NCBI GenBank assembly: GCA_964386355.1
Contig: CAYLQQ010000002.1
Location: 45,374-109,373 of the forward strand
From: an uncultured Pseudomonadales bacterium
Lineage (GTDB): Bacteria > Patescibacteriota > Microgenomatia > UBA1400 > UBA1449
Reading direction: 5' to 3'
Length of the DNA stretch: 64,000 bases
In this document: positions 1 through 64,000 of the stretch, one piece after another
Numbering within the stretch: position 1 is the first letter of the stretch
Layout: every line of letters begins with the position of its first letter
The notes under the pieces: generated by a model
Database searches by the model: none
Told to the model about the DNA's origin: nothing
Seen by the model: only the letters and a program-made list of their open reading frames with translations
Translations under genes and position numbers: made by a program

Positions 1-465
1 TGCCCAAATAATGCCAACAATATCAAAACTCGTTGTTATGAAAGTGATCGCTTCAGTATGGACGGGATGGACTGCAAATATAAGCCCAGTAAATAGTGCT
101 AGAACCTTGTCATTTGTAAGCTGCAATGCAAGTTTATATACAAGCCATGTACAGATAAAATGGATAAAAATGGCAAATACATGGTAATAAATAACGTTTT
201 GGCCAAATATATACTGAGTGCCTGCATAATATACGCTTCTTAGGGGCCTATAGGTTCCAACATGAGCTTTAGGTACCTGTCCAAGCATGAGTGATTTGAT
301 ATCTGCAGGCGGTTTGATTTCCTTCCAGTCAATTATAAAATCAGGATCATCTCCCACAAAGCCATTTAAAAACGTATTGCTATACGGTATACATACTGCA
401 ACTAAAAGAACCAAGAATGCGTTACCCACAAACTTGCGGAAACGTGTGTAAAATGCAGTTTTCAT
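1..465 (-). CDS. N-terminal part of a polytopic GT-C-type (PMT/ArnT-like) glycosyltransferase; the rest lies outside the window
   Basis: My own minus-strand translation from the ATG at 463-465 reads MKTAFYTRFRKFVGNAFLVLLVAVCIPYSNTFLNGFVGDDPDFIIDW...FAVHPVHTEAITFI. It shows an N-terminal TM helix, a 'FVxDD' first-loop motif and further hydrophobic helices, as in GT-C enzymes. The ORF runs off the window edge, so it is absent from the ORF track. Confidence 0.5.
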   Translation of the reverse strand, partial: MKTAFYTRFRKFVGNAFLVLLVAVCIPYSNTFLNGFVGDDPDFIIDWKEIKPPADIKSLMLGQVPKAHVGTYRPLRSVYYAGTQYIFGQNVIYYHVFAIFIHFICTWLVYKLALQLTNDKVLALFTGLIFAVHPVHTEAITFITTSFDIVGIIWA

Positions 466-1349
466 ACGATTGGAAACGAGTTTGTGGTTATGGCGTACAG
501 GGTGCAGCTACTTATCAATAATATCATATTTAGCCAGTACCTCTTTACAAACAAAGAAAAACGCATTTTGTAGATCTGTTTTTTTATATCAAATACAAGC
601 ATGATGATAACTAAGCCGATAATTACCCCAAGTACTAACTTAGTAGAGTTGAAATAATTACTTGAAACATTTGATACAGGGGGATATGTTTGAGATGTTT
701 GATTTACAATGACTGCTTGTTGTGAATTGATCCAAGCTAGTTCTTCATCAGAAAATGGCGTAGCATAAAGCATGACTACAAGTATGCTACTTTTTCCATT
801 GATATTTCCCTGTATTGTCGCAATACCAGCTTGGGTAAACTTATCGTTTAAAATATTTGCTCTATGTCCAGGAGATTGCATCCAGGCTGTGACAAGGTCT
901 TCTTCCTTATAATAGTCTTTTCCCAGATTTTCACCCGCGTATTTATATACGTATCCTGCTTTTGTGATAAACTGCCAGGGTGTCTGACTGTTGGGAGATA
1001 AGTGGTCCCAATAATTGTTCTGTATCATGTCATTGGCTTTTAGTAGAGCAGCCTGATTAAGCTTGTTGTCGATTTGGAAATTTTGAAGATTGTACTGAGT
1101 ACGCTGTTGGTTCACAAGTTCGACTATTTGTGATGACTCAAGATTGAGAGCAATACCTAATACCGGCGAGTATGAACCAACTGATCTTGAGTATAAAAAA
1201 ATCTGCACGGTAATAATGAATAATAGGCATATATTACAGAGCTTTGGCATGCTATGGTATTTATTGAAGCTATCTATTAGCTTTGGTATAGTAAACTTAA
1301 ATTTGTTCATAGCAACTACTATTAAACTGCAGCAAAGTAAAATTAGCAA
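462..1349 (-). CDS. Membrane-anchored CAP/SCP (YkwD-like) domain protein
   Basis: The central region ...LVNQQRTQYNLQNFQIDNKLNQAALLKANDMIQNNYWDHLSP...YAGENLGK...VTAWMQSPGHRANILNDKFTQAGIA... matches the CAP-domain pattern (HxxP, GENL, SPGHRxN). Hydrophobic segments flank it at both ends. The true start is probably an internal Met (MNKFKF or MPKLCN). Confidence 0.65.
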   Translation of the reverse strand: MLILLCCSLIVVAMNKFKFTIPKLIDSFNKYHSMPKLCNICLLFIITVQIFLYSRSVGSYSPVLGIALNLESSQIVELVNQQRTQYNLQNFQIDNKLNQAALLKANDMIQNNYWDHLSPNSQTPWQFITKAGYVYKYAGENLGKDYYKEEDLVTAWMQSPGHRANILNDKFTQAGIATIQGNINGKSSILVVMLYATPFSDEELAWINSQQAVIVNQTSQTYPPVSNVSSNYFNSTKLVLGVIIGLVIIMLVFDIKKQIYKMRFSLFVKRYWLNMILLISSCTLYAITTNSFPIV

Positions 1350-1352
1350 ATT

Positions 1353-1886
1353 ATGGAATCTGACTTTTTGGACAAGCTACTTATTGTGCTCCTGATAACT
1401 ATACTACCTGTTAGCTTTTTTATTGCCTCCAATGCTCAAAAAAAATATGAATTAGAGCAAAAAGCACAAATCGAAAAAGAACAAGTGGCAAAAGTAACAC
1501 AAACAGTTGAACAGCTACGGGCGCGTGATGCTATTTCAATGCCTGAGATAGAAATAGATCAGGTATATTATGCTACTGAATCGAGTAAATTGGTCGTTAC
1601 GGGAAGAGCACCAAAGAAAAATACAGTGGTTATGGTATCAACTGTTTTTTTACAAGGATTAAAGGATGATAAGGAGGCAAGTGCATCGGTAAAAACAAAA
1701 TCAACACCGAATGTTCTGGGACAAGCAGTTGATGTTGTGGCTATTGAAACGGATGCAAATGGTGACTTTACGTTTGTAAAAAAAGTTGACGAAGAACAAG
1801 CGGGACTAGTTGATGTGCGTTTTGATCAAGATAAAAGTAGTGCTTCAGTCCAGTATGATATAAATACACAAAAGCAGGTATTTTAA
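1353..1886 (+). CDS. Hypothetical membrane-anchored protein
   Basis: 177-aa ORF with an N-terminal TM segment (LLIVLLITILPVSFFIA), a coiled-coil-like stretch and a beta-rich C-terminus. No family recognised. Confidence 0.45.
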   Translation: MESDFLDKLLIVLLITILPVSFFIASNAQKKYELEQKAQIEKEQVAKVTQTVEQLRARDAISMPEIEIDQVYYATESSKLVVTGRAPKKNTVVMVSTVFLQGLKDDKEASASVKTKSTPNVLGQAVDVVAIETDANGDFTFVKKVDEEQAGLVDVRFDQDKSSASVQYDINTQKQVF

Positions 1887-1894
1887 AAGGAGTA

Positions 1895-4150
1895 TCAATA
1901 CTCCGGAAGGATATTATAAACAATTGTTCCCTCGTATAGATCAGATGGCTGAAGATAATTTACCTCTATTGCATAGCTTACATAAACCGTTTTTTCTTCA
2001 GCTTCTTGTGAGGACATGACGCTGTGTGAGATGGTGCTTAAAGGACCAAATTTTGCTGATGCATTTGACCACCCCTCCACTCTTGTATCAGATGTATTTA
2101 CGCCCACCCAGCCCGTATTAACGTTCCGTACTATGCCATTTGGTGCTGACCATATTTGTGGGGTTTGCCATGTGACAGAAGTTGCGGCAAATTCATCAAT
2201 ATTATTATCGGGGTAGTTCCCCTGCATTTGATTATACAGTTTGACGCTAACATCATAGCCATAGTCTGTATTGCTGTTTACCGTCAGCTTGTGAGATCCG
2301 AACTTCGGTACGCCAACACTGAGATTACCGAATGGAAGGGTAGTGTGGGTTGTGTTTATATTTGTTGTAATTCCGTTGTTTGAAGTTCCTGTAGGTACAC
2401 CTTCGATAGCAAAAGATAAGCTAGGAGTAGCTCGATGGTATATATCAAATGTTTGTCCATCACTTTGTACTGCTGAAAATGATTGTAGAAGCAAGAGATC
2501 TGAATATATGGTTTGCTCAATGGGGTATGTTGTATAGTCGCCTGCGGTTTTATTGATTCGGATGTAGTACAGAGGATGTCCACCATTTACGGTTGATTTA
2601 GTCCATTCATTCGGAACAGTATAGTACACATTTCCAGCACTTGTAAATGTGCTAGCTCCTGAGTTGCTATTAGATATTGCAAGGGTAGACCAGGTATCAC
2701 AAGGAGTATTGATATCCAAGTTTGAGCCGCAGTAAGACCAAACGGTTATAATACCAGAACCTGCACCTTTGGTTTGTAGTTGGGTATTTACACCGCTAAA
2801 CTGCGTGTGATTACCCAGGTAAAGGTAATCATTAGAATTGTCAAAAATCTGGTAGCTGCCCTGATCAAAACTGGCATTATCTTGACTATCAGCCAAGTAC
2901 TCATTTGTATCAGATGCCAAGCCACCTCTTGCCAGCTGTTTCCAGGTGTTTGAGCTGTCATAAAACCAAGCTTGTGAAAATGGTATTAAATTGGCATTAT
3001 AATCTGTATTGATCGTACGGTTTGTGCCTTCGATAGAGAAATTGGTTGGTACATTGCTTGTGCGCCAGTTTCTAAATTTGAATATAGGGGCATATCTTGA
3101 GTACGTTTCCCCATCCAAATTAAAAGAAATTATATTGTTTGAAGTTATTAGCGGGTAACTGTTTTGGGTTTGGTTAAAGTAGTCGCTTTCTCCTGTATTG
3201 GTAAACTCACTAGCAGAACTCCAGGCTGAACCTACAGATATTTTGCCAAATAAGCTGTCTGGTTGCCATAAATCTACAGCATAGCTTTTTGCTTCATTAC
3301 CGCTTAAGCTATTATCGTCAGTAATCTGAAAAACATAAGTATACGTATATGACTGTCCTCCAGAAAGACTATCATCAGTAATCAAACCGGCTGTAATTAC
3401 ATTTTCATCATTCTGGTATAAAAATTCATTATTTGGGAAAAAGCTGGGTACTTCTAGGGCATGTATCATGTAATCATTATCAGTACCGGTAGCTGGGTCA
3501 GAACCGGTGAGTGTTAGGCTAATCCCAGGAGCTGTGTATGTAATGTCAGCCACGCTCTGAATAGCTGCGCTTGGTGTGACGGTACCAGGAGCTGTATCAT
3601 GATCAGAAATAAAAGCATTTTCATCAAATAAGCTTGGTGCAAACGAAATGTAAGGTCCAGTCATTCCAGTACCAGCTGTGGATGAGCTAAAGGCACCATG
3701 CACCACAATCCTATCGGGATATATGGTATAGATTTGGGTATATTCTCCATCATTACTAGAACCGCAAGCTCCGTCTGTAAAATCATAGAGATCCCCGCTT
3801 ACTGAGATGACAATTCTTGTTTGAGTAGATTCCAAAAGGTGTATTGAAGCATTACTTTCACAAAACATGCTGTTTGTATCTCGTGTGACTAAACCCATTC
3901 CATATAACCGATTTGAAGTGCTACTAGTATCGATAATATTAGTGCTGCTTGAGCTGGGAATAACTAAGCTCGATAGTACTCCCCCGAGATCGCTCCTAAA
4001 CGTTGCTTTCCAGCTCGGGGTGGAATTACTGTTAACAACAATTGTGGTTGCAGTTATAGAGTCTACGCTCACTGATGCGGCATATACTTGTTGAGTGCAG
4101 GTCAGAAAGGTGAACGATATGAGAAATAGAAAGATACATGTTAATCGCAT
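1895..4150 (-). CDS. Large secreted surface protein with a C-terminal domain paralogous to the neighbouring 369-aa protein (WxL-like, tentative)
   Basis: Sec signal peptide (MRLTCIFLFLISFTFLTCTQQVYA/AS) and a Ser/Thr/Asn-rich beta-type composition. The last ~185 aa align with the C-terminus of the 4229..5338 product (TLPFGNLSVGVPKFGSHKLTVNSNTDYGYDVSVK...NTGWVGVNTSD...YVSYAIEVNYLQPSDLYEGTIVYNILPEY). Confidence 0.7.
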   Translation of the reverse strand: MRLTCIFLFLISFTFLTCTQQVYAASVSVDSITATTIVVNSNSTPSWKATFRSDLGGVLSSLVIPSSSSTNIIDTSSTSNRLYGMGLVTRDTNSMFCESNASIHLLESTQTRIVISVSGDLYDFTDGACGSSNDGEYTQIYTIYPDRIVVHGAFSSSTAGTGMTGPYISFAPSLFDENAFISDHDTAPGTVTPSAAIQSVADITYTAPGISLTLTGSDPATGTDNDYMIHALEVPSFFPNNEFLYQNDENVITAGLITDDSLSGGQSYTYTYVFQITDDNSLSGNEAKSYAVDLWQPDSLFGKISVGSAWSSASEFTNTGESDYFNQTQNSYPLITSNNIISFNLDGETYSRYAPIFKFRNWRTSNVPTNFSIEGTNRTINTDYNANLIPFSQAWFYDSSNTWKQLARGGLASDTNEYLADSQDNASFDQGSYQIFDNSNDYLYLGNHTQFSGVNTQLQTKGAGSGIITVWSYCGSNLDINTPCDTWSTLAISNSNSGASTFTSAGNVYYTVPNEWTKSTVNGGHPLYYIRINKTAGDYTTYPIEQTIYSDLLLLQSFSAVQSDGQTFDIYHRATPSLSFAIEGVPTGTSNNGITTNINTTHTTLPFGNLSVGVPKFGSHKLTVNSNTDYGYDVSVKLYNQMQGNYPDNNIDEFAATSVTWQTPQIWSAPNGIVRNVNTGWVGVNTSDTRVEGWSNASAKFGPLSTISHSVMSSQEAEEKTVYVSYAIEVNYLQPSDLYEGTIVYNILPEY

Positions 4151-4174
4151 ACAATGATGATAACAAAGCTAATC

Positions 4175-4205
4175 TAAAAAAACACCCTCTCGTTGAGAGG
4201 GTGTT
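4175..4205 (-). terminator. Intrinsic terminator downstream of the 369-aa surface protein gene
   Basis: On the minus strand: ACACCCTCTC-AACG-AGAGGGTGT followed by a T-run. This is a perfect 9-10 bp GC-rich stem. Confidence 0.75.
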
Positions 4206-4228
4206 TATCTAATCCGTTCTAGAAATGT

Positions 4229-5338
4229 TTAGTAGGTAGGCAAGGCGTTGTAGTACAGTATTCCTGTGTAGGTATCAGCTGGCTGATACACATTTACCTC
4301 TAATGCATAACTGACATAATCAGAAGCACCTCCGTTATCTGAGACTAAACTCTTCATAACAGTTGATTCAGTAAGATCCGAAACTCCTGCAAATTGTGCA
4401 GTATCGTCTCCAGTCCAGTTTTCTACTTCATTATCTGATGTGTTGTATCCTACCCATCCAGTGTTTGTGTTAGCAGCATTACCAGTAGGTTCAGCCCAAA
4501 CTGAGTGGCTTCCAACGTGTGGGAACGGGTCAATATTGTTGGCACTATATACTCCGGTCATGGGAGTAACCATCTTAATAGATACTGTATAACCAGCCTG
4601 TGTGTTTGTGGTCACGGTCAGTTTATGAGCAGCATATTTGGGTGTGCCTGCAGTCAAAGCTCCAAATGGCAGAGTATTATAAGAGGATGACACTGACGTT
4701 GTAACGCCATTATGTGCCTCATTATTTGTCACACCATCCACAACAAATGTGAAGGTAGCATCGACACGGGCAGTCACGCTAACTTGCTCAACAAAAGTGA
4801 TTGATGCAACAGCAGAATCTATAAGATTATTGGCATCAGTGCTTGCATCACTATATGTACCTACTTTTACGTAACATGTGCCGGTTGATGAGTTACCAAC
4901 TGCATTACATCCTGAAATAGCAGGATTGGTAATGTTATTGATTGTAAAAGAAAATAATTGGCCACCTACTCCGAATGTTTGACCAGTAGAGTTAAGTTGA
5001 AAATAGTTTGACCCAGCAGAGCCACCTAAAGACCAAGTACCATCTATTCCGACGGGACTTACTAAAGCGTTAGTTGAAACTCCTGCTAAACCTAGACCGG
5101 TTGGTATAGTACAAGCTCCTCCCCACGTAGGTTCCTTACAGTAGGTAACTGTTATATTTTTGTAAGTTCCTGCAGTACTTGTAGTAAATTCAAATACATG
5201 ACTAGTCGAAACAGCAGGGCGTGGATCTGATAGTTTTGCTTTAAAACTTCGTAAAATACTTGCAGCACCCACCGGACGGACTAATAAAAGTCCTAAAACG
5301 AGTGCCCCAAAAAATGATAATAAGCGGGCAGTTTTCAT
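4229..5338 (-). CDS. Secreted surface protein, probably abundant (candidate surface-layer or fibre subunit); WxL-like C-terminal domain (tentative)
   Basis: Signal peptide MKTARLLSFFGALVLGLLLVRPVGA/AS. A strong SD (GGGGAGGTGAACAT-ATG), a TTGACA promoter and its own terminator surround the gene. The C-terminus ...YVSYALEVNVYQPADTYTGILYYNALPTY resembles the terminal motif of WxL-type cell-surface domains, with W replaced by Y. Confidence 0.65.
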   Translation of the reverse strand: MKTARLLSFFGALVLGLLLVRPVGAASILRSFKAKLSDPRPAVSTSHVFEFTTSTAGTYKNITVTYCKEPTWGGACTIPTGLGLAGVSTNALVSPVGIDGTWSLGGSAGSNYFQLNSTGQTFGVGGQLFSFTINNITNPAISGCNAVGNSSTGTCYVKVGTYSDASTDANNLIDSAVASITFVEQVSVTARVDATFTFVVDGVTNNEAHNGVTTSVSSSYNTLPFGALTAGTPKYAAHKLTVTTNTQAGYTVSIKMVTPMTGVYSANNIDPFPHVGSHSVWAEPTGNAANTNTGWVGYNTSDNEVENWTGDDTAQFAGVSDLTESTVMKSLVSDNGGASDYVSYALEVNVYQPADTYTGILYYNALPTY

Positions 5339-5405
5339 ATGTTCACCTCCCCTCTCAAACGGTCTATAAAAGTATACCGTTTAAGCAAATTAATAGTATG
5401 TATCC

Positions 5406-5435
5406 ATGTTAGTAAGTTTGATGAGCTGTTGTCAA
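5406..5435 (-). promoter_or_regulatory. Sigma70-like promoter for the 369-aa surface protein gene
   Basis: The minus strand reads TTGACA-18 nt-TAACAT. A 5'-UTR hairpin (AAACGGT...ACCGTTT) and a strong SD follow. Confidence 0.4.
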
Positions 5436-5482
5436 GAGGGTAATTGAGGAGTTATCTATAGTCGCTGATAAGACCGAGCTAA

Positions 5483-7180
5483 ATGATAGAAGATATTAAA
5501 ATTGTATCAGGATCAAGTATCATTTATACTCAGAGCATGGTACTTTCTGACGATGCATTACTAGAACAGTCACTCCAGGATATTGGGATTAAATCTTACA
5601 AGGATCCCTTTGGTATGCCTGACACGTTTATATATGATCCCATAAAACCCATACAAGAAAAAGAAGGCAGCAAACGGCAAGTCCGCTTTACCCAACTGCT
5701 GAACTATTCGTTTCCAGAAGAGATAGAAGGTGGAGTAGCCGAGGTAGGGGAGGTGATATATATCGGCGATGGGGTGTGCCGGGTGGTCGGCTTATCGAAA
5801 GCTGAAATCGAAGATGTAATCAATGTTAAAACAGGTAAGGGTTGGGAAAAGGCACTCATCTTAGGTATAGAAGATACCCATATTGAGTCAGTTGTTCTTG
5901 GAGATTATTCAAATATCAAACAGGGCGACCAGGTAATCGCAACTAACTCAAGGTTAAAAGTGCCTGTTGGTAAAACTCTGTATGGCCGGGTAATTAGTCC
6001 TCTCGGAGTGCCTATAGATGGTAAGGGCAAGATTGAACCCGAAACGTACCGGGATGTGGAATTTCCAGCCCCATCAGTTATGGAGCGTGAGCCCATTTTT
6101 GAACCCCTAAAAACAGGTGAGATGGTTATAGATGCTACGATCCCTATCGGTTTAGGCCAGAGAGAATTGGTGATAGGAGACCGAAAAAGCGGGAAGAGCA
6201 GGTTTGCTATCGACATCATTTCAAACCAAAAAGGCAGAAACATGATCTGTGTATATGTTGGAGTTGGAATGCAGGCTGCTAAGGCAAAGGCTACGCTTGA
6301 GCTTTTGGAATCTAGAGAGGCCATGGATTACACCATCATGGTTGTATCTACTTCTGATGATCCTCCGTCACTACAGTACATCTCTCCATATGTAGGTACT
6401 GCCATAGCGGAGCATTTTATGTATGCAGGCAAAAATGTCTTGATTATTTATGATGATCTATCAAAACAAGCAAAAGCTTATCGGCAGGTTTCATTGCTGT
6501 TGAAACGCTCGCCAGGTCGAGATGCATATCCTGGTGATATCTTCTTTTTACATTCCAGGCTACTTGAACGCTCATCAAAAATGCATCGCAAGCTGGGAGG
6601 AGGTGCCATTACTGCCCTACCCATTGCCGAAACCCAGTCCGGTGATATATCTGATTACATCATCACCAATCTCATGTCTATTACAGATGGGCACATTTAT
6701 CTGGATGCAAATATGATGCATGAGGGAATTTTACCGGCAGTAAACTCACAAGCCTCAGTTTCCCGTATCGGGAGTAAGGTCCAGTCAAGTTTGCTAAAAA
6801 AGGTAGGAGAGCTTGCTTCGAGAGCTCTAGCCCGGTATGCAGAGTTAAAATCATTTGAAACGATTAACACCGAAGTTGCAGAGGAAACACTTCGGGATAT
6901 ACGGAGAGGCAAAAAAGTAAAGGAAATGTTAGCTCAAGTATCATCAGTAAATTATTCTACAGATGAGATAGTAGTTTTGCTCCATTTAGTAACTTCAGAT
7001 AAGCTGGAGATGATCGATCTTACAGACCTGTCTAAGTTTAAGCTGGAATTCCTGGAATACTATAGAAAAATTGTGACTCCTGAATTTAGAGGTAAATGTG
7101 AATCGTCAAAAGACCTCAAAGATATCGATGGGGAAGTGTCTGTTATGCTGGATAGGTTTTTAAAGCAACGTACAAGTTAG
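5483..7180 (+). CDS. atpA: F-type ATPase F1 alpha subunit with an N-terminal extension
   Basis: P-loop GDRKSGKS, followed by ...LIIYDDLSKQAKAYRQVSLLLKRSPGRDAYPGDIFFLHSRLLERS...ALPIAETQSGDISDYIITNLMSITDGHIYLD, all classic alpha-subunit blocks. The beta-barrel motif GEVIYIGDGVCRVVGL starts near residue 89, against about 30 in canonical alpha. An alternative start at M45 is possible. Confidence 0.93.
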   Translation: MIEDIKIVSGSSIIYTQSMVLSDDALLEQSLQDIGIKSYKDPFGMPDTFIYDPIKPIQEKEGSKRQVRFTQLLNYSFPEEIEGGVAEVGEVIYIGDGVCRVVGLSKAEIEDVINVKTGKGWEKALILGIEDTHIESVVLGDYSNIKQGDQVIATNSRLKVPVGKTLYGRVISPLGVPIDGKGKIEPETYRDVEFPAPSVMEREPIFEPLKTGEMVIDATIPIGLGQRELVIGDRKSGKSRFAIDIISNQKGRNMICVYVGVGMQAAKAKATLELLESREAMDYTIMVVSTSDDPPSLQYISPYVGTAIAEHFMYAGKNVLIIYDDLSKQAKAYRQVSLLLKRSPGRDAYPGDIFFLHSRLLERSSKMHRKLGGGAITALPIAETQSGDISDYIITNLMSITDGHIYLDANMMHEGILPAVNSQASVSRIGSKVQSSLLKKVGELASRALARYAELKSFETINTEVAEETLRDIRRGKKVKEMLAQVSSVNYSTDEIVVLLHLVTSDKLEMIDLTDLSKFKLEFLEYYRKIVTPEFRGKCESSKDLKDIDGEVSVMLDRFLKQRTS

Positions 7181-7273
7181 TTCAAAGTACAAAATACATC
7201 AATATCTTCAATTATTAGTGGAAATTATTATTTTTATCGCAAACTTATAAAGCATTATTGACAAAAATAACGT

Positions 7274-8158
7274 ATGGCCAAAATAAATGAAATAAAGGAG
7301 CAGCAAATTGTGGTATCTGCAGTAGGAGAATTTTCAAATTCTTTGCAGCAGATAGCGACCATGCGGATGGTATCGTTGCGGAAAGTGGTTTTAGCAAGCC
7401 GGCGTTTTGTGGATGAAGCTACAGTTATCTTACGCGATTTAAAACGCGAACGGCAAGCACAGCTTATTGGAAAGCTAAAGAAAATAGATAAACGCTTTGC
7501 CAAACGGAGAACTCAGCGGGAAGCGATTATTGTTTTATCTTCCTACCAAGGGTTGTGTGGTTCTTATAATGTAGAAATATTTAACCGAATTGATAAGGTA
7601 CTTCCTGTACATCTAGAAGCTGATTATTTTGTTATTGGTTCAAAAGGTCAGGATTATTTTCGCAGGTTACTGCGTAAACATCCGAAACTCAATTTTTACC
7701 CCTATGATATTCCAGAGAGTGTTGGGATAGAGCACTTGCGCCGGCTTATAAATATGTTTCCTTACTATGATCATATTCACCTTATTTATTCCAAGTATGT
7801 GAATACAACTACCAGAGATGTTGTTTTTCTTGAATTAGTTGAACCTGCCTTTGAGGAGGATGAAAAGAAAGAAGAGCCAGAAAAAGAAGATAATAAAGGC
7901 GCATATATTTTTGAACCAGACCTTGAAGAACTTATTGAAAATGTAGCTAACAAATTACGGTATGCCCTTTTTCGGCAGCAAATATTGGATTCAAAACTAT
8001 CACTGTACAGTTCTCAAATGGTTGCTATGCAAAATGCGACGGATAATGCAAAGACACTTCTCAAAGACCTACAAATGGAATATAACAAAGCCCGTCGTAA
8101 GAATATTGATAAAAAAATACAAGAAGTCCAAGCAGGCCGAGCCCTGTGGGCAAATTAG
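7274..8158 (+). CDS. atpG: F-type ATPase F1 gamma subunit
   Basis: The N-terminal helix (IKEQQIVVSAVGEFSNSLQQIATMRMVSLRK) and C-terminal helix (...MEYNKARRKNIDKKIQEVQAGRALW) fit the gamma pattern (...NKARQAxITxEIxEIxxGAxAL). The gene lies between atpA and atpD. Confidence 0.85.
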   Translation: MAKINEIKEQQIVVSAVGEFSNSLQQIATMRMVSLRKVVLASRRFVDEATVILRDLKRERQAQLIGKLKKIDKRFAKRRTQREAIIVLSSYQGLCGSYNVEIFNRIDKVLPVHLEADYFVIGSKGQDYFRRLLRKHPKLNFYPYDIPESVGIEHLRRLINMFPYYDHIHLIYSKYVNTTTRDVVFLELVEPAFEEDEKKEEPEKEDNKGAYIFEPDLEELIENVANKLRYALFRQQILDSKLSLYSSQMVAMQNATDNAKTLLKDLQMEYNKARRKNIDKKIQEVQAGRALWAN

Positions 8159-8164
8159 CTATCC

Positions 8165-11973
<3,809 letters not shown>

Positions 11974-12062
11974 GTGCCAAAATGCAGTTTACCAATGAAA
12001 ACAGCAAGGCCGCATTAATTTAATTATATTACTGCTCTGCACAATCTTTTTCATTCTTATTT

Positions 12063-12323
12063 ATGGCAGAAAACAAACCACAAGTTCACGTGATTATTGT
12101 TGATCCTGATAAGGTAGTATATGAAGGTGATGCGTTACGAATATTTGTCCCAGGAAAGATCGCAGAGCTTGCTTTGTTACCTGAACATACTCCTTTGTAT
12201 AGCGAGCTTACCGCAGGTCCAGTTATTGTAGAGGAAGTATCAGGAGCAAAGCAGGAAATTAAAATAGACGGGGGAGTGGCAAAAATGCAAAATAATGAAC
12301 TGCATATATTAATTGGATACTAA
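12063..12323 (+). CDS. atpC: F-type ATPase epsilon subunit, short form (beta-sandwich domain only)
   Basis: VHVIIVDPDKVVYEGDALRIFVPGKIAELALLPEHTPLYSELTAGPVIV... matches the epsilon N-terminal domain. The protein ends at 86 aa, without the C-terminal helical hairpin. It sits downstream of atpD. Confidence 0.8.
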   Translation: MAENKPQVHVIIVDPDKVVYEGDALRIFVPGKIAELALLPEHTPLYSELTAGPVIVEEVSGAKQEIKIDGGVAKMQNNELHILIGY

Positions 12324-12376
12324 TATTGGTTCATTTTAATTAATGACAATATTCAATTACTGACTATAATTTTGAT

Positions 12377-13018
12377 ATGAAAAAAATTACCTTACTTATA
12401 TTTGCTTCGGCAGTTCTTGTTTCTTGCACGTCATCAACAGATATAGCATCTATAGATAAAAAACTCGAGTCTTCTTCAAAATCACTTGGCAATGTCAATA
12501 TGGTAAACGATATTACTAATCAAAATCAGGTTAAAGGGGAGCAAACAGTTGCCGATGATTCGCAGGATATTGAACTTTCCAGAGATGACCAACGAGCTAT
12601 AGCCGAAAATGAAAAAAAAGGATCAGGGCAAGCAAAAACAGTAAAGCCAAGCAGCAAACCACAGACAAGCATGGACCCAATAGATAAAGATACAACTACA
12701 TTACAAGTTCAGGAAAAACAACCTGGAACAGGAGTTGAAGCAGTTGAGGGAAAAATGGTTTTGGTTCATTATGTAGGAAAACTTACAAACGGTTCAGAAT
12801 TTGACAATTCATACAAGCGCGGTCAACCGATCAGTTTTACATTAGGAGCTGGTCAAGTGATCCAAGGTTGGGATATTGGGATAGCTGGCATGAAAGTTGG
12901 CGGAAAACGACACTTGGTTATACCACCTCAACTTGCATATGGTAATAACTCACCAACTCCGGATATCCCCAATGGCGCAACACTTATATTTGACGTAGAG
13001 CTGGTTGATGTAAAATAA
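12377..13018 (+). CDS. FKBP-type peptidyl-prolyl cis-trans isomerase, lipoprotein
   Basis: Lipobox LLIFASAVLVSC, and an FKBP core VHYVGKLTNGSEFDNSYKRGQPISFTLGAGQVIQGWDIGIAGMKVGGKRHLVIPPQLAYG. Confidence 0.9.
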   Translation: MKKITLLIFASAVLVSCTSSTDIASIDKKLESSSKSLGNVNMVNDITNQNQVKGEQTVADDSQDIELSRDDQRAIAENEKKGSGQAKTVKPSSKPQTSMDPIDKDTTTLQVQEKQPGTGVEAVEGKMVLVHYVGKLTNGSEFDNSYKRGQPISFTLGAGQVIQGWDIGIAGMKVGGKRHLVIPPQLAYGNNSPTPDIPNGATLIFDVELVDVK

Positions 13019-13075
13019 TACTCTTGCATTTTTTTTCACTTTGTTTTATATAGAAATTGTTTTAGGAGGGTATGT

Positions 13076-13993
13076 ATGATTGTTCTAAAAAACGTTTCTA
13101 AAAAATTCGATCAAACCCAGGTAATATCAGATCTGAATCTTACCATCAAAGAGGGGGAAATTGTTGGCTTGCTGGGACCAAACGGGGCTGGAAAAACCAC
13201 AACAGTACGGATGATTGCTGGTGTATTACCACCGAGCAAAGGAAGTGTTCATATCAACGATAAAAATCTCTTTGATGATGAGACACAAAACGGTATTCAT
13301 ATAGGGTATTTACCGGAGAATAATCCCGTCTATGATGATATGACTGTTGAGGAGTTTTTAAACTTCTGGTCAAATATTAAGGGAATGGATAAACAAGATG
13401 CATTCCAAAGAATTACTGATGTTATAAAGCAAGTTGGTCTTGGTGATGTGTATTATCGACCGATTGCGGAGTTATCAAAAGGGTATAGGCAGCGGGTAGG
13501 TATTGCACAAGCAATTCTTGATAAACCAGACATCTTGCTGCTGGATGAGCCGACTGAAGGACTTGATCCTAACCAGCGTCGTGATATCCATGACCTTTTA
13601 ACTTCACTTGGAAAGAAACGGACAGTAATTATCTGTTCTCATGTACTCTCAGAAATCACCAGAATGTGTAACCGTATCATTATTATTAACAAAGGCACTG
13701 TAGTGGCTGATAGTCCCGTTGAGCAAGTAGGGAATTTATCTGGTGGAGTTGTGTATGAGATGATGGCAAAGGGAAAAGATGTTGAGAAAGGTTTACGAAC
13801 CATTGAGGGGGTAATTAAGGTTGATGTGATGGATGCAACTAAGCCTGCAAAAACCTATCTTATCACAAGTAATTCAAAACAAGATTTAAGGCTGTCGCTT
13901 TTTGAGATGGCTAAAGATAAAAACTGGCAGTTATATGAACTTCTAAAGAAACAGGAAGATTTGGAGCAAATCTTTGCTCAAGTTACAAAATAG
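13076..13993 (+). CDS. ABC transporter ATP-binding protein (GldA-like ABC-2 subfamily)
   Basis: Walker A GPNGAGKTT, signature LSKGYRQR, Walker B LLLDEPTEGLD. Confidence 0.9.
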   Translation: MIVLKNVSKKFDQTQVISDLNLTIKEGEIVGLLGPNGAGKTTTVRMIAGVLPPSKGSVHINDKNLFDDETQNGIHIGYLPENNPVYDDMTVEEFLNFWSNIKGMDKQDAFQRITDVIKQVGLGDVYYRPIAELSKGYRQRVGIAQAILDKPDILLLDEPTEGLDPNQRRDIHDLLTSLGKKRTVIICSHVLSEITRMCNRIIIINKGTVVADSPVEQVGNLSGGVVYEMMAKGKDVEKGLRTIEGVIKVDVMDATKPAKTYLITSNSKQDLRLSLFEMAKDKNWQLYELLKKQEDLEQIFAQVTK

Positions 13994-14025
13994 ACTAATT
14001 AGAATACATAGCAACAATAAATCAT

Positions 14026-16236
14026 ATGAATATTCGAAACATACTTACAATAACTAAAAAGGAATTTTTAGGCTTTATTAATTCTACAACGGCCTACCTG
14101 CTTATCGTCCCTTTTATCCTAATAAGTTTCTTTTTATACTTCAGGCAAGCATTTATCTCAAATCAGGCAAATTTACGAGCCTTCTTTGACTTTTTACCAT
14201 TTATACTCTTATTTCTTGCTCCGGCAATATCGATGCGAACGTTTGCTCAGGAACAACGTAATAAGACTCTGGAAGTGCTGTTCGCACATCCGGTTACGGA
14301 GCTAGATATTACCCTTGGGAAATTTTTAGGATCACTTGCTTTTTATGGCACTATGTTACTTGCTACGATCAGTTTGCCTATTACTATTTTGCTTTTTGCA
14401 AAACCTGATATGGGAGTGATTATCAGCCAGTACTTAGGTGCTTTATTTATTGGTGGAGCATTTTTATCAATTGGTATAGCCACATCGACGCTTGTCGCTT
14501 CTCAAGTATCGAGTTTTTTATTAGCGGCAGCAGTAAACTTTTTACTCATACTGGTCGGTTTTGACATTGTGCTTTTAAGTCTTCCATCTGCACTAGGAGC
14601 TTTTGTGTCACAGCTGGCAATACTTCCCCACGCATCCAACATTAGCAGGGGTGCACTGGATATGCGTGACTTACTCTATTTTGTGACTATCGTCGGAATT
14701 GCCCTTACAATTGCAACCATAAAACTATCTGCACGTAAGATTGCAGAAAGTCAGATTGCCCGCCAAAAACTGTACATGGCCTTAGGTTTGGTGGTTGCCT
14801 TTGGAGTGATTACTAACATTTTTATGTACAGCTATCCAATCCGTATTGATTTGACAACCAACAAACTCTTTACCTTATCAAAAGGGACCAGAACAACCAT
14901 TGGAAATTTGCCAGATTTAGTCACTATTACACTCTACTCATCAAATAATTTGCCTGGTACGGTTGAATCAACTGTCCGGCAAACCAAAGATGTGCTTCGC
15001 GATTATCACAGGTTAGCAAAAGGAAAAATAAAGCTTGTCGAGAAACATCCCGATATAAATCCTGAGGATAAAACAGCAGCTGTTAATGATGGTATACAGG
15101 AGGTGCAGTTTAATACACTAAGTAATAATGCCTTTGCAGTCCAAGCCGGGTATGTAGGTCTTTCTCTTCAGTATCTTGATAAGAAAGAGACCATTCCGTT
15201 TATTCAAAACGCATCAGAGCTGGAATATCAGTTAACACGTTTGGTTCGCAAAATGACTACAGACAGCTTGCCAATCTTAGCTCTATATACACAACCAACA
15301 ATTACCTACACAGGACAACAGGCAGCAATAAATACGCTTAGGTCGGTACTCAGGGATCAGTATGATATTCGAGATTTGGATCTATCCCAACCCGAAGCTT
15401 CTATATCAGGAAAAGCTGTTATGGTGTATGGCTTAAACTCCGCTATGGGAGCAACAGCATCAGCCAAGCTTAAAACGTTTATAGCAGAAGGTGGTAATGC
15501 TTTATTACTGCTCGACAATCACACAGTAAATCCTCAGCTTGGGACTGCCCCTTCTTATACGGTAGGTATTGAGGATATGTTGGCCAATGATTTCGGAATT
15601 ACTGTCAATCAGGATCTAGTATATGATCTACGCTTAAACGAAATTATTACTCTGCAATCGGGTAATCAGCAATACTTACTTCCATATCCGTTCTGGCTGA
15701 AATCTTTGCCTGGTGAATCTAAAAAAATACCATTAGGAACTATTGGGAGCGTGACTTTGGCATGGCCAAGCTCTTTTACTCTAACTCAAAAAGAAAATGT
15801 GGTGCAGGAGCAACTGCTTATTACCAGCAAAAATGCCGGTTCACAACAGGGAACATTTCAAATTGCTCCTGAAAAACTACAAGCTAGCGATTTTAAAGTA
15901 GACGGTCAAGAGAAACCACTAGGAGTATTTGCGTCAAATACGAAGAGCACACTAATCGTAATTGGAGATAGTGATTTTATTACTGATCAGTTTGTGCAAA
16001 ATGCTCCAGTCAATTTGCAATTTGCTAACTTGCTTATCGATACAGTTGCAGCAGATGAGATTATGGCAACCGTTACTCAAAAATCAGGAGATAATCCTAT
16101 ATTTATATTTGATAGCGCCTCGCAAGCACAACTGGTTCAATATGTAAATTTATTGGGAGTACCTATCGTAATTGGGGTATTTGGTGGCTGGTGGCTACTC
16201 AGGCGTAAAAAGATGTACCAGCGAACTTATAATTAA
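14026..16236 (+). CDS. Fused ABC-2 permease (GldF-like) and GldG-like periplasmic/auxiliary domain protein
   Basis: The N-terminal ~240 aa form a six-helix ABC-2-type permease. A large soluble region and a C-terminal TM (VIGVFGGWWLLRRKK) follow, as in GldG-family proteins. It lies directly after the ATPase gene. Confidence 0.65.
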   Translation: MNIRNILTITKKEFLGFINSTTAYLLIVPFILISFFLYFRQAFISNQANLRAFFDFLPFILLFLAPAISMRTFAQEQRNKTLEVLFAHPVTELDITLGKFLGSLAFYGTMLLATISLPITILLFAKPDMGVIISQYLGALFIGGAFLSIGIATSTLVASQVSSFLLAAAVNFLLILVGFDIVLLSLPSALGAFVSQLAILPHASNISRGALDMRDLLYFVTIVGIALTIATIKLSARKIAESQIARQKLYMALGLVVAFGVITNIFMYSYPIRIDLTTNKLFTLSKGTRTTIGNLPDLVTITLYSSNNLPGTVESTVRQTKDVLRDYHRLAKGKIKLVEKHPDINPEDKTAAVNDGIQEVQFNTLSNNAFAVQAGYVGLSLQYLDKKETIPFIQNASELEYQLTRLVRKMTTDSLPILALYTQPTITYTGQQAAINTLRSVLRDQYDIRDLDLSQPEASISGKAVMVYGLNSAMGATASAKLKTFIAEGGNALLLLDNHTVNPQLGTAPSYTVGIEDMLANDFGITVNQDLVYDLRLNEIITLQSGNQQYLLPYPFWLKSLPGESKKIPLGTIGSVTLAWPSSFTLTQKENVVQEQLLITSKNAGSQQGTFQIAPEKLQASDFKVDGQEKPLGVFASNTKSTLIVIGDSDFITDQFVQNAPVNLQFANLLIDTVAADEIMATVTQKSGDNPIFIFDSASQAQLVQYVNLLGVPIVIGVFGGWWLLRRKKMYQRTYN

Positions 16237-16253
16237 TCCTAGATGTGTAACAT

Positions 16254-17150
16254 ATGACAAATAAGGTTTTATCCCAGCTTACATTTCTGGTTGCATTTGT
16301 TCTGCTGATATTATTTGGCAGAAATCTTATAACCAGATACCAGCAACAACAGCCAAATGAGTATCAAAATGCGATAAAAAGCATTAAATCAGATGACATT
16401 GTTCGTATTGAGTTGACCAAAGCAAGTCAAGAGCTGGTTTTAACACGACAGGACGGTATATGGAGGATTGCATCAAAATCAGCAGATATCGCAAAAGTAA
16501 ACGAACTTATTGGAGCTTTACTACCTAAACAATCACCACAGCTAATATCGGAGAATACAGATAAATTTTCAGATCTTGAAGCTACTCAAGAAACAGGAGT
16601 TACTGTAAAGCTGATAACCCAGCAGGATGAAAAAGTATTTATAGTAGGTAAGGCAATAGATACAGTGCGGGCAGTCAAATACGAACCTTTAGAAAAAGTA
16701 TATGGCATTTCTTCGGTGCCAGAACTATCAATCCAGGCAAGCGATTGGCTTAATACAACCGTTGTCGATATTGATAGTTCAAACATAAAAAAGATTTCAG
16801 TGAGTGGTAAAGAGATATACTCACTCATCCAAACCGGAGATAGGCAATGGTCTTTTGAGGGTTCTGATGAAAAGGTTAATAGCGATGGAGTTACTACATA
16901 TGCATATAAATTTAACCCTTTAAAGGCCGATGGTATTGCCAGTGAAGATCAAAAGCAGTCATTTGATCTTAGTAGTGCGGGGTTTCGGGTTTCAATAACA
17001 GATACCAGTGATGTGAATACTGATCTTCAATTTAAACTTATAGACGATCAGTACATTATCAAGCGCTCAACTGACAATGAATATTTTATACTAGATAAAC
17101 CAACGGGTGAAAGTTTTGAAAAACAAAAATCCGGATTTGTATCCTCATAA
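16254..17150 (+). CDS. DUF4340-like accessory protein of the GldG-type ABC system
   Basis: N-terminal TM plus a repeated beta-rich domain. Its position downstream of the GldG-like gene is the usual DUF4340 context. Confidence 0.45.
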   Translation: MTNKVLSQLTFLVAFVLLILFGRNLITRYQQQQPNEYQNAIKSIKSDDIVRIELTKASQELVLTRQDGIWRIASKSADIAKVNELIGALLPKQSPQLISENTDKFSDLEATQETGVTVKLITQQDEKVFIVGKAIDTVRAVKYEPLEKVYGISSVPELSIQASDWLNTTVVDIDSSNIKKISVSGKEIYSLIQTGDRQWSFEGSDEKVNSDGVTTYAYKFNPLKADGIASEDQKQSFDLSSAGFRVSITDTSDVNTDLQFKLIDDQYIIKRSTDNEYFILDKPTGESFEKQKSGFVSS

Positions 17151-17221
17151 ATCTTAAGTTCCTCTTGCAATCTGTTTCCAATCTCTATCATAATGGATGG
17201 GTTACTAATTTCTATTTACGT

Positions 17222-18166
17222 ATGCCTGCCAAAAAAACTGTAAAAAAGACTGCCTCAAAAAAAGTAGCAGTCAAGAAAACTCTCAAAACTAACCCTTTAT
17301 CGATCGCTGATAATAAGTACTTAGTGATGGTGCTTATGGTATGCGCACTTATTCCTCTTGCCATGATCATGCAAGTATTTTTCAGCAACTTCAGGACAAT
17401 ACAGAGAAACATGCCTGAGGTATTTGTGGGGGAAGAATCAGGAGTTAATCGAGTCTTTGTTACAAGCACAAGGTATGATGGCAATTTAGGTGGGCTTGCT
17501 GGTGCAGATACTAAATGCCAAGACATTGCTAACGCAAAAGGTATGGGTGGTACATGGAAAGCGTGGTTAAGTGATAGTAAAACTTCAGCTAGTTCAAGAC
17601 TTATTCATTCGAATAACCCATATGTATTACTGGATGGATCTATTGTTGCAAATAACTGGACAGATCTAACTGACGGTACACTACAAACACCAATAAATAT
17701 GGATGAAAACGGTTATCAGACAATAAACGAAATGGCTGTATGGACAAGTACTAAAGTTGATGGGAGTACATATTCTCCATATGCTAATAATACATTATGT
17801 AATGATTATACGGTCGCTGATGAAAATTATTCTATGTGTGGTATGGGTTATGTGAACAATAATGAGTGGACTGATTGGTCTTCGGATTGGTGTAAGGGCA
17901 CAAATAGGTTATATTGTTTTGAACAGATCGGCAATCCTCCAACACCCACACCTAGTCCAACTCCAGTAGTATGTTCTAAGGGCATGGCTTATCCTCACTA
18001 TAAAAACGTCAAAGGAGTGTGTACGAGAATTGATGAATGCGGCAGAACAACATGTGATCCTTTAAGGACACCAAAACCGACAAAATCCGCAGTAGTGAGA
18101 CCAACAAAATTACCAGTTGCTACGGTTAATCCAATCATACCTTTACCAACTCAAAACCCATACTAA
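17222..18166 (+). CDS. Membrane-anchored secreted protein, DUF1554-like domain plus Pro/Thr-rich Cys-containing tail
   Basis: Lys-rich N-terminus and a TM segment, then VFVTSTRYDGNLGGLAGADTKCQDIANAKGMGGTWKAWLSDSKTSASSRL..., which resembles DUF1554. The start was moved to MPAKK (ATG at 17222). Confidence 0.45.
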   Translation: MPAKKTVKKTASKKVAVKKTLKTNPLSIADNKYLVMVLMVCALIPLAMIMQVFFSNFRTIQRNMPEVFVGEESGVNRVFVTSTRYDGNLGGLAGADTKCQDIANAKGMGGTWKAWLSDSKTSASSRLIHSNNPYVLLDGSIVANNWTDLTDGTLQTPINMDENGYQTINEMAVWTSTKVDGSTYSPYANNTLCNDYTVADENYSMCGMGYVNNNEWTDWSSDWCKGTNRLYCFEQIGNPPTPTPSPTPVVCSKGMAYPHYKNVKGVCTRIDECGRTTCDPLRTPKPTKSAVVRPTKLPVATVNPIIPLPTQNPY

Positions 18167-18184
18167 ATTGAATAAAAAGATATT

Positions 18185-18213
18185 AAAAAGCCCTGGTGAA
18201 ACAGGGCTTTTTT
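18185..18213. terminator. Bidirectional intrinsic terminator between convergent genes
   Basis: AAAAAGCCCTG-GTGAAA-CAGGGCTTTTTT, a hairpin flanked by an A-run and a T-run. Confidence 0.75.
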
Positions 18214-19252
18214 AGTCATAGAGGCCAGAAGTATCGATCATCTGCCATTGGTGATTAGTAAACGCCCAGTCAACTAGCTTTACTGTCTCTCCGAAGCGGT
18301 CGTAACTACCCAATACTGCTGTTACGATCCGGTGCCCGTCTCGCTCTACATAGGATACGAAGCATTCTCCAGCTGATTCAGTCCATCCTGTTTTAATTCC
18401 TTTTATGCCCGGCACTTTATCCAATAATTGATTAATAGCTATAAGGTCGTGGGGGATTGCATTTGTGACATCGTATACAGTTTCACTTTTAGTTGAGACC
18501 ATTTTTACCAGAGTATCATTCTCCATCAAATGAGAGCCGATGATTGCCAGGTCATGAACTGTAGAGAGGTGTCTGCCATTAGAAAGACCGGCAGGTTCTA
18601 AAAAATAGCTATCTTTAATACCAAAGGCCTCCAGTTTGCGGTTCATCTTTGCCACAAAGCCATCCATGCCATTTGGATCAAGATCAGCAAGGACGTAAGC
18701 TGCATCATTAGCTGAGTGAATGAGCAAGCCTTTAAGTAAATTCTCAACCGTAATATTCTCATCCTGCTGCAAAAACATAACTTGCCCGACACGAAGCGGA
18801 CTGGAAACGCTGGCAACTGTATCGAGCTTGTACTGATCAATAGCGACTAAAGCAGTAAGCATTTTTGTAGTTGATGCCGGGTGAAGTTTCAGATCAGGGT
18901 TTTTCATATACATGACCGCTTTGGAATCGACATCTACCACAATAGCTGACTGGGCGGAAATGTAGGGTGCTTGCGTACCTGTCGCATTAATGGGGTATGG
19001 ATTGGGTGTTGGAATGCTAGCTTTAATTTGTCTATATATCGGCTTGTCTTCAGGGATTTCGAATATGGGATAGGGGATCGTATTGGGAATGGTGAGGAAA
19101 AAGAGTGTAAGAGTAATGGTGAAAATAGAACGTTGTCTGGTTTTGGTCAGGCGCTTGAGATAGTTTCGCAGCTCTTCTTTGAGAGATTGAGGTTTTACAA
19201 GTATTGGTTTTATAACTTTGGGTTTGATAACTTTCTTTTTTGCCATGGTCAT
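18212..19252 (-). CDS. D-alanyl-D-alanine carboxypeptidase (serine type, peptidase S11 / PBP5-like)
   Basis: SxxK (ASTTK), SxN (HSAND) and KTG (KTGWT) motifs occur in the correct order and spacing. N-terminal membrane anchor. Confidence 0.88.
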   Translation of the reverse strand: MTMAKKKVIKPKVIKPILVKPQSLKEELRNYLKRLTKTRQRSIFTITLTLFFLTIPNTIPYPIFEIPEDKPIYRQIKASIPTPNPYPINATGTQAPYISAQSAIVVDVDSKAVMYMKNPDLKLHPASTTKMLTALVAIDQYKLDTVASVSSPLRVGQVMFLQQDENITVENLLKGLLIHSANDAAYVLADLDPNGMDGFVAKMNRKLEAFGIKDSYFLEPAGLSNGRHLSTVHDLAIIGSHLMENDTLVKMVSTKSETVYDVTNAIPHDLIAINQLLDKVPGIKGIKTGWTESAGECFVSYVERDGHRIVTAVLGSYDRFGETVKLVDWAFTNHQWQMIDTSGLYD

Positions 19253-19293
19253 ATCATAGCAAATACACGAAATGTATGAGCGTCGGTATATGA

Positions 19294-19926
19294 TTAGGTT
19301 TTTCTAGTAAAAACAAAAATATGAGGCTCTTTATCTTCACCAATATATATTGTTTCACATTTAATTAGTTCTAAGCCTACAATTTTAGTCCACTTCCTAA
19401 TCTCTTTTTCTGAAAAATAGTGAAAAAATGTAGATGTACTACCTGACTCATCATAATATTCAGGTTCAATTTCTTCTTTATCACCTCCCAAGACACATGC
19501 GCATATGATTCCGCCACTTTTAAGCACTCTTTTAAACTCATCAAATGTAGACTCTAATTCGTTTGAAGGTATATGGATTAAGGTTCGAGCAGTCCAAATA
19601 CCATCAAATGTATTATCTGCAAAGCTCATTTTTCTTACATCCATGACTTTAAAGTCAACATCTTTTACTTTCTCTTGTGCTAATTCGATCATTGAAGGAG
19701 TTATGTCTATTCCTATGACTTTATAACCAAGTTTTCTTATTTTTTGACTCTCTCCGCCAGGTCCACAACCAGCATCAAGAATATACTTACCTGTAGAAAT
19801 AAGCTCAAGAAACTGTTTAATTTCTGGATCAAACTCAACTTGATCAAAATGTTTTTGATAATAGGAGTCGGTAATTACCGTATATGGTTTGATAATATTA
19901 TCTTTAATTATTGAATCTAATCTCAT
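19294..19926 (-). CDS. Class I SAM-dependent methyltransferase
   Basis: Motif I ILDAGCGPGGES, a post-I acidic residue (GIDITP), and the typical ~200-aa size. Confidence 0.8.
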   Translation of the reverse strand: MRLDSIIKDNIIKPYTVITDSYYQKHFDQVEFDPEIKQFLELISTGKYILDAGCGPGGESQKIRKLGYKVIGIDITPSMIELAQEKVKDVDFKVMDVRKMSFADNTFDGIWTARTLIHIPSNELESTFDEFKRVLKSGGIICACVLGGDKEEIEPEYYDESGSTSTFFHYFSEKEIRKWTKIVGLELIKCETIYIGEDKEPHIFVFTRKT

Positions 19927-19929
19927 AAA

Positions 19930-21810
19930 TTAATTATTTTTTACAAATAATCCAAGTATAGGCTTTTCTGTACTTTTAAAATCCTCGCTTTTCATCTGCA
20001 CTGACTGCGTGTTTGATCCGGCATTGAAGTTGATCCAGGCTTGCTCAAGTAAGCCTTCATCAACATAGGTCGGAATATTAAATAAACTTCCAAATGGCGG
20101 GACGGAACCGGGTCGTAAGCCCGTGACCTTTAGTAACGTATCCTTATCTACTAGAGCAACATCTTTAAATCCAGTTGCTTGCTTAAATGCTTTTAGGTCA
20201 AGTTTAGATGCAGCTGAGACAACAACCATGATGGGTTTGCCATCAGCCATACAAACCAAGGCTTTAGCACCGGATTCTATGGAAGTTCCTCTAGCTTGTG
20301 CGGCCTCTTCGCTGGTAAACACAGGTTTATGCTCGAATTTCTTGTACTCAACTTTTTCATTATCTAAGTAATTGCAGATCTGCTCAAAGATCGATTTAGA
20401 AGTAGTCTGTTTCATAGAGCGGATCTGAATACCCAGCTCTTTCATCTGTTCTTCTGAGATGGGGCTGGGGGCATCCATCACTGCCGTTCTACCTGTTGAG
20501 GTCATCGGGAAGGCAATTGCCTCTTTAAGAGAGCTTTGGTTACTTAATAGCATGACAAACCTGTCTAAACCCAATGCTAGACCACCATGTGGCGGAGTTC
20601 CAAGACGAAACGCTTCAAGCATATGACCAACTGATGCTTCAATTTCTTCTTTAGAATATCCCATTATCTCAAACGTTTTATAAAGAGCGTTTGGGTTATG
20701 TGCCCGGATAGATCCTCCACCCATTTCGTATCCATTACAAACAAGGTCATATTGTGTTGTGAGAATATTCTCAATATTTTTCCCTTCCAGATGATCGGCA
20801 ATAAACTCATCTTTAGGCTGAGAAAACGGGTTGTGAGTGAATGTCCAGCCGCTTTTACCGTCACGCACCTCGGCCACGTCTTCTTTATTTACTTTCTTGA
20901 AAAATGGAAAGTCTACTACCCAAGCAAAAGCTAATACTCCATCCTTCTTTTCCTGTTCCGTTCGGATATCAAACCTGTCTGCACCATAGGTTTTAATAGC
21001 TTCATCATAAGTAATTATGGGAAATTTCCCTTCTCTTAGTTTACCTCCTACAGCCAAGATTGCTGCTTTGGTAGCCTGTTCAACCATTTCCATTACGTCC
21101 TCTCGTTTGACAAAGGACATCTCCAAATCAAGCTGGGTAAACTCAAATCCCCGGTCAGCCCGCAGATCCTCATCGCGGATGCAACGGGCAATCTGGAAAT
21201 AGCGTTCAAAGCCGGCTGTCATCAAAAGCTGTTTGTACTGCTGGGGTGATTGGGGCAAGGCATAGAACTTGCCTGGTTGGAAACGGGAAGGAACCACAAA
21301 ATCTCGGGCGCCTTCTTTGGTTGATTTGGTCAGCATGGGTGTCTCGATCTCGACAAAATCATTGGCAAATAAAGACTTGCGGAACTCTTCGATGAGCTTA
21401 CTTCGAAGCCTGATTGCTTTTTGCAGACGCTCACGTCGAAGGTCCAGGTATCTGTATTTTAACTTGAGCTCTTCATCAAGTTGAGTGCCATCAGTATCTA
21501 TGGGGAAGGGTAGTTCTTTGCATTCATTTAACAGGCTAAATGATGATGCTTGAATTTCGATTGCGCCGGTAGGAAGGTCTTTATTTACCATTTGCTCGGG
21601 ACGGTTATTAACTATACCGACTACTTCAACCACATCTTCCTGACTGAGTTTTCCCATTTTTGAGTCGCCCACTACCTGCACCTTGCCCGATCTATCGCGA
21701 AGCTCGATGAAAACTAATTTGCCGTGATCGCGGACCGTATCAACCCAACCTTGTAGCAAGATCTCCTCACCAATCTTTTTAAATGTTTCAAGTGCGAGTG
21801 TGCGTTTCAT
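19930..21810 (-). CDS. aspS: Aspartyl-tRNA synthetase (bacterial-type core without the GAD insertion) fused to a C-terminal YbaK/ProX-like aminoacyl-tRNA deacylase domain
   Basis: OB-fold N-terminus (LQGWVDTVRDHGKLVFIELRDRSG), FYALPQSPQQYKQLLM, motif 2 YFQIARCIRDEDLRADRGFEFTQLDLEMSF, motif 3 GGLALGLDRFVMLL. The last ~155 aa (...KFEHKPVFTSEEAAQARGTSIESGAKALVCMADGKPIMVVVSAASKLDLKAF...LRPGSVPPFG...) fit the YbaK-family pattern. Confidence 0.9.
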   Translation of the reverse strand: MKRTLALETFKKIGEEILLQGWVDTVRDHGKLVFIELRDRSGKVQVVGDSKMGKLSQEDVVEVVGIVNNRPEQMVNKDLPTGAIEIQASSFSLLNECKELPFPIDTDGTQLDEELKLKYRYLDLRRERLQKAIRLRSKLIEEFRKSLFANDFVEIETPMLTKSTKEGARDFVVPSRFQPGKFYALPQSPQQYKQLLMTAGFERYFQIARCIRDEDLRADRGFEFTQLDLEMSFVKREDVMEMVEQATKAAILAVGGKLREGKFPIITYDEAIKTYGADRFDIRTEQEKKDGVLAFAWVVDFPFFKKVNKEDVAEVRDGKSGWTFTHNPFSQPKDEFIADHLEGKNIENILTTQYDLVCNGYEMGGGSIRAHNPNALYKTFEIMGYSKEEIEASVGHMLEAFRLGTPPHGGLALGLDRFVMLLSNQSSLKEAIAFPMTSTGRTAVMDAPSPISEEQMKELGIQIRSMKQTTSKSIFEQICNYLDNEKVEYKKFEHKPVFTSEEAAQARGTSIESGAKALVCMADGKPIMVVVSAASKLDLKAFKQATGFKDVALVDKDTLLKVTGLRPGSVPPFGSLFNIPTYVDEGLLEQAWINFNAGSNTQSVQMKSEDFKSTEKPILGLFVKNN

Positions 21811-21849
21811 ATATCTCCTTTAATCATTAATAATTTGAACAATAGGTAC

Positions 21850-22003
21850 AAAAAAACCGCCATAGTTCCCCATCAAAAAGGGCCAATCTGGCGGTACCAC
21901 CTAATTCTTTACTTATCCTGCTATTACGGGCTTACCCGTTCCGGTTATTACTCCGGACAGCTCGTCCTTTGTCAGAGGACTCAGACGCTTGTATGATTTA
22001 TTA
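21850..22003 (-). promoter_or_regulatory. T-box-like tRNA-sensing leader of aspS (specifier GAC) with intrinsic terminator
   Basis: The minus strand carries AUUAGGUGGUACCGCC (T-box sequence). It overlaps a terminator CCGCCAGAUUGGCCC...GGGGAACUAUGGCGG+U7. A 5' hairpin GUCCU-CUGACAA-AGGAC carries the Asp codon GAC followed by A. A TTGTAT-17-TATAAT promoter lies just upstream (-10 at 22010..22015). Confidence 0.75.
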
Positions 22004-22064
22004 GTAATAATTATAAAATATGAGGGAAAAAAATACAAACTGAAATCAAAACCTAATTTAATTA

Positions 22065-22092
22065 TTGACGAGAGCGAAGTTTACTATAGAAT
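22065..22092 (+). promoter_or_regulatory. Sigma70-like promoter, divergent from the aspS leader
   Basis: TTGACG-16 nt-TAGAAT. Confidence 0.5.
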
Positions 22093-22098
22093 AATTAG

Positions 22099-22248
22099 GC
22101 TATGAATTGCAGATCCAATTACCAACACCTTACCAAATGCCAAGTCCGCTTTATGTGGATTATTTTGGGTGGTATTAAGGAGGTTCTTGGGTAAGTTTGT
22201 ATAAAAAGATAGAAAACCAAAACCTCCTTAAACCAAGGAGGTTTTTTT
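22099..22248 (+). ncRNA. Candidate ~150-nt leader or small RNA with a possible 30-codon leader ORF and alternative terminator/antiterminator pairing
   Basis: The promoter is followed by the hairpin AACCUCCUUAAACCAAGGAGGUU+U7 at 22221..22248. An upstream copy UUAAGGAGGUU (22175..22185) can pair with the 5' arm of that hairpin instead. The small ORF 22102..22194 ends exactly over the upstream copy. Confidence 0.3.
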
Positions 22249-22255
22249 ATGCCCT

Positions 22256-22444
22256 ATGATGAAACCGCAACTTCTTTCTCAATCAACCGATTCAAACCTG
22301 TATGTAAGCAGAGGCACTGAACTGCCTTGGCAGTATGTATATCGGCAACTACGCCTACATAAGCTTTCAGATGTAACCAGCTATCAAGTTAACGGTAATT
22401 TGTACATCGTTGTTTCGGTGGGAAAGGAGAAAAATAATGCATAA
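22256..22444 (+). CDS. Hypothetical small protein (orphan)
   Basis: 62-aa ORF with no recognisable motif. The better-placed SD (AAGGAGG, 7 nt) actually serves an ATG at 22249 in another frame (23 codons), so the coding assignment is uncertain. Confidence 0.25.
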   Translation: MMKPQLLSQSTDSNLYVSRGTELPWQYVYRQLRLHKLSDVTSYQVNGNLYIVVSVGKEKNNA

Positions 22445-22494
22445 TTTTAAAATATCAATGTTCAAAATAGTTAATAATTTTATTGGAGGTAAAT

Positions 22495-22689
22495 ATGCCT
22501 AGAGAAATGGATAGTCCTATAGTGGGGGCATCTTACATGCCGGATCCTGAAAATGCTAGGAGAGAGTTAGTGCATGCTGTAGCAGAAGCACAGAAATTAC
22601 TGGAACTACATGGAATAGATTCCTCTGCATTAAGCATGAGCCCACTGGAAACATTATCAGTAGCAGCGCAAATACAAACGTATTCATAA
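22495..22689 (+). CDS. Hypothetical small protein (orphan)
   Basis: A GGAGG SD lies 6 nt upstream of the ATG at 22495, and a terminator follows. No family recognised. Confidence 0.45.
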   Translation: MPREMDSPIVGASYMPDPENARRELVHAVAEAQKLLELHGIDSSALSMSPLETLSVAAQIQTYS

Positions 22690-22756
22690 GATTTATAGGT
22701 CATACATAGAAAGTATGTATACATAAAGACCGCAATCTCTTATACAATAGCAAAAG

Positions 22757-22777
22757 AAACGCGAAAGCGTTTTTTTT
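22757..22777 (+). terminator. Intrinsic terminator
   Basis: AAACGC-GAAA-GCGTTT followed by a T-run. Confidence 0.65.
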
Positions 22778-22804
22778 GCGGTTAATCATAAATTTAAAGT
22801 TATT

Positions 22805-23095
22805 ATGTCACAGCTTTGTGAGAGAGAACGAGTCCGTATGGTCGAAGATTTGGGATTACCCTCAAGTTGTGACTTTTATAGAATATTAACTGTCAAAGAG
22901 GGTGAGGAACTAGTTAAAAAGTTTAATGTATTAGCCCAAAAATTTTCTACTGATGGAGCCGAGTGTTTTGATTTAAAGGAAGCGTATTTGCATATGTTAC
23001 GTACTACGCAGTTTAATAAGGATAATTTGCCGCAACATGTTTCTATACCATCACTTTTTGTATTTAATAAACTGTATGATCAATATGGAAAATGA
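22805..23095 (+). CDS. Hypothetical small protein (orphan)
   Basis: 96-aa ORF with no recognisable motif. Confidence 0.4.
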   Translation: MSQLCERERVRMVEDLGLPSSCDFYRILTVKEGEELVKKFNVLAQKFSTDGAECFDLKEAYLHMLRTTQFNKDNLPQHVSIPSLFVFNKLYDQYGK

Positions 23096-23097
23096 GA

Positions 23098-24843
23098 TTA
23101 TTGTAGGTCTTTTACTATTAATTGTATCTTTTGTTTACTATTCCACTCATTCAAATCTATCTGGTATGCAAGATCGATTTTGTCACCCAGTTTATGTGTT
23201 TTGATGGAGTCGGGAGCGTTGAAGTAAAGGGTATCGTAAGTAGTTGTTGGTTGTAGGTTGTTGGTTGTAGGTGAAACCATAAGTTTATAATGCTGGCCGG
23301 ATTTGCCCATAGGATACAGCCCTTTTAATTCGATTCCCTTGGTTACAAATACAGGTTTTTGGTTTCCCATCCCAAAAGGTGCGAACTTTTCAATTTCTGC
23401 ATACAGGTCCATAGTAATATCTTCAGTCTTAAGTTCTGTTTCTGCTTCTAATGAAGGGACAAGCAATTTTTCATCAATATGTTCCTGAGCGTATGTTTGT
23501 AGCTTTTGAGTCAGATTCTTTATGTTATCTGTAGCGACACTAAAGCCCGCAGCCATGGGATGTCCACCAAGCTCCAGGAACTCCGTTTCAAATACGCGTA
23601 AAATTTCTATGATATTGACACCGGGAACCGAGCGGACTGAGCCTTTGGCAAAGCCGTCCATGATGGCTATAGCAATGCTTGGTCGGGCGAACGTTTCTGT
23701 GATTTTGCCGGCAATCAGTCCGATCACGCCGGCATTATACTGCTTGGATGAGATAATGATGATTTTGGGAATTGGTGTCTTGTGCTGAATGCTTTCAATA
23801 ATTGGCTGTAGATTATCATTGGTCAGTTCCTGACGCTGCTTGTTGGTTTGGCCAAGATGAAAAGCCAGCTCAATTGCCCGCTCCTGTTTACGTGTACAAA
23901 GTAAGCGTAAAGAATCAATTGAGTGTTCAAGCCTCCCGCTGGCGTTGATACGGGGAGCAATGACAAAACCGATATGGTATGTGGTCAGGGGTTTTTGGGG
24001 ATCAATACCAGCATCAGCCATAAGAGCTTTAAGACCGGGTCTGGTAGTTTTTGGGAGCAGTTGCAGGCCGCGCTTGACTATCTGGCGGCTGGGACCAAGT
24101 AGGGGAACAAGGTCGGCGATGATACCAATTGCTGCCAGCTCTACCAATGAATTTAATATCTCTTCTTTCTTGGATTGCTCGGTTTTAAAAAATGATAATA
24201 TTTCCTTTGCGAATATGTAAGCAACGCCTGCACCTGCAGTTTGAGTAGTATGGACAATGGCAAGACATTTAGGGAATTTGGTCTGTGATGTATTTTCAGG
24301 GAACCTGTTTGAACCCGGGATTGGCTCATGGTGGTCGCAGATAATGAGGTCTATTCCCTGCTGCTTACAAAACCCTGCCCCTTCAAAGGCCACAATGCCG
24401 TTATCAACTGTGATGATTAGTTTGGGCTTACCATGCTCAGAAATTGCATCTTCAAGTGATCTTGGTTTTATGCCATAGCCATGTTTTTCACGGTGAGGCA
24501 AAAACGGCAGAACCTCAAAACCTAAAAAATGTAAGGTTTCCCACATGATAGCAGTAGAGGTAACCCCATCTGTATCGTAATCTCCGTAAATCAGGATCTT
24601 TTCATCATTGATCTTAGCCTTTTTTAGCCGTTCCAAAGCCAGTTTGAGCTGCTGAAGGTCAATACCCAAGTCTTTTGGTGTTATATCATGAGGGTTAGTA
24701 TCATTAAAAAATTGATCGCGTTTCTTTTGTGTTTCAAGACTTCTATTTTTTAATAATATATCAATGATAGCCTGTTGCCGGTTGAAAGCATTTTGGGGTA
24801 TCTGGTGTTTAGTGATCCATTTTTTTTGCATATTCTTATACAT
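23098..24843 (-). CDS. recJ: Single-stranded-DNA-specific exonuclease RecJ
   Basis: DHH-family motifs IYGDYDTDGVTS and ICDHHEP, a DHHA1-like GGHPMAAG motif, and ~580 aa length. Confidence 0.9.
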   Translation of the reverse strand: MYKNMQKKWITKHQIPQNAFNRQQAIIDILLKNRSLETQKKRDQFFNDTNPHDITPKDLGIDLQQLKLALERLKKAKINDEKILIYGDYDTDGVTSTAIMWETLHFLGFEVLPFLPHREKHGYGIKPRSLEDAISEHGKPKLIITVDNGIVAFEGAGFCKQQGIDLIICDHHEPIPGSNRFPENTSQTKFPKCLAIVHTTQTAGAGVAYIFAKEILSFFKTEQSKKEEILNSLVELAAIGIIADLVPLLGPSRQIVKRGLQLLPKTTRPGLKALMADAGIDPQKPLTTYHIGFVIAPRINASGRLEHSIDSLRLLCTRKQERAIELAFHLGQTNKQRQELTNDNLQPIIESIQHKTPIPKIIIISSKQYNAGVIGLIAGKITETFARPSIAIAIMDGFAKGSVRSVPGVNIIEILRVFETEFLELGGHPMAAGFSVATDNIKNLTQKLQTYAQEHIDEKLLVPSLEAETELKTEDITMDLYAEIEKFAPFGMGNQKPVFVTKGIELKGLYPMGKSGQHYKLMVSPTTNNLQPTTTYDTLYFNAPDSIKTHKLGDKIDLAYQIDLNEWNSKQKIQLIVKDLQ

Positions 24844-25192
24844 GAGAATATTCTAAAAATAGTCGTTCCCGCTCCTGTTCTAGGAATTTAAGATTAGCTT
24901 CAATGTTTCGCAATGCAGTCTGAAGGTGTGGTTTTTTACTAAAGTCCAATACGTTGTTAATATCTGCCCACTGTTTTATCAGTTGTCTATTTCGATTATC
25001 CAGCGCTTGTTTGATGAGCTCAAATTGGCCATGCGTGGTCAGTTTGTGCCACTCTGGGAAATTTGCTAAATATAATGGATCATACTCACCAAATTCAATA
25101 GCTTTTGTTAGGGTGATTAGATCAGTTGTTGGCTGAGGGGATCCTGATTTTAAGGTTTCTCCAAATTCACCCGATTCATTGTAGTTAGCCAT
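24836..25192 (-). CDS. Hypothetical protein, translationally coupled to recJ
   Basis: 118-aa ORF whose stop overlaps the recJ start (ATGTATAA overlap). No family recognised. Confidence 0.5.
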   Translation of the reverse strand: MANYNESGEFGETLKSGSPQPTTDLITLTKAIEFGEYDPLYLANFPEWHKLTTHGQFELIKQALDNRNRQLIKQWADINNVLDFSKKPHLQTALRNIEANLKFLEQERERLFLEYSHV

Positions 25193-25195
25193 AGA

Positions 25196-26638
25196 TTGGA
25201 ATTAGATTTATTAATCAAGCTTGATTATAATACAAGCATGAATGTTAGCCTACCTAGATTAGTTTCACTAGTTTTACAAACTTTAGAAAAACAGAATTAT
25301 GCTGCCTACGTTGTGGGTGGATCGGTGCGGGATGTTTTATCAAACAACGGTCATGGAGTCAAAGACTGGGATTTTACTACAAATGCGACACCCGAGCAGA
25401 TCACAGAGCTTTTCCCGGAGTCTTTTTATGATAACCAGTTCGGTACGGTTGGGGTGACAGTAGAAGAACTCTTAAAGCAATTTGGTTTAGAGAATTATGA
25501 TCTGGAAAAAGATCATCTTAAGAACGAAGATGTATTTGAAATAACTACGTTTAGGAGCGAGGGATCATATAGTGATTTCAGGCGTCCGGATTTTGTAACA
25601 TGGGGAAAAACGATCGAAGAAGACCTTAAACGGCGTGATTTTACCATGAATGCCATGGCGCTTCGGTTAATTAAAGACGATGACTTTGAGCTGATCGATC
25701 TGTTTGGCGGAAAGCAGGACTTAGATAATAGATTAATCAAAGCAGTAGGAGACCCAAATGAACGCTTTGGTGAAGATGCTCTGCGGATGATGCGGGCAGT
25801 GCGTATGGCTGCTCAGCTTGGATTTATGATCGAGCCAAAAACGCTTGAGGCGATCAATCGCAATTCTCATTTGATTGCCAAAATTGCCTGGGAGCGTATC
25901 CGTGATGAGCTGCTCAAGCTTGTCTCTACGGACTTTGCTGTCGATGGCATGAAGCTGCTGCTTTCTACCGGCCTCTTGCATTTTATTTTACCCGAGATGG
26001 AGCGGACAGTCGGAGTGGTGCAAGCAGGGCACCACACAAAAGATGTCTGGCATCACAGTATTGATGCAATGGGAGCATGTCCTACAAAAGATCCGATCGT
26101 GAGGTTGGCTACTCTTATCCATGACTCTGGCAAGCCGATTGCTTTTAGACAAGAGGGCGGCAAGATCACGTTCTACGGACATGAGGTAATTAGTGGCAAG
26201 ATTGCCAAGCGGATCGGGCAAAGGCTTCACTTATCTAATCTTGATCAGGAGCGACTGTATATTCTGACCCGCTACCACATGTTTGCCTATGACTCAAATA
26301 TGACAGATGCCGCAATACGTAGGTTTATCCGTAAAGTTGGTTTGGAAAATATCAAAGATATGATGCGGTTAAGAATTGGAGACAGGGTCGGTGGAGGGTC
26401 GCCTGAAACATCGTGGAGGTTGCGAGAACTTAATGATCGTATTGAGGCAGTTCTTTACACTCCCATGCAGATCAAAGACCTTAAAGTCAGCGGCAATGAC
26501 ATTATGGAGATCTTAGGGATTAAACCTGGACCTAAGATTGGTGAGATATTACAGAAACTGTTTGACGAGGTGATGGAGGATAGCAGTAAAAATGAAAGAG
26601 AATATTTGATAGGCAGAATTAAGGAGCTAAGTAGTTAA
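25196..26638 (+). CDS. cca: CCA-adding tRNA nucleotidyltransferase / poly(A) polymerase family protein with HD domain
   Basis: GGSVRDVL...DWDFTT head-domain motifs, RDFTMNA, and an HD region (IHDSGKP). The likely true start is the ATG at 25238 (MNVSLPRL). Confidence 0.85.
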   Translation: MELDLLIKLDYNTSMNVSLPRLVSLVLQTLEKQNYAAYVVGGSVRDVLSNNGHGVKDWDFTTNATPEQITELFPESFYDNQFGTVGVTVEELLKQFGLENYDLEKDHLKNEDVFEITTFRSEGSYSDFRRPDFVTWGKTIEEDLKRRDFTMNAMALRLIKDDDFELIDLFGGKQDLDNRLIKAVGDPNERFGEDALRMMRAVRMAAQLGFMIEPKTLEAINRNSHLIAKIAWERIRDELLKLVSTDFAVDGMKLLLSTGLLHFILPEMERTVGVVQAGHHTKDVWHHSIDAMGACPTKDPIVRLATLIHDSGKPIAFRQEGGKITFYGHEVISGKIAKRIGQRLHLSNLDQERLYILTRYHMFAYDSNMTDAAIRRFIRKVGLENIKDMMRLRIGDRVGGGSPETSWRLRELNDRIEAVLYTPMQIKDLKVSGNDIMEILGIKPGPKIGEILQKLFDEVMEDSSKNEREYLIGRIKELSS

Positions 26639-26643
26639 TCGCC

Positions 26644-27096
26644 CTACATTTCTGTATGGTATCGTGCACTCATACTAACGAGGTGTTTTCTCGTTATATT
26701 AAGCAACTTGTTAGGATTTGTTGTTGCCTTGAGTAAGTAATCGGCTGCTCCCATATTTATCCCTTTTTGGATTGAGTTCATATCTCCCAGTTTGGTAAGA
26801 AATACAACTGGTATATCATGAGTTACGGGATGTTGTTTTAGATTCTGGCAAAGCCGGAATCCGTCCTGATTCGGAATAAGTAGATCAAGATAAATTAAAT
26901 CAGGTTTTAAAATAACTGCCTTTTCTAATACATCTTCAAACCTGAAGAAAATATTCACTAAAAAGCCACTGGCTTCCAGGAAGGATTTATACTGGTTAGC
27001 TTTATCTAAGTCATCATCAACAATAAACACTCTTCTGGGAATAAGTGTTTCTCTAACATCAAGCATACTCTCATTATACTCTAAAATTTTATCCAT
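26644..27096 (-). CDS. Stand-alone response-regulator receiver domain protein (CheY-like)
   Basis: RVFIVDDDLD..., the phospho-acceptor context DLIYLDLLIPNQDG, and a conserved T/K region (VVFLTKLGD). No output domain and no kinase gene nearby. Confidence 0.8.
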   Translation of the reverse strand: MDKILEYNESMLDVRETLIPRRVFIVDDDLDKANQYKSFLEASGFLVNIFFRFEDVLEKAVILKPDLIYLDLLIPNQDGFRLCQNLKQHPVTHDIPVVFLTKLGDMNSIQKGINMGAADYLLKATTNPNKLLNITRKHLVSMSARYHTEM

Positions 27097-27125
27097 ATCA
27101 TTTATATGTAGGTTATAATATAGGT

Positions 27126-28184
27126 ATGAATTTTCACAACCTTACGCAGGTGCTTAGCAAATACAATGAACCCAGCTATCGCTATACTCAAATAAGCTCA
27201 GATGTTGTGTCGGGGAGAGTCTTGTCTTTTAACGATATTTTTACTATCCCTATTTCACTAAGAACTACTCTATCGCAAGAATTGCTGGTATCTTCACTGA
27301 CTTCCCAGTCATTATTTGTTTCACAAGACAGAAAGGCTTATAAAGCACTTTTAAAATTACAAGATGGTCAGCTCATAGAAACCGTATTACTCAATCCAGC
27401 TCCAAGCCTCTGGTCTGTCTGTCTTTCGTGCCAAGTTGGGTGTCCTATGGGATGCACATTTTGTGCAACTGGTAAACAGGGTTTTACCCGCAATTTAACG
27501 AGTGAAGAAATTTGTGACCAGATACTCTTCTGGCGACAATATGTGGTGTCACAAAAACTTAAAATCCGTATTAGTAATATAGTTTATATGGGTATGGGTG
27601 AACCTTTTGCAAACCTTGATCCGGTACTGGAAAGCATTCAGTGGTTTATTGATCCAAAGCTATATGGGTTTGGGCAAAGACACATTTCCGTTTCAACCTG
27701 TGGTATTCCGGCAGGCATTGATAAGCTTGCACAAGTATTCCCTCAAGTTAATCTGGCACTTTCGTTACACGCCCCCAATGATGATTTACGAAAGGAGATT
27801 ATGCCAGTTGCTCGACAATTCTCGCTTGAAGAGGTTATGAATTCACTTAAAGAGTATGTTCAAAACACAAACAGGCAGGTATTTATAGAGTATGTAATGT
27901 TGGCACACAAAAACGACACAGACAAACATGCGCTTGAACTGGGTAATCTGTTAACTTCATTTTTTAAAGATAAATTTCATTTGATTCATGTAAATTTAAT
28001 TCCCTACAACTCAACAGGCAACACATTTATTGGATCCTCGATTGAAAGGATGGGGAAGTTTGAATCTATTCTGACTCACTTCCATATTAGTACGACCATC
28101 AGGAAAAGTTTGGGACAGGATATATCAGGTGCTTGTGGGCAGCTAAAGGGAAAGCTATCGGAAAACGATTTACAGCAGCTTTAG
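27126..28184 (+). CDS. rlmN: 23S rRNA/tRNA A-C2 methyltransferase RlmN (radical SAM)
   Basis: CQVGCPMGCTFCATG radical-SAM cluster motif, MGMGEPFAN, and a C-terminal GACGQL motif. Confidence 0.9.
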   Translation: MNFHNLTQVLSKYNEPSYRYTQISSDVVSGRVLSFNDIFTIPISLRTTLSQELLVSSLTSQSLFVSQDRKAYKALLKLQDGQLIETVLLNPAPSLWSVCLSCQVGCPMGCTFCATGKQGFTRNLTSEEICDQILFWRQYVVSQKLKIRISNIVYMGMGEPFANLDPVLESIQWFIDPKLYGFGQRHISVSTCGIPAGIDKLAQVFPQVNLALSLHAPNDDLRKEIMPVARQFSLEEVMNSLKEYVQNTNRQVFIEYVMLAHKNDTDKHALELGNLLTSFFKDKFHLIHVNLIPYNSTGNTFIGSSIERMGKFESILTHFHISTTIRKSLGQDISGACGQLKGKLSENDLQQL

Positions 28185-28760
28185 TTTTACTCTTGAATCA
28201 TACATTTTTTGAGCTATTTCATATATTCGGTCTTCGATGCTTTTTTCACCAAAGTATATAAATGCAGGATGTTGTAAGACATCCGAAGGTAAAAATGAAA
28301 TACAGAATTCAAGTTGAGTTATGGATTGTGTATATACATATAAGCACGCCAATAACTGATCGTTTCGTATCTTCATCGCTAAAAAATAATCCTTCATTTT
28401 GTCACCTGAACTGATTTCTGCGGCTTTTAACTGAATAAACAGTTCAAATGCCTGAGGAGAATCGACATTTTCTTTGATACGGTGAGTTATATGACCTGGA
28501 AGGGAATGAATTTGGTTGATCGCTGAGATAGCAATGTCTTGCTTAGATATATAGGCCAAGTCACGTACCTGATTCCAAAATTGTTGCTTATCTCCCAATT
28601 GAATCAATAGTTCGAATTTGTGATGAATTATTGTGAAATGTTCCAGAATAAAGTTGCGAAGCGTTTCTTTATCTAGTTGATTTCCTTTAAAAAAATTTTT
28701 CAAAAGCGTAGAAACATCGCTATCATTATTCAAGTCTGGTAATAGTATTTGATCGGACAT
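28170..28760 (-). CDS. Hypothetical protein
   Basis: 196-aa ORF, helical by composition, with no TM segment. Its 3' end overlaps the rlmN 3' end by 15 nt (convergent). Confidence 0.45.
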   Translation of the reverse strand: MSDQILLPDLNNDSDVSTLLKNFFKGNQLDKETLRNFILEHFTIIHHKFELLIQLGDKQQFWNQVRDLAYISKQDIAISAINQIHSLPGHITHRIKENVDSPQAFELFIQLKAAEISSGDKMKDYFLAMKIRNDQLLACLYVYTQSITQLEFCISFLPSDVLQHPAFIYFGEKSIEDRIYEIAQKMYDSRVKLKLL

Positions 28761-28778
28761 ACTCTGGGATATACTTAG

Positions 28779-30809
<2,031 letters not shown>

Positions 30810-30885
30810 GAGGGTGATAGATTATAGGGTTTGAATACTGATCGATAAAACTAGTATACTTAAACTAATACATTTTACTGCCCAT

Positions 30886-31404
30886 ATGTTTGATACTTTA
30901 TTTATATACACCCTAACAGTAATTATTTACATTGGCATTCTTTTCTTTTTCTTTTGGAGGCGTAATAGAAAACAAGAAGAACAGCTTAATGCTTTTTTGA
31001 AAGAAGCTAAAGAAAAACTTGAATTGCATAGAAAAGAGGCAAAAGTTCAAGCCTCAGGTAAAGTTGCCAAAGCATTTGAGCTGATCAAACGTTTACAAGG
31101 TGTTGCTGAGGATTTGGAGGGTCAAGTACAGACAGAGTATGAAAAAGTACTGGAAGAAGCCCAGCAGCAGAAAAAAGATATCATCGCTGAAGCACGCAGA
31201 CAATCTAAAGAAATACTTGAAGGAGCTGATGGAGAGCTCGCTCAGTATAAAGAAGAACGTAAGCGGGAAATTGAGAAAAACCTAGTGAAATTAGTAATGA
31301 GTGTCACTGAAAAGGTAGTCGGTAGGGGATTAACGCGTGAAGACCAAGTTGATCTGATCAGGGAAGCTGTTGAGGAAGTCAGGAAAGAAAAGGGACATTT
31401 ATAA
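30886..31404 (+). CDS. atpF: F-type ATPase subunit b (peripheral stalk)
   Basis: A single N-terminal TM (LTVIIYIGILFFFFW) followed by a ~140-aa charged coiled coil (…EEAQQQKKDIIAEARRQSKEILEGA…). It sits directly upstream of atpH. Confidence 0.8.
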   Translation: MFDTLFIYTLTVIIYIGILFFFFWRRNRKQEEQLNAFLKEAKEKLELHRKEAKVQASGKVAKAFELIKRLQGVAEDLEGQVQTEYEKVLEEAQQQKKDIIAEARRQSKEILEGADGELAQYKEERKREIEKNLVKLVMSVTEKVVGRGLTREDQVDLIREAVEEVRKEKGHL

Positions 31405-31431
31405 ATTGCTTACGTTTACTCTAAAGCATAT

Positions 31432-32010
31432 ATGGAAAAAGGTGTTGATAAATTAGCAAAACAACTGCTCTCTCAAATCTATACCACATCAGAACTTAAA
31501 AAAACTTCTCTGGCGTTAGAAGAACTATCACACTCTTCAACTTTTAAGGCAGAAACGCGCGCTATAGTAGCTAATCCTAAATTAGCTGATGAAGCTAAAG
31601 CAACACAATTACTAAAACTGTTTGATGAAATAGATATTCCTATAATCCAATCGTTTTTTTCAGGGGTTTTTAGTGAAGGAGAGTTCTGGATGTTTTCCTC
31701 CAAACAATTCGATTACTTCGACGAATTTGTAAGAGCTTTTCAGCTGGCTACTGAGAATGTACTAGTGGTATCGATGGTTACTGCTATTGAGCTTTATCCG
31801 CGTGAGCAGATGGTTTTTGCGCAAGAACTAGGGAAAAGCCTCGAAAGACAAGTTGTTTTGGACTTTAAACTTAATTCTGGAATTATCGGCGGAGCTCAGA
31901 TTCGAATCGGAAACCTAGTATTTGACTATACGTTGCGCTCTAAGTTTAATCAGTTTGAAAGGCAATGGATAAGTCGCATGGCAAAAACAGCTGCTTTTGT
32001 GGGGGAGTAA
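31432..32010 (+). CDS. atpH: F-type ATPase subunit delta (OSCP)
   Basis: Size is 192 aa. The C-terminal block VVLDFKLNSGIIGGAQIRIGNLVFDYTLRSKFNQF matches the delta/OSCP signature (..D.sliGG..v.vGd.v.D.S...rL). Confidence 0.8.
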   Translation: MEKGVDKLAKQLLSQIYTTSELKKTSLALEELSHSSTFKAETRAIVANPKLADEAKATQLLKLFDEIDIPIIQSFFSGVFSEGEFWMFSSKQFDYFDEFVRAFQLATENVLVVSMVTAIELYPREQMVFAQELGKSLERQVVLDFKLNSGIIGGAQIRIGNLVFDYTLRSKFNQFERQWISRMAKTAAFVGE

Positions 32011-32012
32011 AG

Positions 32013-32085
32013 TGATCCCACGGGGAATCGAACCCCGGTTTACGGGATGAGAACCCGCTGTCCTAGGCCACTAGACGATGGGACC
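32013..32085 (-). tRNA. tRNA-Glu (anticodon CUC), no encoded CCA
   Basis: The minus strand reads GGUCCCAUCGUCUAGUGGCCUAGGACAGCGGGUUCUCAUCCCGUAAACCGGGGUUCGAUUCCCCGUGGGAUCA. The 7-bp acceptor stem pairs (one G-U), the T-loop is GGUUCGAUUCC, and the anticodon loop is UU-CUC-AU. Confidence 0.9.
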
Positions 32086-32270
32086 AAAATAGTTTCAAAA
32101 TTGAGAATAAAATTAAATTCTAATTTTGAATAATGTATTATATCGTACAACTCAAGGCTTCGCACTCTCTTTTTGCAGAATTCTTACAAAATACCGACTG
32201 GATTCTTACAGATTAAATTCACTATTAAAAGGCCAAATTGGACAGTTGCTGGATATATAAAAAATACATA

Positions 32271-32299
32271 TTGACGATTACTGGTAAAAACCGTATATT
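32271..32299 (+). promoter_or_regulatory. Sigma70-like promoter upstream of greA
   Basis: TTGACG-17 nt-TATATT. Confidence 0.55.
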
Positions 32300-32319
32300 C
32301 TAGACAAGTTAAAAATGGT

Positions 32320-32343
32320 CATCCCGAGAGGGGTGTTTTTTTT
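32320..32343 (+). terminator. Promoter-proximal intrinsic terminator/attenuator in the greA leader
   Basis: CAUCCC-GAGA-GGGGUG followed by U8. It begins ~20 nt after the -10 element and ends ~80 nt before the greA ATG. Confidence 0.5.
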
Positions 32344-32424
32344 CTAGCAAAATCAGTAATTATTAACATTTTAATCCTGTTATTTTAGCAAAATATTGCT
32401 GACCTGACTGGATAAATACTCTAT

Positions 32425-32904
32425 ATGGCAGATTTGAGCGCAAACAGCGTCTACCTGACCAAGGACGGTTTAACAAACCTTGAAAAAGAACTTGAAGAGC
32501 TAAAAAAGGTTAAATTACCAAAACTAGTTAAACGCGTTGCGATAGCACGTGATAATGGTGATTTATCAGAAAATGCTGAGTATAGTTCTGCCCGTGAAGA
32601 ATTGTCATTTGTTGAAGGCAGAGTAGATGAACTTGAAGATATTCTAGCTCATGCGAAAGTGATAAAACAATCAAATGGGAGTGGTAAAAAGCAAGTCTCC
32701 TTGGGCAGCCAGATAACTGTTAAAGTTAATAATGGTGAGCATGTTTTTACTATTGTGGGTGAGTGGGAAGCGGATCCTATGGAAAAGAAAATCAGCCATG
32801 ATTCACCACTTGGAAAAGCGCTTTTAGGTAAAAAAGAAGGCGAAGAAGTTGAGGTAGAAGCTCCGGCGGGCAGGGTTGTATATAAAATCGTAAAAATTCA
32901 TTAA
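32425..32904 (+). CDS. greA: Transcription elongation factor GreA
   Basis: LTKDGLTNLEKELEELK...ARDNGDLSENAEYSSAREELSFVEGRVDELEDIL coiled-coil with the acidic tip (DLSENAEY). The C-terminal globular domain has the ISxxSPLGKALLGKKEGE motif. Confidence 0.93.
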   Translation: MADLSANSVYLTKDGLTNLEKELEELKKVKLPKLVKRVAIARDNGDLSENAEYSSAREELSFVEGRVDELEDILAHAKVIKQSNGSGKKQVSLGSQITVKVNNGEHVFTIVGEWEADPMEKKISHDSPLGKALLGKKEGEEVEVEAPAGRVVYKIVKIH

Positions 32905-32928
32905 TCATGCTGTTTTTATTAAACAGCA

Positions 32929-32962
32929 AAAAATCCTCCCGACGAACCGGGGGGATTTTTGG
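32929..32962 (+). terminator. Intrinsic terminator after greA
   Basis: AAUCCUCCCG-ACGAAC-CGGGGGGAUU followed by a U-run. A smaller hairpin GCTGTTT-TTATT-AAACAGC precedes it. Confidence 0.7.
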
Positions 32963-32995
32963 TAAAATAGCTACGTTTAGTAAATCAAAAAATAT

Positions 32996-35290
32996 ATGTA
33001 TTGGGCAGATAAAATCGCAGATCAGATTGTAAAAAGTGGACAGCATAAACCATACTGGGTTGATGATATGAAAACCCCCTCTGGAAGGATTCATGTTGGG
33101 TCTTTACGGGGTGTGTTGATACATGATTTTGTCCACAAAGCTCTTATGCATCAAGGAAAATCCTCGACTTTTACGTATGTGTACAACGACATGGATCCAA
33201 TGGATGCATTACCGGGGTACTTAGATAAAGATGTTTATACTCAACATATGGGTAAGCCTCTGTATAAAATACCTGCACCTGAAGGTAACAAAAGTTTTGC
33301 TCAGTATTATGCCGATGAGTTTACTGGGGTTTTTAATCGCCTTGGGGCAACTCCCAAGATAGTGTTGTCGCATGAGCTGTATGAATCCGGCCAGATGAAT
33401 CCTCTTATACAGATAGCTTTAGATAATGTTGAAGAGTTAAAACACATTTATCGCGACATTGCTCATTACGAATTAGAAAAGAACTGGTATCCATTTCAGG
33501 TATTCTGTGAGCACTGCGGAAAAGAGGGTTCTACTACAACCTATCATTGGGATGGTGAGTATGTATATTACCGATGTGAAAAAAGTAAAGTAGAATGGGC
33601 TGTTGGCTGTGGTCATGAGGGCAAGGTTTCACCCTTTAACGGTACCGGTAAATTTCTTTGGAAAGTTGACTGGCCAGCTCACTGGAAGTTGATTGGTATT
33701 ACTATTGAAGGTGCTGGAAAGGATCATACTTCAGCCGGAGGTTCCCGTGATATGGCTCGGGAAATTGTGAAGCGTGTTTTCAAATACCCTGAGCCGTATG
33801 ACATCCCTTATGAGTGGTTGCTTATCCGTGGTGCCAAAATGTCTTCATCTAAAGGTATTGGAGCCTCTGCTAAAGAGTTTGCTGATCTTTTACCTCCGGA
33901 AGTGGGTAGGTTCTTGTTTGCCCGTACCCATTGCAATACAGTAATCGATTTTGATTTAGTTGGTAATACCATCCCTGATCTATTTGATGAATATGACAAA
34001 TGTGCACAGGCATATTTTAGTGGTAAACAAGATATGTATGCCCGGATTTATGAAGCTTCACAAGTGACTGATAAAAAATCAGATCCCGTATTTTTACCAA
34101 GATTTAGAGATGTAGCAATGTATAGCCAAATGCCCAGCGTTGATCTGATTGCAAAATTTGAACAGGTAAAAGGTTCTATCTTATCACCTGCAGAAAGGCA
34201 TATCCTGGAAGAGAGGGTAAATTACGCAAAGAAGTGGATTAAAAACTATGCTCCGTCTAATTTGAACTTTCAACTCTCAGATAACTCAACTCAATCTGTA
34301 ACACTTAATCAAAAACAGAAAGATTATTTAGGCTCTGTAATAGCGTTATTACAGAAAACATGGAATAAACCGGAAGATTTTCAATTTGAGCTGTTTGAAG
34401 AAACAAAACGACTTGGAATTTCAGCCAAGGAAGCTTTTGCTGCCATTTATCAGATACTGTTAGGTAAGAATTTTGGTCCTAAAGCAGCATGGTTTCTGTT
34501 GGAACAGGATAAAGAAGAGTTAATTAAGCGATTTAGCGAGGTGATAGGAGAAACTAATAAAAGTGATGTATCCATTTCCCAAACTTTTCCAACAATTACT
34601 GACTCAAAGATGATACAAATCAGTACAGCCATTGCACATCAATACCCTTCAGTGCATATCGGGTTTGCCATTATCAGAGGCATACAAGTGGTCAAAACCA
34701 ATGAACAGCTAGAACAAGAAAAAGAAACCCTATATGCAAAACTAAAAAGCATGACGACAGAAGAGATTGGCACTATGCCAGAGATCTTAAGTTATAGAAA
34801 AATGTACAAACAAATGGGGGTAGATTGGCATTCCAGAAGGCCTAGTCCAGAAGCTTTACTACGCCGTATCGTACAAGGCAAGGATTTGTATGCTGTAAAT
34901 ACTTGCGTTGATGCGTACAACCTGATTGTGATGAAATATAGAGTAAGTGTCGGGACATTTGACCTAAAAAATTTGGATTTTCCGGTAGAACTGTGTGTTG
35001 CGAAGGGTGGAGAAAAGATATTGCTTTTGGGCAATGATGAAGAAACCGAAATAAAAGCAGGTGAAGTGTATTATCAAGATCAAACTGGACCATACAATCT
35101 AGATTATAACTACAGAGACTCTCAGCGGGTGAGTGTGAATGAAGACACTGAAGACATTATGATCAACGTTGATGGCGTGTATGATGTTGGTAGACCACAT
35201 GTAGAAAGAGCACTGAAAGAGACTTTAGAGATTATCAAAAAGTACTGCGGTGGAGTGATAGAAGTCGCTGGTATTATTGAAGCGAAATAA
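32996..35290 (+). CDS. lysK: Class I lysyl-tRNA synthetase fused to a C-terminal B3/B4 (PheRS-beta-like, COG3382-type) domain
   Basis: Class I core: PSGRIHVGSLRGVLIHD (HIGH-type), GKDH, KMSSSKG (KMSKS). The C-terminal ~228 aa (34604..35287) read ...ILSYRKMYKQMGVDWHSRRPSPEALLRRIVQGKDLYAVNTCVDAYNLIVMKYRVSVGTFDLKNL...YNYRDSQRVSVNEDTEDIMINVDGV, the B3/B4-domain family pattern. Confidence 0.85.
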   Translation: MYWADKIADQIVKSGQHKPYWVDDMKTPSGRIHVGSLRGVLIHDFVHKALMHQGKSSTFTYVYNDMDPMDALPGYLDKDVYTQHMGKPLYKIPAPEGNKSFAQYYADEFTGVFNRLGATPKIVLSHELYESGQMNPLIQIALDNVEELKHIYRDIAHYELEKNWYPFQVFCEHCGKEGSTTTYHWDGEYVYYRCEKSKVEWAVGCGHEGKVSPFNGTGKFLWKVDWPAHWKLIGITIEGAGKDHTSAGGSRDMAREIVKRVFKYPEPYDIPYEWLLIRGAKMSSSKGIGASAKEFADLLPPEVGRFLFARTHCNTVIDFDLVGNTIPDLFDEYDKCAQAYFSGKQDMYARIYEASQVTDKKSDPVFLPRFRDVAMYSQMPSVDLIAKFEQVKGSILSPAERHILEERVNYAKKWIKNYAPSNLNFQLSDNSTQSVTLNQKQKDYLGSVIALLQKTWNKPEDFQFELFEETKRLGISAKEAFAAIYQILLGKNFGPKAAWFLLEQDKEELIKRFSEVIGETNKSDVSISQTFPTITDSKMIQISTAIAHQYPSVHIGFAIIRGIQVVKTNEQLEQEKETLYAKLKSMTTEEIGTMPEILSYRKMYKQMGVDWHSRRPSPEALLRRIVQGKDLYAVNTCVDAYNLIVMKYRVSVGTFDLKNLDFPVELCVAKGGEKILLLGNDEETEIKAGEVYYQDQTGPYNLDYNYRDSQRVSVNEDTEDIMINVDGVYDVGRPHVERALKETLEIIKKYCGGVIEVAGIIEAK

Positions 35291-36169
35291 TTACTTCTTT
35301 TTAGCCATCCTATCCCACAGCACCAAGAGCGGGGCGGCGGTGAAGGTTGAGGAATACGTCCCGGAAACAGTTCCTACCAGCAAGGCAAAGACAAACCACT
35401 TGGTCGTTTCTCCTCCCAATAGGTATAAGGCCAAAAGCATAAAAATAATTGTCATGGAATTATTGATAGACCTGGTTAGTGTTTCATTGACGGCTTTATT
35501 GATCAGCATATCAGAAGGAATGCCTGACATCTTGCGTTTTGACTCACGGATGCGGTCATAGACGACGATAGTATCATGGACTGAGAAGCTTAAAATAGTT
35601 AGTAAGGCTGTCATAAACAGGGTGTCCACTTCCACATCCATAAAATATCCCAGCAGAGAAAAGACACCTAAAACCACAAGTGTATCGTGTAGCATAGCGA
35701 GGACTGCACAAATGCCATACTTTTTATCTTTAAATTGCTTCCAGATAAACAGAAGGATGACCCCTGCAGCTATCAATAGGGCTGTAAGAGCTCGCCTAAG
35801 CGTTTCTGCACCAAATGTTGGTCCCAGTGTTTCGAACCGTTTCTCCGTAATGGTAGTGCCGGCTGCTGAAGCTACTTTTTGTTGCAACAGGGAATTTGTT
35901 GCCTGGTCAAATGTTTTGGAACGGATGGTAAAAGTAGAATCTTCCTGTCTGACAGAACTGGCTTCAATTCCCTCCTGCACCAATAATTGTGATAGCTCTT
36001 CCTGGTTATATTGGTTGGGATTTTCGTTGAGTTGGAACTCAAGCAAGGTACCACCAGTAAAATCAATGGAGAGTTTGAGGCCATGAACAATGAGAGAATA
36101 TAGTCCTGGAATGATCACCAGACCGGAGATAACAAAGTAGAGCCAGTAGTATTTCATGAATTTGATCAT
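35291..36169 (-). CDS. secF: Protein translocase subunit SecF
   Basis: IDFTGGTLLEF motif and a six-TM layout. It lies immediately downstream of secD. Confidence 0.9.
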   Translation of the reverse strand: MIKFMKYYWLYFVISGLVIIPGLYSLIVHGLKLSIDFTGGTLLEFQLNENPNQYNQEELSQLLVQEGIEASSVRQEDSTFTIRSKTFDQATNSLLQQKVASAAGTTITEKRFETLGPTFGAETLRRALTALLIAAGVILLFIWKQFKDKKYGICAVLAMLHDTLVVLGVFSLLGYFMDVEVDTLFMTALLTILSFSVHDTIVVYDRIRESKRKMSGIPSDMLINKAVNETLTRSINNSMTIIFMLLALYLLGGETTKWFVFALLVGTVSGTYSSTFTAAPLLVLWDRMAKKK

Positions 36170-36170
36170 A

Positions 36171-37529
36171 TTATTCTTTTCCTCGGTATAAAACTCTTAT
36201 TAGAGTGCGTGAAACAACAATTCCTGTAAACATGCTTACAGCTACCCCTACAAGTAATGTCAAAGCAAAACCTCTGACCATGCCGGAGGTTACCAGCCAG
36301 TTGAAATTTAGAGGGTTTAGCAGAATAATTGCAGTTAAGATTGTGGCTAAGTTGGCATCTTTGATGCTATCCCAGGCGCGACCAAATCCGAGTTCCATAG
36401 CCCGTTTCCATGGCTGACCGGTTCTCATTTCTTCTTTCATGCGTTCGAAAATAAGAATATTAGCATCCACGGCCATTCCTACAGAAAGTATAAAACCGGC
36501 TATTCCAGGCAAAGATAAAGTAATTGGTACTAGTTTATAAATTGATAATGTGATTAAGCTATAAATAATAAGTGCAATATTTGCAATAATTCCCAGTCGA
36601 CCATACAAACCTATCATAAACAGCATGACAATCGCCAGGCCAATTAGTCCGGCAATCACGCTTTTTTGGACTGAATCGGCACCGAGGCTAGGACCGACAG
36701 TACGCTGTTCAATGATTTGTATAGGGACGGGGAGAGCACCTGCATTGAGCTGAATGGCTAGTTCTTTTGCTGAATCGGTAGTAAAACTACCTGAAATGAT
36801 TGCTTCACCAGATGTAATTTCGTCTTGGACAGTGGGTGCAGTGACCGGCATTTCATCCAGAAAGATGGCTACCTGTCTTTGTAGGTTTCGTTTAGTAATT
36901 TCGGCAAACTTGGTTGCCCCTTCGCTTGTAAACTGGATGGCAACTACCGGCTCACCGGAAATACTATTACTACCAAATTGTACAGAAGCGCGTTTGAGGT
37001 CTTTTCCTGTCAAGCCTGTGCTGACAAAGTTTAAAATGGATAAGGCAGAAGGTGAGGCATCTTGGAGTTCGGCAGGCAGCTCACGGAAATCGAGCTGGGC
37101 AGTTTTCCCGATGAGTGAAATGGCATCTTCAACGTTTTGAATACCAGGCATTTCTACGATAATCCGGTACTGGTCATTCATTCTAGAAGTAATAATATTA
37201 GGTTCGGTGACACCATACAAGTCAACGCGCCTACTGATCACTTCCCTGGTCGATTCAAGGGCTGTTGTTCGGTCTTCATTGGGAATAATACTCATATCCG
37301 CTTGCAGAACAAGCTGTACACCCCCCTGCAAATCAAGACCTTGCTGAATATTAAGGTCTCGACTGAACGTTTTATTGCCGATATTAATATTAATTATTGG
37401 GGAACCAATCTTTGTATCTATTTGTTTACCAAAAATAGTAAATTTTACTGGGATGTTTTTTGGGAGAGATATTACCAGTGTAATAAGGGTAAGGAAAATA
37501 ATGAAAATGAATAGCCGAATCGGTTTCAT
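36171..37529 (-). CDS. secD: Protein translocase subunit SecD
   Basis: GLDLQGGVQLVLQ motif, a periplasmic domain, and a C-terminal RND-like TM bundle (…GIAGFILSVGMAVDANILIFERMKEE). Confidence 0.9.
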   Translation of the reverse strand: MKPIRLFIFIIFLTLITLVISLPKNIPVKFTIFGKQIDTKIGSPIININIGNKTFSRDLNIQQGLDLQGGVQLVLQADMSIIPNEDRTTALESTREVISRRVDLYGVTEPNIITSRMNDQYRIIVEMPGIQNVEDAISLIGKTAQLDFRELPAELQDASPSALSILNFVSTGLTGKDLKRASVQFGSNSISGEPVVAIQFTSEGATKFAEITKRNLQRQVAIFLDEMPVTAPTVQDEITSGEAIISGSFTTDSAKELAIQLNAGALPVPIQIIEQRTVGPSLGADSVQKSVIAGLIGLAIVMLFMIGLYGRLGIIANIALIIYSLITLSIYKLVPITLSLPGIAGFILSVGMAVDANILIFERMKEEMRTGQPWKRAMELGFGRAWDSIKDANLATILTAIILLNPLNFNWLVTSGMVRGFALTLLVGVAVSMFTGIVVSRTLIRVLYRGKE

Positions 37530-37581
37530 ACGGATACTATTCTAAAGGATTTAAGCATGCAAGCAAGAGGTTAATCAGAAT

Positions 37582-38163
37582 TTAATTGATCAGTTCTTCC
37601 TCATCCCCGAGCAGCATTAATTTTGGACTTCCCAGAATCTTAATAATAAAGGGATCGTTACGATTTTTTCTAAACTCAAACTCATCTTTGGTCATCACTG
37701 AGTAATTGATCTCTCGATCCATTCGTTTTTCATAATCAGAAATTATTTGAGCTATTTGAGCTAATACAACATCACCTACAATTAAAACATCTACATCATT
37801 TTCCTGGTGGGGACGGTGGCGGATAAAACGGCCCGACAAAAAAGCAAACCGTATCTTACCGATCCGGTTTTTCTGCTTGACAATTTCTGCACCTAGACCT
37901 GTTGATTTGGCGACTAAATTTAACAATTCCAGATAGTAGAGGTAATCTTTACGGAAACCATAATAAAGCCTATTTCCACGCTGCTCCTTTTTTACCATTC
38001 CGTTTTTCTCCATGTGTTCTAGCTCGCGCCGTACTGCATTAATCTCCTCATCACTCAGACGTACGAGTTCCCGTACGAAGTATATTTTTGCTGGATCTTC
38101 AAGAAATATCTTCATTAACTTAACCCGAACTTTGGAGATCATGAAGTTTTCTAAATCTGCCAT
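37582..38163 (-). CDS. Winged-helix transcriptional regulator fused to a nucleotidyltransferase-like domain
   Basis: The N-terminal wHTH (VRELVRLSDEEINAVRRELEHMEKNGMVKKEQRGNRLYY) is followed by ...FAFLSGRFIRH...NDVDVLIVGD, an NTase-fold-like GS/DxD pattern. Confidence 0.55.
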   Translation of the reverse strand: MADLENFMISKVRVKLMKIFLEDPAKIYFVRELVRLSDEEINAVRRELEHMEKNGMVKKEQRGNRLYYGFRKDYLYYLELLNLVAKSTGLGAEIVKQKNRIGKIRFAFLSGRFIRHRPHQENDVDVLIVGDVVLAQIAQIISDYEKRMDREINYSVMTKDEFEFRKNRNDPFIIKILGSPKLMLLGDEEELIN

Positions 38164-38280
38164 AAAAAAGAATTAAGAATATAGAAATAAGAATCAGGGT
38201 ACACTCTATACTCTAAATTATCATAAATCAAGTTATTTAAACCGATTATAACACACTACAAAAAAATTATAGACCAGATA

Positions 38281-38310
38281 AAAAACCCTTCAGATACTTC
38301 TGAAGGGTTT
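38281..38310 (-). terminator. Intrinsic terminator after the DUF3048 gene
   Basis: On the minus strand: AAACCCTTCAGA-AGTA-TCTGAAGGGTTT followed by a T-run. Confidence 0.75.
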
Positions 38311-38371
38311 ATCTAATTGCTAATATGTTGTTATCAAATTATATAAGTGCAGCTATACTGAACTATTACTG

Positions 38372-39634
38372 CTAATACTCAAGAGTCTTATTTCCCACAG
38401 GTATATTACTGATCCAAATAGATCCAGGCAGGAATTCTATTTCCTTCCCATCTTCACCAAAATACTTAGTCCTTGAAGTTCTGGTTTTCTTTTCCCATGT
38501 AATTTCTTCTGCATTTCCGTTCTGGAACAGCACGGCTTTGCCTTTTCCAATCAAACCATATATAAGGTGGGCATTGTTAGGATAACCATCGTTGGCATTA
38601 CTTTCGACTGAGTACATAACTATCAGATTTTTTACCGTCAGCTGTTCGTTTGTATTTAAATCAGTATGGGGTTGTCCAGACTGTACCCGCTTATACGATT
38701 TAGTAGCTGGGTCAAAGTCCCAGGCTACTGAGTAGTCACCGGCAGGTGAGTTTGCCCAAAAATTGTAACTGACTTTGACAGTTTGGCCTTGTTCGACCTT
38801 TGACTCATCAGCAAATTTCCAGGGGACATAGTCTTCATCCCATGCAACACCCTCTGCATCTTCATAGTTCCACTCGCGTTTGGCTGCGACTGCCCAGAGT
38901 CTTTCACTAGTTGAATACATCGTATGTTCTGTAGCAACGGTATGTCCAAGACGTTCGTAATCGCGCCAAAATGTAGGATAACCAATAGAGTATTGCGATA
39001 AATCGTTGCCCATAGCACCTCCCCAGCCGTATCTATCAATCTGACCAAGGGCATCAGCTTTTGAAGTTCCTCCAGGACAACCATGATTACAATTTGCTCC
39101 CCCAACATGCGTATACAAGGGATTAGCTCCGTATTCGGATGCCCAGTCAAGATAGTAGGTGCGAGCACTTCGTATAGGTCCCATCATAACTTCATATGCT
39201 TGTGCGTTACAGTAAAATACACCCATAAACCGGGTTATTCCGCCTTCAGCAACAGTCTCGTAGATGATATCAGCGTTTAAAAGACCAGATTGAGGACGGG
39301 CTTCTTCATGATTTTCGATCATTACGAGCAGGGGCCTACGTTTGCTCCAGGCATCTTTTTCGGCTTTTGAAAACAGTGCTCCATTTAACGGGCATACTTC
39401 TGTCTTGGGACCTGAATTATCAATGAGTAGTTTAAACTTTGACTCAGTCTTTGTATCTGACGATAAATTATCCTTGTTTTGGTCGTTTCCAGGGTTAATT
39501 ATATTGAGGCTTGAAGGTAAAACAAAAGTGAATACAGCAAACGAAGTGCCGGCACTAAAGAGATACAAACCAAATAAAGCGATTACACTATATAGTAATT
39601 TTTGTTTCATGAGCCTTTGTAGTAAAAAATACAA
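38372..39634 (-). CDS. DUF3048 (YerB-like) secreted/membrane-anchored protein
   Basis: N-terminal anchor, then RRPLLVMIENHEEARPQSGLLNADIIYETVAEGGITRFMGVFY, the hallmark DUF3048 block. Confidence 0.75.
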   Translation of the reverse strand: MYFLLQRLMKQKLLYSVIALFGLYLFSAGTSFAVFTFVLPSSLNIINPGNDQNKDNLSSDTKTESKFKLLIDNSGPKTEVCPLNGALFSKAEKDAWSKRRPLLVMIENHEEARPQSGLLNADIIYETVAEGGITRFMGVFYCNAQAYEVMMGPIRSARTYYLDWASEYGANPLYTHVGGANCNHGCPGGTSKADALGQIDRYGWGGAMGNDLSQYSIGYPTFWRDYERLGHTVATEHTMYSTSERLWAVAAKREWNYEDAEGVAWDEDYVPWKFADESKVEQGQTVKVSYNFWANSPAGDYSVAWDFDPATKSYKRVQSGQPHTDLNTNEQLTVKNLIVMYSVESNANDGYPNNAHLIYGLIGKGKAVLFQNGNAEEITWEKKTRTSRTKYFGEDGKEIEFLPGSIWISNIPVGNKTLEY

Positions 39635-39704
39635 AATCCAAAACAGTAGGGATTGTTTTGGATGATCTACTAATTACTCTCCGATGCATATATCATAAAC
39701 TATA

Positions 39705-40163
39705 TTAGCTAGCTGAGGCAATGACATATTCTTCCTCTTTTGATAAGGGAAACTGTTCAGATTTGGCTTTTTTTATCCGTTTTGCATATACCCTTGTCGT
39801 ATCACGGCTGTGTAAAAATGTTAAAACCATACCACTTTTTGTGTCATCAAGTAAAGCTAGGGCAAAGCTTTGATCTCCGCCAGTTTCATCAAAAGGATTA
39901 AATCTTACAAATCCAACCTTTTGAATATGAAGAGATGTTTTTTGCTTTAACTGCTCAAACAAGTGTTTAATTTGTGCATTTTCCTGAGTTAAACGTTTTT
40001 CATTTTTGATAATGTTTTCAAGTAGTTGCACAAGATCATGTTCTTTGCTTTTACCAACTAATTGCTTATAGTGTTTGTACATTTGGGTGAAAAGAATGCT
40101 CAGTAGAATTAGCCAGATAAACAATAACGAACTTACAATAAATAGTAGCGTATATTCATGCAT
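39705..40163 (-). CDS. DUF4446 family membrane-anchored protein
   Basis: N-terminal TM, a coiled region and VGFVRFNPFDETGGDQSFALALLDDTKSGMVLTFLHSRDTTRVYAK, the typical DUF4446 block. Confidence 0.7.
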   Translation of the reverse strand: MHEYTLLFIVSSLLFIWLILLSILFTQMYKHYKQLVGKSKEHDLVQLLENIIKNEKRLTQENAQIKHLFEQLKQKTSLHIQKVGFVRFNPFDETGGDQSFALALLDDTKSGMVLTFLHSRDTTRVYAKRIKKAKSEQFPLSKEEEYVIASAS

Positions 40164-40263
40164 AGTATGGATAAACTGTATTAAATTGGGTAATTACAAA
40201 GTTTAACTTGTCAAACCCTCAGTCTTTGCTATTATGATGGTATCAAAAATTATATTTTAAATT

Positions 40264-40536
40264 ATGTCAAAACACAAAACACGTGCAGAAAAAAAACAAT
40301 CCTCAAAAAGAAGTGAGGTTAACAAACACAATACTGCATTTACATACTCGACAACAGGAGCAATACCTAAAACCCGAATTCAAGTAAATGAGAATGAGCT
40401 GCTTGTTACTGATCCGAAGTATATATATAAAGATCTCTTGAGAACGTTAGTGCTTGCCATTATTTTTTTTGCTGTGCTTATCTGGCTTTATACCGCCATG
40501 GAATCAGGAAAATTACAGCTTACACTTCCTTTGTAG
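40264..40536 (+). CDS. Hypothetical small membrane protein
   Basis: Lys-rich N-terminus and a single C-terminal TM. A TTGTCA-16-TATTAT promoter lies upstream, and a hairpin with a T-run lies downstream. Confidence 0.45.
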   Translation: MSKHKTRAEKKQSSKRSEVNKHNTAFTYSTTGAIPKTRIQVNENELLVTDPKYIYKDLLRTLVLAIIFFAVLIWLYTAMESGKLQLTLPL

Positions 40537-40591
40537 TACAAAAAAAACACCCCGTAGATGCGAGGCGTTTTTTATTAATTCCCTTTTTTCT

Positions 40592-40894
40592 TTATTTTGG
40601 TAGGAATTGCTTAAGGTCAATCACAGGCTTCTCATAATTATCCTTGAGTTCACCCAGGTCTTGGCCTGCGTTACGTACGCCTCGAATATTATCTTCAAAG
40701 CGATTAAGCATATTTGATTGAACAGGTTCTCCTACATACGTTTCTGCAGTTTCAGCTTGAGTTACATTTTTTGCCGTTATACTAGTCATAAGCAGTACGG
40801 TAACAACGCTGCTGACAACTGCAACTACAACTGATAGCAGTAGCATGGTTAGTATATTTTGTCTTGGTTGAGTTGGTATATTTGTTTCATTCAT
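40592..40894 (-). CDS. Hypothetical membrane-anchored protein
   Basis: The start was moved to the ATG (MNETN...), which has a GGAGG SD 6 nt upstream. One TM helix (ILTMLLLSVVVAVVSSVVTVLLM). Confidence 0.5.
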   Translation of the reverse strand: MNETNIPTQPRQNILTMLLLSVVVAVVSSVVTVLLMTSITAKNVTQAETAETYVGEPVQSNMLNRFEDNIRGVRNAGQDLGELKDNYEKPVIDLKQFLPK

Positions 40895-40910
40895 ATAATC
40901 CTCCAATAAT

Positions 40911-41291
40911 TTATTGTCTTGGTCTTGAAGGTATTGACATACCTGTAGGAAATGTAGGTGTGGGTCTTATTGACGATCCCGGTAAGCCACCCCTACTATC
41001 GCGAGTACTTCCCAATCTTTCCCTGCTTGGTTTGGTACAAGCGCTAGATGGCCACCAATCAGGAGCGTCACTTGCATCGCAAACATCATCAGGATCTTCC
41101 TGATGACAGCCTGCCATTTGCATCCATTGACATGGCATATCAGGTAGGCCTTGAGCCATAAATTGAGCAATTACGTTTTCTGAAGGCTTCCAATTCACCG
41201 GTCCTGTTGGCTCTATTGCATATTTGTACCAATCATATGCCCACCAAAAGGTATGAAACATATCTTGAAGTATGTATTTTGCCTCTTCCAT
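40911..41291 (-). CDS. Hypothetical Trp/Cys-rich protein; possibly the C-terminal part of a split gene with 41431..42267
   Basis: The same frame stays open for 47 more codons upstream of the first ATG, back to a stop inside the (ATTT)3 tract. That stretch contains no ATG, GTG or TTG. Confidence 0.4.
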   Translation of the reverse strand: MEEAKYILQDMFHTFWWAYDWYKYAIEPTGPVNWKPSENVIAQFMAQGLPDMPCQWMQMAGCHQEDPDDVCDASDAPDWWPSSACTKPSRERLGSTRDSRGGLPGSSIRPTPTFPTGMSIPSRPRQ

Positions 41292-41428
41292 TACTTCCTT
41301 AGCTGGGATTACACATGAATTTGTACCATCACAATCTTCAAGTATGCGCGTCGCATCATCGTATAGTTTTGATGCCTCTGCCCAGTCTTTATTAAATCGT
41401 GAATCTGAATTTGTAATGTATTGTCTAT

Positions 41429-41442
41429 ATTTATTTATTTAT
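41429..41442. repeat. Tetranucleotide tract (ATTT)3.5 spanning the stop codon of the upstream ORF
   Basis: Plus strand: attt attt attt at. The TAA stop of ORF 41431..42267 and the upstream in-frame stop of the next ORF both lie inside the tract. Confidence 0.9.
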
Positions 41443-42267
41443 ATAGTCTGCTTTTTTATAATTCACCTGATGATTTGGATACGCTTTTGATAAACCAGCA
41501 CTCATTTTTGCTGCATGTTCCTCTGTAAAACTGGCTTCCATCTGAGTGATCACAGCGCTGACTATGTCATTGCCGTAGGTAACCAAAGTTTGGACACAAT
41601 ACTTGAAACGTTGAATACGGCTTGCCATGACATTACTGGTTACTGATTTCCATGCAGTTTCGTTCGCATCGATCTTTTGTTGAGTATTGGAAATTATTGT
41701 TTTTAACTGATCAATACTCGTAGCAGCATTTACTTGACCTTTCAGTGTTGTCGGATCGTTTGGATTGTTGGGGTTCTCGATTAATGGAAGTACGACTGTG
41801 CGAATATAATCAATTGCTTCAGTTTCACCAACTGTAGGAATGTTATACTCTGCCATCGATGCGGCTTCAGTTTCAAGCTTTGTTATCTTCTCATTCAGTT
41901 TGCATTTTAAGTTTTCAACAACTAAAAGCGCATACTGTTTGACTTGGGGAAATGCCTGTTCCCACATGGCATTTGTCTGTTGTTGATCTAAAGCCTGAAG
42001 AGCTTCCCATCTTACTGTTTGCATAGTATTTTGGAAGTCTGCACCGTGCAGGTTCATGATCTCAGCACGAATATCATCAACAGTCTGACCATTCATATAA
42101 TAACGAACAGTATCACCCGGATTGGGGAATTCCTGCCATCCTGGTTCAGGGTAGGGGTGTGGGGGTAAATAAGGTTCGGGAGCGTCATAAGCCCGAATTG
42201 CTGTAAATGTCAAAAAAACTGATGCTAAGCCAACAGCCACTGGTAATAAAAACCTTGCATTTTTCAT
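41431..42267 (-). CDS. Secreted hypothetical protein (helical); possibly the N-terminal part of a split gene
   Basis: Signal peptide MKNARFLLPVAVGLASVFLTFTAIRA/YD and a Pro-rich stretch (PEPYLPPHPYPEPGW). No family recognised. Confidence 0.55.
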   Translation of the reverse strand: MKNARFLLPVAVGLASVFLTFTAIRAYDAPEPYLPPHPYPEPGWQEFPNPGDTVRYYMNGQTVDDIRAEIMNLHGADFQNTMQTVRWEALQALDQQQTNAMWEQAFPQVKQYALLVVENLKCKLNEKITKLETEAASMAEYNIPTVGETEAIDYIRTVVLPLIENPNNPNDPTTLKGQVNAATSIDQLKTIISNTQQKIDANETAWKSVTSNVMASRIQRFKYCVQTLVTYGNDIVSAVITQMEASFTEEHAAKMSAGLSKAYPNHQVNYKKADYINK

Positions 42268-42357
42268 AAGCAGAAAGGTATTTTATAACTAATACCAGTC
42301 TGACAATACAAAATAGCTATGTCAAGAAGTAAATAACAGAGAAACTTGTTTTGATAA

Positions 42358-43578
42358 TCAAACTTTAAACTGGCCTTGGTCGTATATTACTTGCATAGAA
42401 CCATTGCTGGTGAATGCCTCTACTTTACGAGGAGCTGTGGATACTATATCTGTATGTACTGCTGAATCATTAAATCCCAGTTTATCCCAATCTTTTTTGG
42501 TCATCTTATTCATTTGACCCGTAAAACAGTCGTTGTATGCTCTACCTAGGGCAATGTGTGTATTGCCCTGAGGTCCACCCATATTTTCATCATATAATGT
42601 TTCTGCCATAAAGTGGGTTATATGGGAAAACCGCCCATCAGTAAGCGAAAATTCACCTACTTTATCTGCGTTTTTAGTAGCTATCATAGTTTTTAAAATT
42701 GCATAATTATGAGAAGCATGAGACTTGGTTACTATACCGTTTTTAAACTCGAGTTCTACATCTTTGATAAGGTTGCCATAGACATATAGGGGTTGGTTGA
42801 ATTTAATCCAGCCGTTAGTGCCTCTCCAGTTTGGTGAGGTGAAAATCTCAAAGCTAGGAATATTGCGGCCACCACCCCCTTTCCACATACGTTCATTTCC
42901 TATTGCTATCCACAAATCGACATCTGGACCGATCATATGGATCTTCTCAATCTTCATTCCCGTAAGCGTGTTACGAATCAGTTCATTGGCAGCCGATACT
43001 TCTTTCCACTTTGCGATCGGATCTTTTTCCTGCAAAAAACAACCATCAATAATTTGTTGCCAATATTGTTCGAGCGTTAATCCAGCTTCTTTAGCCATCT
43101 CGGCCGTACCGTATAAACCCAATGTCCAGGTGAATTTATTTATATTTTCCTTATCAAACAACCAATCTGAATAAGGCTTCATTGCCTTCGTTGTAGCCAG
43201 TATTTTTTGAGGATCAATGCCTTGCAGAACATGTTTGTTGCGTGTTGAGATAATGGATATTGTGTGGTCAAGCTGATCGGATAGACCTTTTAGATATTTC
43301 TTGGGGAAAAAAGACAATTGATCGTCAGAAGCTAATTCATAAAAATCCCGCGTAGGCATGTTTTTGGCATCATCTTCAGCAATATAGTGACTGATGACAT
43401 GAGCCCCAGCTCTTAAAGCTGTACGTCTCAATTCCAAGAATAAGGGTTTGGCTGATTCCGAGGCTGAGATTCGAACCACTTCGCCTTTTTTAATTCCTTC
43501 TCCGCTATTTAGGGCAAAATTAACCAGAACACGTGCGTACTTTTGTAGGATTTCTTGAGATGGTGTGTAGTGAGTCAT
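42358..43578 (-). CDS. Aminopeptidase, peptidase M29 (AmpS/aminopeptidase T-like)
   Basis: The N-terminus LQKYARVLVNFALNSGEGIKKGEVVRISASESAKPLFLELRRTALRAGA, the ~400-aa length and the later EN...H/...HIALG blocks are typical of M29. Confidence 0.75.
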   Translation of the reverse strand: MTHYTPSQEILQKYARVLVNFALNSGEGIKKGEVVRISASESAKPLFLELRRTALRAGAHVISHYIAEDDAKNMPTRDFYELASDDQLSFFPKKYLKGLSDQLDHTISIISTRNKHVLQGIDPQKILATTKAMKPYSDWLFDKENINKFTWTLGLYGTAEMAKEAGLTLEQYWQQIIDGCFLQEKDPIAKWKEVSAANELIRNTLTGMKIEKIHMIGPDVDLWIAIGNERMWKGGGGRNIPSFEIFTSPNWRGTNGWIKFNQPLYVYGNLIKDVELEFKNGIVTKSHASHNYAILKTMIATKNADKVGEFSLTDGRFSHITHFMAETLYDENMGGPQGNTHIALGRAYNDCFTGQMNKMTKKDWDKLGFNDSAVHTDIVSTAPRKVEAFTSNGSMQVIYDQGQFKV

Positions 43579-43623
43579 ATAGTACTAAGTGACAAGTAAC
43601 GGAATGGATTGTACCATTTGCTT

Positions 43624-44691
43624 ATGTTTATTGGAAAAAGTGAATTATTAGGTCGCTATAATAACATCAGGAACATACTAGCACTAGGAAAATTGGATGC
43701 GGTATTAATTTCCAGTTCTCAAAACATTTTCTATCTGAGCAATTTCAAGTCGTTGAGTCATGATGAACGGGAAGCATTTGTATTGGTTGAACCCGACAGT
43801 ATGACTATGATTAGCTCGGCTTTGTTTACAAGTCAGCTTGAACACGTGCATGCTGGTTTAAAAATTATTACAGACTCCAAAGGCATGTATGCTAGTTTAC
43901 GAGAGCTTTGTAAGAATAAGCGGATTGGTTTTGAAGAACATGACTTGAGAATGAACGAGTATGAGTTTTTGTTAAAATCTGCCGTTTCACTCAAAGGTAT
44001 TAGCAAACAACTGCTTAACTTTAGATCAATAAAAAGCAGCTATGAAATAGAAGCAATGAAAGAAGTTGAGAAAATCACTCAAACATGCCTGGATGGGATT
44101 ATAAAATCAATACGTACCGGTCAAACAGAAAGAGAAATTGCATGGTTGATAGAGCAGAACTTTAGAGAGTTGGGAGCTGAAGGTTCTGCATTTCCTCCTA
44201 TAGTAGCCAGTGGACCTAATTCAGGATCACCTCACCATACTTGTAGTGACCGAGTCATACAAAATGGAGATATAGTATTGTTAGATATCGGGGCTCGAAA
44301 AGATGAGTATTGTGGTGATATTACCAGGACTTGTATGGTGGGTGGTGAAACAGACCAATACACGCAAACATATAACCTAGTGAAAAAGGCTCATGATACA
44401 GGACTATCATTAATTAAACCTGGAGTGAAGTTTGCTGATGTGGACTTGGGAGTGAGAAAGGTATTTGAAGATGCTGGTGAGCTTGAACAGTATGTACATA
44501 CCAGTGGTCATGGGCTGGGTGTTGGGATTCATGAATACCCAAGCATTTCGTATAAAGCTGAGGGAACTTTGGAAGAGGGCATGGTAATTACTATGGAACC
44601 TGGTCTTTATTACGACTGGGGTGGGGTAAGGATCGAAGATGTGGTTGTGGTTACAAAAGATGGTTTTGATACAATATCAAGACTTGATTAA
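43624..44691 (+). CDS. Xaa-Pro aminopeptidase/dipeptidase (peptidase M24B)
   Basis: Creatinase-like N-domain. Metal ligand blocks DIGARKDEYCGDITRT, HGLGVGIHEYP and GMVITMEPGLY...GVRIEDVVVVT. Confidence 0.88.
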   Translation: MFIGKSELLGRYNNIRNILALGKLDAVLISSSQNIFYLSNFKSLSHDEREAFVLVEPDSMTMISSALFTSQLEHVHAGLKIITDSKGMYASLRELCKNKRIGFEEHDLRMNEYEFLLKSAVSLKGISKQLLNFRSIKSSYEIEAMKEVEKITQTCLDGIIKSIRTGQTEREIAWLIEQNFRELGAEGSAFPPIVASGPNSGSPHHTCSDRVIQNGDIVLLDIGARKDEYCGDITRTCMVGGETDQYTQTYNLVKKAHDTGLSLIKPGVKFADVDLGVRKVFEDAGELEQYVHTSGHGLGVGIHEYPSISYKAEGTLEEGMVITMEPGLYYDWGGVRIEDVVVVTKDGFDTISRLD

Positions 44692-45171
44692 CTACAGGCT
44701 TATATCTGTTGATGAACCAACAGTTACACCATTTTTTTGACTCCATCCGGCAGGGACTTCAAGCACGTAATCGATAGGCAGAACAGAAGAATAGTGTTTG
44801 AGTTGATTTTGGGGTATGTTTGGTTCTGGTTTGACATGTTCATAAAGAGTTACCACTTTACTATCCATAATAAATATCATATCGATCGGAATCAGCATAT
44901 CCTTCATCCAGAATGTGACTTCTTGAGGCGGAGCATAGGGGAAAAGCATCCCGGCACCTTCTTTTAGCTCGCCCCTACCAGACAGACCCTGCATTTGCTT
45001 TTCCGGAGTATTGGCAATTTCGACTTCAAGAGAAATCCCATTAACTTCTATTGCGGGTGATTTTTCTGACATCTTTGCCTGGGGGACAAGTATGCTTTTA
45101 TTTTGTCTAATAAAAAGCATAGCCGCTAATAACAAGATAATAAAAATACTTACAAAGAATAGCTTGGGCAT
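44692..45171 (-). CDS. DUF192 domain protein (secreted)
   Basis: GLSGRGELKEGAGMLFPY...TFWMKDMLIPIDMIFI is the DUF192 signature. The start was moved to MPKLFF. Confidence 0.75.
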   Translation of the reverse strand: MPKLFFVSIFIILLLAAMLFIRQNKSILVPQAKMSEKSPAIEVNGISLEVEIANTPEKQMQGLSGRGELKEGAGMLFPYAPPQEVTFWMKDMLIPIDMIFIMDSKVVTLYEHVKPEPNIPQNQLKHYSSVLPIDYVLEVPAGWSQKNGVTVGSSTDISL

Positions 45172-45244
45172 AAAATTAAAGTATAACCAAATTACTCTCA
45201 AATTTAAATCTGTACTTTTATATGCCTGACTCTACATTAAATGC

Positions 45245-46345
45245 ATGCCTCTATTGGAACAGAAAACAAGATTGCCCGCGTATGGTGAAACCATGATTAG
45301 TTTTCAGGGGAGAGCTGAAGAGCTTCTTAGATTAAATGGCTGTCCTGATCGGATGATCTCAGCTGGTTGGCAAACATGGATTGATAATGCTAGAGCATTA
45401 AACAATTTGGAAAGAGATTTGAGGGGTGAGAATTACGAACAGTTTGGGTTATTTGTAACACATACAGACTCACTAACACATCAAATCCAAGCTGCATGGT
45501 GGCCGATACCCGGATTAAACACATTTTCAGCAAAAGGCCGGAGAGATAGGGAAGCATTGTTTGATGACCATAATGGAGGATTCGCGCTTCACTGGTTTGA
45601 CAGACAAAACAGTTCAACAAGAGCATGTATAAGACGCGGCTATCATGCCGCAGTCTGTTTAGTAACTTCAGACGGGGTTGTAATAGCCCAAACCAAGCAG
45701 TATCCGGGAAAACCCATAACTGCAGATATTATTGGAGGCGGACCTGACATGGATATGCCTCTTGCGCACGGACTGGTAGCACAACTTGAAGCTATTCAAG
45801 AATTGTGTTTGGTTGGAAATGACGGATATATTCATATACCGAAAATTTCGGAAACCATATCAGATATAGATCTAATGAGAATGTTTGCTGCCAGAATGGC
45901 ATCCTTGGATCGAGCAGGAGCCTTGCGTGATAGTCCAGTTCCATGGCATTTACCAGTAAAGATTATAGAAGCCCATGAAAAATTCAGAGGAATGGATAGA
46001 ATTGTCATGCATGATGAAGTTGGACAAGTTGTCGATTGTGGTGATGATGCTATGCTTTGCATAAATGGGGTTGGATATGATGCTGTACATATCAGGCAAT
46101 TACCTCAGCCTGCCTCAGCTTATTCCCAATTTATTGATGTAGAATATTTGGATGGAGATGAGCACCCAAGTTACAGACAGGGAGATGTACTTTGCGTTCC
46201 ATTTAACGAGTTAGTTAGATCAGGTGATTTATGCATGTATCATTATGTATCTTCAGATGGTCAGAAAAGAACTGCTGAACTACCCGCAAATAAATGTTTA
46301 GGCAGTTTTATTAAACGGGCTAGATTATTAGGTTTGCAGCTGTGA
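45245..46345 (+). CDS. Hypothetical protein (orphan, cytoplasmic)
   Basis: 366-aa ORF with no TM segment and no motif I can name with confidence. Confidence 0.5.
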   Translation: MPLLEQKTRLPAYGETMISFQGRAEELLRLNGCPDRMISAGWQTWIDNARALNNLERDLRGENYEQFGLFVTHTDSLTHQIQAAWWPIPGLNTFSAKGRRDREALFDDHNGGFALHWFDRQNSSTRACIRRGYHAAVCLVTSDGVVIAQTKQYPGKPITADIIGGGPDMDMPLAHGLVAQLEAIQELCLVGNDGYIHIPKISETISDIDLMRMFAARMASLDRAGALRDSPVPWHLPVKIIEAHEKFRGMDRIVMHDEVGQVVDCGDDAMLCINGVGYDAVHIRQLPQPASAYSQFIDVEYLDGDEHPSYRQGDVLCVPFNELVRSGDLCMYHYVSSDGQKRTAELPANKCLGSFIKRARLLGLQL

Positions 46346-47008
46346 TTATTTGCATAGAACAAACATATTTGATAGGTTTCTGATCAGCTTTATATCAGAA
46401 AAATGTTTTTCAAGCTGTTTGATCAGCTTGGGAACCTTTTGTTTGTATTGGTCAAAGAAGAGATGATTAACCAGTAATTGACCTTGGGGATTAATAGTGT
46501 GTCTTATTTTATCTAGAAATTGTGTTTGATATAATTGCTTAGGTATCTCATGACCCTGGTACAGATCTACCAAGACTAGATCGTATTTCTGATTACAGTT
46601 TTGTATCCAGTGAAAACAGTTAGATTGAATTAGTTGTAAGGAAACAGAATTATTATTACGTACAGTTCTAAAATATTTTTCATAGATTACAATCATGACC
46701 GGATCTATTTCAATGCCTGTGATTTGGGCATTGGGGAATTTTTTAAATAGGAGTTGGGCAGCGGTACCACCGCCAAAGCCGAGGATCAATATTTGTAAGG
46801 GTACATCATGATGCACCCCTACTGATTTCAATGGTTTCTGCCATAGGTCTTTGATAATACTTCCGGATTGCAGCAGGCCTCCAGCATAAATTTTCCGCTG
46901 CCCAAATTGTTCGACAACCATAACCTCCCCGTTATACTGAGAATTGTATGTTTCTATTGTGTTTGGGAATAAAAATTTAGATGCTTTACTTAGAACCATA
47001 GTACTCAT
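46346..47008 (-). CDS. Spermidine-synthase-like class I methyltransferase-fold protein
   Basis: ILILGFGGGTAAQLL (motif I), ITGIEIDPVMI and LVDLYQG, as in spermine/spermidine synthase-like proteins. Confidence 0.6.
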   Translation of the reverse strand: MSTMVLSKASKFLFPNTIETYNSQYNGEVMVVEQFGQRKIYAGGLLQSGSIIKDLWQKPLKSVGVHHDVPLQILILGFGGGTAAQLLFKKFPNAQITGIEIDPVMIVIYEKYFRTVRNNNSVSLQLIQSNCFHWIQNCNQKYDLVLVDLYQGHEIPKQLYQTQFLDKIRHTINPQGQLLVNHLFFDQYKQKVPKLIKQLEKHFSDIKLIRNLSNMFVLCK

Positions 47009-47022
47009 GATACAATAAATTT

Positions 47023-47412
47023 ATGAAAAGTGTTGTTGTCTGTGCTTCAAAAAAATACAAAGATGAAGTAGCCCAGTTTTGCGACAAGCTGAGAAAGCTG
47101 GGTGTTCTGGTATTTGAACCGAGTATAAGCAAGCCAATATTTGAAAATCAGCAATTTGATACTGAACACCTGACAAAAGTAATATTTAAAGGATTAACTC
47201 TCGAACATTTTGACTGGATTAGAAAAGCAGATGTGTGTTACATATTCAATAAAAATGGGTATGTAGGAACAAGTGTCAGTTTAGAAATGGGTTATGCAAC
47301 AGCCTTGGGTAAACCAATATTTGCTCTAGAACCCAAAACAGGAGATCCATGCAGGGATTCATTGATTGATAAAGTTATACCTTCTGCTCAGGAACTTGTT
47401 AAAATTCTTTGA
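47023..47412 (+). CDS. Nucleoside 2-deoxyribosyltransferase-like (Rossmann-like) small protein
   Basis: The VVVCASKKY... start and the block ...ADVCYIFNKNGYVGTSVSLEMGYATALGKPIFAL resemble the NDT/DUF4406-like fold family. The assignment is tentative. Confidence 0.35.
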   Translation: MKSVVVCASKKYKDEVAQFCDKLRKLGVLVFEPSISKPIFENQQFDTEHLTKVIFKGLTLEHFDWIRKADVCYIFNKNGYVGTSVSLEMGYATALGKPIFALEPKTGDPCRDSLIDKVIPSAQELVKIL

Positions 47413-47431
47413 TCTAGAGACTTTAGTTATC

Positions 47432-47776
47432 TGTCATGCTGAACTGGTTTCAGCATCCCCATAAAGATTCATTAGATTATTAAAATTTGGATTGACTGAT
47501 TTAATTAGGTTTATTTTCCATTGCCTATGCCACTTTTTTAGCTGCTTTTCTCTGGCAATAGCTTGAGTAATATTTTCAAATACTTCAAAATAGAACAGTT
47601 TATCCACGTTATATTTGCTTGTGAAAGAATGAGTAATTTTATGCTCGTGTTGCCATTCTCTTTTTATTAAATTACTGGTTACACCAATATAGAAAACGGT
47701 GTTGTGCTTATTGGTAAGAATATATATGTAACCACTCATAGACATAAGGGGATCCTGAAACAAGTTCAGGATGACA
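47432..47776. mobile_element. Compact GIY-YIG cassette bounded by 29-bp imperfect terminal inverted repeats (each itself a hairpin)
   Basis: Left repeat at 47432..47460: tgtcATGCTGAACTGGTTTCAGCATcccc. Reverse complement of 47748..47776: tgtcATCCTGAACTTGTTTCAGGATcccc. They match at 26 of 29 positions, and two of the three differences are compensatory within the 8-bp stem. Confidence 0.5.
47434..47745 (-). CDS. GIY-YIG nuclease superfamily protein (UPF0213-like)
   Basis: GYIYILTNKHNTVFYIGVTSNLIKREWQH...AIAREKQLKKW is the GIY-YIG core. The start was moved to MSMSGYIY, because the upstream part of the tracked ORF overlaps serS. Confidence 0.8.
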   Translation of the reverse strand: MSMSGYIYILTNKHNTVFYIGVTSNLIKREWQHEHKITHSFTSKYNVDKLFYFEVFENITQAIAREKQLKKWHRQWKINLIKSVNPNFNNLMNLYGDAETSSA

Positions 47777-47779
47777 CAT

Positions 47780-49048
47780 TTATCTAATGTTCTCTTTACC
47801 CATGTACGATTGTAGTACTTTTGGTACATATACCGATCCATCTGCTTGTTGGAAATTTTCCAAAACTGCAATTAGAATCCTCGGGCTGGCAATAGCAGTA
47901 TTATTGAGCATGTGGACAAATTTTATTTGGCCATCCTTGGCTTGGTACTTAACATTTGCTCGTCTTGATTGGTACTCACCCATCATTGAGCAAGACATGG
48001 TTTCACCATACTCCTGCCTTCCGGGCATCCAAGTTTCGATATCATACTTTTTGACTTGAGGCTCACCCATATCGCCAGTACACATAAGTAACACGTGATA
48101 TGGGAGACCTAATTCCTGAAGAATTTCTTCTGAATATGATCTTAGATTCTCATGCCATTTCTTTGATTCTTCCCAGTCATTTTTACATATAATAACCTGT
48201 TCAACCTTAGCAAATTCATGAATGCGGTAAATTCCTTTTGTATCTTTGCCGTAACTACCGATCTCCCGCCTGAAGCACTGGCTATATCCTGCATACAACT
48301 TTGGCAGTTCTTTTTCTGGTAAAGTTTCATCCATGTGGTATGACACAAGCGGAACTTCGGCTGTACCTGCCAGGTAGCGGGCATCCTGATTGTCTTTATC
48401 ATCATATGTTTTGTAGACATCTTCTTTACCCCAAGGGAAATGGGCAGTGTTGTAAAACGGACGTTCGAGTAAAACAGTGGGAGGAATTACCGGAGTGAAG
48501 CCTTTTTCTATTAATTTTTTTAGTGCAAATTGCAGAATTGCCAAGTGAAGTAGGGCACCATCTCCCTTTAGGTAATAACCTCGAAATCCTGCAACCTTTA
48601 CACCCCTGTCCATGTCAAGTATTCCTAGGTCTAAACCCAGTTGGATATGGTCTTTAGGCTGGAAATCGAACTTGGTAGGCTCCCCCCACTTTGAGATCTC
48701 AATGTTACCGCTGCTGTCTTTACCAATGGGGACTTCTGGAGCAGGGACGTTTGGAATAGTGAACATCAATCTATCATATTCCTGTTCAACCTCTCTCAGT
48801 TGCGGTTCAAGGGCTGCTAATTGGTCTTTGAGTGCTTTGCCCTGGTCAATTATCTCCTGACTTGGTTTGCCAAACACCCCTTTCATCAGGTCATTGCGCT
48901 GCTTGCGAATTTCTTCAGTTTGCTTAATTAAGCTGCGTCGTTTCTCATCAGCTGCTAATAGTTCGTCTATGGTATCTTTGACACCTTTACTTGCAGCAGC
49001 CTGCTTGACCAAGTCTTTGTTGTCACGGATGAATTGGATATCTAGCAT
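47780..49048 (-). CDS. serS: Seryl-tRNA synthetase
   Basis: N-terminal coiled-coil arm (MLDIQFIRDN...), motif 2 FRREIGSYGKDTKGIYRIHEF and motif 3 region LNNTAIASPRILIAVLEN. Confidence 0.93.
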   Translation of the reverse strand: MLDIQFIRDNKDLVKQAAASKGVKDTIDELLAADEKRRSLIKQTEEIRKQRNDLMKGVFGKPSQEIIDQGKALKDQLAALEPQLREVEQEYDRLMFTIPNVPAPEVPIGKDSSGNIEISKWGEPTKFDFQPKDHIQLGLDLGILDMDRGVKVAGFRGYYLKGDGALLHLAILQFALKKLIEKGFTPVIPPTVLLERPFYNTAHFPWGKEDVYKTYDDKDNQDARYLAGTAEVPLVSYHMDETLPEKELPKLYAGYSQCFRREIGSYGKDTKGIYRIHEFAKVEQVIICKNDWEESKKWHENLRSYSEEILQELGLPYHVLLMCTGDMGEPQVKKYDIETWMPGRQEYGETMSCSMMGEYQSRRANVKYQAKDGQIKFVHMLNNTAIASPRILIAVLENFQQADGSVYVPKVLQSYMGKENIR

Positions 49049-49131
49049 ATTTGATATTTAGAATTAAGAACAATGAATTTAGCAAATAAATTCAATTATG
49101 TTCTATTTTTCATTTTATGTGCTCTTAATTA

Positions 49132-49300
49132 CCAAAAACCGCCACTAACCCTATACGTAAAAGGGCCAATATGGCGGTACCACCTTTATTTTGTCGCTAA
49201 AAGCATCGCTTTTAACTTCCTCAACCTGCTGTAACGGGCTTACCCGGGCTTGCATTTCCTCAAGCCAACTCGACAGTTGGAAGCTGTCTCAAATGTTGTT
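49132..49300 (-). promoter_or_regulatory. T-box-like tRNA-sensing leader of serS (specifier UCC) with intrinsic terminator
   Basis: The minus strand carries AAAGGUGGUACCGCC (T-box sequence). It overlaps the terminator CCGCCAUAUUGGCCC...GGGUUAGUGGCGG+U5. A 5' hairpin GACAG-CUUCCAA-CUGUC carries the Ser codon UCC followed by A. It shares the CGGGUAAGCCCGU(U/A)A.AGCAGG block with the aspS leader. Confidence 0.75.
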
Positions 49301-49316
49301 ATATATAGATACTATA

Positions 49317-49619
49317 TCACCTATACCATCTTAATTCCAACGCTGTGATATCAACAGCTGGACATCCACAGGTAGCGTATTTTTCCTGATCGCCAAACGG
49401 ATCGATTGTAATGATACCCATCGTTGGGGTGTTTTTTGAATTTTCTCTAAGCTCTTGTTGTGCAAGATATGCTTTAAAATCCTCAGGTAAGCAAGTAGTG
49501 TCCATTCTGGTTAATTGTGAAGCTTTTTGATGATATTCTTGTTGCTCAAACAATGCCCATAAACAAATATTGCCATTTGTGACTGCTAATCTACGAGAAC
49601 ATTTTTGTTCAACTGACAT
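49317..49619 (-). CDS. Hypothetical Cys-containing small protein
   Basis: 100-aa ORF with no family recognised. Confidence 0.4.
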   Translation of the reverse strand: MSVEQKCSRRLAVTNGNICLWALFEQQEYHQKASQLTRMDTTCLPEDFKAYLAQQELRENSKNTPTMGIITIDPFGDQEKYATCGCPAVDITALELRWYR

Positions 49620-49659
49620 ATAGAAAAGAATTTATATAATATTGTTTGCTGGGATTGTA

Positions 49660-50121
49660 TCACCTCAAGATTTGTAGTGCCTGGGAAATGATATGCTGAG
49701 TATTTGGAAGACAATCGAGATGAGCAATTTCTGTTTCCGTAAACCATCGCATCTCACCTGTTTCATGGTCCGGATCACTATTTATTGGGTGTTGATCTCC
49801 AATTTCTACAATAAACGCAAGCAGTAATAGATGTACGTTTGAAGAGAACGTATCGCCGTCTTTTCTCCACGTATTTGTAACTACTATTGGGTGAGGATAT
49901 CTAATATCTGGGGTTACAGATAATTCTTCTTGAAACTCTCTAATAATCGTTTGTTGCGGAGTTTCTCCAAACTCCATTTCCCCTCCGGATAATTGCCATT
50001 TAAGGTGGATGCTAAGTCTATTGGGAGCTACTCTTTGGGTTAGAAAAAATTCGTACTCTTGCCCCTTTTTACGTATCGGCAATCCAAGGACTCCAACGAT
50101 AATCTTTTCAGAATTTTTCAT
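49660..50121 (-). CDS. Nudix hydrolase
   Basis: Nudix box GGEMEFGETPQQTIIREFQEELSV. Confidence 0.88.
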   Translation of the reverse strand: MKNSEKIIVGVLGLPIRKKGQEYEFFLTQRVAPNRLSIHLKWQLSGGEMEFGETPQQTIIREFQEELSVTPDIRYPHPIVVTNTWRKDGDTFSSNVHLLLLAFIVEIGDQHPINSDPDHETGEMRWFTETEIAHLDCLPNTQHIISQALQILR

Positions 50122-50123
50122 AA

Positions 50124-50687
50124 TTATAAACCTAATTCATCAGATATTCCCTGCATGGCTTTCAGACATATCCCAACAAAATCGGGGAATTTGATGCCAA
50201 GTTCCGGTTCGCATCGCTCTACATTTTCCCTTATTACACCTTTGGCAAAATCTCTTTTCGGCCATTTTTTGAGCACATTCTCTACTGTAGTATCTGCCAA
50301 TTTTTTAGAAGGCCTCATAAGAGTTACGGCGATGATAAAACCAGTCAGCTCATCGCAGCAGTAAAGTGACCAGTCCATTTTTGATTCCGGTTTGGGAAGA
50401 TCTTCTTTCCAGCCCCAGCCATGGGCTTTGACAGCTTGGATTATTTTAGGATCATATCCATCTTTTTCAAGCCATTCAAACACAAGAGAAGGATGTTTTT
50501 CTGGCTCGTTTTTTAGTATTTCGTAATCTGCATCATGCACGAGGCCGGCAATTTCCCACATCTGCTTATCTTCACCAAAATGCTTAGCCAACACTTTCAT
50601 ACAAGCTGCAACTGCCAGCATGTGTTTAATAAGGTTGGGGTTTTTGGCATTTTGATTAACGAGTGATAGAGCGTTTGTTTTATTCAT
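50124..50687 (-). CDS. HD-domain phosphohydrolase
   Basis: H...HD pattern (IKHMLAVAACM...AGLVHDADYE) and ~190 aa length. Confidence 0.75.
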   Translation of the reverse strand: MNKTNALSLVNQNAKNPNLIKHMLAVAACMKVLAKHFGEDKQMWEIAGLVHDADYEILKNEPEKHPSLVFEWLEKDGYDPKIIQAVKAHGWGWKEDLPKPESKMDWSLYCCDELTGFIIAVTLMRPSKKLADTTVENVLKKWPKRDFAKGVIRENVERCEPELGIKFPDFVGICLKAMQGISDELGL

Positions 50688-50784
50688 GAGGGAAATTATA
50701 CCAAATTCGGCTTGTACGTGTTAAAATAAAAAATTACAGGAATTTCCCAATGTATAACCATTATTGGCAAATTTTCATGTTCAT

Positions 50785-51693
50785 ATGAATATTCTTAATG
50801 TGGTGTGTCTATCCAAACACTACAAAAACTATAAAGCAGTCGATGATATAAGTTTCTCGCTCAAAGAAGGAGAGATACTGGGTTTTTTGGGTCCCAATGG
50901 AGCAGGTAAGACTACAACAATTCAGATGCTTTTGGGAGTTCTCACTCCAACATCTGGCAAAGTAAACTACTTTGGTAAAGATTTATTTACAAATCGAGAG
51001 GAAGTTTTAGAAAAAGTGAATTTTTCTTCAACCTATACTCACCTTCCTTGGCGTCTAACTGTTTGGGAAAATTTATTGTATACCAGCTACCTATACAATA
51101 TTCGGGACAGGAAAAAGCGTTTGGATAAGATAATTGACATTTTTAAACTTAAGAAACTGAGTAATCAGACAATGAGTGAGCTCTCTGCGGGACAGTTGAC
51201 AAGAGTAAATCTTGCTAAGTCATTTGTAAATTTTCCAAAAGTCTTGCTTTTGGATGAACCAACAGCCTCACTAGATCCTGATGTAGCTGCGTATATTCAT
51301 GATTTTCTGCTTAATCAGCGATCCCAGTTTCAAGTTTCTATAATTTTCACCTCACATAATATGGGTGAGGTTGAAAAACTTTGTGGAAGGATCATTTTTA
51401 TTAACAAAGGGAAAATCATTGCTGATGATACACCGAGTAACTTATCAAAAACGATTGAAATAAGCCACGTAACATTATTTATTCAAAAAGGAGAGCAGGA
51501 GGTTATGGATTACTGTAACAAGTACAAACTTTCATTGGCATTGGATGGTGCATATATGACTATTGATTGTAGAGAAAAGGAAATACCTAAAATCCTTCGT
51601 GATCTGATGGAACTAGGTGTTGGGTATAGTGAGATAAGCATTGATAAACCTAATTTGCAGGATTATTTTCTGGCAAAAGCCGGAGGCAAGTGA
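50785..51693 (+). CDS. ABC transporter ATP-binding protein (ABC-2 subfamily)
   Basis: Walker A GPNGAGKTT, signature LSAGQLTR, Walker B LLLDEPTASLD. The start was moved to the first ATG (MNILNV). Confidence 0.9.
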   Translation: MNILNVVCLSKHYKNYKAVDDISFSLKEGEILGFLGPNGAGKTTTIQMLLGVLTPTSGKVNYFGKDLFTNREEVLEKVNFSSTYTHLPWRLTVWENLLYTSYLYNIRDRKKRLDKIIDIFKLKKLSNQTMSELSAGQLTRVNLAKSFVNFPKVLLLDEPTASLDPDVAAYIHDFLLNQRSQFQVSIIFTSHNMGEVEKLCGRIIFINKGKIIADDTPSNLSKTIEISHVTLFIQKGEQEVMDYCNKYKLSLALDGAYMTIDCREKEIPKILRDLMELGVGYSEISIDKPNLQDYFLAKAGGK

Positions 51694-51694
51694 T

Positions 51695-52480
51695 ATGAAA
51701 TTTCATAGAATATTCGCCATAATTTTACGATTCATGATGCTGTTTAGGCGCAGTTATGACCGGATTTCGGATGTGTTTTATTGGCCGACAATTGATCTGT
51801 TGCTCTGGGGTTTGACCAGTCAGTTTTTTAGGAGCTTTAATCCTGAGGCTGATAAAGTCCTGATTATGATCATCACGGGAATTCTGTTTTGGATTATTGC
51901 CTGGAGAGCTCAGTATGAAATATCAGTTAATTTGCTGGAAGATTTATGGAATGAAAACTTTATCAATATTTTCGTTTCGCCGATCAAATTTTCCGAATGG
52001 GTTAGTGCCTTTCTGATAATCGGTGTATTAAAAGGTTTGATAAGTTTAGTATTTGCTGCCTTTATGGCATTCTTGCTTTACAAGGTCCAGATATTTGGCT
52101 ACGGATTCTATCTATTACCCTTTCTGTTCTCTCTATTACTGACTGGCTGGTGGGTGGGACTTTTTGTGGGTGGATTGATATTGCGATTTGGGACTAAGGT
52201 GCAAACGTTTGCCTGGACGCTGGTGATGGTATTATCTCCATTTGCAGCCATTTATTACCCTGTATCTATACTGCCGCACTGGGCGCAGATTGTAGCTAAA
52301 TTTGTACCGGCAAGTTATATTTTTGAAGGCGGGAGGAGTATTTTATACGAAGGTAGATTTGATAGCATAAACTTGCTATACAGCTTTGTTCTGAATTTTA
52401 TCTATTTGATTTTAGGGTATGTATTTATGAAAAAAAGTTTTAGCAAAATAATGAATAAGGGGATGGTGCACTTGAATTAA
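51695..52480 (+). CDS. ABC-2 type transporter permease
   Basis: Six hydrophobic helices. The ATG has a GGAGG SD and sits 1 nt after the ATPase gene's stop codon. Confidence 0.8.
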   Translation: MKFHRIFAIILRFMMLFRRSYDRISDVFYWPTIDLLLWGLTSQFFRSFNPEADKVLIMIITGILFWIIAWRAQYEISVNLLEDLWNENFINIFVSPIKFSEWVSAFLIIGVLKGLISLVFAAFMAFLLYKVQIFGYGFYLLPFLFSLLLTGWWVGLFVGGLILRFGTKVQTFAWTLVMVLSPFAAIYYPVSILPHWAQIVAKFVPASYIFEGGRSILYEGRFDSINLLYSFVLNFIYLILGYVFMKKSFSKIMNKGMVHLN

Positions 52481-52515
52481 TATAATAATTATTTTGTAAC
52501 ACAAAATTAGTCAAT

Positions 52516-52749
52516 TTATAATTTAAGCACAATTATTTTTTTATTACGATAACCAAGATACATGCTAGATAACAAGACTGCAATAAGCACAAACAGAGAA
52601 TAAACCTCTTGAAGTCTTTGAGCCCATATCGGCCATGGGTCATCACCAAAAATAAATATCCAAAATATGCCCATGATGAGTATGTATGTTAGAGCTGCCA
52701 GAAAGAGAGCAGTGATAAAGCCAATAATGGTAAAGATAAAAAAATACAT
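52516..52749 (-). CDS. Hypothetical small two-TM membrane protein
   Basis: 77-aa ORF with two clear hydrophobic helices. Confidence 0.45.
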   Translation of the reverse strand: MYFFIFTIIGFITALFLAALTYILIMGIFWIFIFGDDPWPIWAQRLQEVYSLFVLIAVLLSSMYLGYRNKKIIVLKL

Positions 52750-52777
52750 GTGTTTTTTTCATTGAATGGGTTAGTGC

Positions 52778-53563
52778 TTACAGCTCATTCCAAACTTCGA
52801 TAAACTGAACTTCTAATTCAGGGAATTTCTGTTTGATTTCCTCACCCAACGCCTGTATTCCAAATACTTCTGTAGCATAGTGGCCGCAGGCAAAGTAAGA
52901 TATTCCCAGTTCACGCGCGCTACCAGGAGAACTTTCTTTTATTTCTCCCGTGATATGAAGATCAATATGTTTGTCCAGCATTTCCCAATACTGTTCACCA
53001 ACAGGTACAGCTCCTCCAGAACAAACGCCAATACGTTTGACTGTTTCTTTTGAACCTTTGACAATGAACACATCGTGTTTGAACAGTTTCGAGCTCTCAT
53101 GTGCTAGTTCAGTAAGTGGCTTTTCTTCTTCAAACTCTCCAATCCACCCCCAACCGTAAAAGTATTCTTCAAAGGTCTCTATTGCTCCCAGTTTTTTTAT
53201 GATCTGTACATTATTTCCAATACTTGGATGCACATCGAGGACATAATGATAACCAGCAATGGTAAGGTCATGCTTGAAAATATACTCCAATTCCTGCTGA
53301 GTCGAGGGTAATAGCCTTGAGTTGAAGATATATCTATCATTCAACCCTAAGCCATGATGAAATATACAAACATCAGCACCCCAGGATACAGCTTTTTGTA
53401 GAAATTCAAGATTACAAGAGACGCCTAGAGCAACTTTTTTGACATCGTGTTTTCCTGATATCTGAATTCCATTGGCATTGCGGTCGATAGTTCTTGATTT
53501 TTCTATTAAATCTTTTCCAAAAATTTCATTGTGAACAGAGTTGAACAGGTTAAATGTATTCAT
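52778..53563 (-). CDS. Nif3-like dinuclear metal centre protein (YbgI/GTP cyclohydrolase 1 type 2 homologue family)
   Basis: VKKVALGVSCNLEFLQKAVSWGADVCIFHHG and the C-terminal GHYATE block are typical NIF3 motifs. Confidence 0.8.
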   Translation of the reverse strand: MNTFNLFNSVHNEIFGKDLIEKSRTIDRNANGIQISGKHDVKKVALGVSCNLEFLQKAVSWGADVCIFHHGLGLNDRYIFNSRLLPSTQQELEYIFKHDLTIAGYHYVLDVHPSIGNNVQIIKKLGAIETFEEYFYGWGWIGEFEEEKPLTELAHESSKLFKHDVFIVKGSKETVKRIGVCSGGAVPVGEQYWEMLDKHIDLHITGEIKESSPGSARELGISYFACGHYATEVFGIQALGEEIKQKFPELEVQFIEVWNEL

Positions 53564-53647
53564 AATTTAGCTATTGGTAATTGATAGGTATATATACTCT
53601 GTACTAGTAATTCAAATAATCATCTCTTAAAAAAGTAAATATATTTC

Positions 53648-54697
53648 CTATTTGATAATAATTTGTTCATCCAAGGCTGGTACATAAGCGATAAAATCAC
53701 CATCGCCTTTAAATACATAAACCGGTTGAAAGAATTCCTGTTGGATGGGTGGGTCAAAATAGGCGAGTTCAATTCTTCGAATAGTGATTTGATCTGAGTT
53801 GTTTGTATTGCTGGCAATATATCCATTACCAGCTTTTAACTGTTCCCAAGCTAAAGCGATGGGAGTGAGCGGATAAGTTTCCGGTTGCTCGTAGTTTACC
53901 TGGTAATAATCATACCTTGCTGTGATAATTTGTTTATCGTACTGTGACGATTTTGAGACTAGAAGACTGATGATACCATCCTGAGGCTTGTATGTTAAAA
54001 CAGGGATGTTATCGATATCATTTCGGAAATAATCCACTTTTATGAAATCTGCCTCAGAAAGACTAATTGATGGAACAAGTGATCCACCAGCTACTTTGTA
54101 GTAGGATAGTTTTCCTTTTAAAAAGTCAATATCAGTAAGTTTTTGGGATTCCTTTTTTAGAAATGCTAATGCGATTTGGTAAATCTGATCTTCTGTGAGT
54201 GGCCGCTTATCACTGAGTAATGAGGTATCTGCTTCCCACTGGTACTCATATGAAAAAGCACCAGTAATGATATCAATTTTCATGGTCAAAGGTTGGGGGA
54301 TCCGTCTTTGCCATTGGTATACTGTTTGGTTGATTTTGTCACCAGAACCACTAAATTGGTACGATGCCGCCAATGAATCAGCTTGTTGTTTTGCAAATAA
54401 TGATGCCTTTTTGGGTGGAATGTAATACACATTAGCCCTATCAGAAAACTGTGGAAATGTCCCTGTTGGAGTCTGGAGTATAAAATTGTACTGGTATTGG
54501 CCGTTTTGGGGGAATTTTAATCTTGGTAACGGTCCAAATCCCATAGTTGGTGGCGGTGGGGGTGGAGGATTTAGTCTGCGGTATAGGTCTATTCCATACA
54601 GCACTGCGGCTTGTAAAAATATGTACACAACTATGCCTATTCCTCCATATTTGATTGCCTTTCGGGATATGTATGAAACCTCAGTGAGCGTAGCCAT
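53648..54697 (-). CDS. Hypothetical membrane-anchored extracytoplasmic protein
   Basis: N-terminal TM (GIGIVVYIFLQAAVLYGIDLY) followed by a PPPPPPP tract and a beta-rich domain. Confidence 0.5.
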   Translation of the reverse strand: MATLTEVSYISRKAIKYGGIGIVVYIFLQAAVLYGIDLYRRLNPPPPPPPTMGFGPLPRLKFPQNGQYQYNFILQTPTGTFPQFSDRANVYYIPPKKASLFAKQQADSLAASYQFSGSGDKINQTVYQWQRRIPQPLTMKIDIITGAFSYEYQWEADTSLLSDKRPLTEDQIYQIALAFLKKESQKLTDIDFLKGKLSYYKVAGGSLVPSISLSEADFIKVDYFRNDIDNIPVLTYKPQDGIISLLVSKSSQYDKQIITARYDYYQVNYEQPETYPLTPIALAWEQLKAGNGYIASNTNNSDQITIRRIELAYFDPPIQQEFFQPVYVFKGDGDFIAYVPALDEQIIIK

Positions 54698-54787
54698 AAG
54701 AGATAGTATAATGTATTCAGTATTAAGTATAAAGATACATCATTTTGGATTTTGTACTTTATATGTATCGTGCTTATAATCGACAAT

Positions 54788-56002
54788 ATGTCAGATACTC
54801 TTCTTTGTCCCCACTGCGGTAAGTCTATTGCAATAAGTGATGCTATTTCTCATCAGATGCAGGCTCAGTTAGAAAAAAAATATGCAGTAGAAAAAAGGAA
54901 GTTAGAAGAATCATTTCAGAAAGAATTGGAAAGCACTCAACGGAATCTAAAAAAAGAATTATGGGAGAAGGCACAAGTTGCAGCTGCAAAACTACAGGAA
55001 GAGAAAGCGAAACAGCAGTCTATTGAACTTATTGATCTCAAATCACAGTTGGATGAGCAAAAGAAGCGTAATGAGGAAATGGTTAAACAGGAATTAGAGC
55101 TGAGAAAACAAAAACGTGAACTTGAAGAAATGAAGAAAGGTTTTGAGTTACAAAAACAGCGTGAGTTAGATGAAGAAAGGCAAAAGATACACAAACAAGC
55201 CGAAGAAGAACATAGGTTAAAAGAGCTTGAAAAAGATAAAACAATAAATGACCTAAAGAAATTATTGGAAGAAGCAAGACGAAAATCACTACAGGGTTCA
55301 CAGCAGACTCAGGGTGAGGTGTTAGAACTGGATCTGGAACAGAACCTGCGCAGTGCGTTTACTCAAGACAAAATAGATCCTGTTGCCAAAGGAGTTCATG
55401 GGGCTGATATCGTACAGGTTGTTTGCAACCCCAGTGGTTCAAGTTGTGGTGTGATTCTCTGGGAGATAAAACAAACTAAGAACTGGGTGGATGGTTGGGT
55501 AAGCAAATTGAAAGATGATCTGCGGGCACAAAAAGCTAACATTCCCGTGATCGTAACGATGAGTCTGCCAAAAGAAATTGAAAGTTTTGGTAAATACAAG
55601 GGGGTTTGGGTGGTCAGTCCAGATTTAGCTATTCAACTGGCTACTGTATTGCGGACTGTTCTGGTTAATGCTGCATTTGAAAGAAGTGCGGCATTACATA
55701 AAGGCGATAAAGCTGACCTTTTGTTTACATACGTATCTTCACATGAATTTCGACAAAGAGTTGAGGCTTTGGTTGAGGCATACACAGAAATGCAATCTGG
55801 GATTATGAAAGAACGGATGGGGTATGAGAAGCTATGGAAACAACGGGAAGCACAGTTACAGAGATTATTTTTAAATACTGCAGGAATGTATGGTGAGATG
55901 CAGGGATTAGTCGGTTCGACTATGCCGGAGATCAAAGGATTAGAAATTGGTTCTGCAGTACAGTTGGGAGATGGGGTTAGCGGTGAGGGAACATTATTTT
56001 AG
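54788..56002 (+). CDS. DUF2130 family protein (zinc-ribbon start, long coiled coil, nuclease-like C-terminal domain)
   Basis: CPHCGKSI start and a ~200-aa Glu/Lys coiled coil. The C-terminal block GADIVQVV...GVILWEIKQTKNW...W..KLKDD is typical of DUF2130. The start was moved to MSDTLLCPHCG. Confidence 0.65.
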   Translation: MSDTLLCPHCGKSIAISDAISHQMQAQLEKKYAVEKRKLEESFQKELESTQRNLKKELWEKAQVAAAKLQEEKAKQQSIELIDLKSQLDEQKKRNEEMVKQELELRKQKRELEEMKKGFELQKQRELDEERQKIHKQAEEEHRLKELEKDKTINDLKKLLEEARRKSLQGSQQTQGEVLELDLEQNLRSAFTQDKIDPVAKGVHGADIVQVVCNPSGSSCGVILWEIKQTKNWVDGWVSKLKDDLRAQKANIPVIVTMSLPKEIESFGKYKGVWVVSPDLAIQLATVLRTVLVNAAFERSAALHKGDKADLLFTYVSSHEFRQRVEALVEAYTEMQSGIMKERMGYEKLWKQREAQLQRLFLNTAGMYGEMQGLVGSTMPEIKGLEIGSAVQLGDGVSGEGTLF

Positions 56003-56218
56003 TTACACATTGACACCAGAGTCTAAATCGCTCAGACCATCATTGGGATCGAATTTTCTTGGCTTCATTAATAAACCAGTTAATAAATCCCAAAATCTTT
56101 CAGCTGCAACATGGCGTAACTTTGCAGATTCTTCAAATAACCCATCCAATGCTTTATTCCATGCATCTCTCGCTACTATTTGTTCTGGTGATCTAGGCCT
56201 AAATTCAATGGACATCAT
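56003..56218 (-). CDS. Hypothetical small protein (weak call)
   Basis: The ORF was trimmed to an internal Met so that it does not overlap the miaB-like start. No motif recognised. Confidence 0.25.
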   Translation of the reverse strand: MMSIEFRPRSPEQIVARDAWNKALDGLFEESAKLRHVAAERFWDLLTGLLMKPRKFDPNDGLSDLDSGVNV

Positions 56219-56266
56219 TTTTAATAAATATTTGAACAATATTTCGAATATAATACTCGATACATT

Positions 56267-57385
56267 ATGAAAAGCAAGACATACTATATCTATACATGGG
56301 GATGTGCTATGAACGCAGCCGATAGTCAGCGGATTGCGGGTTGGTATGAACAAAATGGCTATGTACTGGCTAAAACAGTTGATGAGGCTGACGAGATTAT
56401 TCTGACAACCTGTTCGGTACGTAAATCGGCGGAGGATAGGGTACTGGGACTGGTTGTCAATTTAAGTAAAGAATTTAAGTTAAAAAAAAGAAAGCCTAAG
56501 ATCATTCTTACGGGTTGCATGCTTCACTATGGTGAAGAAAAACTGAGGGGAATTCTACCGGATGTGGGTGAGTTTAAGCACATTACTGAGATTGGATTCC
56601 AAAATCCATCTGTAAGGCCTGACCCAAGGCATGCCCTTATTCCGATTTCAACTGGCTGCAATTCTTTTTGCACCTACTGCGTCGTGCCTCTGGCTAGAGG
56701 AAGAGAAAAATCAAGGCCAATGGATGAAATTATTAAAGAGATACAGGAATTGGTGGAAAAGGAATACATAGAATTTACACTTCTTGGTCAAAACGTAAAC
56801 AGTTACGGACTGGAAAAAGTGGGCATGTCTATGCGAAAGCGTTTAGATACTGATAAATCACTCCCCTCAAACCAAAGCCAGTACAAGGTGTTCCGGGGTG
56901 ACCCGCCATTTGTTAAGCTTCTTGATAAAATCTGTGCGATTGATGGAGTTAAAAAAGTCAATTTTATGTCTTCTAACCCCTGGGATTTCCATGATGAGCT
57001 AATCGAATGTATTACCCGAAATCCTAAGATCAACCGCGAACTACATATTGCCTTACAATCTGGAGATGATGAGATTCTGGTAAAAATGAATAGGGGATAC
57101 ACAGCTAGGCAGTATCTTAATCTGATTAAAAAACTACGTGAGAAAGTGTCTGGGGTCAGTTTTACAACCGACCTGATTGTCGGGTTTCCTGGCGAAACGG
57201 AAGAGCAATTTCAACATACTGCTAATCTATGCAAACAGATCGGGTTCAACATTGCATATGTCAATCGTTACTCTCCCCGCCCAGGAACGATATCTGCTAA
57301 GTTATATACTGATGATATTCATGATCTAGAGAAGAAGAAAAGGTGGAAGGTGCTTGATACGCTAATTAATAAAAATGATAATTAA
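56267..57385 (+). CDS. MiaB/RimO-family radical-SAM methylthiotransferase, short form without a TRAM domain
   Basis: N-terminal UPF0004 cluster motif YIYTWGCAMN, radical-SAM CxxxCxxC (GCNSFCTYCVVP), and the ...YSPRPGT block. The protein ends ~40 aa later, at residue 372. Confidence 0.8.
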   Translation: MKSKTYYIYTWGCAMNAADSQRIAGWYEQNGYVLAKTVDEADEIILTTCSVRKSAEDRVLGLVVNLSKEFKLKKRKPKIILTGCMLHYGEEKLRGILPDVGEFKHITEIGFQNPSVRPDPRHALIPISTGCNSFCTYCVVPLARGREKSRPMDEIIKEIQELVEKEYIEFTLLGQNVNSYGLEKVGMSMRKRLDTDKSLPSNQSQYKVFRGDPPFVKLLDKICAIDGVKKVNFMSSNPWDFHDELIECITRNPKINRELHIALQSGDDEILVKMNRGYTARQYLNLIKKLREKVSGVSFTTDLIVGFPGETEEQFQHTANLCKQIGFNIAYVNRYSPRPGTISAKLYTDDIHDLEKKKRWKVLDTLINKNDN

Positions 57386-57388
57386 CTT

Positions 57389-57994
57389 ATGCGTGTATTT
57401 ATTGTCCGGCATGGTGAAACCGATTGGAATGTAGAGCACAAGTTCCAAGGTGAAGTTGACGTGCCTCTTAATCAAAATGGATTAGATCAGGCTCAACGGA
57501 TTGCCAGTAGATTGCGTTTGGAGCATTTTGATGTTATCTATTCTTCTCCTCTATCAAGAGCTTTAGAAACTGGCAAGTCTATTGCGAAGTACCATCCCCG
57601 GGCTCCTTTTCTTATTGAACATGAGCTACGTGAGGTATCATTTGGAAGTTGGGAGGGAAAAACATGGGCTGATATAGAGCAAGAATTAGGCGGTATGCGA
57701 CATCTTAGTCCTCATGAGGAATTTATCGATAGAATCCATGGAGGCAATTCACTCGAACAGCGCGTAGAGAAGTTGATACCAGTAGTTGAACAATGGCTGA
57801 AGACTTATAAAAACAAAACAATTCTACTTTCTACTCATGGATACATTAAAAAGGGTATATTGATAGCATTTAAAGTCGCCACCTATGACAGTGAGTTTCA
57901 AAGTCAAAGGTTTGAAAATACGGCATTGACTATTATCCGGCCGTTTGATGAGGAAAAAATTGAACTGCTGGCTGATACTTCTCATTTACTATGA
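57389..57994 (+). CDS. Histidine phosphatase family protein (phosphoglycerate mutase-like)
   Basis: RHGETDWN catalytic motif, and a later SHG block. Confidence 0.85.
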   Translation: MRVFIVRHGETDWNVEHKFQGEVDVPLNQNGLDQAQRIASRLRLEHFDVIYSSPLSRALETGKSIAKYHPRAPFLIEHELREVSFGSWEGKTWADIEQELGGMRHLSPHEEFIDRIHGGNSLEQRVEKLIPVVEQWLKTYKNKTILLSTHGYIKKGILIAFKVATYDSEFQSQRFENTALTIIRPFDEEKIELLADTSHLL

Positions 57995-59013
57995 ACAACC
58001 TAATCATGCTTTCGGGTCCGACTGCTTCAGGAAAAACGCAACTGGCACTGAACCTCGCTAAACAGTTTAATGGCGAACTGATATCAGCTGATTCTAGGCA
58101 AGTATATACAGGGATGGATATAGTAACTGGCAAAGACTTGCCAGTAAATTCAAAATTCAAAACACTAAGTTTAGAAGTAAAAAGACAATTATGTTTTGGC
58201 TACTATGTTGTAGAGGAAATTAAAGTATGGGGATTGGATATTGTCGATCCTGATCAGGAGTTTGATGTGTCTTCTTTTATTCAATATACATCTCTTGTAT
58301 TAGCCGACATAGTGCAAAGAGAGAAAGTGCCTATAATTATTGGAGGGACTGGATTTTGGATACGGTCGTTACTTAAGCAGCCAGAAACAGTGGGTGTTCC
58401 AATTAATAAAGATTTGAGGCTGGAGCTTGCAAACTTCACAATTGAAAAACTACAGGTAAAGTTGAAAGAGGTACATATGCAGAAGTGGGAACAGATGAAT
58501 AATTCTGATAGAAATAACCCACGTAGGCTAATCAGGGCGATTGAAATAGAAGAATATAGAATTGAGAACATGAAACATAGTAAAGATGAAAGAGCAGAAT
58601 GTAATTCTGAATTTGATTTGGAACCTCATTGGGGTCTACGTAACAAAAAGGGAATGATGGATATTGTTTGGATAGGATTAAAAATTGAAAAAGAAATTCT
58701 TGAAAAAAAGATTAGGGCTCGGGTTTTAGATAGATTACATAACGGAGCAGTCGAAGAAACAAAAAGATTGGTTGAGCGCTATGGGTGGGATAAGCCTTCC
58801 ATGACCGGGATTGGATATAGGGATCTAAAGCCTTATATCGAAGGTGAAGTTTCACTCGCGCAAGCTACTGAAAACTGGATAATGCATGAGATGCAGTATG
58901 CTAAAAGACAAATGACATGGTTTGCTAAAGAAGAACGTATCGAATGGTTTGACGTGCACACCGATGGGATATTTGATAGAATTAACTGTAGAGTAGAAAC
59001 ATTTTTAAACTGA
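57991..59013 (+). CDS. miaA: tRNA dimethylallyltransferase
   Basis: P-loop GPTASGKT, SADSRQVYTGMDIVTGK, and ATGA start/stop overlap with the preceding gene. Confidence 0.9.
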   Translation: MNNLIMLSGPTASGKTQLALNLAKQFNGELISADSRQVYTGMDIVTGKDLPVNSKFKTLSLEVKRQLCFGYYVVEEIKVWGLDIVDPDQEFDVSSFIQYTSLVLADIVQREKVPIIIGGTGFWIRSLLKQPETVGVPINKDLRLELANFTIEKLQVKLKEVHMQKWEQMNNSDRNNPRRLIRAIEIEEYRIENMKHSKDERAECNSEFDLEPHWGLRNKKGMMDIVWIGLKIEKEILEKKIRARVLDRLHNGAVEETKRLVERYGWDKPSMTGIGYRDLKPYIEGEVSLAQATENWIMHEMQYAKRQMTWFAKEERIEWFDVHTDGIFDRINCRVETFLN

Positions 59014-59020
59014 AAACTAT

Positions 59021-59989
59021 ATGAATAAAATAGAAATTTCACCTAAAACAGTATTTTATACAATACTTATTCTGATCGGATTTTGGTTGGTGTATCAGAT
59101 ACGGTCTGTGCTGCTGATTGTCTTTGTATCTTTTATCTTAGCAACCGCGCTTAATCCGCTTGTTAACGGGTTGCAGAAAATTAAATTACCCAGGGTACTG
59201 GCAATTTTTATCAGCTTTATCATTGTTATTGGAATAGTAAGCCTGGTATTTGCTGGCATTATCCCAACTCTGATTGAGCAAACGGCGATTTTGGCCACCA
59301 GTTTGATTCAGATACTTAATGAAAATCACCTTTTGGATTTTGACCAGAACGCAATTGCATCACAAATACAAACAATTTCATCCAGCCTAATTAATGTATT
59401 GAAGATAATCATGGGGGCTGCCTCTAATGTGATTGCACTTTTTTCACTTTTGGTAATGACCTTTTATCTTCTTATCGAAAGACCATATCTAGAAAAATAT
59501 TTACGAATATTGTTTCACGACGGGGAAAAAGAAAAAAAATGGCTACAGGTTATTGAGGCAGTTGAGCAACGGCTTGGAGGTTGGGTGAGGGGCGAGATAT
59601 TACTTATGGTGATAGTTGGGACACTTACGTATATTGGTTTGTCTGCTATACGTATTCCCTTTGCTTTACCATTGGCATTGTTAGCAGGTTTGTTGGAGTT
59701 AGTTCCCAATTTAGGACCTACTATTGCAGCTATTCCAGCGGCAATTATTGGCTTTACCATATCGACACCGGTAGCAATTGGAACAATCATTGTTTCCATT
59801 GCTGTCCAGCAACTCGAAAATAATATTATTGTTCCCTTGGTCATGCGATCATCAGCAGGTATTAGGCCGATCGTTACATTACTTTGCCTTATGATTGGAG
59901 TTACGATTGGAGGAGTTGGTGGAGCAATTCTTGCTGTACCAACATATATTACGATTGAAACCGTAGTGAAACAACTGATTAGAAAATAA
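59021..59989 (+). CDS. AI-2E family transporter (PerM/UPF0118)
   Basis: Eight-TM layout with the conserved ...LLELVPNLGPTIAAIPA... block. Confidence 0.8.
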   Translation: MNKIEISPKTVFYTILILIGFWLVYQIRSVLLIVFVSFILATALNPLVNGLQKIKLPRVLAIFISFIIVIGIVSLVFAGIIPTLIEQTAILATSLIQILNENHLLDFDQNAIASQIQTISSSLINVLKIIMGAASNVIALFSLLVMTFYLLIERPYLEKYLRILFHDGEKEKKWLQVIEAVEQRLGGWVRGEILLMVIVGTLTYIGLSAIRIPFALPLALLAGLLELVPNLGPTIAAIPAAIIGFTISTPVAIGTIIVSIAVQQLENNIIVPLVMRSSAGIRPIVTLLCLMIGVTIGGVGGAILAVPTYITIETVVKQLIRK

Positions 59990-60049
59990 TCTATTTTGAA
60001 GGCAATACCTCCCAGATATTTTCGAGTATGCCTGTATATGTTAGTTGTT

Positions 60050-62491
60050 TTAGATTACAGCTACTTTGAGCACATCCCCAATCTGGTCTGCATAACGGAT
60101 AGAAAGTTCCTGCTTGACCCTCTCAGGCACTTCTTCCATATCTTTTTCATTTGATTTGGGAATGACCACAGTTTTAAGACCTGCACGATGGGCTGCGATT
60201 AATTTCTCTTTCAAGCCTCCAATTTCTAGTACTCGGCCACGTAAGGTAATTTCCCCTGTCATACCTACATCTTTATGGACTTTCTTTTTGGATAGTGCTG
60301 AATAGAGAGCAGTAGTGATAGCCACACCCGCGGAAGGTCCATCTTTTGGTACTGCACCTTCCGGTACATGTATATGGAAGTCGTATTTAGAATATGCATC
60401 CTTATCGATTCCCAGTTCTTCCCAGTGACTACGAATGTATGAGAGGGCAGCTTTACATGACTCTTGCATGACCTCACCCAGCTTGCCGGTAATGATTATT
60501 CTACCTTTACCTGGCATTAGAGCGACTTCGATGAAAAGTATATCACCACCTACTTGTGTCCATGCCAACCCAGTTGAGATACCAATATCATCCTTTGCCT
60601 CAGCAACCGCATCGCTATATTTGCGAGGTCCCAGATACTCATGCAAGTTATCTTCAGTTACTTTAGCTTTTTCTATCTCGCTAGAATTAATCTTTTTAGC
60701 GATTTTGCGCATGATTTTATTTAAATTACGTTCCAATTCGCGTACACCTGCTTCTCTCGTATAACCACGAATAATCTTTTTATACGCAGCTGAGGTGATA
60801 GTAACCTGTTCTTTGAGTAGGCCGGATCCGTTTAAAGTTTTATCATAAAGGTACTTTTTTGCAATTTCGTACTTTTCATCATCGGTATATCCTGAAAAGC
60901 GAATGATCTCCAAACGATCTCTCAAGGCTGGCGGAATGGTATCCAAAACGTTAGCTGTGGTAATAAATAATACCTGTGATAAATCGAAAGGAACCTCCAG
61001 GTAATGGTCTGAAAACCCAGTATTCTGTTCTGGATCTAGAGCTTCAAGTAAAGCAGATGATGGATCTCCTCGGAAATCATTACCAATTTTATCGATTTCA
61101 TCGAGCATAAAAACCGGATTCATGGTGCCAGAATCCTTAAGACCCTGGATAATACGTCCAGGCATAGCACCCACATAGGTACGCCTATGGCCGCGAATTT
61201 CAGCCTCGTCCCGAATACCACCTATTGAGACTTTAATAAATTTTCGACCCAGGGCTTTTGCAATAGATTTGCCAATGGAGGTTTTACCGACCCCGGGAGG
61301 GCCAGAGAAGCACAAGATAGTTGTGTTTTTTGCATCCTTAGCTTTATCTGGTAACTTATCAGCCTGTTTTTTGCGAAGCGCCATAACTGATAAGTATTCC
61401 AATATGCGTTCTTTAACCTCTTTTAATCCATAATGATCGTGTTCTAATACTTTTTCTGCTTTAGTAGCTCCATTATCACTTTTTGTGTATTTACCCCATG
61501 GCATCTCAAAAATGGTCTCAAGATAGGTCCGAATATATCCTGACTCGGGATTATAGGAGTGCATTTTGGCTAACCTGCCAATTTCTTTTTGGATCTTTTC
61601 TTTTATATCTTGGGGTATTTTAAGTGTTTTCAGTTTTTTTCGAAATTCCCCAACCTCCGGATCATCCATATCCTCTTCACCAATATTCTCTCCCAGTTCT
61701 TTTTGAATTGTTTTCATCCGTTCGCGCAGGACTGCTTCACGCATTGATTTGTCAAACTTCTTTTGGGTTTTGCTTGCGATGTTGTGTTCGATTTCGAGTA
61801 CTGCAATCTCCTTTGCTAATAGGTCATTGACAGTTTTGAGTCTGACATTGACATCAGTTATATCTAAAAGGGCTTGTTTTTGAGAAATAGGAATATCAAG
61901 AATTGAACCGATTTGATCGGCAAGTTCAGGTTTAGGCACACCGGACATAAGTTTCATAAAAACCAAAAAGTCAATGGGTTTGCCCATGTTTACGGCACGC
62001 TTAAGATTATTAGTTAATACTTTTACTAGAGATTCAGCTTCAGGTGTGATGTCGTTAACTTCCTCAACCATGTCCAGTTTGGCGATACCAAAATCACCTA
62101 CTAGATTGCAGGAAACAATTTTTGCCCGTCTGACACCATGCACTAACGCATTGATTTCATCGCCTGTTTTTAAGAGCCGTTCAATTCGGCAGATAGTTCC
62201 CGTTTTATAGAGGTCATCCATGCTGGGATTTGCTACTGCTGCATTTTTTTGTGTTGTTAAGAAGATAAACTTACTTGTTTTGAAGGCATGCTCGACAGCT
62301 TTGATAGATTGCGTGCGCCCGAAAGCCAGAACAATTTCAAGGTGTGGAAACATAACCACATCACGAAGAGGCACCATGGGTAAAATCATATTTTTATCCT
62401 GGACTTCTGGATTTTTAACCTCTGGAATAATTTGTTCCGGTTGCTGGTCAGCAGGAGTTGGTTGATTTGGTTTTGTCAATGAATCTGTCAT
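60050..62491 (-). CDS. lon: ATP-dependent Lon protease
   Basis: LON N-domain, AAA+ Walker A GPPGVGKTS, Walker B FMLDEIDK, and protease catalytic PKDGPSAG. Confidence 0.95.
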   Translation of the reverse strand: MTDSLTKPNQPTPADQQPEQIIPEVKNPEVQDKNMILPMVPLRDVVMFPHLEIVLAFGRTQSIKAVEHAFKTSKFIFLTTQKNAAVANPSMDDLYKTGTICRIERLLKTGDEINALVHGVRRAKIVSCNLVGDFGIAKLDMVEEVNDITPEAESLVKVLTNNLKRAVNMGKPIDFLVFMKLMSGVPKPELADQIGSILDIPISQKQALLDITDVNVRLKTVNDLLAKEIAVLEIEHNIASKTQKKFDKSMREAVLRERMKTIQKELGENIGEEDMDDPEVGEFRKKLKTLKIPQDIKEKIQKEIGRLAKMHSYNPESGYIRTYLETIFEMPWGKYTKSDNGATKAEKVLEHDHYGLKEVKERILEYLSVMALRKKQADKLPDKAKDAKNTTILCFSGPPGVGKTSIGKSIAKALGRKFIKVSIGGIRDEAEIRGHRRTYVGAMPGRIIQGLKDSGTMNPVFMLDEIDKIGNDFRGDPSSALLEALDPEQNTGFSDHYLEVPFDLSQVLFITTANVLDTIPPALRDRLEIIRFSGYTDDEKYEIAKKYLYDKTLNGSGLLKEQVTITSAAYKKIIRGYTREAGVRELERNLNKIMRKIAKKINSSEIEKAKVTEDNLHEYLGPRKYSDAVAEAKDDIGISTGLAWTQVGGDILFIEVALMPGKGRIIITGKLGEVMQESCKAALSYIRSHWEELGIDKDAYSKYDFHIHVPEGAVPKDGPSAGVAITTALYSALSKKKVHKDVGMTGEITLRGRVLEIGGLKEKLIAAHRAGLKTVVIPKSNEKDMEEVPERVKQELSIRYADQIGDVLKVAVI

Positions 62492-62611
62492 GTATGTAAA
62501 TAGTAATAAATAAAGTGTATTTATTTTACTCTTGCGATTACTACTATATTTTCCAGGTGATCGATAATGTTATATAGACTTATGTATGTGAACACTGTTG
62601 GACTTATACGG

Positions 62612-62638
62612 TTAGCAATATACCAAAAAGAGTGCTAG
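62612..62638. promoter_or_regulatory. CIRCE-like inverted repeat upstream of lon
   Basis: TTAGCAATA-N9-GAGTGCTAG against the CIRCE consensus TTAGCACTC-N9-GAGTGCTAA (15 of 18 positions). It lies about 120-145 nt upstream of the lon ATG. Confidence 0.4.
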
Positions 62639-62714
62639 AAGTCAAAAGGAAAGATAGAGGTATTGTTAGGGAGTTAACAGCTTATTGTTTGGTAATTTTT
62701 AACCAGTAAGTCTA

Positions 62715-63866
62715 TTAGCCAAGTATAATCTCTTTCAGCAACTCTTCCGTTTCTATCCCCTTATCCTCATGGTCCGGGTGCAGGTATATTTTAATCCGCC
62801 AACACAGTTTTTGGATCGGTTCATGTTCAGTTTGTACCGTAGGTCCTATGAAGGGAAGATGAATCTTTTTAAAGCCTTTATCTTTGCCTGCGTATACGGT
62901 CACGCATTCTCGGGGGATTGATAAGCTATCAGATAGTATATCTGCGATTTTTTGTCGCTCTGTCCAGCTGGTGCATAACGTTTGGACTATTTCACTGACT
63001 TTGTCAACCTCACTAACCTCACCAGCAGGTTTGTAAAAACGCCATGCTCTCATGTCATGAATCAGATTTTGAGTTTGAGGATTACATCTGTGTTCAAGTG
63101 TATACAGAGCTTGAGAGTCGGTAAGGTCAAAAAAATGCTCATCTAGCTCTTTATTTTCAAATGCAAACTGCATAGCTCTAAAAAGCATCGTTTCGGGTGT
63201 TAAATTAAGATCAGAATACACAACATCATACACAAGCCGCCTGCACAATTCCCATTTCTGTATCTGACCGATAAAATCTCCCTTTAGAGCTAATTTACCA
63301 TCCGACATCATATATGCATGTAAAAGCTGTTTTGGATCGTAAAAGTTGACAGGGATGATACCAATGGCTGAACCCCAACGAAGTGAGTTATCGATGTTAT
63401 CCAAATCAATTGAACCATTTATTAAATCAGACCATGGAGCGTACTCTCCGGTAATCAATCTGTATACAGTTTGTGGATCGGCACCAAACTTCTTGATAGC
63501 ATCGCTGTTATCCTTGGAAAAAATTGCATTTTGAGCAAACTCTTCATGATCTTTGCCTGTTATGTCTGACATAATCCGTTCTGTAATGTGTGAAAAAGGG
63601 GGACTGCCAGTATCATGGAATAGTGAAGCGACTAATAAATCTTTTTTAAGATGTTCGAACTCAGGTCTTAAAGTAAGAAGTTGGGAAAGGTAGGCGACCC
63701 CTACTGAGTGTTCAAACCTAGATCCAATCATACCAGATGGAGTGGCTAAAGGCGGGACTGCTGAAAGTGATATATCCCGGATTCGTGTCAAAGCAGGAGT
63801 CTGAAAAAGCTTGAAAAGGTCATTATCAAACTCGAGTTGGCCATAGAGGGGGTCAAGGTAGTACAT
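62715..63866 (-). CDS. HD-domain metal-dependent phosphohydrolase (dGTPase/SAMHD1-like, COG1078-type)
   Basis: RFEHSVGVAYL...FHDTGSPPFSH are the H..HD..D motifs of this family. Confidence 0.75.
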   Translation of the reverse strand: MYYLDPLYGQLEFDNDLFKLFQTPALTRIRDISLSAVPPLATPSGMIGSRFEHSVGVAYLSQLLTLRPEFEHLKKDLLVASLFHDTGSPPFSHITERIMSDITGKDHEEFAQNAIFSKDNSDAIKKFGADPQTVYRLITGEYAPWSDLINGSIDLDNIDNSLRWGSAIGIIPVNFYDPKQLLHAYMMSDGKLALKGDFIGQIQKWELCRRLVYDVVYSDLNLTPETMLFRAMQFAFENKELDEHFFDLTDSQALYTLEHRCNPQTQNLIHDMRAWRFYKPAGEVSEVDKVSEIVQTLCTSWTERQKIADILSDSLSIPRECVTVYAGKDKGFKKIHLPFIGPTVQTEHEPIQKLCWRIKIYLHPDHEDKGIETEELLKEIILG

Positions 63867-64000
63867 AATAAGGTATTATACTTTAATTAAGCGACTTATT
63901 CAGTTTGGATTGCTCACTACTTCTACTTATTAATGACATCATATGATTTACTATTGTTAATATATGTGGTTCAAGATGAGAGCCTGTGCTGGTATGACAT

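Follow-up and report, generated by a model that had tools for sequence, protein, structure and literature searches.

The Locus

The region lies within a window of 64 kb (the whole stretch of DNA that was analyzed) and comprises two tandem genes on the minus strand, their expression signals, and two flanking genes on the plus strand. The initial annotation had placed open reading frames for products of 369 and 751 aa here, and both were recovered at exactly these positions. The features are as follows:

1353..1886, plus strand: gene of a 177-aa protein (N-terminal TM helix, beta domain), a conserved neighbor that converges on the large gene
1895..4150, minus strand: large paralogue gene, 751 aa, mature protein ~79 kDa
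1898..2431, minus strand: Pam-type C-terminal domain (CTD) of the large protein, aa 574-751 (CTD HMM, E 2e-64)
2432..4078, minus strand: N-terminal beta-rich modules of the large protein, aa 25-573
4079..4150, minus strand: predicted signal peptide of the large protein, aa 1-24
4157..4162, minus strand: -10-like hexamer TATCAT of the large gene, 6 nt ahead of the ATG
4173..4206, minus strand: intrinsic terminator 3' of the small gene, with a 12-bp stem and a 3-nt loop (hairpin at 4206..4180) and a T-run
4229..5338, minus strand: small Pam-type pilin gene, 369 aa, mature protein ~35.8 kDa, pI 4.6
4232..4753, minus strand: C-terminal Ig-like domain of the small pilin, aa 196-369
4754..4789, minus strand: linker of the small pilin, putative donor strand EQVSVTARVDAT, aa 184-195
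5264..5338, minus strand: predicted signal peptide of the small pilin, aa 1-25
5344..5352, minus strand: Shine-Dalgarno (SD) sequence GGGGAGGTG of the small gene, 5 nt ahead of the ATG
5354..5385, minus strand: 5'-UTR hairpin AAACGGT...ACCGTTT, directly upstream of the ribosome-binding site (MFE -13.6 kcal/mol, z = -1.96, marginal)
5411..5406, minus strand: weak -10 TAACAT of the small gene, 18-nt spacer after TTGACA
5430..5435, minus strand: TTGACA -35-like box of the small pilin gene, kept in four orthologous loci
5483..7180, plus strand: ATP synthase alpha subunit gene, divergent from the small pilin gene (TIGR00962, 529 bits)

Architecture of the Two Proteins

Both products had been proposed to carry Sec signal peptides, and their N-termini agree with this: the small protein has a single hydrophobic stretch followed by VGA/AS and no second hydrophobic segment, and the large protein has a lone N-terminal hydrophobic stretch followed by VYA/AS. 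The AF2 monomer of the small protein (pLDDT 91.4) consists of a nine-strand N-terminal sandwich (NTD, aa 30-183), a conserved linker (VSVTARVD), and a second, Ig-like beta domain, the linker (aa 184-195) being modeled as an unpaired coil. In both the small-pilin family and the Saccharimonadia pilins described below, the linker, TA.VD(P/E).(F/L)TF, is the most conserved stretch, and it is also the search pattern picked by the locus finder. Its high conservation and alternating hydrophobic residues give it a donor-strand character. The small protein contains two cysteine pairs, Cys67/76 and Cys144/155, the latter at least 90% conserved. Its composition is acidic and Ser/Thr-rich.

The large protein (AF2 pLDDT 78.9) is built differently at its N-terminus. 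Its modules resemble phage-tail and carbohydrate-binding sandwiches and have homologues within giant proteins (up to 3,600 aa) that in some cases also contain GT2 glycosyltransferase domains. The HMM of the small-pilin NTD did not match the large protein, leaving the CTD alone in common. The linker motif is not conserved among 32 large CTD proteins, with a column entropy of 3.1-3.8 bits versus 1.2-2.1 in 105 small pilins. The large protein nevertheless holds an alternating F-x-I-x-H-R-A pattern at the linker position, so it may yet act as a strand donor within the shaft.

The Shared Domain Probably Belongs to the Pam Pilin Family

The homology of the two C-termini, already noticed in the initial annotation, is far beyond chance: BLASTP aligned the extreme C-termini with 42% identity over 190 aa (E 2e-39), which defines a shared domain of ~180 aa. 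The paralogue survey that had been suggested, run on the 64-kb window and the adjoining 8 kb of contig past its left edge, found the domain in these two genes only.

The only specific family match for the small protein was NF058581 (CPR_Pam_pilin_C), which aligned aa 221-369 with model positions 4-148 at 27.5 bits (E 2.8e-6; cutoff 55). The large protein did not match this model. Pam membership thus rests on profile and transitive evidence, since the small protein scores below the cutoff and the large one is unmatched. This evidence is of several kinds. NF058581 was matched by 32 of the 42 family members (best E 2.4e-9). Conversely, the family profile found three proteins, P0207-P0209, at E 1e-26 to 1e-32, and these score 163-183 bits on NF058581. 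The highest-scoring of them, P0207 (183 bits), aligned end to end with the small protein at 26% identity by BLASTP. Comparison by hhalign of the small-protein family CTD with bona fide Pam CTDs, taken as proteins scoring 54-183 bits on NF058581, gave 98.6% and E 9e-16 over 161 columns including the linker. The CTD HMM matched 78 of 80 Saccharimonadia Pam loci, in which the full-length family profile found 152 ORFs with a median coverage of 355 of ~367 positions. Judged by these comparisons of sequence, the small protein is very probably a member of the Pam pilin family over its full length, and the region a divergent Microgenomatia-type member of a known and very recently described kind of pilus.

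Named homologues come from Beckwithbacteria, Microgenomates, Roizmanbacteria, and Saccharibacteria, and are thus restricted to CPR/Patescibacteria. A few homologue records are titled otherwise (Acidoferrum, Pseudomonadales); these are MAG contigs.

The Shared Domain Is Not Detectably WxL

From two motifs, the initial annotation had likened the shared domain to WxL-type domains, a resemblance that failed in every test run. Pfam searches of both proteins and 65 family members returned no WxL (PF13731), SCPU, or TasA/camelysin match at E<=1. Against a profile of 15 WxL sequences, hhalign gave 0.2% for the small-protein family CTD and 2.6% for the bona fide Pam CTDs; the two motifs were indeed the best local matches, at a non-significant level. 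The would-be Trp positions are occupied by Tyr, and the domain has no Trp-x-Leu motifs. We therefore rejected a WxL identity. Identities as a chaperone-usher pilin, SCPU, or TasA/camelysin protein were likewise discarded, no Pfam match or specific fold match having been obtained; Foldseek returned only a weak match to a chain of a CFA/I chaperone-tip adhesin complex entry (6k73_D, E 3e-4, TM 0.22).

Expression Signals

The small gene had been credited with high-expression signals, most of which were borne out. The -10 is weak. Promoter-like matches in the small-gene region as a whole are not above chance (14 seen, 12.2 expected), but the consensus TTGACA recurs between -83 and -97 relative to the start codon in each of the four orthologous loci (L001-L004, this contig included), whose orthologous proteins are only 36-46% identical. 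The very strong SD is the strongest in the window: its duplex with the anti-SD (-12.5 kcal/mol) ranks first among 54 genes, the majority of which have no SD, and the orthologues in L002 and L004 reach -13.4 and -12.7. A hairpin matching the terminator 3' of the small gene is present in 4/4 loci and is followed by a T-run in three, in agreement with the strong terminator proposed earlier. The 5'-UTR hairpin exists as described, but its z-score is marginal. A long 5' UTR, the window's strongest ribosome-binding site, and a terminator of its own point to a high output of the small gene, as read from sequence.

No SD was found for the large gene, which ranks 47th of 54. This, with TATCAT lying 6 nt from the ATG, amounts to a leaderless-type layout. 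TATAAT or TATACT stands at equal spacing before its counterpart in L002 and L003, and TAnnnT occurs 4-9 nt upstream of 19 of the window's 54 genes versus a background of 12%. The large gene thus looks to be transcribed separately, downstream of a strong terminator, as a leaderless message.

Neighborhood and a Chaperone-Like Partner

The ATP synthase operon adjoins the small pilin gene in this contig and in L002-L004, and each of the four loci has a second CTD paralogue after the small pilin gene, the one in L003 being a complete pilin with an NTD as well as a CTD. On the other side, an orthologue of the 177-aa protein adjoins the large paralogue in L004 (33% identity, E 5e-27); Pfam and NCBIfam searches of this protein gave no matches.

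Outside the window, 6.5 kb beyond the large gene, the contig encodes a two-domain protein of 320 aa that carries a signal peptide as well as a C-terminal TM helix. PPDK and other housekeeping genes lie between it and the pilin genes. The DUF916 search suggested for the shared domain found its match in this partner instead, which is of the DUF916/WxLIP type: PF06030 scored 31.8 bits (gathering score 27.3), tblastn linked it to annotated DUF916 proteins (E 1e-10), and hhalign aligned it with Firmicute WxLIP at 95.4% (E 1.7e-8, 220 columns). The DUF3324 Pfam model did not match it. WxLIP-like homologues lie directly downstream of Pam pilins in all 33 long Saccharimonadia loci, and an HMM built from Firmicute WxLIP only detected genes beside Pam pilins in 34 of 80 Saccharimonadia loci. 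Going by the preprint's description of the Pam components rather than by sequence, the 320-aa protein may be the PamC/D equivalent. PamT-, PamE-, and PamR-like genes were not found in the 72 kb examined.

A Proposed Pam-Type Pilus

We consider it likely that the two genes specify subunits of a Pam-type pilus, a small shaft pilin and a large minor subunit, probably distal or at the tip. The small pilin would be exported by Sec, and its VSVTARVD strand, with its alternating hydrophobics, would slot into the groove left open in a neighboring subunit's C-terminal Ig-like domain, giving a linear filament; that such a donor-strand exchange operates in this organism is what we infer from the character of the linker. 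Having the same groove-bearing CTD, the large protein would be able to plug into the filament, with ~550 aa of beta-sandwich modules taking the place of the pilin N-domain. It would be a low-copy subunit that displays a host-binding module in the manner of FimH or PapG, given its replaced N-domain, the lack of the linker motif in its class, its separate transcription, and the absence of a ribosome-binding site. Assembly may be helped by the membrane-anchored two-domain DUF916/WxLIP-like protein. A minor or tip adhesin subunit is thus the most likely role of the large protein, in line with the earlier suggestion that it could be a tip, adaptor, or variant subunit built on the same assembly or anchoring domain. 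Its position and role, as well as the actual abundance of both proteins, are presumed here from these features.

Alternatively, both proteins could be shaft pilins like PamA and PamB, the 751-aa protein polymerizing through its own pre-CTD strand (QTFDIYHRA) into thick filament segments. The M. amalyticus filament does contain two pilins of unequal size, each in long stretches (bioRxiv 10.64898/2026.03.03.709456). The large protein and its 72%-identical orthologue show alternating hydrophobics and an Arg at the linker position, and the full pilin that follows the small one in L003 fits as well. We nevertheless regard this as unlikely: the linker motif is variable in the large class, the NTD is of another kind, AF2 places aa 566-571 as a strand within the monomer, and the gene starts in a leaderless-type layout after a strong terminator. 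It is quite improbable, to our mind, that the shared CTD docks both proteins onto the membrane-anchored WxLIP-like protein or the cell wall, in a WxL/Csc-type surface complex that displays the large protein's binding modules and forms no filament. A WxLIP homologue is encoded on the contig, WxL clusters combine a small and a large protein with a common C-terminal domain and a WxLIP, AF2 predicts a WxLIP strand filling a gap in the WxL sandwich (PMC10599100), and the motif resemblance was the best local hhalign match. However, the domain is not WxL by Pfam or by profile-profile comparison, full-length homologues include a family resolved as filaments by cryo-EM, and the WxL model has no counterpart of the conserved donor-strand-like linker.

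The initial annotation had taken the small protein for a major surface-layer or fiber subunit. The fiber part is upheld by the full-length homology to pilins seen as filaments by cryo-EM; the surface-layer part describes it less well. A two-dimensional lattice would agree with its secretion, its acidic, Ser/Thr-rich composition, and the very strong expression signals of its gene, but the small protein matched no S-layer family or SLH, its homology to filament-forming Pam pilins is specific and full-length, and a chaperone-like partner gene lies on the contig, which makes a lattice subunit barely credible.

Returning to the Pam-type pilus, we tentatively propose, with less than even confidence, that the Pam system and the WxL/Csc clusters found in Firmicutes and Actinobacteria descend as two branches from a single ancient system of monoderms, with a membrane-anchored DUF916/WxLIP chaperone-anchor at its center that inserts a strand to fill in an incomplete beta-sandwich. 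The 751-aa protein would then stand for a class widespread in Microgenomatia-like relatives, subunits that carry cargo in the form of variable host-binding modules joined to the pilin assembly domain. If so, Pam pili would not be a CPR-only invention, and WxL proteins may be assembled, even polymerized, by donor-strand complementation. The link between Pam and WxLIP is absent from the text of the preprint (bioRxiv 10.64898/2026.03.03.709456).

Comparison with Known Systems

The Pam pilus is a chaperone-assisted donor-strand-exchange filament of the CPR bacterium Ca. Mycosynbacter amalyticus (bioRxiv 10.64898/2026.03.03.709456; NCBIfam NF058581, NF058579). According to the preprint, its components are PamA, PamB, PamT, PamE, and PamC/D; the two pilins form filaments by cryo-EM and rank 2nd and 9th in protein abundance; ATP synthase genes adjoin the pam operons, whose typical context also includes membrane-anchored PapD/FimC-like chaperones (bioRxiv 10.64898/2026.03.03.709456). 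The locus described here agrees in the predicted architecture of the small protein, its mature size (35.8 kDa versus 38.7 kDa for PamB), the paired cysteines, two tandem pilin genes of unequal size, ATP synthase neighbors, a membrane-anchored two-domain chaperone-like gene nearby, and CPR-restricted homologues. It differs in its ~26% identity to Saccharimonadia pilins, under the NCBIfam cutoff, in CTD insertions such as NTGWVG..NTSD, in the distance of the chaperone-like gene (6.5 kb, with housekeeping genes between), and in the lack of PamT, PamE, and PamR in 72 kb. The 751-aa second subunit with unrelated N-terminal modules is an architecture absent from the preprint.

In the proposed assembly, the chaperone-usher pili (Fim, Pap, Caf1) offer a parallel: a neighbor supplies the strand that an incomplete Ig-like domain is missing. 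This strand has alternating hydrophobic residues, and (D/E)P and the domain's first strand come directly after it. The donor-strand region of Caf1, TATATLV-EP-ARITLTY, compares with VSVTARV-DA-TFTFVV of the small pilin. The large protein would be the analogue of two-domain adhesins (FimH, PapG), and a terminator follows the major subunit gene in both systems. Here, however, both usher and outer membrane are lacking, the putative donor strand is an inter-domain linker rather than an N-terminal extension, an NTD and a membrane-anchored chaperone are added, and no pilin-specific sequence or fold match to this group was obtained.

In the WxL/Csc clusters of Firmicutes, WxLIP (DUF916-DUF3324-TM) is partnered by small and large WxL proteins (PMC10599100, PMC1534035). 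The client domain here is not detectably WxL, the LPXTG partner is absent, and WxL proteins are thought to bind peptidoglycan and not to polymerize. Yet in both systems two secreted proteins, one small and one large, have a C-terminal domain in common and are accompanied by a two-Ig-domain protein bearing a C-terminal TM helix, and the CPR partner protein is a true WxLIP homologue by both PF06030 and hhalign.

The two secreted proteins and their shared domain

Both open reading frames were found where the initial annotation had placed them:

4229..5338, minus strand: gene of the small protein (369 aa)
1895..4150, minus strand: gene of the large paralogue (751 aa)

Each product contains one hydrophobic segment, located at the N-terminus and ending in VGA/AS or VYA/AS, in agreement with the signal peptides claimed earlier. 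The mature proteins, of 35.8 kDa (small) and 79.0 kDa (large), are both acidic, with a high content of Ser, Thr and Asn. The claimed homology of their C-termini is borne out by pairwise alignment, with 42% identity over 190 residues (E 2e-39). A survey of paralogues, proposed at the same time, was performed with an HMM of this C-terminal domain (CTD) on the 64-kb window and on 8 kb of the same contig past its left edge, and returned only these two genes. The extended contig locus (L001) is identical to the window sequence over 14,150 nt. No rRNA is present in the window, and its assignment to a Microgenomatia-type organism is based on homologues.

The small protein is predicted to be a divergent Pam pilin

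Neither protein matches a Pfam family. The one specific NCBIfam match of the small protein is NF058581 (CPR_Pam_pilin_C; aa 221-369, E 2.8e-6), which at 27.5 bits lies below the model cutoff of 55; the same kind of match was obtained for 32 of the 42 family members. Pam pili, recognised only in 2026, are abundant filaments thought to contact the host of a cultured CPR parasite. In Ca. Mycosynbacter amalyticus, cryo-EM showed that they are built from two pilins, PamA (55 kDa) and PamB (38.7 kDa), the linker between the two domains of a pilin inserting into the C-terminal domain of its neighbour; the two pilins rank 2nd and 9th in abundance among cell proteins, and the pam operon adjoins ATP synthase genes (10.64898/2026.03.03.709456).

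The family profile of the small protein retrieved the bona fide Pam pilins P0207-P0209, which score 163-183 bits with NF058581, with E values of 1e-26 to 1e-32. Over its whole length, the small protein can be aligned with P0207 (26% identity, E 3e-9), with QVSVTARVDATFTF opposite QIQLSASVDETLTF, and the C-terminal half of its family aligns with the bona fide Pam CTDs over 161 columns (hhalign, 98.6%, E 9e-16). When species-representative genomes were scanned with these bona fide pilins, 80 loci were obtained. Most are titled Saccharibacteria or Saccharimonadales, and M. amalyticus (PamA-D) is not among them; the most conserved stretch that the scan picked is the linker motif [TNS]A[TS]VD[EP][TS][LV]TF. 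The CTD HMM of the small protein's family finds matches in 78 of these 80 loci, and its full-length profile matches 152 of their ORFs with a median coverage of 355 of ~367 positions. AF2 models the small protein (pLDDT 91.4) with exactly nine strands in aa 30-183, then an unpaired linker (aa 184-195) and another beta domain. Neither the small protein nor the family profile found a relevant sequence in the PDB, the copy searched containing no Pam structure.

In each of the four loci compared, namely L001 and its orthologues L002, L003 and L004, the pilin gene is next to the ATP synthase operon, and the homologues that bear names come from Beckwithbacteria, Microgenomates and Roizmanbacteria. 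Judged by its profile matches, modelled architecture and ATP synthase context, the fibre subunit initially suspected in the small protein is best read as a divergent Pam pilin, close to PamB in size. The locus is a Microgenomatia-type pam pilin pair, a real and largely explained finding that belongs to a kind described only very recently. Most Microgenomatia homologues are reported to have been missed by sequence searches. The pair described here is well supported as a Microgenomatia case, and its signals for promoter, ribosome binding and termination are defined.

Expression signals differ between the two genes

The high-expression signals attributed to the small gene held in part. Its Shine-Dalgarno sequence, GGGGAGGTG, is the strongest among the 54 genes of the window (-12.5 kcal/mol) and a clear exception, as most of these genes have none. 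The TTGACA box (5435..5430) is accompanied by a weak -10, and promoter-like matches in the region show no excess over shuffled sequence (14 found, 12.2 expected). A real promoter, with a 5' UTR of ~55-65 nt, is better supported by conservation: each of the four loci, this contig included, has TTGACA at -83 to -97 from the orthologous small gene, and their small proteins are only 36-46% identical. The UTR hairpin is marginal (z = -1.96). The terminator stood, and a comparable hairpin lies 3' of the small gene in 4/4 loci:

4206..4180, minus strand: terminator of the small gene (12-bp stem and T-run)

A Shine-Dalgarno sequence is lacking in the large gene (rank 47 of 54), which carries TATCAT 6 nt 5' of its ATG, with TATAAT or TATACT equally spaced in two orthologous loci. 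Given these contrasting signals, the two genes look like separate transcription units of very different expected output. More generally, a TAnnnT hexamer is found 4-9 nt 5' of the start codon in 19 of the 54 window genes against a background of 12%, which suggests from sequence that leaderless transcripts are widespread in this genome.

The large paralogue is a candidate tip subunit

Only the last 178 residues of the large paralogue are Pam-like. For residues 31-572, the homologues are modules, in many cases repeated, within giant proteins that reach 3,600 aa and in some instances also contain GT2 glycosyltransferase domains; an exhaustive search recovered 489 relatives of the large protein and a word-indexed protein search two. 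Its N-terminal region has no homologue in the 80 Saccharimonadia loci. The shared domain was detected in 137 of 198 collected proteins, at the extreme C-terminus in 135 of them, and the proteins bearing it range from 112 to 1,105 aa, mostly 300-399 aa. The assembly domain has been put to further use at the C-terminal end of numerous large proteins; with their variable N-terminal modules, these are candidate host-recognition tips.

The linker region bears on the position of these proteins in the filament. Ahead of the (D)P anchor, 105 small pilins share the seven-residue pattern VTVTAxV (column entropy 1.2-2.1 bits). At these columns, 32 large CTD proteins show essentially random residues (3.1-3.8 bits), their conservation starting at DPSLTF. 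PamT, the proposed tip protein of M. amalyticus, has no linker (10.64898/2026.03.03.709456). A subunit with a groove but no donor strand would be placed at the distal end, by analogy with PamT and with FimH or PapG, and the weak expression signals of the large gene fit a minor subunit. Where the linker would lie, the large protein of the window nevertheless retains the alternating pattern F-x-I-x-H-R-A, a caveat to the distal role, and it may instead be a shaft subunit.

The partner protein, and not the shared domain, links Pam to WxL systems

The resemblance of the shared domain to WxL domains did not survive three tests, which rule out WxL identity at the sequence and profile level. No Pfam match to WxL, SCPU or TasA was found at E<=1 among 65 family members. 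Against a WxL reference of 15 sequences built from annotated plasmid loci, hhalign gave 0.2% for the CTD of this family and 2.6% for the bona fide Pam CTDs, the two motifs on which the resemblance had been based being the best local matches. An unannotated 208-aa protein adjoining a DUF916 gene on a Clavibacter plasmid (L006 5269..5895) is WxL-like (hhalign 84.8%, second Trp missing) yet unrelated to the Pam CTD; it indicates that WxL-type clusters reach Actinobacteria in degenerate form.

A chaperone-like protein is encoded ~4.6 kb beyond window position 1:

L001 18795..19757: 320-aa protein with a signal peptide, two beta domains and a C-terminal TM helix

It matches Pfam WxLIP_PGBD/DUF916 above the gathering score (31.8 against 27.3 bits) and annotated plasmid DUF916 proteins (E 1e-10). 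A profile of this protein and its relatives from CPR bacteria matches Firmicute WxLIP across 220 columns (hhalign, 95.4%, E 1.7e-8). Homologues, often in two copies per locus, lie immediately downstream of the Pam pilins in 76 of the 80 Saccharimonadia loci and in all 33 loci of at least 20 kb; an HMM built from Firmicute WxLIP alone detects partner genes in 34 of the 80. The NCBIfam Pam models do not match the chaperone-like proteins, and neither WxL nor DUF916 appears in the text of the Pam preprint, which proposes PamC/D as membrane-anchored PapD/FimC-like chaperones (10.64898/2026.03.03.709456). The partner proteins fit this description, and their position directly 3' of Pam pilins in nearly all Saccharimonadia loci makes the 320-aa protein a likely PamC/D equivalent. 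In WxL clusters, an AF2 prediction has a WxLIP strand filling a gap in the WxL sandwich (PMC10599100). The homology to DUF916/WxLIP, a family of Gram-positive bacteria, argues for a partner common to the Pam and WxL systems, the client domains being at most putative homologues; this link hints at a possible mode of action of both systems and at the origin of the Pam system.

Other genes of the cluster

Three genes of the cluster, for a 260-aa protein, the WxLIP-like protein and a 412-aa protein with a dockerin, have orthologues in L003 as well as in L004. In L003, these genes and the two pilin genes form one uninterrupted run, together with cohesin-like proteins and a Wzy_C membrane protein, whose position is taken in this contig by a TPR-bearing one:

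L001 13686..15443: polytopic membrane protein with TPR repeats, between the pilin genes and the chaperone-like gene
L003 13080..14885: polytopic membrane protein with a Wzy_C (O-antigen-ligase-like) domain

In view of the extra density on a PamA serine (10.64898/2026.03.03.709456), both could be candidate pilin-modifying (glycosylation) enzymes. The 412-aa protein (L001 19842..21080) is secreted, has Ig-like domains and a C-terminal dockerin, and is conserved in the cluster; in L003 (15916..18943) two proteins that match cohesin weakly come after the dockerin protein, a possible cohesin-dockerin pair for surface anchoring adjoining the pilus genes.

Adjoining the large paralogue are a CAP/YkwD-family secreted protein (window 462..1349) and a 177-aa membrane-anchored beta-domain protein (1353..1886), both conserved there in L004. 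The ATP synthase alpha subunit (5483..7180) has an N-terminal extension of ~84 aa, and a 796-aa polytopic membrane protein without family match (8165..10555) lies between the gamma and beta genes. Further along the window are a GldA/GldF/GldG-like ABC transporter (13076..17150), its permease and GldG-like part fused (736 aa) and followed by a DUF4340 protein, and a 626-aa aspartyl-tRNA synthetase (19930..21810) with a YbaK/EbsC-type deacylase domain at residues 480-614. In L005, whose Pam pilins are bona fide, two pilin-plus-chaperone pairs are separated by a RelB-like antitoxin gene (12171..12437), reminiscent of the orphan MazE-like antitoxin that the Pam preprint mentions (10.64898/2026.03.03.709456).

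Comparison with known systems

WxL/Csc clusters likewise combine a small and a large protein with a common C-terminal domain and a WxLIP (PMC10599100), but their client domain is WxL, to which the CTD described here has no match. The Pam system of M. amalyticus shares with this locus two pilins and adjacency to the ATP synthase genes, and the small protein is near PamB in size. The cargo-bearing C-terminal-domain proteins and the DUF916/WxLIP identity of the chaperone-like partner go beyond the published Pam description.

Follow-up and report, generated by a model that had tools for sequence, protein, structure and literature searches.

The two groups of F-type ATPase genes in the 64-kb stretch of DNA analysed here (the window) appear, with a probability of roughly 0.55, to encode a single rotary ATPase that lacks subunit a and is uncoupled from ion flow, and whose rotor ring is a cell-surface structure with a crown of Ig-like domains. 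Such a machine probably does something other than making ATP or pumping ions, since its ring subunit has no ion-binding residue, a large surface domain is attached to that subunit, and no channel subunit was found.

The first cluster (5483-12323) consists of atpA, atpG, a gene for a 796-aa membrane protein, atpD and atpC, and the second (28848-32010) of a c-subunit fusion gene, atpF and atpH, all on the forward strand. These identities and coordinates, as proposed in the initial annotation, were borne out, as were the genes said to lie in between (Peptidase_S11, AspRS, RecJ, the CCA-adding enzyme and a radical SAM protein by their Pfam labels, and an ABC system); a methyltransferase and a response regulator are also labelled there. 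The parts encoded are alpha and beta, gamma with a short epsilon as the central stalk, and b with delta as the peripheral stalk, the only c-type subunit in the two clusters being the secreted-type fusion with five Ig-like domains. A convergent tRNA-Glu(CTC) gene (32012-32085, reverse strand; ARAGORN and Rfam) marks the downstream end of the second cluster, and also follows delta in loci L005, L026 and L027. The gene upstream of the fusion (28170-28760, reverse strand) is indeed divergent and soluble, as had been claimed; its 196-aa product, predicted to be all-helical, had no match in Pfam or the PDB. It is a conserved neighbour, with a homologue directly upstream and likewise divergent in 24 of the 26 Beckwith-type loci among L001-L027 for which upstream sequence is available and others present in L032, L037, L048 and L085, and K112, A113, E115, Y125, R132, D134 and Q135 are invariant in its alignment (A4).

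The F1 head looks catalytically intact from its sequence, as was supposed initially. Alpha (565 aa, 5483-7180), which has an N-terminal extension of ~80 aa, matches Pfam ATP-synt_ab with 240.9 bits in addition to the N and C domains, passes the TIGR00962 atpA equivalog (528.9 bits, cut-off 484) and shows a GDRKSGKS P-loop and an SRIG Arg finger. Beta (471 aa, 10558-11973; Pfam 232.7 bits) passes the TIGR01039 atpD equivalog (619 bits, cut-off 463). Over its full length it aligns with F1 beta chains of solved structure (PDB 2qe7_D, 521 bits), with the P-loop, Walker B, GERTRE and PADD motifs in register; the conserved sequences include YVPADD. Gamma (294 aa, 7274-8158; Pfam PF00231, 151.7 bits) stays below the NCBIfam equivalog cut-off and is therefore divergent. 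Compared with relatives carrying the same insertion, beta and gamma are 92% and 90% identical as proteins at a DNA identity of only ~77%, which indicates that F1 is under purifying selection. Epsilon (86 aa, 12063-12323) is reduced to the beta-sandwich (Pfam ATP-synt_DE_N, 55.9 bits over residues 9-83) and lacks the C-terminal helical (inhibitory) domain; fused-type relatives have an epsilon of 85-97 aa, whereas that of most canonical CPR operons measures 134-144 aa. Delta (192 aa, 31432-32010) passes Pfam OSCP at 57.8 bits (cut-off 22.3). The atpF product (172 aa, 30886-31404) is a putative subunit b, assigned from its architecture (one N-terminal TM helix followed by a coiled coil), its position between c and delta, which is conserved in all loci, and weak, sub-threshold NCBIfam subunit-B matches (28 bits).

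The fusion gene (28848-30809, 653 aa; Pfam Big_1 and a C-terminal ATP-synt_C) begins with a signal peptide (residues 1-29, 28848-28934), for which cleavage is predicted after AYA and before ADP; the hydrophobic N-terminus and the subsequent Ala/Gln-rich site are conserved in a 25-sequence alignment (A1), and AlphaFold2 (AF2) gives a helix at residues 2-23. The ectodomain (28935-30485; Big_1 41.3 bits, cut-off 34.9) comprises five tandem Ig-like beta-sandwich domains at about residues 30-132, 139-240, 246-327, 354-439 and 445-537, modelled by AF2 with a pLDDT of 75-94, and in Foldseek it resembles the Ig-domain strings of S-layer proteins and adhesion molecules. A Gly-rich linker (residues 547-582, 30486-30593), modelled with a pLDDT below 50 and variable in sequence and length across A1, leads to the c-type helical hairpin (residues 583-653 plus stop codon, 30594-30809; ATP-synt_C 24.1 bits, cut-off 24), which retains the Gly zipper of ring packing as well as the cytoplasmic R-N-P loop that in canonical c subunits contacts gamma and epsilon. 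Alignment with PDB c subunits (E=1e-6) places their ion-binding Glu opposite L638. Its homologues show the fusion gene to be genuine and conserved: the family counts 86 clusters of 399-690 aa (~630-690 aa when full-length) down to 46% identity, and the gene was met in 20 GTDB species loci and in further metagenome loci. The GRNP loop is present in all 86 members, none of which has an Asp or Glu after it, the position of the ion-binding Glu being taken by I (44), V (23), L (17) or M (1). Invariant in the hairpin are G591, G595, G597, G600, G604, G605, R618, N619 and P620, and the Glu neighbouring the R-N-P loop is invariant in A1.

The earlier claim that the window holds no subunit a was confirmed, as neither an HMM built from 18 CPR atpB proteins nor PS00449 matched in it. 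The best hit of that HMM in the six-frame translation of the window, and likewise across all fused-type loci, had an E of 0.13, while all 48 atpB ORFs of canonical loci scored above 110 bits; a c-subunit HMM found the fusion as its sole match in the window (E=2.6e-13). PROSITE PS00449 had no match in 1334 ORFs (the window and 27 loci), an ATP-synt_A gene was absent from the 10 kb past the right end of the window, and the remaining multi-TM ORFs in the window were rejected as subunit a, being SecD/SecF, ABC-2 or AI-2E transporters. This absence applies to the ~74 kb examined of a contig of 136 kb and, in relatives, to flanks of 10 kb. Across 87 loci, atpB lies upstream of none of the 41 acid-less fused c genes, versus 45 of the 46 short c genes with a Glu, which belong to other CPR operons (42 by script, plus three with overlapping ORFs added by eye). 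The membrane sector is thus non-canonical, to a greater degree than had been suggested, in that the hairpin has no ion-binding carboxylate and the operon has no atpB throughout the clade.

The split into two clusters that was noticed initially is real, but it is a secondary rearrangement and not the core anomaly: comparison of synteny confines it to one sub-clade of Beckwithbacteria-like CPR bacteria, while most relatives have one operon, likewise without atpB, in which the fusion takes the place of atpE (fusion-b-delta-alpha-gamma-beta-epsilon). Equally specific to the sub-clade is the gene between atpG and atpD (8165-10555), which encodes the 796-aa protein with ~15 TM helices. This protein had no match in Pfam, but P0139, a homologue with 42% identity, passes PF13231 PMT_2 (30 bits, cut-off 26.1), so that by homology it belongs to the GT-C glycosyltransferases and was rejected as an Fo component. 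L108 and L109 carry a homologous insertion at the same position, with a protein identity of 42-44% (versus 90-92% for the flanking gamma and beta) and a DNA identity that falls from ~77% in the flanks to 45-60% across the gene, which makes it a hyper-divergent island within a conserved operon; in most of the clade the gene is absent from the operon. GT-C genes are found in or beside the operon, PMT_2-like and inside it here, TMEM260-like and adjoining it in relatives. TMEM260 O-mannosylates Ig-like IPT domains (PMC10214176), and the Ig-like ectodomain is probably glycosylated by the neighbouring GT-C glycosyltransferases.

In the proposed mechanism the hairpins would assemble as a c-ring that binds gamma and epsilon, with the N-terminal fusion facing outwards from the membrane (consistent with normal c topology), as a result of which roughly 8-15 Ig-domain arms per ring would be displayed extracellularly. 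Because both the carboxylate and subunit a are missing, no ion path would be possible, and the enzyme would run only as an ATPase, with which the loss of the inhibitory domain of epsilon fits. ATP hydrolysis would then turn or twist the ring and its ectodomain crown relative to the alpha3beta3 head held by b and delta, the output being mechanical work or a conformational change at the cell surface (possibly for adhesion, host contact, motility or surface remodelling) instead of ion pumping. Against an uncoupled rotor it can be said that the membrane anchoring of the b/delta stator lacks an evident holder without subunit a, and that the linker, being Gly-rich and predicted to be disordered, would be a poor transmitter of torque unless the arms bundle.

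It also has to be considered whether ordinary ATP synthesis or proton pumping is carried out elsewhere in the genome, either by a canonical Fo with atpB and an atpE that bears the Glu or by a complete second operon; the fusion operon would then be a specialised second paralogous system, or else the fusion would serve as a minor or alternative constituent of the ring. Canonical atpB does occur in other CPR lineages, Pacebacteria included, and the search covered loci and flanks rather than whole genomes. Moreover, in another CPR lineage one 1.19-Mb contig carries both an a-less operon with an acid-less c-like gene and a strongly divergent F1 (L093) and a canonical a-c-b-alpha-gamma-beta operon containing atpB (L094), so that coexistence is possible, which likewise speaks against the uncoupled rotor. 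However, the F1 here, unlike that of L093, passes the canonical atpA/atpD equivalogs, and in Beckwith-type loci the fusion operon holds the sole F1, b and delta seen, with the fusion filling the atpE slot; as weak evidence, none of the best 120 of 7984 CPR atpB hits lies on a contig that equals a fusion-bearing one in length. This explanation is therefore considered unlikely, though to be taken seriously, and even if true it would leave the fusion operon without subunit a and without the acid. It is less probable still that the hairpin is a mere C-terminal anchor or oligomerisation module of an S-layer- or adhesin-like protein, without F1 contact and next to ATPase genes for historical reasons. 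The likeness of the ectodomain to S-layer and adhesion proteins and the predicted flexibility of the linker would suit an anchor, as would giant proteins (2348-2672 aa) that end in a similar acid-less hairpin and have neither alpha nor beta encoded within 10 kb, although these loci end with a b-like ORF, just past which ATPase genes may follow. An anchor would not, however, readily account for the family-wide invariance of the gamma/epsilon-contacting loop (and, in A1, of the adjoining Glu), nor for the strictly conserved place directly before atpF that the Beckwith, 'VILG' and L093 types, three divergent forms of the fusion, have in common, and with no c-ring for F1 to work with it would be difficult to see why b and delta are kept.

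Very improbable is an unconventional translocation of ions, via Asn629/Tyr631 or a substitute for subunit a such as the 796-aa protein. Helix 2 does carry invariant polar residues in N629 and Y631, and the F1 cluster does encode that large membrane protein, but both residues lie near the cytoplasmic end of the helix, nine residues before the Glu-equivalent position, and we know of no F/V/A rotor that works without a membrane-embedded carboxylate, while the 796-aa protein is GT-C by homology, diverges far more than the ~90%-identical F1 and is missing from most operons of the clade. That the system is a decaying relic without function is the least credible of all: parts essential in the canonical enzyme are missing, and the ProAD survey tags its few Glu/Asp-less c subunits in GTDB 'non-catalytic' (PMC11738941), but dozens of diverged genomes have every gene intact, with conserved catalytic motifs, many invariant hairpin residues and a beta that is 92% identical as a protein at ~77% DNA identity.

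With the canonical F1Fo (atpBEFHAGDC) the system shares alpha and beta that pass the equivalogs, the presence of gamma, epsilon, delta and a b-like subunit, the order c-b-delta-alpha-gamma-beta-epsilon in most relatives, and the Gly zipper and loop of the hairpin. It differs in having an operon without atpB, an epsilon without its C-terminal domain, and a c without the ion-binding Glu/Asp to which a signal peptide and an Ig-like ectodomain of ~520 aa are fused; in this genome, in addition, the operon is split and a glycosyltransferase gene separates atpG from atpD. N-ATPases (alternate F1Fo, atpDCQRBEFAG), which in some bacteria accompany the canonical operon as a further, divergent F-type operon, retain subunit a and an ion-binding c; alpha, beta and gamma of the present system fall below the alt_F1F0 cut-offs (479 vs 750, 527 vs 752 and 39 vs 282).

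ProAD, which requires a and c for a complete ATPase call and ascribes incomplete sets in Patescibacteria to MAG incompleteness, lists 20 F/N-type and 41 A-type 'non-catalytic' ATPases with c/K lacking the essential Glu/Asp, but describes no a-less operons or ectodomain fusions (PMC11738941). In the CPR 'Pam' preprint, genes for ATP synthase subunits and one tail-fibre-like gene are reported to occur consistently beside an operon for Ig-fold surface filaments (Ig-like pili) in Saccharimonadia and Microgenomatia; there, however, separate pilins assemble by donor-strand exchange, and a c-subunit fusion or the loss of subunit a or of the carboxylate is not reported (bioRxiv 10.64898/2026.03.03.709456). 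The alpha and beta found here also score far below the cut-offs of the Mycoplasma F1-like families, namely the M. mobile G1-ATPase (MMOB1660/1670) and the MSC_0618/0619 type (343 vs 600, 429 vs 850 and 421 vs 570), and pass the canonical models instead. To our knowledge these Mycoplasma systems have no c-ring, b or delta, whereas the system described here keeps a c-type subunit, b and delta. Their alpha/beta hexamers are nevertheless thought to power a surface function and not ion transport, and the gliding of M. mobile provides a precedent for an F1-type ATPase that drives surface machinery (PMC8406192, PMC11864180).

The window, which comes from a CPR/Patescibacteria genome of Beckwithbacteria-like Microgenomates, encodes an F1 head in which P-loop, Arg finger and catalytic Glu are all present, as well as a central stalk (gamma and epsilon) and a peripheral stalk (b and delta), as in an ion-translocating F1Fo ATP synthase. 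The gene calls and the two-cluster layout of the initial annotation are borne out by Pfam and NCBIfam, both of which recognise alpha (atpA, 5483-7180) and beta (atpD, 10558-11973); alpha passes the atpA equivalog TIGR00962 (528.9 bits, cut-off 484) and beta the atpD equivalog TIGR01039 (619 bits, cut-off 463). Gamma (atpG, 7274-8158; PF00231), the short epsilon (atpC, 12063-12323; PF02823) and delta/OSCP (atpH, 31432-32010; PF00213) score above their Pfam cut-offs, and the b-like gene (30886-31404) was assigned by its single transmembrane (TM) helix, coiled coil and position, its NCBIfam subunit-B matches being sub-threshold. The b subunit shares a 90%-identity cluster with the Candidatus Beckwithbacteria protein PIP53430.1, and the same proteins as in the window also occur in the Logan assembly SRR11845627. 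The genes between the two clusters are unrelated housekeeping genes, as had been proposed. The translation of alpha shows the GDRKSGKS P-loop and the SRIG Arg finger, and the catalytic motifs of beta are all conserved in an alignment with Bacillus F1 beta (2qe7_D), which agrees with the earlier view that the catalytic motifs look intact; to judge from these matches, the F1 here is constrained and of the canonical type.

Epsilon consists of the beta-sandwich domain only (Pfam), and is 85-97 aa long in the fused type (i.e. operons whose c-type protein carries an ectodomain), versus 134-144 aa for the majority of canonical CPR operons. The C-terminal helices of epsilon are the hydrolysis-inhibiting element of bacterial enzymes. 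Alpha has an N-terminal extension of ~80 aa ahead of its beta-barrel domain (residues 1-84, window 5483-5735); the relatives' alpha proteins are 535-557 aa long, with an ORF of 664 aa in L015 when counted from the first start codon.

The c-type gene (28848-30809) encodes a 653-aa fusion that contains Big_1 domains and matches ATP-synt_C at its C-terminus, the latter score lying right at the Pfam cut-off. The Big_1 match (PF02369, the invasin/intimin type of bacterial Ig-like domain; 41.3 bits versus 34.9) covers two stretches and places the protein in that family, the Ig ectodomain amounting to ~520 aa per protomer. In an AF2 model from a 25-sequence alignment the signal-peptide helix is followed by five beta-sandwich domains, a Gly-rich linker of low confidence and a hairpin of two helices, and Foldseek searches with the fusion model returned only generic strings of Ig-like domains from adhesion molecules and S-layer proteins. 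In a normal c subunit both termini lie outside and the loop lies in the cytoplasm. The signal peptide and the N-terminal position of the fusion place the ectodomain outside the cell, which agrees with this topology. The hairpin retains the Gly motif of helix 1 and the invariant loop R618-N619-P620; in HMMER alignments, however, the ion-binding Glu of solved c subunits falls opposite L638, and helix 2 lacks the membrane-embedded Glu/Asp of an F1Fo c subunit. The equivalent of L638 is I, V, L or M in all 86 clusters of the family (full-length members ~630-690 aa), and no Asp or Glu occurs anywhere C-terminal to the loop in any of the 86.

The fusion is present in the loci of 20 GTDB species, plus further metagenome loci, and one member of the family is labelled "ATP synthase F0 subunit C" at NCBI. 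The public records of several GTDB species-representative MAGs with the operon (L012-L022, L025, L027) bear the title 'uncultured Gammaproteobacteria' or 'Pseudomonadales bacterium', which for these CPR genomes is probably a labelling error.

That nothing in the window resembles subunit a was also upheld: PROSITE PS00449 has no match in the window, and an HMM built from 18 CPR atpB proteins found nothing better than E=0.13 in its six-frame translation. No subunit a with its Arg helix (PF00119) adjoins the c-type gene, and neither PS00449 nor the atpB HMM detects one in six frames of the window or in ~50 fused-type loci. A c-subunit HMM run on the same six-frame translation matches the fusion alone, the remaining multi-TM ORFs are SecD/SecF, ABC-2 and AI-2E transporters, and the 10 kb past the right end of the window hold no ATPase gene. 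Scanning metagenomes for the loop motif retrieved both kinds of operon, canonical and acid-less (i.e. with a c hairpin that lacks the ion-binding Glu/Asp). Short, Glu-bearing c genes of canonical CPR operons (71-104 aa) had an atpB-type ORF upstream in 45 of 46 cases, and one PS00449-positive ORF upstream of such a gene was verified as PF00119; upstream of the acid-less c genes a PS00449-positive ORF was found in 0 of 41. The atpB HMM gave more than 110 bits on 48/48 control ORFs and less than 10 bits throughout the fused-type loci. As read from these genes, c subunits that have gained the ectodomain have also lost the carboxylate, and their operons have lost atpB; the suspicion of a non-canonical membrane sector is supported in two respects, a c subunit without the carboxylate and an operon without atpB.

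The split of the operon is real in the window, as first noted, but as the core anomaly it did not stand, being confined to one sub-clade. Relatives at ~46-51% fusion identity have one contiguous operon, fusion-b-delta-alpha-gamma-beta-epsilon (e.g. L003, L009, L011, L014, L017 and L023; in L010, L016, L022 and L025 the order is the same and the contig ends before epsilon), with insertions within it in L002, L015 and L021, and with gamma-beta-epsilon relocated upstream in L013 and L019. Only in the sub-clade at a fusion identity of at least 57% (the window, L005, L006/L008 and L007) does the cluster stop after delta, a pattern shared by L024 and L026. The second cluster of the split sub-clade is alpha-gamma-[~800-aa membrane protein]-beta-epsilon-FKBP-ABC in L108, and L109 agrees with this order up to the end of its 6-kb contig. 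By gene order, the split is a secondary, lineage-specific rearrangement. A tRNA-Glu(CTC) lies just downstream of atpH on the minus strand (32012-32085), as well as 3' of delta in L005 (14762-14835), L026 (13757-13829) and L027 (2663-2738), and is a possible rearrangement breakpoint. A promoter and terminator scan of 28000-32600 gave sites no more numerous than in shuffled sequence.

Several other genes accompany the two clusters. The gene inside the F1 cluster (8165-10555) encodes a 796-aa protein with ~15 TM helices, a candidate GT-C glycosyltransferase, for which a word-indexed search found three homologues. Compared with L108 (1952-4363) and L109 (2879-5308), its protein identity is 42-44%, whereas gamma and beta on either side share 90-92% between the same genomes, and DNA identity, ~77% in the surroundings, is down to 45-60% in the gene, the change falling near the gene's ends; it looks like a fast-evolving or diversifying gene, or an exchanged cassette. 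Neither the window protein nor the relative's protein P0138 has a Pfam match; P0139, a 42%-identical homologue, matches PF13231 (PMT_2; 30 bits versus 26.1). Elsewhere in the clade TMEM260-like GT-C genes adjoin the operon rather than lying within it, and BLASTP found no similarity between the 796-aa protein and the TMEM260-like neighbours of L002 and L003. Co-directional with the F1 cluster, the region 3' of atpC (12377-17150) encodes a membrane-anchored FKBP-type PPIase, followed by an ABC ATPase, a fused ABC-2 permease (with an ABC_transp_aux domain, PF09822, and DUF7088) and a DUF4340 protein; L108 (6102-8915) repeats this order as far as the contig reaches (FKBP, ABC ATPase and one more gene).

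Upstream of the fusion, a 196-aa protein is encoded on the minus strand (28170-28760), and a divergent homologue of its gene adjoins the fusion in 24 of the 26 Beckwith-type loci (i.e. Beckwithbacteria-like CPR loci with the fusion) that have upstream sequence. The homologues are soluble, helical and 176-200 aa long, and share the motif KA-E...DY..A..IR.DQL (alignment A4). The protein has no Pfam, NCBIfam or PDB profile match, and its single-sequence structure model has a pLDDT of 44.6, too low for a fold search. In L005, an 82%-identical relative, a 125-aa bAvd/23S_rRNA_IVP-like gene lies between b and delta (12622-12999) and an rve-family integrase lies upstream (7173-8198), and in L007 (1-4205; GCA_054028795.1) genes for CheB, CheW, a response regulator and a methyl-accepting chemotaxis protein are located 6-10 kb upstream of the fusion.

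Acid-less hairpins are not restricted to the Beckwith type. A sister type ('VILG', 636-793 aa; L034-L036, L040-L042, L044, L045 and L102) has the same layout without subunit a, and no homologue of the 196-aa gene was detected beside it. Much more divergent is L093 (9470-15771), in which a 272-aa secreted domain, different from that of the Beckwith type, is joined to an acid-less hairpin and followed by b-, delta-, alpha-, gamma-, beta- and epsilon-like genes, the operon being preceded divergently by the gene for a 2290-aa surface protein. A full HMMER search with the hairpin also retrieved giant secreted Ig-repeat proteins of 2001-2672 aa with an acid-less hairpin at the C-terminus ('...GRNPYAK...IKFF'; L028-L031, e.g. 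L028:2627-10396, P0227, P0258 and P0263). No alpha or beta gene lies within 10 kb of the giant gene in L028-L031; downstream of it in L028 and L029 come another giant gene, an ABC ATPase and a MacB/FtsX permease, and a b-like ORF (TM helix and coiled coil) closes the flanks of these loci at their edge, beyond which ATPase genes may follow. The giant hairpin proteins (>2,500 aa) might be larger versions of the putative rotor. Rough NJ trees of alpha and beta (CPR sequences, no bootstraps, no non-CPR references) hint that the Beckwith and VILG alpha group together as the sister clade of the canonical CPR alpha sequences sampled, with L093 and L049 deeper.

Could a subunit a be hidden, or a canonical enzyme be encoded elsewhere? 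The 796-aa protein was rejected as a cryptic subunit a, having no atpB-HMM or PROSITE match, having a PMT_2 homologue and being missing from most relatives' operons; by these comparisons it is not a part of Fo. The 196-aa upstream protein, soluble and helical, was likewise discarded, as was a 231-aa gene product adjoining it in relatives, which has a single TM helix. With regard to the genome as a whole, the window, 10 kb past one end and the 10-kb flanks of relatives were read, and among the best 120 of 7984 atpB clusters none was on a fusion-bearing contig. The L093 operon, on the other hand, shares a 1.19-Mb contig (JGI Ga0210044_10000002) with a canonical a-c-b-alpha-gamma-beta operon (L094:9074-14926), and by analogy Beckwith-type genomes could have a canonical enzyme as well.

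What defines an F-type ATPase is the coupling of the a/c ion path to F1, and "F-type ATPase present" in CPR genomes is routinely read to mean that the cell can make ATP or energise its membrane. For this clade, that reading and the explanation of missing genes as MAG gaps are probably both wrong. Incomplete Patescibacteria sets are treated as MAG gaps in ProAD, which also lists 20 F/N-ATPases with c subunits without Glu/Asp (PMC11738941), and in a 2026 preprint ATP synthase genes are reported to be conserved beside a CPR Ig-fold pilus operon, and are left unanalysed (bioRxiv 10.64898/2026.03.03.709456). Full-text literature searches found no description of an operon without subunit a or of an ectodomain-fused c subunit, and this kind of F-type ATPase, apparently undescribed, is widespread within part of the CPR.

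Across a diversified clade, the operon encodes F1 and both stalks with a fusion c lacking the ion site, and no atpB. The hairpins would form a ring on gamma/epsilon, and the complex would be unable to translocate ions and would work only as an ATPase, its hydrolysis turning or twisting a ring that bears a crown of Ig-domain arms. More speculatively, the output could be mechanical work at the surface, and the GT-C enzymes near the operon could add sugars to the ectodomain (in humans, Ig-like IPT domains are O-mannosylated by TMEM260; PMC10214176). The weak points are that a complex without subunit a has no obvious membrane stator and that the linker is flexible in the AF2 model. A chance of roughly one in four is given to the full reading, i.e. 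that this is a hitherto undescribed CPR class of F-type rotary machine without an ion path, in which an extracellular Ig-domain rotor, probably glycosylated, has the c-ring as its hub and is turned or twisted by cytoplasmic ATP hydrolysis for host attachment, motility or surface remodelling. A large, conserved family with F1, the two stalks and a c-type ring, but without the carboxylate and subunit a, and with a surface ectodomain, would be a natural experiment in the re-purposing of a rotary motor, as well as a candidate for ATP use at the surface of tiny, probably host-dependent bacteria.

As for known systems, membership of the N-ATPases was rejected, the alpha, beta and gamma equivalogs of alt_F1F0 all remaining below cut-off (TIGR03324 479 versus 750, TIGR03305 527 versus 752, TIGR03323 39 versus 282). 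The same applies to the Mycoplasma F1-like ATPases (MMOB1660/1670; MSC_0618/0619), all four family models of which scored below cut-off (NF045863 343 versus 600, NF045858 429 versus 850, NF045936 274 versus 520, NF045934 421 versus 570). In Mycoplasma mobile, an F1-like ATPase drives a surface machine (PMC8406192, PMC11864180), which provides a precedent for the rotor reading; if true, the machine would be the ATP-driven equivalent of the surface rotary motors that run on ions.

What the first reader, a model, noticed from the sequence alone, without database searches (positions are those of the whole stretch)
19930..21810. AspRS fused to a YbaK/ProX-like trans-editing (deacylase) domain and lacking the bacterial GAD insertion
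Seen in the sequence:
- The core has bacterial-type signatures (FYALPQSPQQYKQLLM, motifs 2 and 3).
- The segment between motif 2 and 'WVVDFPFF' is short, so there is no GAD domain.
- The last ~155 aa (about 19933..20397) match the YbaK-family pattern, including the Lys-containing strand SGAKALV and PGSVPPFG.

Established knowledge: YbaK and ProX are usually free-standing, or are INS-like parts of ProRS. They clear Cys- or Ala-tRNAPro. AspRS is not known to carry an editing domain.

Inference: the fusion may be a cis-acting proofreading or tRNA-handling module on AspRS. It may relate to a non-discriminating AspRS (Asp-tRNAAsn) lifestyle, or it may tether a general deacylase to an abundant synthetase in a reduced genome.
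Basis: partly seen in the sequence, partly recalled or inferred. Interest (0 to 1): 0.6.

Follow-up and report, generated by a model that had tools for sequence, protein, structure and literature searches.

The report
AspRS fused to YbaK-like deacylase
A candidate-phyla-radiation bacterium's aspartyl-tRNA synthetase, an enzyme class not known to proofread, carries an intact YbaK/ProX-type aminoacyl-tRNA deacylase domain on a short C-terminal tether, and this apparently undescribed combination is conserved in over 160 protein clusters from related uncultured bacteria.

Summary
Window 19930..21810 (-) is one 626-aa ORF: OB anticodon-binding domain, bacterial-type class II AspRS core without the GAD insertion, about 35 residues of tail and linker, then a PF04073 domain (E 1e-27). 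The fusion is not an artefact. All 120 best full-length homologues (54-100% identity; Beckwith-, Dojka-, Woesebacteria) share it, with the catalytic Lys (K516) and GXXXP loop at least 98% conserved.

New findings:
- GAD loss is general in Patescibacteria and independent of the fusion.
- The same domain lineage is also fused to archaeal-type AspRS at the syntenic locus and to a GAD-containing AspRS. In WWE3 and Doudnabacteria it is a separate gene just downstream of aspS.
- The domain belongs to a 3OP6/lpg1207-like INS-superfamily subgroup. It is not YbaK proper, and it is much closer to 3OP6 than to ProXp-ala.
- All fused AspRSs keep the His ("RDHG") seen in solved Asp/Asn-type enzymes.

Best reading: an active deacylase recruited to AspRS-bound tRNAs, with Asp-tRNAAsn the leading but unproven substrate. 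The AsnRS, GatCAB and ProRS content of these genomes could not be checked. No searchable paper describes the fusion. Verdict: new variant of a known kind, moderately high interest.

The parts
19930..21810 (-). Whole gene: AspRS-deacylase fusion, 626 aa plus stop codon (19930..19932)
   Evidence: The 100% identical protein P0121 is on independent contigs.
21532..21759 (-). OB-fold anticodon-binding domain (aa 18-93), including His29 in the 'RDHG' motif (21724..21726)
   Evidence: Pfam PF01336 3e-13. His29 is invariant in 129/129 fused or adjacent-gene AspRSs. It is His in solved Asp/Asn-type enzymes and Leu in the discriminating T. thermophilus enzyme.
20500..21477 (-). Class II (IIb) AspRS catalytic core, bacterial type (aa 112-437)
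   Evidence: PF00152 1.7e-107. NF001750 591 bits against cut-off 443. Asp/ATP pocket residues are invariant and identical in fused and unfused relatives.
20941..20961 (-). Site where the bacterial GAD insertion (about 107 aa) is missing (aa 284-290, TEQEKKD)
   Evidence: Two-stretch alignments to NF001750 and to 4RMF (query 13-284 / 275-466 against chain 15-287 / 395-586). No PF02938 hit.
20386..20499 (-). Normal bacterial AspRS C-terminal tail plus a short variable spacer, forming the tether (aa 438-475)
   Evidence: AF2 pLDDT 55-60 across residues 441-470. The distance FP435 to H494 is 53-61 aa in all 120 fused homologues. No Shine-Dalgarno motif before the junction ATG.
19933..20385 (-). 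INS/YbaK-superfamily aminoacyl-tRNA editing (deacylase) domain, 3OP6-like subgroup (aa 476-626)
   Evidence: PF04073 1e-27. 3OP6 at E 1e-19. AF2 pLDDT 95, and all 37 significant Foldseek PDB hits are INS-superfamily members, TM 0.8-0.88.
20263..20265 (-). Codon of Lys516, the superfamily's conserved catalytic/substrate-anchoring lysine
   Evidence: Aligns with the Lys of 'FKTLL' in H. influenzae YbaK. 100% conserved in bacterial-type fused, archaeal-type fused and free-standing groups.
20095..20109 (-). GXXXP loop (G568-S-V-P-P572)
   Evidence: G568, P571, P572 and G574 are at least 98% conserved in all groups.

Best explanation
The gene encodes a functional bacterial-type (GAD-less) aspartyl-tRNA synthetase. 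Its C-terminus carries, on a length-constrained and probably flexible tether, a catalytically competent INS-superfamily aminoacyl-tRNA deacylase.

Proposed mechanism: the AspRS body supplies tRNA selection through its anticodon-binding OB domain. The tethered domain samples the aminoacylated CCA end of tRNAs held or just released by AspRS (tRNAAsp, and probably tRNAAsn) and hydrolyses a wrong product. This would be cis, or 're-sampling', post-transfer proofreading. YbaK gains tRNAPro specificity in a comparable way by binding ProRS.

The most likely target is a mis-acylated AspRS product. The only documented one is Asp-tRNAAsn, so the domain may act as a safety valve for Asp-tRNAAsn that is not amidated.

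Shown: domain identities, an intact catalytic signature, conservation of the fusion, and its specific, repeated association with AspRS. Inferred: hydrolytic activity, the cis mode of action, and the substrate.
For: 1. Intact active site. K516 and the GXXXP loop, plus H494, T499, S500, R507, F595, N596, G598 and S603, are invariant or nearly invariant in 120 bacterial-type fusions, 47 archaeal-type fusions and 114 free-standing relatives. The domain models confidently (pLDDT 95) and matches only INS-superfamily structures.
2. The association is with AspRS specifically and recurs on three different AspRS bodies: bacterial-type without GAD, archaeal-type passing the NF003483 Asp-tRNA(Asn) ligase equivalog, and bacterial-type with GAD (P0373). 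In WWE3 and Doudnabacteria it is a separate gene immediately downstream of aspS.
3. The edit domains of the two main fusion types are mutual nearest neighbours and intermix in the tree, separate from the free-standing clade. Archaeal-type fusions occupy the same syntenic locus as the window gene: SecDF, CCA-adding enzyme, RecJ, AspRS-edit, Peptidase_S11. The AspRS body was exchanged and the edit domain retained.
4. Tether length is tightly constrained at 53-61 aa, with low pLDDT in the linker. That fits a domain that must reach a defined site.
5. The fused AspRSs look non-discriminating. His29 is found in 129/129, as in solved Asp/Asn ligases, against Leu in the discriminating T. thermophilus enzyme. 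The only unfused CPR enzymes with Met29 are the two whose aspS has an AsnRS gene beside it and whose N-terminus is readable.
6. Literature context. Asp-tRNAAsn is the only known AspRS mischarging product (PMC6523644) and is toxic if it escapes (PMC3367201). H. pylori GluRS2 hydrolyses excess Glu-tRNAGln, which is a precedent for such a safety valve (PMC3241645). L. pneumophila, the source of the closest solved free-standing homologue (3OP6), has an experimentally shown non-discriminating AspRS together with AsnRS and GatCAB (PMC4206432).
Against: - No activity data exist.
- Characterised INS-superfamily enzymes act on small neutral residues (Ala, Cys, Ser, Thr, Abu; PMC11295145), not on Asp.
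- The fused domain's invariant residues are the same as those of free-standing relatives that are not next to aspS. Its chemistry was therefore not visibly re-tuned for AspRS.
- The AspRS pocket shows no relaxation relative to unfused enzymes.
- The module is dispensable. 71 of 80 Patescibacteria species representatives lack it near aspS, and unfused tips are scattered inside the fused part of the core tree.
- Many unfused enzymes also have His29 (49 of 71).
- Hydrolysing Asp-tRNAAsn would be wasteful in an organism that depends on transamidation, and I could not determine whether these genomes encode GatCAB or AsnRS.
- AF2 does not fix the domain's position (pTM 0.73).
Confidence: 0.5

Rival explanations
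1. Generic trans-editing factor merely tethered to AspRS. The domain hydrolyses a mischarged tRNA made by another synthetase (for example Ala-tRNAPro, as the JGI/KO label 'Ala-tRNA(Pro) deacylase' suggests, or Ser/Thr/Abu-tRNAs). It is fused to AspRS only for co-expression, stability or genome economy in a reduced genome.
For: - The invariant residues are identical to those of the free-standing clade, whose members are not linked to aspS.
- Known family members handle small neutral amino acids made by other synthetases.
- The same window holds a second synthetase with an appended editing-type domain: class I LysRS + B3_4. That suggests a lineage habit of fusing such modules.
- The domain lineage also occurs fused to Peptidase_S11 and RuvX, and as tandem triplets.
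- The fusion has been lost repeatedly.
Against: - The partner is AspRS in more than 160 clusters, on three different AspRS bodies, and also in the two-gene operon state. Random tethering would not keep choosing AspRS or survive replacement of the AspRS body at the same locus.
- It is not ProXp-ala by sequence: E 9e-7 against 1e-19 for 3OP6.
- The tether length is constrained.
Confidence: 0.28
2. Non-hydrolytic acceptor-end binding module. The domain binds and shields or holds the aminoacyl-CCA end (for example Asp-tRNAAsn) for hand-off to GatCAB, or it raises tRNA affinity. In effect it would substitute for the missing GAD domain.
For: [quoted passage not shown]
- CPR AspRS lacks GAD.
- Appended tRNA-binding domains on synthetases are known, for example the YqeY-like domain on Deinococcus GlnRS (PMC1865053, listed).
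Against: - The full catalytic signature is as conserved as in free-standing deacylases.
- A GAD-containing AspRS also carries the domain (P0373).
- Most GAD-less CPR AspRSs manage without it.
Confidence: 0.12
3. Artefact: two adjacent genes joined by a sequencing or assembly error, or by a missed stop codon or frameshift.
For: In two relatives the domain is a separate downstream gene (L023, L089). One archaeal-type fusion is frameshifted (L003). Gene callers sometimes split the ORF (P0003 in L004).
Against: The ORF is continuous in the window and in independent assemblies with the identical protein. 120 bacterial-type and 47 archaeal-type intact fusions exist across many samples.
Confidence: 0.02

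Closest known systems
INS editing domain of bacterial ProRS (cis-editing of Ala-tRNAPro)
   Same: Same fold superfamily (Foldseek TM about 0.7-0.75 to 2J3L and 5ZNJ). Conserved Lys and GXXXP loop. Covalently attached to a class II synthetase.
   Different: INS is inserted between motifs 2 and 3 of ProRS. Here the domain is appended to the C-terminus of AspRS on a linker. Sequence similarity is only E 5e-5. The host synthetase has no known amino-acid misactivation problem.
ProXp-ala fused to the N-terminus of ProRS in Plasmodium, trypanosomatids and other protists
   Same: A normally free-standing INS-superfamily deacylase fused terminally to a synthetase that lacks an internal editing domain (PMC11295145).
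   Different: The partner there is ProRS, whose errors (Ala-tRNAPro) the domain corrects. Here the partner is AspRS, the fusion is C-terminal, and the subfamily is different.
YbaK (Cys-tRNAPro deacylase) working in a ProRS-YbaK-tRNA ternary complex
   Same: A superfamily member that lacks tRNA specificity of its own and borrows it from a synthetase (PMC11286415). The fusion would make that borrowing permanent.
   Different: The window domain fails the YbaK equivalog models (63 vs 153 bits; 24 vs 243 bits). The association here is covalent, and it is with AspRS.
3OP6 / lpg1207 of Legionella pneumophila and the ~155-aa free-standing clade (labelled YbaK/EbsC family or 'Ala-tRNA(Pro) deacylase')
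   Same: Closest relatives by sequence (E 1e-19; 31% identity to 3OP6, 44-49% to the free-standing clade) and by structure. The same set of invariant residues.
   Different: These are single-domain proteins that are not next to aspS, and their function is uncharacterised. Whether this clade equals ProXp-7, -8 or -9 could not be checked because the defining review is not held.
Bifunctional AspRS-GatC fusion (NCBIfam NF009460)
   Same: An AspRS carrying a C-terminal partner from the Asp-tRNAAsn pathway. It is a precedent for functionally coupled AspRS fusions (model listed).
   Different: The window protein scores 389 bits against a cut-off of 1379, through the AspRS part only. The appended domain is a deacylase fold, not GatC.
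H. pylori GluRS2 hydrolysis of excess Glu-tRNAGln; GAD domain of bacterial ND-AspRS
   Same: The concept of a mischarging synthetase that limits release of its own mischarged intermediate (PMC3241645, PMC3367201).
   Different: Those activities use the synthetase's own sites or the GAD domain. No dedicated editing domain is involved.

Membership tests
INS / YbaK superfamily (Pfam PF04073 tRNA_edit) | Profile match above the curated threshold | tested here: met
   97 bits (whole protein) and 100.8 bits (domain alone) against a cut-off of 25.5.
INS / YbaK superfamily (Pfam PF04073 tRNA_edit) | YbaK-like alpha/beta fold | tested here: met
   AF2 domain model pLDDT 95.2. All 37 significant Foldseek PDB hits are superfamily members, TM 0.8-0.88.
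INS / YbaK superfamily (Pfam PF04073 tRNA_edit) | Strictly conserved lysine and GXXXP loop (PMC11286415) | tested here: met
   K516 aligns with the YbaK 'FKTLL' lysine. K516, G568, P572 and G574 are 100% conserved in every group, P571 98-100%.
INS / YbaK superfamily (Pfam PF04073 tRNA_edit) | Hydrolysis of an aminoacyl-tRNA ester | not testable with these tools
   Needs an in vitro deacylation assay.
YbaK proper (Cys-tRNAPro deacylase; TIGR00011, NF007951) | Equivalog model score above cut-off | tested here: not met
   TIGR00011 63 bits against 153.25. NF007951 24 bits against 243.
ProXp-ala (Ala-tRNAPro deacylase) | Closest sequence and structure relatives are ProXp-ala members | tested here: not met
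   5VXB/1VJF at E about 1e-6 against 3OP6 at 1e-19. Foldseek ranks ProXp-ala entries 17th and 37th. The 'Ala-tRNA(Pro) deacylase' label on relatives is an automated JGI name.
ProXp-ala (Ala-tRNAPro deacylase) | Specificity for tRNAPro acceptor-stem elements and Ala | not testable with these tools
   Biochemical property.
Bacterial-type AspRS (NF001750 / TIGR00459) | Equivalog model score above cut-off; class II motifs and aspartate pocket | tested here: met
   591 bits against 443, and 512 against 374. QSPQ..K193, R212, D228, E230, R369 and R417 are invariant.
Bacterial-type AspRS (NF001750 / TIGR00459) | GAD insertion domain (used as the marker of bacterial-type AspRS in PMC4206432) | tested here: not met
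   No PF02938 hit. About 107 residues are missing relative to 4RMF. The same is true of 71 of 80 unfused Patescibacteria enzymes, which are 460-550 aa with one contiguous match to query residues 1-463.
Non-discriminating AspRS | Aspartylates tRNAAsn | not testable with these tools
   Needs aminoacylation assays.
Non-discriminating AspRS | Anticodon-domain residue pattern of ND enzymes | tested here: inconclusive
   His29 as in the Asp/Asn ligases 5W25 and 4RMF, against Leu in the discriminating 6HHV. It is invariant in fused enzymes. AspRSs with an adjacent AsnRS gene have Met. This is a single position, and its predictive value rests partly on recalled literature.
Non-discriminating AspRS | Genome encodes GatCAB and/or lacks AsnRS | not tested
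   No whole-genome access. There is no AsnRS, GatA or GatB in the window or within 10 kb of any fused aspS.
Cis-editing aminoacyl-tRNA synthetase | Editing-fold domain covalently part of the synthetase and conserved | tested here: met
Cis-editing aminoacyl-tRNA synthetase | The domain hydrolyses the synthetase's own mischarged product | not testable with these tools
   Biochemical property.

The most novel reading that the evidence does not exclude
The appended domain is an Asp-tRNAAsn-directed deacylase. That would be the first dedicated editing domain to correct a tRNA-selection error rather than an amino-acid-selection error. It would either make a structurally non-discriminating AspRS functionally discriminating in genomes that have AsnRS, or police the flux of Asp-tRNAAsn into the transamidation pathway. 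By extension, the uncharacterised free-standing 3OP6/lpg1207-like clade, found in Legionella and Planctomycetes (taxa that carry both AsnRS and GatCAB), would be the trans-acting form of the same activity.
Probability: 0.2. Interest if true: 0.85.

Novelty: new variant of a known kind. Interest (0 to 1): 0.62.

Why it matters
AspRS is one of the synthetases regarded as needing no editing, and INS-superfamily deacylases outside ProRS are described as single-domain proteins. A conserved AspRS-deacylase fusion matters for three reasons.

1. **It implies an unrecognised fidelity problem at tRNAAsp or tRNAAsn.** The fusion is present on three different AspRS bodies and is also seen as an aspS-deacylase operon. 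That pattern is a 'Rosetta stone' link.
2. **It gives a testable functional handle on an uncharacterised branch of the INS superfamily** (3OP6-like).
3. **It bears on how reduced-genome CPR bacteria manage Asn-tRNAAsn synthesis and translational quality control.**

It also corrects an annotation problem. These proteins are named plain 'aspartate--tRNA ligase' or 'amino acid--tRNA ligase-related protein', or are split by gene callers. Finally, it shows that GAD is not a reliable marker of bacterial-type AspRS.

Tried and rejected
- **Literature.** Searches for the fusion, for 3OP6 and for ProXp-7/8/9 found no description. The defining INS-superfamily review (PMID 33837712) and the H. pylori anticodon-domain paper (PMC2654173) are not held. 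So the domain could not be assigned to ProXp-7, -8 or -9, and the ND determinants could not be fully sourced.
- **CPR complement in the literature.** Searches for the AsnRS/GatCAB complement of CPR found nothing usable.
- **Window and flank annotation.** No ProRS, AsnRS or GatCAB was found. A regex scan for GatA and GatB signature motifs over about 1.5 Mb of held CPR loci found nothing. This is uninformative, because all loci are centred on aspS and the motifs came from memory.
- **Context of true free-standing relatives.** The neighbours are unrelated genes (aconitase, glycosyltransferase, helicase), so there is no functional lead.
- **'Free-standing' Patescibacteria hit P0003.** Rejected as a mis-called internal start inside a 615-aa fusion.
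- **Internal translation start at the junction Met.** Rejected. There is no Shine-Dalgarno motif, and the Met is not conserved outside the closest relatives.
- **Relaxed aspartate pocket in fused enzymes.** Rejected. No column separates fused from unfused enzymes.
- **GAD loss as compensation for, or cause of, the fusion.** Rejected.
- **RNA elements.** An Rfam scan of the window, including the ~700-nt gap upstream of the gene, found only tRNA-Glu.
- **AF2 full-length model.** It gives no confident interdomain geometry (pTM 0.73), and coordinates or PAE were not available to measure distances between sites.
Full report
**1. The observation**

Window 19930..21810 (minus strand) is a single 626-aa ORF with an ATG start and an AAGGAG ribosome-binding site 5 nt upstream. 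Pfam finds three domains:
- an OB-fold anticodon-binding domain (aa 18-93);
- a class II D/K/N synthetase core (aa 112-437, E 1.7e-107);
- a PF04073 aminoacyl-tRNA editing domain (aa 494-612, E 1.1e-27, 97 bits against a cut-off of 25.5).

There is no GAD (PF02938) hit. NCBIfam places the synthetase in the bacterial aspS equivalogs (NF001750, 591 bits against 443), but as two stretches. Against the solved AspRS 4RMF, query 13-284 aligns to chain 15-287 and query 275-466 to chain 395-586. About 107 residues are therefore missing, exactly where the GAD insertion lies. The identical protein (P0121) is on record from independent assemblies.

**2. The fusion is real and conserved**

All 120 best full-length homologues (54-100% identity, 584-703 aa) carry PF01336 + PF00152 + PF04073. 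Those with names are Candidatus Beckwithbacteria, Dojkabacteria, Woesebacteria and 'Patescibacteria group'. Across them:
- Lys516 and the GXXXP loop (G568, P571, P572, G574) are at least 98% conserved;
- the edit domain as a whole (mean column conservation 0.59) is about as conserved as the OB domain (0.65);
- the span between the last conserved core motif (FP435) and H494 is confined to 53-61 residues. It consists of the normal bacterial AspRS C-terminal tail plus only 6-12 variable residues.

AlphaFold2 with a 71-sequence alignment gives mean pLDDT 86 and pTM 0.73. pLDDT is above 90 for residues 480-620 but only 55-60 for residues 441-470. That describes a well-folded domain on a low-confidence, probably flexible linker.

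**3. What the C-terminal domain is**

Modelled alone it reaches pLDDT 95. All 37 significant Foldseek hits in the PDB are INS/YbaK-superfamily members, with TM 0.8-0.88. Sequence comparison with solved structures gives:

| Structure | Family | E-value |
|---|---|---|
| 3OP6 (Legionella lpg1207) | uncharacterised | 1e-19 (31% identity) |
| 1DBU | YbaK | 7.5e-8 |
| 2DXA | YeaK | 1e-7 |
| 2CX5 | ProXp-x | 3e-7 |
| 5VXB | ProXp-ala | 9e-7 |
| 5ZNJ | ProRS INS | 5e-5 |

The domain fails both YbaK equivalog models. It is therefore a member of the superfamily but of a distinct 3OP6-like subgroup.

The 2024 review PMC11295145 lists nine families: INS, YbaK, ProXp-ala, -x, -ST1, -ST2, -7, -8 and -9, the last three of unknown function. 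It states that, except for INS, members are single-domain proteins, apart from ProXp-ala fused to ProRS in some protists. I could not obtain the review that defines ProXp-7/8/9, so I cannot say whether the 3OP6-like clade is one of them.

In a library of 1.84 billion representative proteins, the domain finds 3515 relatives at E ≤ 1e-3 and 852 at E ≤ 1e-10. Most are free-standing proteins of about 155 aa. The nearest truly free-standing ones (44-49% identity; Planctomycetes among those named) are not next to any synthetase gene.

**4. The association with AspRS is specific and recurrent**

This is the main new result.

(a) *Mis-called 'free-standing' hits.* The one apparently free-standing Patescibacteria hit examined at the DNA level (P0003) is a mis-called internal start. 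The DNA encodes a continuous 615-aa fusion.

(b) *A second AspRS body.* An archaeal-type AspRS carrying the same domain first appeared as a frameshifted gene in L003. The reconstructed protein passes the 'aspartate--tRNA(Asn) ligase' equivalog NF003483 (432 bits against 353). A search with it found 47 intact archaeal-type fusions of about 581-653 aa (Gottesman-, Roizman-, Amesbacteria), among close unfused relatives of about 440 aa.

(c) *A third AspRS body.* P0373 (744 aa) is a bacterial-type AspRS with a GAD domain and the same C-terminal domain.

(d) *The survey of species genomes* (80 GTDB representatives):

| State | Number | Examples |
|---|---|---|
| GAD-less bacterial-type AspRS, no edit domain within 10 kb | 71 | Parcubacteria, Saccharibacteria, Uhr-, Nomura-, Kaiserbacteria |
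| Fused | 7 | Dojkabacteria, Torokbacteria |
| Edit domain as a separate gene just downstream of aspS | 2 | WWE3 (L023), Doudnabacteria (L089) |

In WWE3, aspS ends in TAG, followed by a GGGGAG ribosome-binding site and an ATG in another frame. In Doudnabacteria, a TAG TAA double stop is followed by a hairpin.

(e) *One lineage of the domain.* The edit domains of bacterial-type and archaeal-type fusions are each other's nearest relatives and intermix in a neighbour-joining tree, whereas 114 free-standing proteins form a pure separate clade.

(f) *Same locus.* Archaeal-type fusions lie in the same neighbourhood as the window gene: SecD/SecF, CCA-adding enzyme, RecJ, small ORFs, AspRS-edit, Peptidase_S11.

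The simplest history is an ancestral aspS-deacylase gene pair that fused. Later the AspRS body was replaced at the locus while the edit module was kept. On the AspRS-core tree, unfused tips are scattered within the mainly fused region, which indicates repeated loss. Sampling in that tree is biased towards fused sequences.

**5. GAD**

GAD loss is a general property of Patescibacteria bacterial-type AspRS and is independent of the fusion. It is notable in its own right, because GAD has been used as the marker that distinguishes bacterial-type from archaeal-type AspRS (PMC4206432).

**6. Clues to function**

- *Active site.* The same residues are invariant in both fusion types and in the free-standing clade: H494, T499, S500, R507, A515-K516-A517-L518, G568, P571, P572, G574, F595, N596, G598, S603 and P617. 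Only one column (553) is fusion-specific. The active site is therefore under the same constraint as in stand-alone deacylases, which argues for a hydrolase and against a degenerate binding module.
- *Synthetase pocket.* The aspartate and ATP pocket of the synthetase is canonical and identical in fused and unfused enzymes. Nothing suggests relaxed amino-acid selection.
- *Known AspRS errors.* Experimental work reports that bacterial AspRSs make no Glu-tRNAAsp/Asn or Asp-tRNAGlu. The only known mischarged product is Asp-tRNAAsn (PMC6523644). It can be toxic if it escapes (PMC3367201).
- *Anticodon-binding domain.* Position 29 is His in the solved Asp/Asn ligases 5W25 and 4RMF ('RDHGG') and Leu in the discriminating T. 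thermophilus enzyme 6HHV ('RDLGG'). All 129 fused or adjacent-gene CPR enzymes have His. Unfused ones have H 49, Q 19 and M 2 (one could not be scored). The two Met cases (L039, L041) are the two of the three unfused loci with an AsnRS gene next to aspS whose AspRS N-terminus is readable; the third (L065) is truncated there.
- *Archaeal-type fusions.* They match the Asp-tRNA(Asn) ligase equivalog.
- *Legionella and Planctomycetes.* L. pneumophila, the source of 3OP6, has an experimentally shown non-discriminating AspRS together with AsnRS, GlnRS and GatCAB. In the same paper's survey, the listed Planctomycetes (Pirellula, Planctomyces, Rhodopirellula) also have both AsnRS and GatCAB (PMC4206432). 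These last points are anecdotal leads, not tests.

**7. Interpretation**

The best-supported explanation (about 0.5) is a catalytically active deacylase that gains tRNA selectivity from its AspRS host. It would proofread, in cis or by re-sampling, an aminoacyl-tRNA bound by AspRS. Asp-tRNAAsn is the leading candidate substrate.

Evidence against this reading:
- characterised superfamily members act on small neutral residues;
- there is no visible re-tuning relative to the free-standing clade;
- the module is dispensable in most CPR lineages;
- I could not establish whether fusion-bearing genomes encode GatCAB or AsnRS.

Rival explanations:
- *Generic trans-editing factor merely tethered (about 0.28).* This is supported by the second synthetase-editing-fold fusion in the same window, class I LysRS + B3_4, and by rare fusions of the domain to Peptidase_S11 and RuvX.
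- *Non-hydrolytic acceptor-end 'trap' substituting for GAD (about 0.12).*
- *Artefact (about 0.02).*

**8. Novelty**

The proteins are in public databases, but they are named only 'aspartate--tRNA ligase', 'aspartate--tRNA(Asn) ligase' or 'amino acid--tRNA ligase-related protein'. In at least one record the gene is split into a separate 'aminoacyl-tRNA deacylase' (P0003). No paper in the searchable library describes an AspRS with an editing domain. The parts are known and the combination is new: a new variant of a known kind. A synthetase specialist would find it surprising, and it is directly testable.

Noticed in passing
window 32996..35290 (+): A 764-aa class I LysRS (TIGR00467, 381 bits, aa 1-515; PF01921) carries a C-terminal B3_4 domain (PF03483, E 4.6e-21, aa 600-752). 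This is the fold of the PheRS-beta editing site. It is a second synthetase not known to have an editing domain carrying an editing-type module in the same window.
   Followed up: partly
L018-L096 (GTDB Patescibacteria species representatives): Bacterial-type AspRS without the GAD insertion (about 460-480 aa) is the general form across Parcubacteria, Saccharibacteria, Uhr-, Nomura-, Kaiserbacteria and others. GAD is used in the literature as the marker of bacterial-type AspRS.
   Followed up: yes
P0399, P0471, P0409, P0361, P0364 (representative library hits): The same edit-domain lineage also occurs in other architectures: N-terminal to a Peptidase_S11 D-Ala-D-Ala carboxypeptidase (a gene that neighbours aspS in these CPR loci), fused to RuvX, and as three tandem copies in one protein. 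I did not check whether these are real fusions or gene-call artefacts.
   Followed up: no
window 8165..10555 (+); also window 1895..4150 (-): A 796-aa ORF with no Pfam match sits tightly between the ATP synthase gamma gene (7274..8158) and beta gene (10558..11973), inside the F1 operon. A second large ORF (751 aa) also has no Pfam match. The atpH/atpF-like genes lie about 20 kb away at 30886..32010.
   Followed up: no
L004:609..2456: The NCBI record annotates only the last 160 aa as 'aminoacyl-tRNA deacylase' (P0003), although the ORF is a continuous 615-aa AspRS-deacylase fusion. Annotation pipelines split or mis-name this architecture.
   Followed up: yes
L039:6016-7413, L041:9947-11254, L065:8451-9557: In some unfused Patescibacteria (Uhrbacteria and a relative) a genuine AsnRS gene (NF003037 above cut-off in L039 and L041; the truncated L065 ORF scores 379.5 bits against a cut-off of 414) lies just upstream of aspS. 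In L039 and L041 the AspRS has Met instead of His at the 'RDHG' position; in L065 the N-terminus is missing.
   Followed up: partly
L003:5156..6912: An archaeal-type AspRS-deacylase gene is split by a frameshift between about positions 5885 and 5930, upstream of an A-run. This is either a sequencing error or a pseudogene.
   Followed up: partly
L017, L021, L022, L025, L028-L034, L041, L063, L068, L071, L095 (record titles): Several contigs that encode CPR-type AspRS, and that group with Patescibacteria sequences in the core tree, are titled 'uncultured Pseudomonadales' or 'Gammaproteobacteria bacterium'. The taxonomy labels are probably wrong.
   Followed up: no
window 21811..22506: A stretch of about 700 nt upstream of the AspRS start has no called gene and no Rfam match. 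The only Rfam or ARAGORN hit in the window is tRNA-Glu(CUC) at 32012..32085.
   Followed up: partly
L006:18341-18772 (about 7 kb beyond the window's 3' end): A D-aminoacyl-tRNA deacylase (PF02580) gene is present in the same genome. The organism therefore keeps at least one stand-alone deacylase in addition to the fused modules.
   Followed up: no

Follow-up and report, generated by a model that had tools for sequence, protein, structure and literature searches.

A short-Stem-I T-box leader predicted to control aspS by transcription attenuation in a probable CPR bacterium

The aspS gene of the probable CPR bacterium considered here is preceded by a leader on the minus strand (positions 21850–22003) of the window, i.e. 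the whole 64-kb stretch of DNA that was analysed. The leader occupies the intergenic region between recJ and aspS. An earlier note on this DNA read it as a T-box with an ultrashort Stem I coupled to transcription termination. Ultrashort Stem I elements are known from actinobacterial ileS leaders (Mycobacterium/Nocardia; TBDB 'class II'; Sherwood et al. 2015, as cited in PMC7583486) and are described as a feature of translational T-boxes in Actinobacteria, while T-boxes acting on transcription are said to depend in general on a long Stem I that bears an elbow platform (PMC7583486 section 6.2; PMC11297988). The results presented below support the earlier reading: a cognate copy upstream of serS, tracking of the specifier with the downstream gene, covariation of the stems, and a terminator followed by a free Shine-Dalgarno (SD) sequence all point to it.

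Every element listed in the earlier note is present in the minus-strand sequence where it had been placed. The features of the locus are:

23098–24843, recJ
22010–22038, minus strand, promoter-like site: TTGTAT (22033–22038), 17-nt spacer, TATAAT (22010–22015)
21981–21989, minus strand, 5' strand of the K-turn: C-stem AGC (21989–21987), bulge GUCU, then GA (21982–21981)
21964–21980, minus strand, ultrashort Stem I GUCCU/CUGACAA/AGGAC: 5 bp and a 7-nt loop
21959–21963, minus strand, 3' strand of the K-turn: GA (21963–21962), C-stem GCU (21961–21959)
21940–21957, minus strand, truncated Stem II UCCGG/AGUAAUAA/CCGGA: 5 bp and an 8-nt loop
21917–21939, minus strand, ACGGGUAAGCCCGUAAUAGCAGG, holding the Stem IIA/B block with the F-box-like CCGUAA
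21903–21916, minus strand, purine-rich linker AUAAGUAAAGAAUU of 14 nt at the position of Stem III
21890–21905, minus strand, T-box sequence AUUAGGUGGUACCGCC
21879–21902, minus strand, antiterminator: A1 AGG, bulge UGGUACC (21899–21893), A2 GCC, loop AGAUU, GGC, CCU
21850–21895, minus strand, intrinsic terminator ACCGCCA...UGGCGGU (21895–21856) with an inner CCC/GGG helix, then U7 to 21850
21820–21815, minus strand, SD sequence AAGGAG, by direct reading
19930–21810, minus strand, aspS open reading frame: 626-aa AspRS (NCBIfam aspS equivalog, 591 bits)

The order of elements in the transcript is thus K-turn, Stem I, Stem II, IIA/F-box block, purine-rich linker, antiterminator, terminator and SD sequence. 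The putative promoter proposed earlier has a perfect −10 hexamer and a 17-nt spacer; its −35 hexamer is weak, with three of its six bases agreeing with TTGACA, which is why the site was missing from a consensus scan. Transcription probably starts near 22003. Intrinsic terminators occur at other sites of this genome too, e.g. after recJ at 22245–22219.

The hairpin GUCCU-CUGACAA-AGGAC (21980–21964) was confirmed as Stem I. Its terminal loop carries GAC (21973–21971), followed by the purine A21970. As the earlier note had stated, GAC is an Asp codon, and the downstream reading frame encodes an AspRS, which also has a C-terminal YbaK-like domain. Stem I has neither a specifier internal loop nor a distal elbow platform and is closed directly by a K-turn, an element that was absent from the earlier reading. 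In the K-turn the C-stem AGC pairs with GCU, and the bulge has 4 nt where 3 nt are usual. A three-way junction predicted by the MFE fold (GCUGU:AUAGC) was dropped in favour of the AGC/GCU C-stem, which covaries. The promoter positions leave about 14 nt between the start side of the aspS transcript and the K-turn, and about 6 nt in a second leader upstream of serS described below; therefore, neither leader has space for a long Stem I.

The second hairpin noted earlier (21957–21940) is also present and corresponds to a truncated Stem II without an S-turn internal loop. An 8-nt purine-rich terminal loop stands in place of the S-turn and distal helix, and its stem aligns with the lower helix of the actinobacterial Stem II in the alignment to covariance model R1 (see below). 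The conserved block containing CCGUAA proved to be the Stem IIA/B element. It reads CGGG-UAAG-CCCG and then UAAUAGCAGG (21938–21917), and matches GCCCGNNAYAGC, which is common to actinobacterial and canonical T-boxes. The IIA helix CGGG/CCCG is present and invariant. In IIB this lineage has a conserved UAAGC...GCAGG in which only two Watson-Crick pairs (GC/GC) are possible, and covariation of IIB is seen in relatives and in Actinobacteria (e.g. UGAGC/GCUCA and UACGC/GCGUA). This GCAGG may also take part in a further CUG/CAG contact. No Stem III helix was found in the aspS leader, a second addition to the earlier reading, and the flanking purines are kept. Similar linkers without Stem III occur in other aspS and serS leaders, with AAGUA or GAGUA, and with AAGAUA in leader L002.

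The T-box sequence overlaps a strong terminator, as had been proposed. The terminator and antiterminator share ACCGCC as well as the 3' strands of A1 and A2, so that the two helices are mutually exclusive. In its canonical fold the antiterminator reaches just −2.8 kcal/mol, compared to about −18 to −22 kcal/mol for the terminator (MFE of the platform −22.1; hairpin −18.0 with the tail UUUUUUG), a difference that suggests the default off state common to all T-boxes. The SD sequence sits 30 nt past the U-run and takes part in neither helix. The part that begins with the K-turn and closes with the antiterminator measures about 111 nt, and about 140 nt with the terminator.

A leader with the same order of elements was found upstream of serS in the same window, at 49134–49300, by a search for the T-box word:

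49134–49340, minus strand, serS leader including its promoter-like site
minus strand, promoter-like site TTGGAA-18-TATAGT with an upstream TG
minus strand, K-turn C-stem AAC/GUU
minus strand, Stem I GACAG-CUUCCAA-CUGUC, with UCC at 49281–49279
minus strand, Stem II GCUUG-AGGAAAUG-CAAGC without an S-turn
minus strand, IIA/B block as in the aspS leader
minus strand, T-box bulge UGGUACC (49182–49176)
minus strand, terminator followed by U5

The downstream reading frame encodes a SerRS (TIGR00414, serS equivalog, 464 bits). The loop of its Stem I contains UCC followed by the purine A, and thus a serine codon occupies the place of GAC in the aspS leader. Unlike the aspS leader, this one has a Stem III (AAAAGC-GAU-GCUUUU). 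A search for a further aaRS gene beyond one end of the window found none.

Significance was assessed with a covariance model, R1, built from 53 actinobacterial ileS T-box leaders alone. These 53 leaders were among the matches listed in a pattern scan of species-representative genomes; the matches listed were mostly actinobacterial ileS leaders and canonical Firmicute and Chloroflexi T-boxes, plus false positives in coding sequence. The known structure is 94.6% paired in the 53 leaders, compared to 24–51% with slid partners. When the 64-kb window was searched on both strands with filters off, R1 found only two leaders, that of serS at 32.2 bits (E = 1.2e-6) and that of aspS at 23.2 bits (E = 1.9e-4), the next-best match having an E-value of 1.7. 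Both alignments run end to end, and GAC and UCC land on the columns of the ileS specifier AUC. R1 also matches canonical long-Stem-I T-boxes at 25–60 bits, as these have Stem II, IIA/B and the T-box in common with the short ones; therefore, these scores test membership of the T-box family and not of a short-Stem-I class. The short Stem I itself rests on reading of the sequence and on the promoter positions.

The scan with Rfam model RF00230 that the earlier note had proposed as a check was negative for aspS. No T-box was reported in the whole window at the gathering score, nor in the 451-nt aspS leader region at E ≤ 10, where only noise appeared (idnO, snoRNAs and a TMV pseudoknot). With a relaxed threshold the serS leader scored 50.2 bits (E = 2.7e-10), compared to a gathering score of 93. 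In a control run at the gathering score, RF00230 likewise missed the ileS T-box of Mycobacterium colombiense and all other short-Stem-I leaders tested. As an accepted ileS T-box is missed as well, the silence of RF00230 on aspS reflects a problem of sensitivity. Simpler statistics were uninformative: the T-box word GGTGGNACCGCG with up to two mismatches has 4 matches in the window compared to 3.7 expected, and the MFE of the whole leader is not unusual (z = −1.46). The word matches at 46760 and 36044 lie inside coding sequence and were set aside as chance. As far as sequence can establish it, T-box identity beyond chance is settled by the second copy, the covariance model and the relaxed Rfam score.

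Related leaders were then compared. Most metagenomic AspRS relatives have no such leader; seven have one (L001, L002, L004, L006, L019, L020 and L069). Four more were added from the genome-scan matches listed: L092 (Ca. Paceibacteria), L100, L156 (Patescibacteria UBA1370, AspRS 64% identical) and L185 (Defluviitaleaceae, a Firmicute). By NCBIfam the downstream gene is aspS for L092, L100 and L156, and tyrS for L185. SerRS homologues led to three further serS leaders (L203, L204 and L205).

The triplet in the specifier loop follows the downstream gene. It is GAC in 11 of 11 distinct aspS leaders, which come from diverse contigs and precede two types of AspRS, UCC in 4 of 4 serS leaders, UAC in the one tyrS leader and AUC in the 53 ileS leaders. 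All of these codons end in C and are followed by a purine (UAC-G in tyrS; AUC-A or AUC-G in ileS), in agreement with the preference of T-box specifiers for C at the third position and a purine next (PMC7583486). An apparent exception, the serS leader L205 seemingly without a Ser codon, was rejected since R1 had put Stem I on an inserted hairpin there, as it also had in L156; by reading, the true Stem I of L205 is GGGAG-AAUCCAA-CUCCU.

The structure is likewise maintained. When 10 non-actinobacterial leaders are aligned by fitting them to the model, 86.9% of the cells are paired, compared to 31–45% with slid partners. Two-sided changes occur in 19 of the 21 pairs of these leaders, including all five of Stem I and all five of the lower Stem II. 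The K-turn C-stem is 96.7% paired in the same 10 leaders with compensatory changes, its variants being AGC/GCU, AAC/GUU, GGC/GCC and ACC/GGU. As a model-fitted alignment leans toward R1, a model-free alignment was also run. From five leaders of the lineage, MAFFT and RNAalifold predicted the K-turn C-stem, Stem I, Stem II and IIA as well as the terminator, and 10 of the pairs are compensatory: GC changes to AU in the C-stem, four of the five Stem I pairs are compensatory, Stem II has four compensatory pairs and IIA is invariant. The relatives thus bore out the earlier note on both of the points it had proposed to check there, covariation (Stem I, Stem II and the K-turn stem) and specifier tracking (GAC in aspS and UCC in serS leaders). 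All four serS leaders have the identical Stem II loop AGGAAAUG, while the stem around it varies (GCUUG/CAAGC, AAGAG/CUCUU and ACUUG/CAAGU). A loop that stays constant while its stem changes suggests that the Stem II loop is functional. The S-turn is kept in relatives L004, L069, L092 and L100. In relatives the A1 helix covaries as well, to AGA/UCU in L204.

A terminator-like hairpin with a U-rich tail was detected in 13 of the 15 non-actinobacterial leaders that were scanned automatically, out of 16 in total; in the sixteenth, L205, such a hairpin is seen by eye. The layout of a hairpin and then a U-run recurs in L001, L002, L004, L006, L156, L185, L204 and L205. Viral contigs were scanned for the lineage-specific IIA/B block and none was found.

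Taken together, the evidence makes it likely that the leader is a T-box riboswitch of short-Stem-I architecture controlling aspS by transcription attenuation. By default the terminator with its U7 tract would form during transcription and RNA polymerase would stop before aspS. When uncharged tRNA-Asp accumulates, its anticodon GUC would pair with GAC in the Stem I loop held by the K-turn, and its free 3' NCCA end would pair with UGGU in the T-box bulge. These contacts would stabilize the very weak antiterminator (A1 AGG/CCU and A2 GCC/GGC), which takes up the 5' strand of the terminator and would thereby permit readthrough into aspS. Charged tRNA would be unable to complete the NCCA contact, and termination would prevail. 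That termination is the regulated step is suggested by the competing hairpin and U-run, by the terminators in relatives and in this genome, and by the position of the SD sequence outside both helices. The sequence elements, their covariation, the match between specifier and gene and the mutually exclusive helices are observed; that tRNA binds, which way the switch acts and what the reduced elements do is inferred.

The identity of the variable base of the T-box bears on the tRNA contact. tRNA-Asp and tRNA-Ser usually have G73. A C at the variable position fits G73, and this base is found in 11 other aspS and serS leaders; the base is U here, which would give a G-U wobble. Neither the window nor the 12 loci searched contained a tRNA-Asp or tRNA-Ser gene.

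The leader could instead act mainly on translation or mRNA stability, the hairpin and U-run not being the regulated step. It is built like the actinobacterial short-Stem-I ileS T-boxes, which are treated as translational (PMC7583486 section 6.2; PMC11297988), and the U-tract after the hairpin is interrupted in L019, L020, L092 and L100. However, AAGGAG pairs with nothing in the switch, the GC-rich hairpin that competes with the antiterminator is followed by U7 in aspS and U5 in serS, and eight relatives share this layout. We therefore consider this explanation unlikely. Control by attenuation has points against it in the two-pair IIB helix, the 4-nt K-turn bulge and the U at the variable base, and also in the lack of an elbow-binding platform, S-turn and Stem III, elements reported to be important for tRNA binding or kinetic competence in T-boxes that act on transcription (PMC7583486 sections 4–6); sufficiently fast capture of tRNA is hard to account for in their absence. 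The same lack, along with the weak IIB helix and the reduced genomes of this group, would be expected if the leader had decayed into a fixed, constitutive partial terminator, or if it needed a protein or cofactor to capture tRNA. Against this stand the two copies in one genome with different, cognate codons, and the conservation of the specifier, T-box bulge, Stem II loop and IIA block, with covarying stems, among relatives whose SerRS or AspRS proteins are 58–85% identical. Such conservation and covariation across relatives indicate purifying selection on the RNA, and a decayed or helper-dependent leader is accordingly quite improbable.

A fortuitous assembly of promoter-proximal hairpins and a terminator with T-box-like words would be in keeping with the expected frequency of the T-box word and the unremarkable folding energy of the leader. 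It is effectively refuted by the covariance-model E-values, the second cognate copy, conservation in orthologous leaders and covariation, and we give it hardly any weight.

The aspS leader resembles the actinobacterial ileS T-box in its K-turn with a covarying C-stem, in the specifier in the apical loop of a 4–5 bp Stem I followed by A, in Stem II placed right after the K-turn, in the CGGG..GCCCGUNAYAGC IIA/B block and in the UGGNACC bulge. In contrast to the SD sequestrator of that T-box, the platform here is a terminator with a U-run. Stem II is reduced here to 5 bp with an 8-nt loop, without the S-turn (AAGAAC/AGUAGAA) supplying the purine string; Stem III is absent from aspS, IIB is nearly unpaired, and just 3 bp make up each of A1 and A2. 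Different genes are involved as well, aspS and serS in a CPR bacterium, plus tyrS in a Firmicute. With the canonical transcriptional T-box (RF00230; Bacillus tyrS and glyQS) the leader shares a T-box with competing antiterminator and terminator, a cognate specifier, a K-turn at the base of Stem I and the F-box region. Unlike the canonical T-box it has no long Stem I, specifier internal loop or interdigitated T-loop elbow platform, and it falls below the Rfam gathering score (serS 50.2 compared to 93; aspS without a match). The glyQS-type T-box that lacks the Stem II domain is another naturally reduced transcriptional T-box in which modules are dispensable. The reduction is reversed, however: glyQS has lost Stem II and IIA/B but retains Stem III and the platform on its long Stem I, whereas the aspS leader has lost the latter two and retains IIA/B and a vestigial Stem II.

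Judged from its sequence, the leader is an unusually minimal, terminator-coupled T-box variant and, because it is a T-box, not categorically new. There is perhaps an even chance that it represents a very small natural class of transcriptional T-boxes, with a sensor of about 110 nt (140 nt with the terminator) that would make a co-transcriptional decision using only a K-turn-mounted, anticodon-like specifier loop, the vestigial Stem II with IIA/B, and the T-box bulge, without an elbow platform, S-turn or, in aspS, Stem III. The targets of such a class would be several aaRS genes of CPR/Patescibacteria and of at least one Firmicute, and the Rfam model would not see it. Terminator-coupled short-Stem-I T-boxes on aspS, serS and tyrS would break the correlation of a short Stem I with translational control. 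If the aspS leader works unaided, it would overturn the view that transcriptional T-boxes need the elbow contact to be kinetically competent; otherwise a helper is implied, e.g. a K-turn-binding protein or a slow or paused RNA polymerase. It would also offer a small natural scaffold on which to examine what contacts co-transcriptional tRNA sensing truly needs, and a compact part for engineering tRNA-responsive switches.

Our results suggest that aaRS genes of CPR bacteria are regulated by tRNA sensing. A literature search returned no paper linking T-boxes with CPR lineages; older key works lay outside the search and an earlier mention is possible. The TBDB class II model was searched in Actinobacteria only, and class-I hits with a truncated Stem I are mentioned there (PMC7778990). 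As standard Rfam annotation misses leaders of this kind, the number of T-box regulons in uncultivated lineages is probably underestimated. Judged by the best protein hits, the window most likely derives from a Beckwithbacteria-like CPR bacterium. An identical AspRS was found only in Logan assemblies of two runs, and the closest named homologues of the SerRS, at 71–85% identity, belong to Candidatus Beckwithbacteria and 'Patescibacteria group' MAGs.

Besides the aspS leader, the window contains another T-box leader of this kind.

49134-49340, minus strand: second minimal T-box leader, upstream of serS (47780-49048)

This leader carries UCC in the Stem I loop and contains both Stem III and a terminator. 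The antiterminator and 5' terminator sequence is almost the same in the serS and aspS leaders (GGUGGUACCGCCAKAUUGGCCCUUUU).

T-box leaders were also found before tyrS in related loci.

L185:7507-7690, plus strand: tyrS leader with the same minimal layout, in a Defluviitaleaceae MAG (Firmicute)
L063:5470-5745, plus strand: T-box (GGUGGUACCGCG) and U8 terminator; CPR-like metagenome contig

Stem I of the L185 leader (GAAAG-AGUUACGC-CUUUC) carries UAC; the leader also has a terminator and, as Stem II, a mini hairpin (GGGA-UUAUU-UCCC). This layout in a Firmicute shows that the minimal class extends beyond CPR bacteria (Patescibacteria). The L063 T-box has a longer and different 5' domain. Downstream of it lie a small ORF rich in Cys, a TrpB-like gene and tyrS. 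This T-box matched R1, a covariance model built from 53 actinobacterial ileS T-boxes alone, only weakly (15 bits), and had no match to Rfam at the gathering score.

Further-reduced or altered leaders were identified among the relatives.

L001:9799-9990 and L020:9810-9990, both plus strand: aspS leaders
L205:9789-9830 and L156:382-470, both plus strand: inserted extra hairpins

Both the GAC-bearing Stem I and the T-box are retained in the L001 and L020 leaders, the L001 T-box being a variant (GGUUGGCACC). The Stem IIA/B block seems to have been lost entirely from both leaders, a reduction beyond that of the window's aspS leader. In L205 and L156 the insertions separate the K-turn GA from the 3' strand of the C-stem flanking Stem I, converting the K-turn into a junction and misleading the covariance model as to which hairpin is Stem I.

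The AspRS gene of the window encodes a fusion protein.

19930-21810, minus strand: AspRS, short catalytic core plus C-terminal YbaK/tRNA_edit domain (PF04073)

The core spans residues ~1-465 and the YbaK/tRNA_edit domain residues ~480-614. Because the aspS HMM match is split into two stretches, the core apparently lacks the bacterial insertion domain. The majority of matches stop at about residue 463; only a few relatives (L001, L009) match the query as far as its end (~residue 618).

Other features of the window are as follows.

32996-35290, plus strand: class I (archaeal-type) LysRS, 764 aa
1895-4150, minus strand: ORF, 751 aa
8165-10555, plus strand: ORF, 796 aa
28848-30809, plus strand: ORF, 653 aa
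22219-22245, minus strand: strong terminator-like 12-bp hairpin after recJ, AAAACCUCCUUGG UUU AAGGAGGUUUU

The LysRS exceeds its 515-position model by ~250 aa, and no T-box was found upstream of its gene using R1 with filters off. None of the three large ORFs had an NCBIfam match at E <= 1e-10; precomputed Pfam hits place a Big_1 domain in the 653-aa ORF. The hairpin after recJ shows that intrinsic-terminator-like signals are present elsewhere in this genome.
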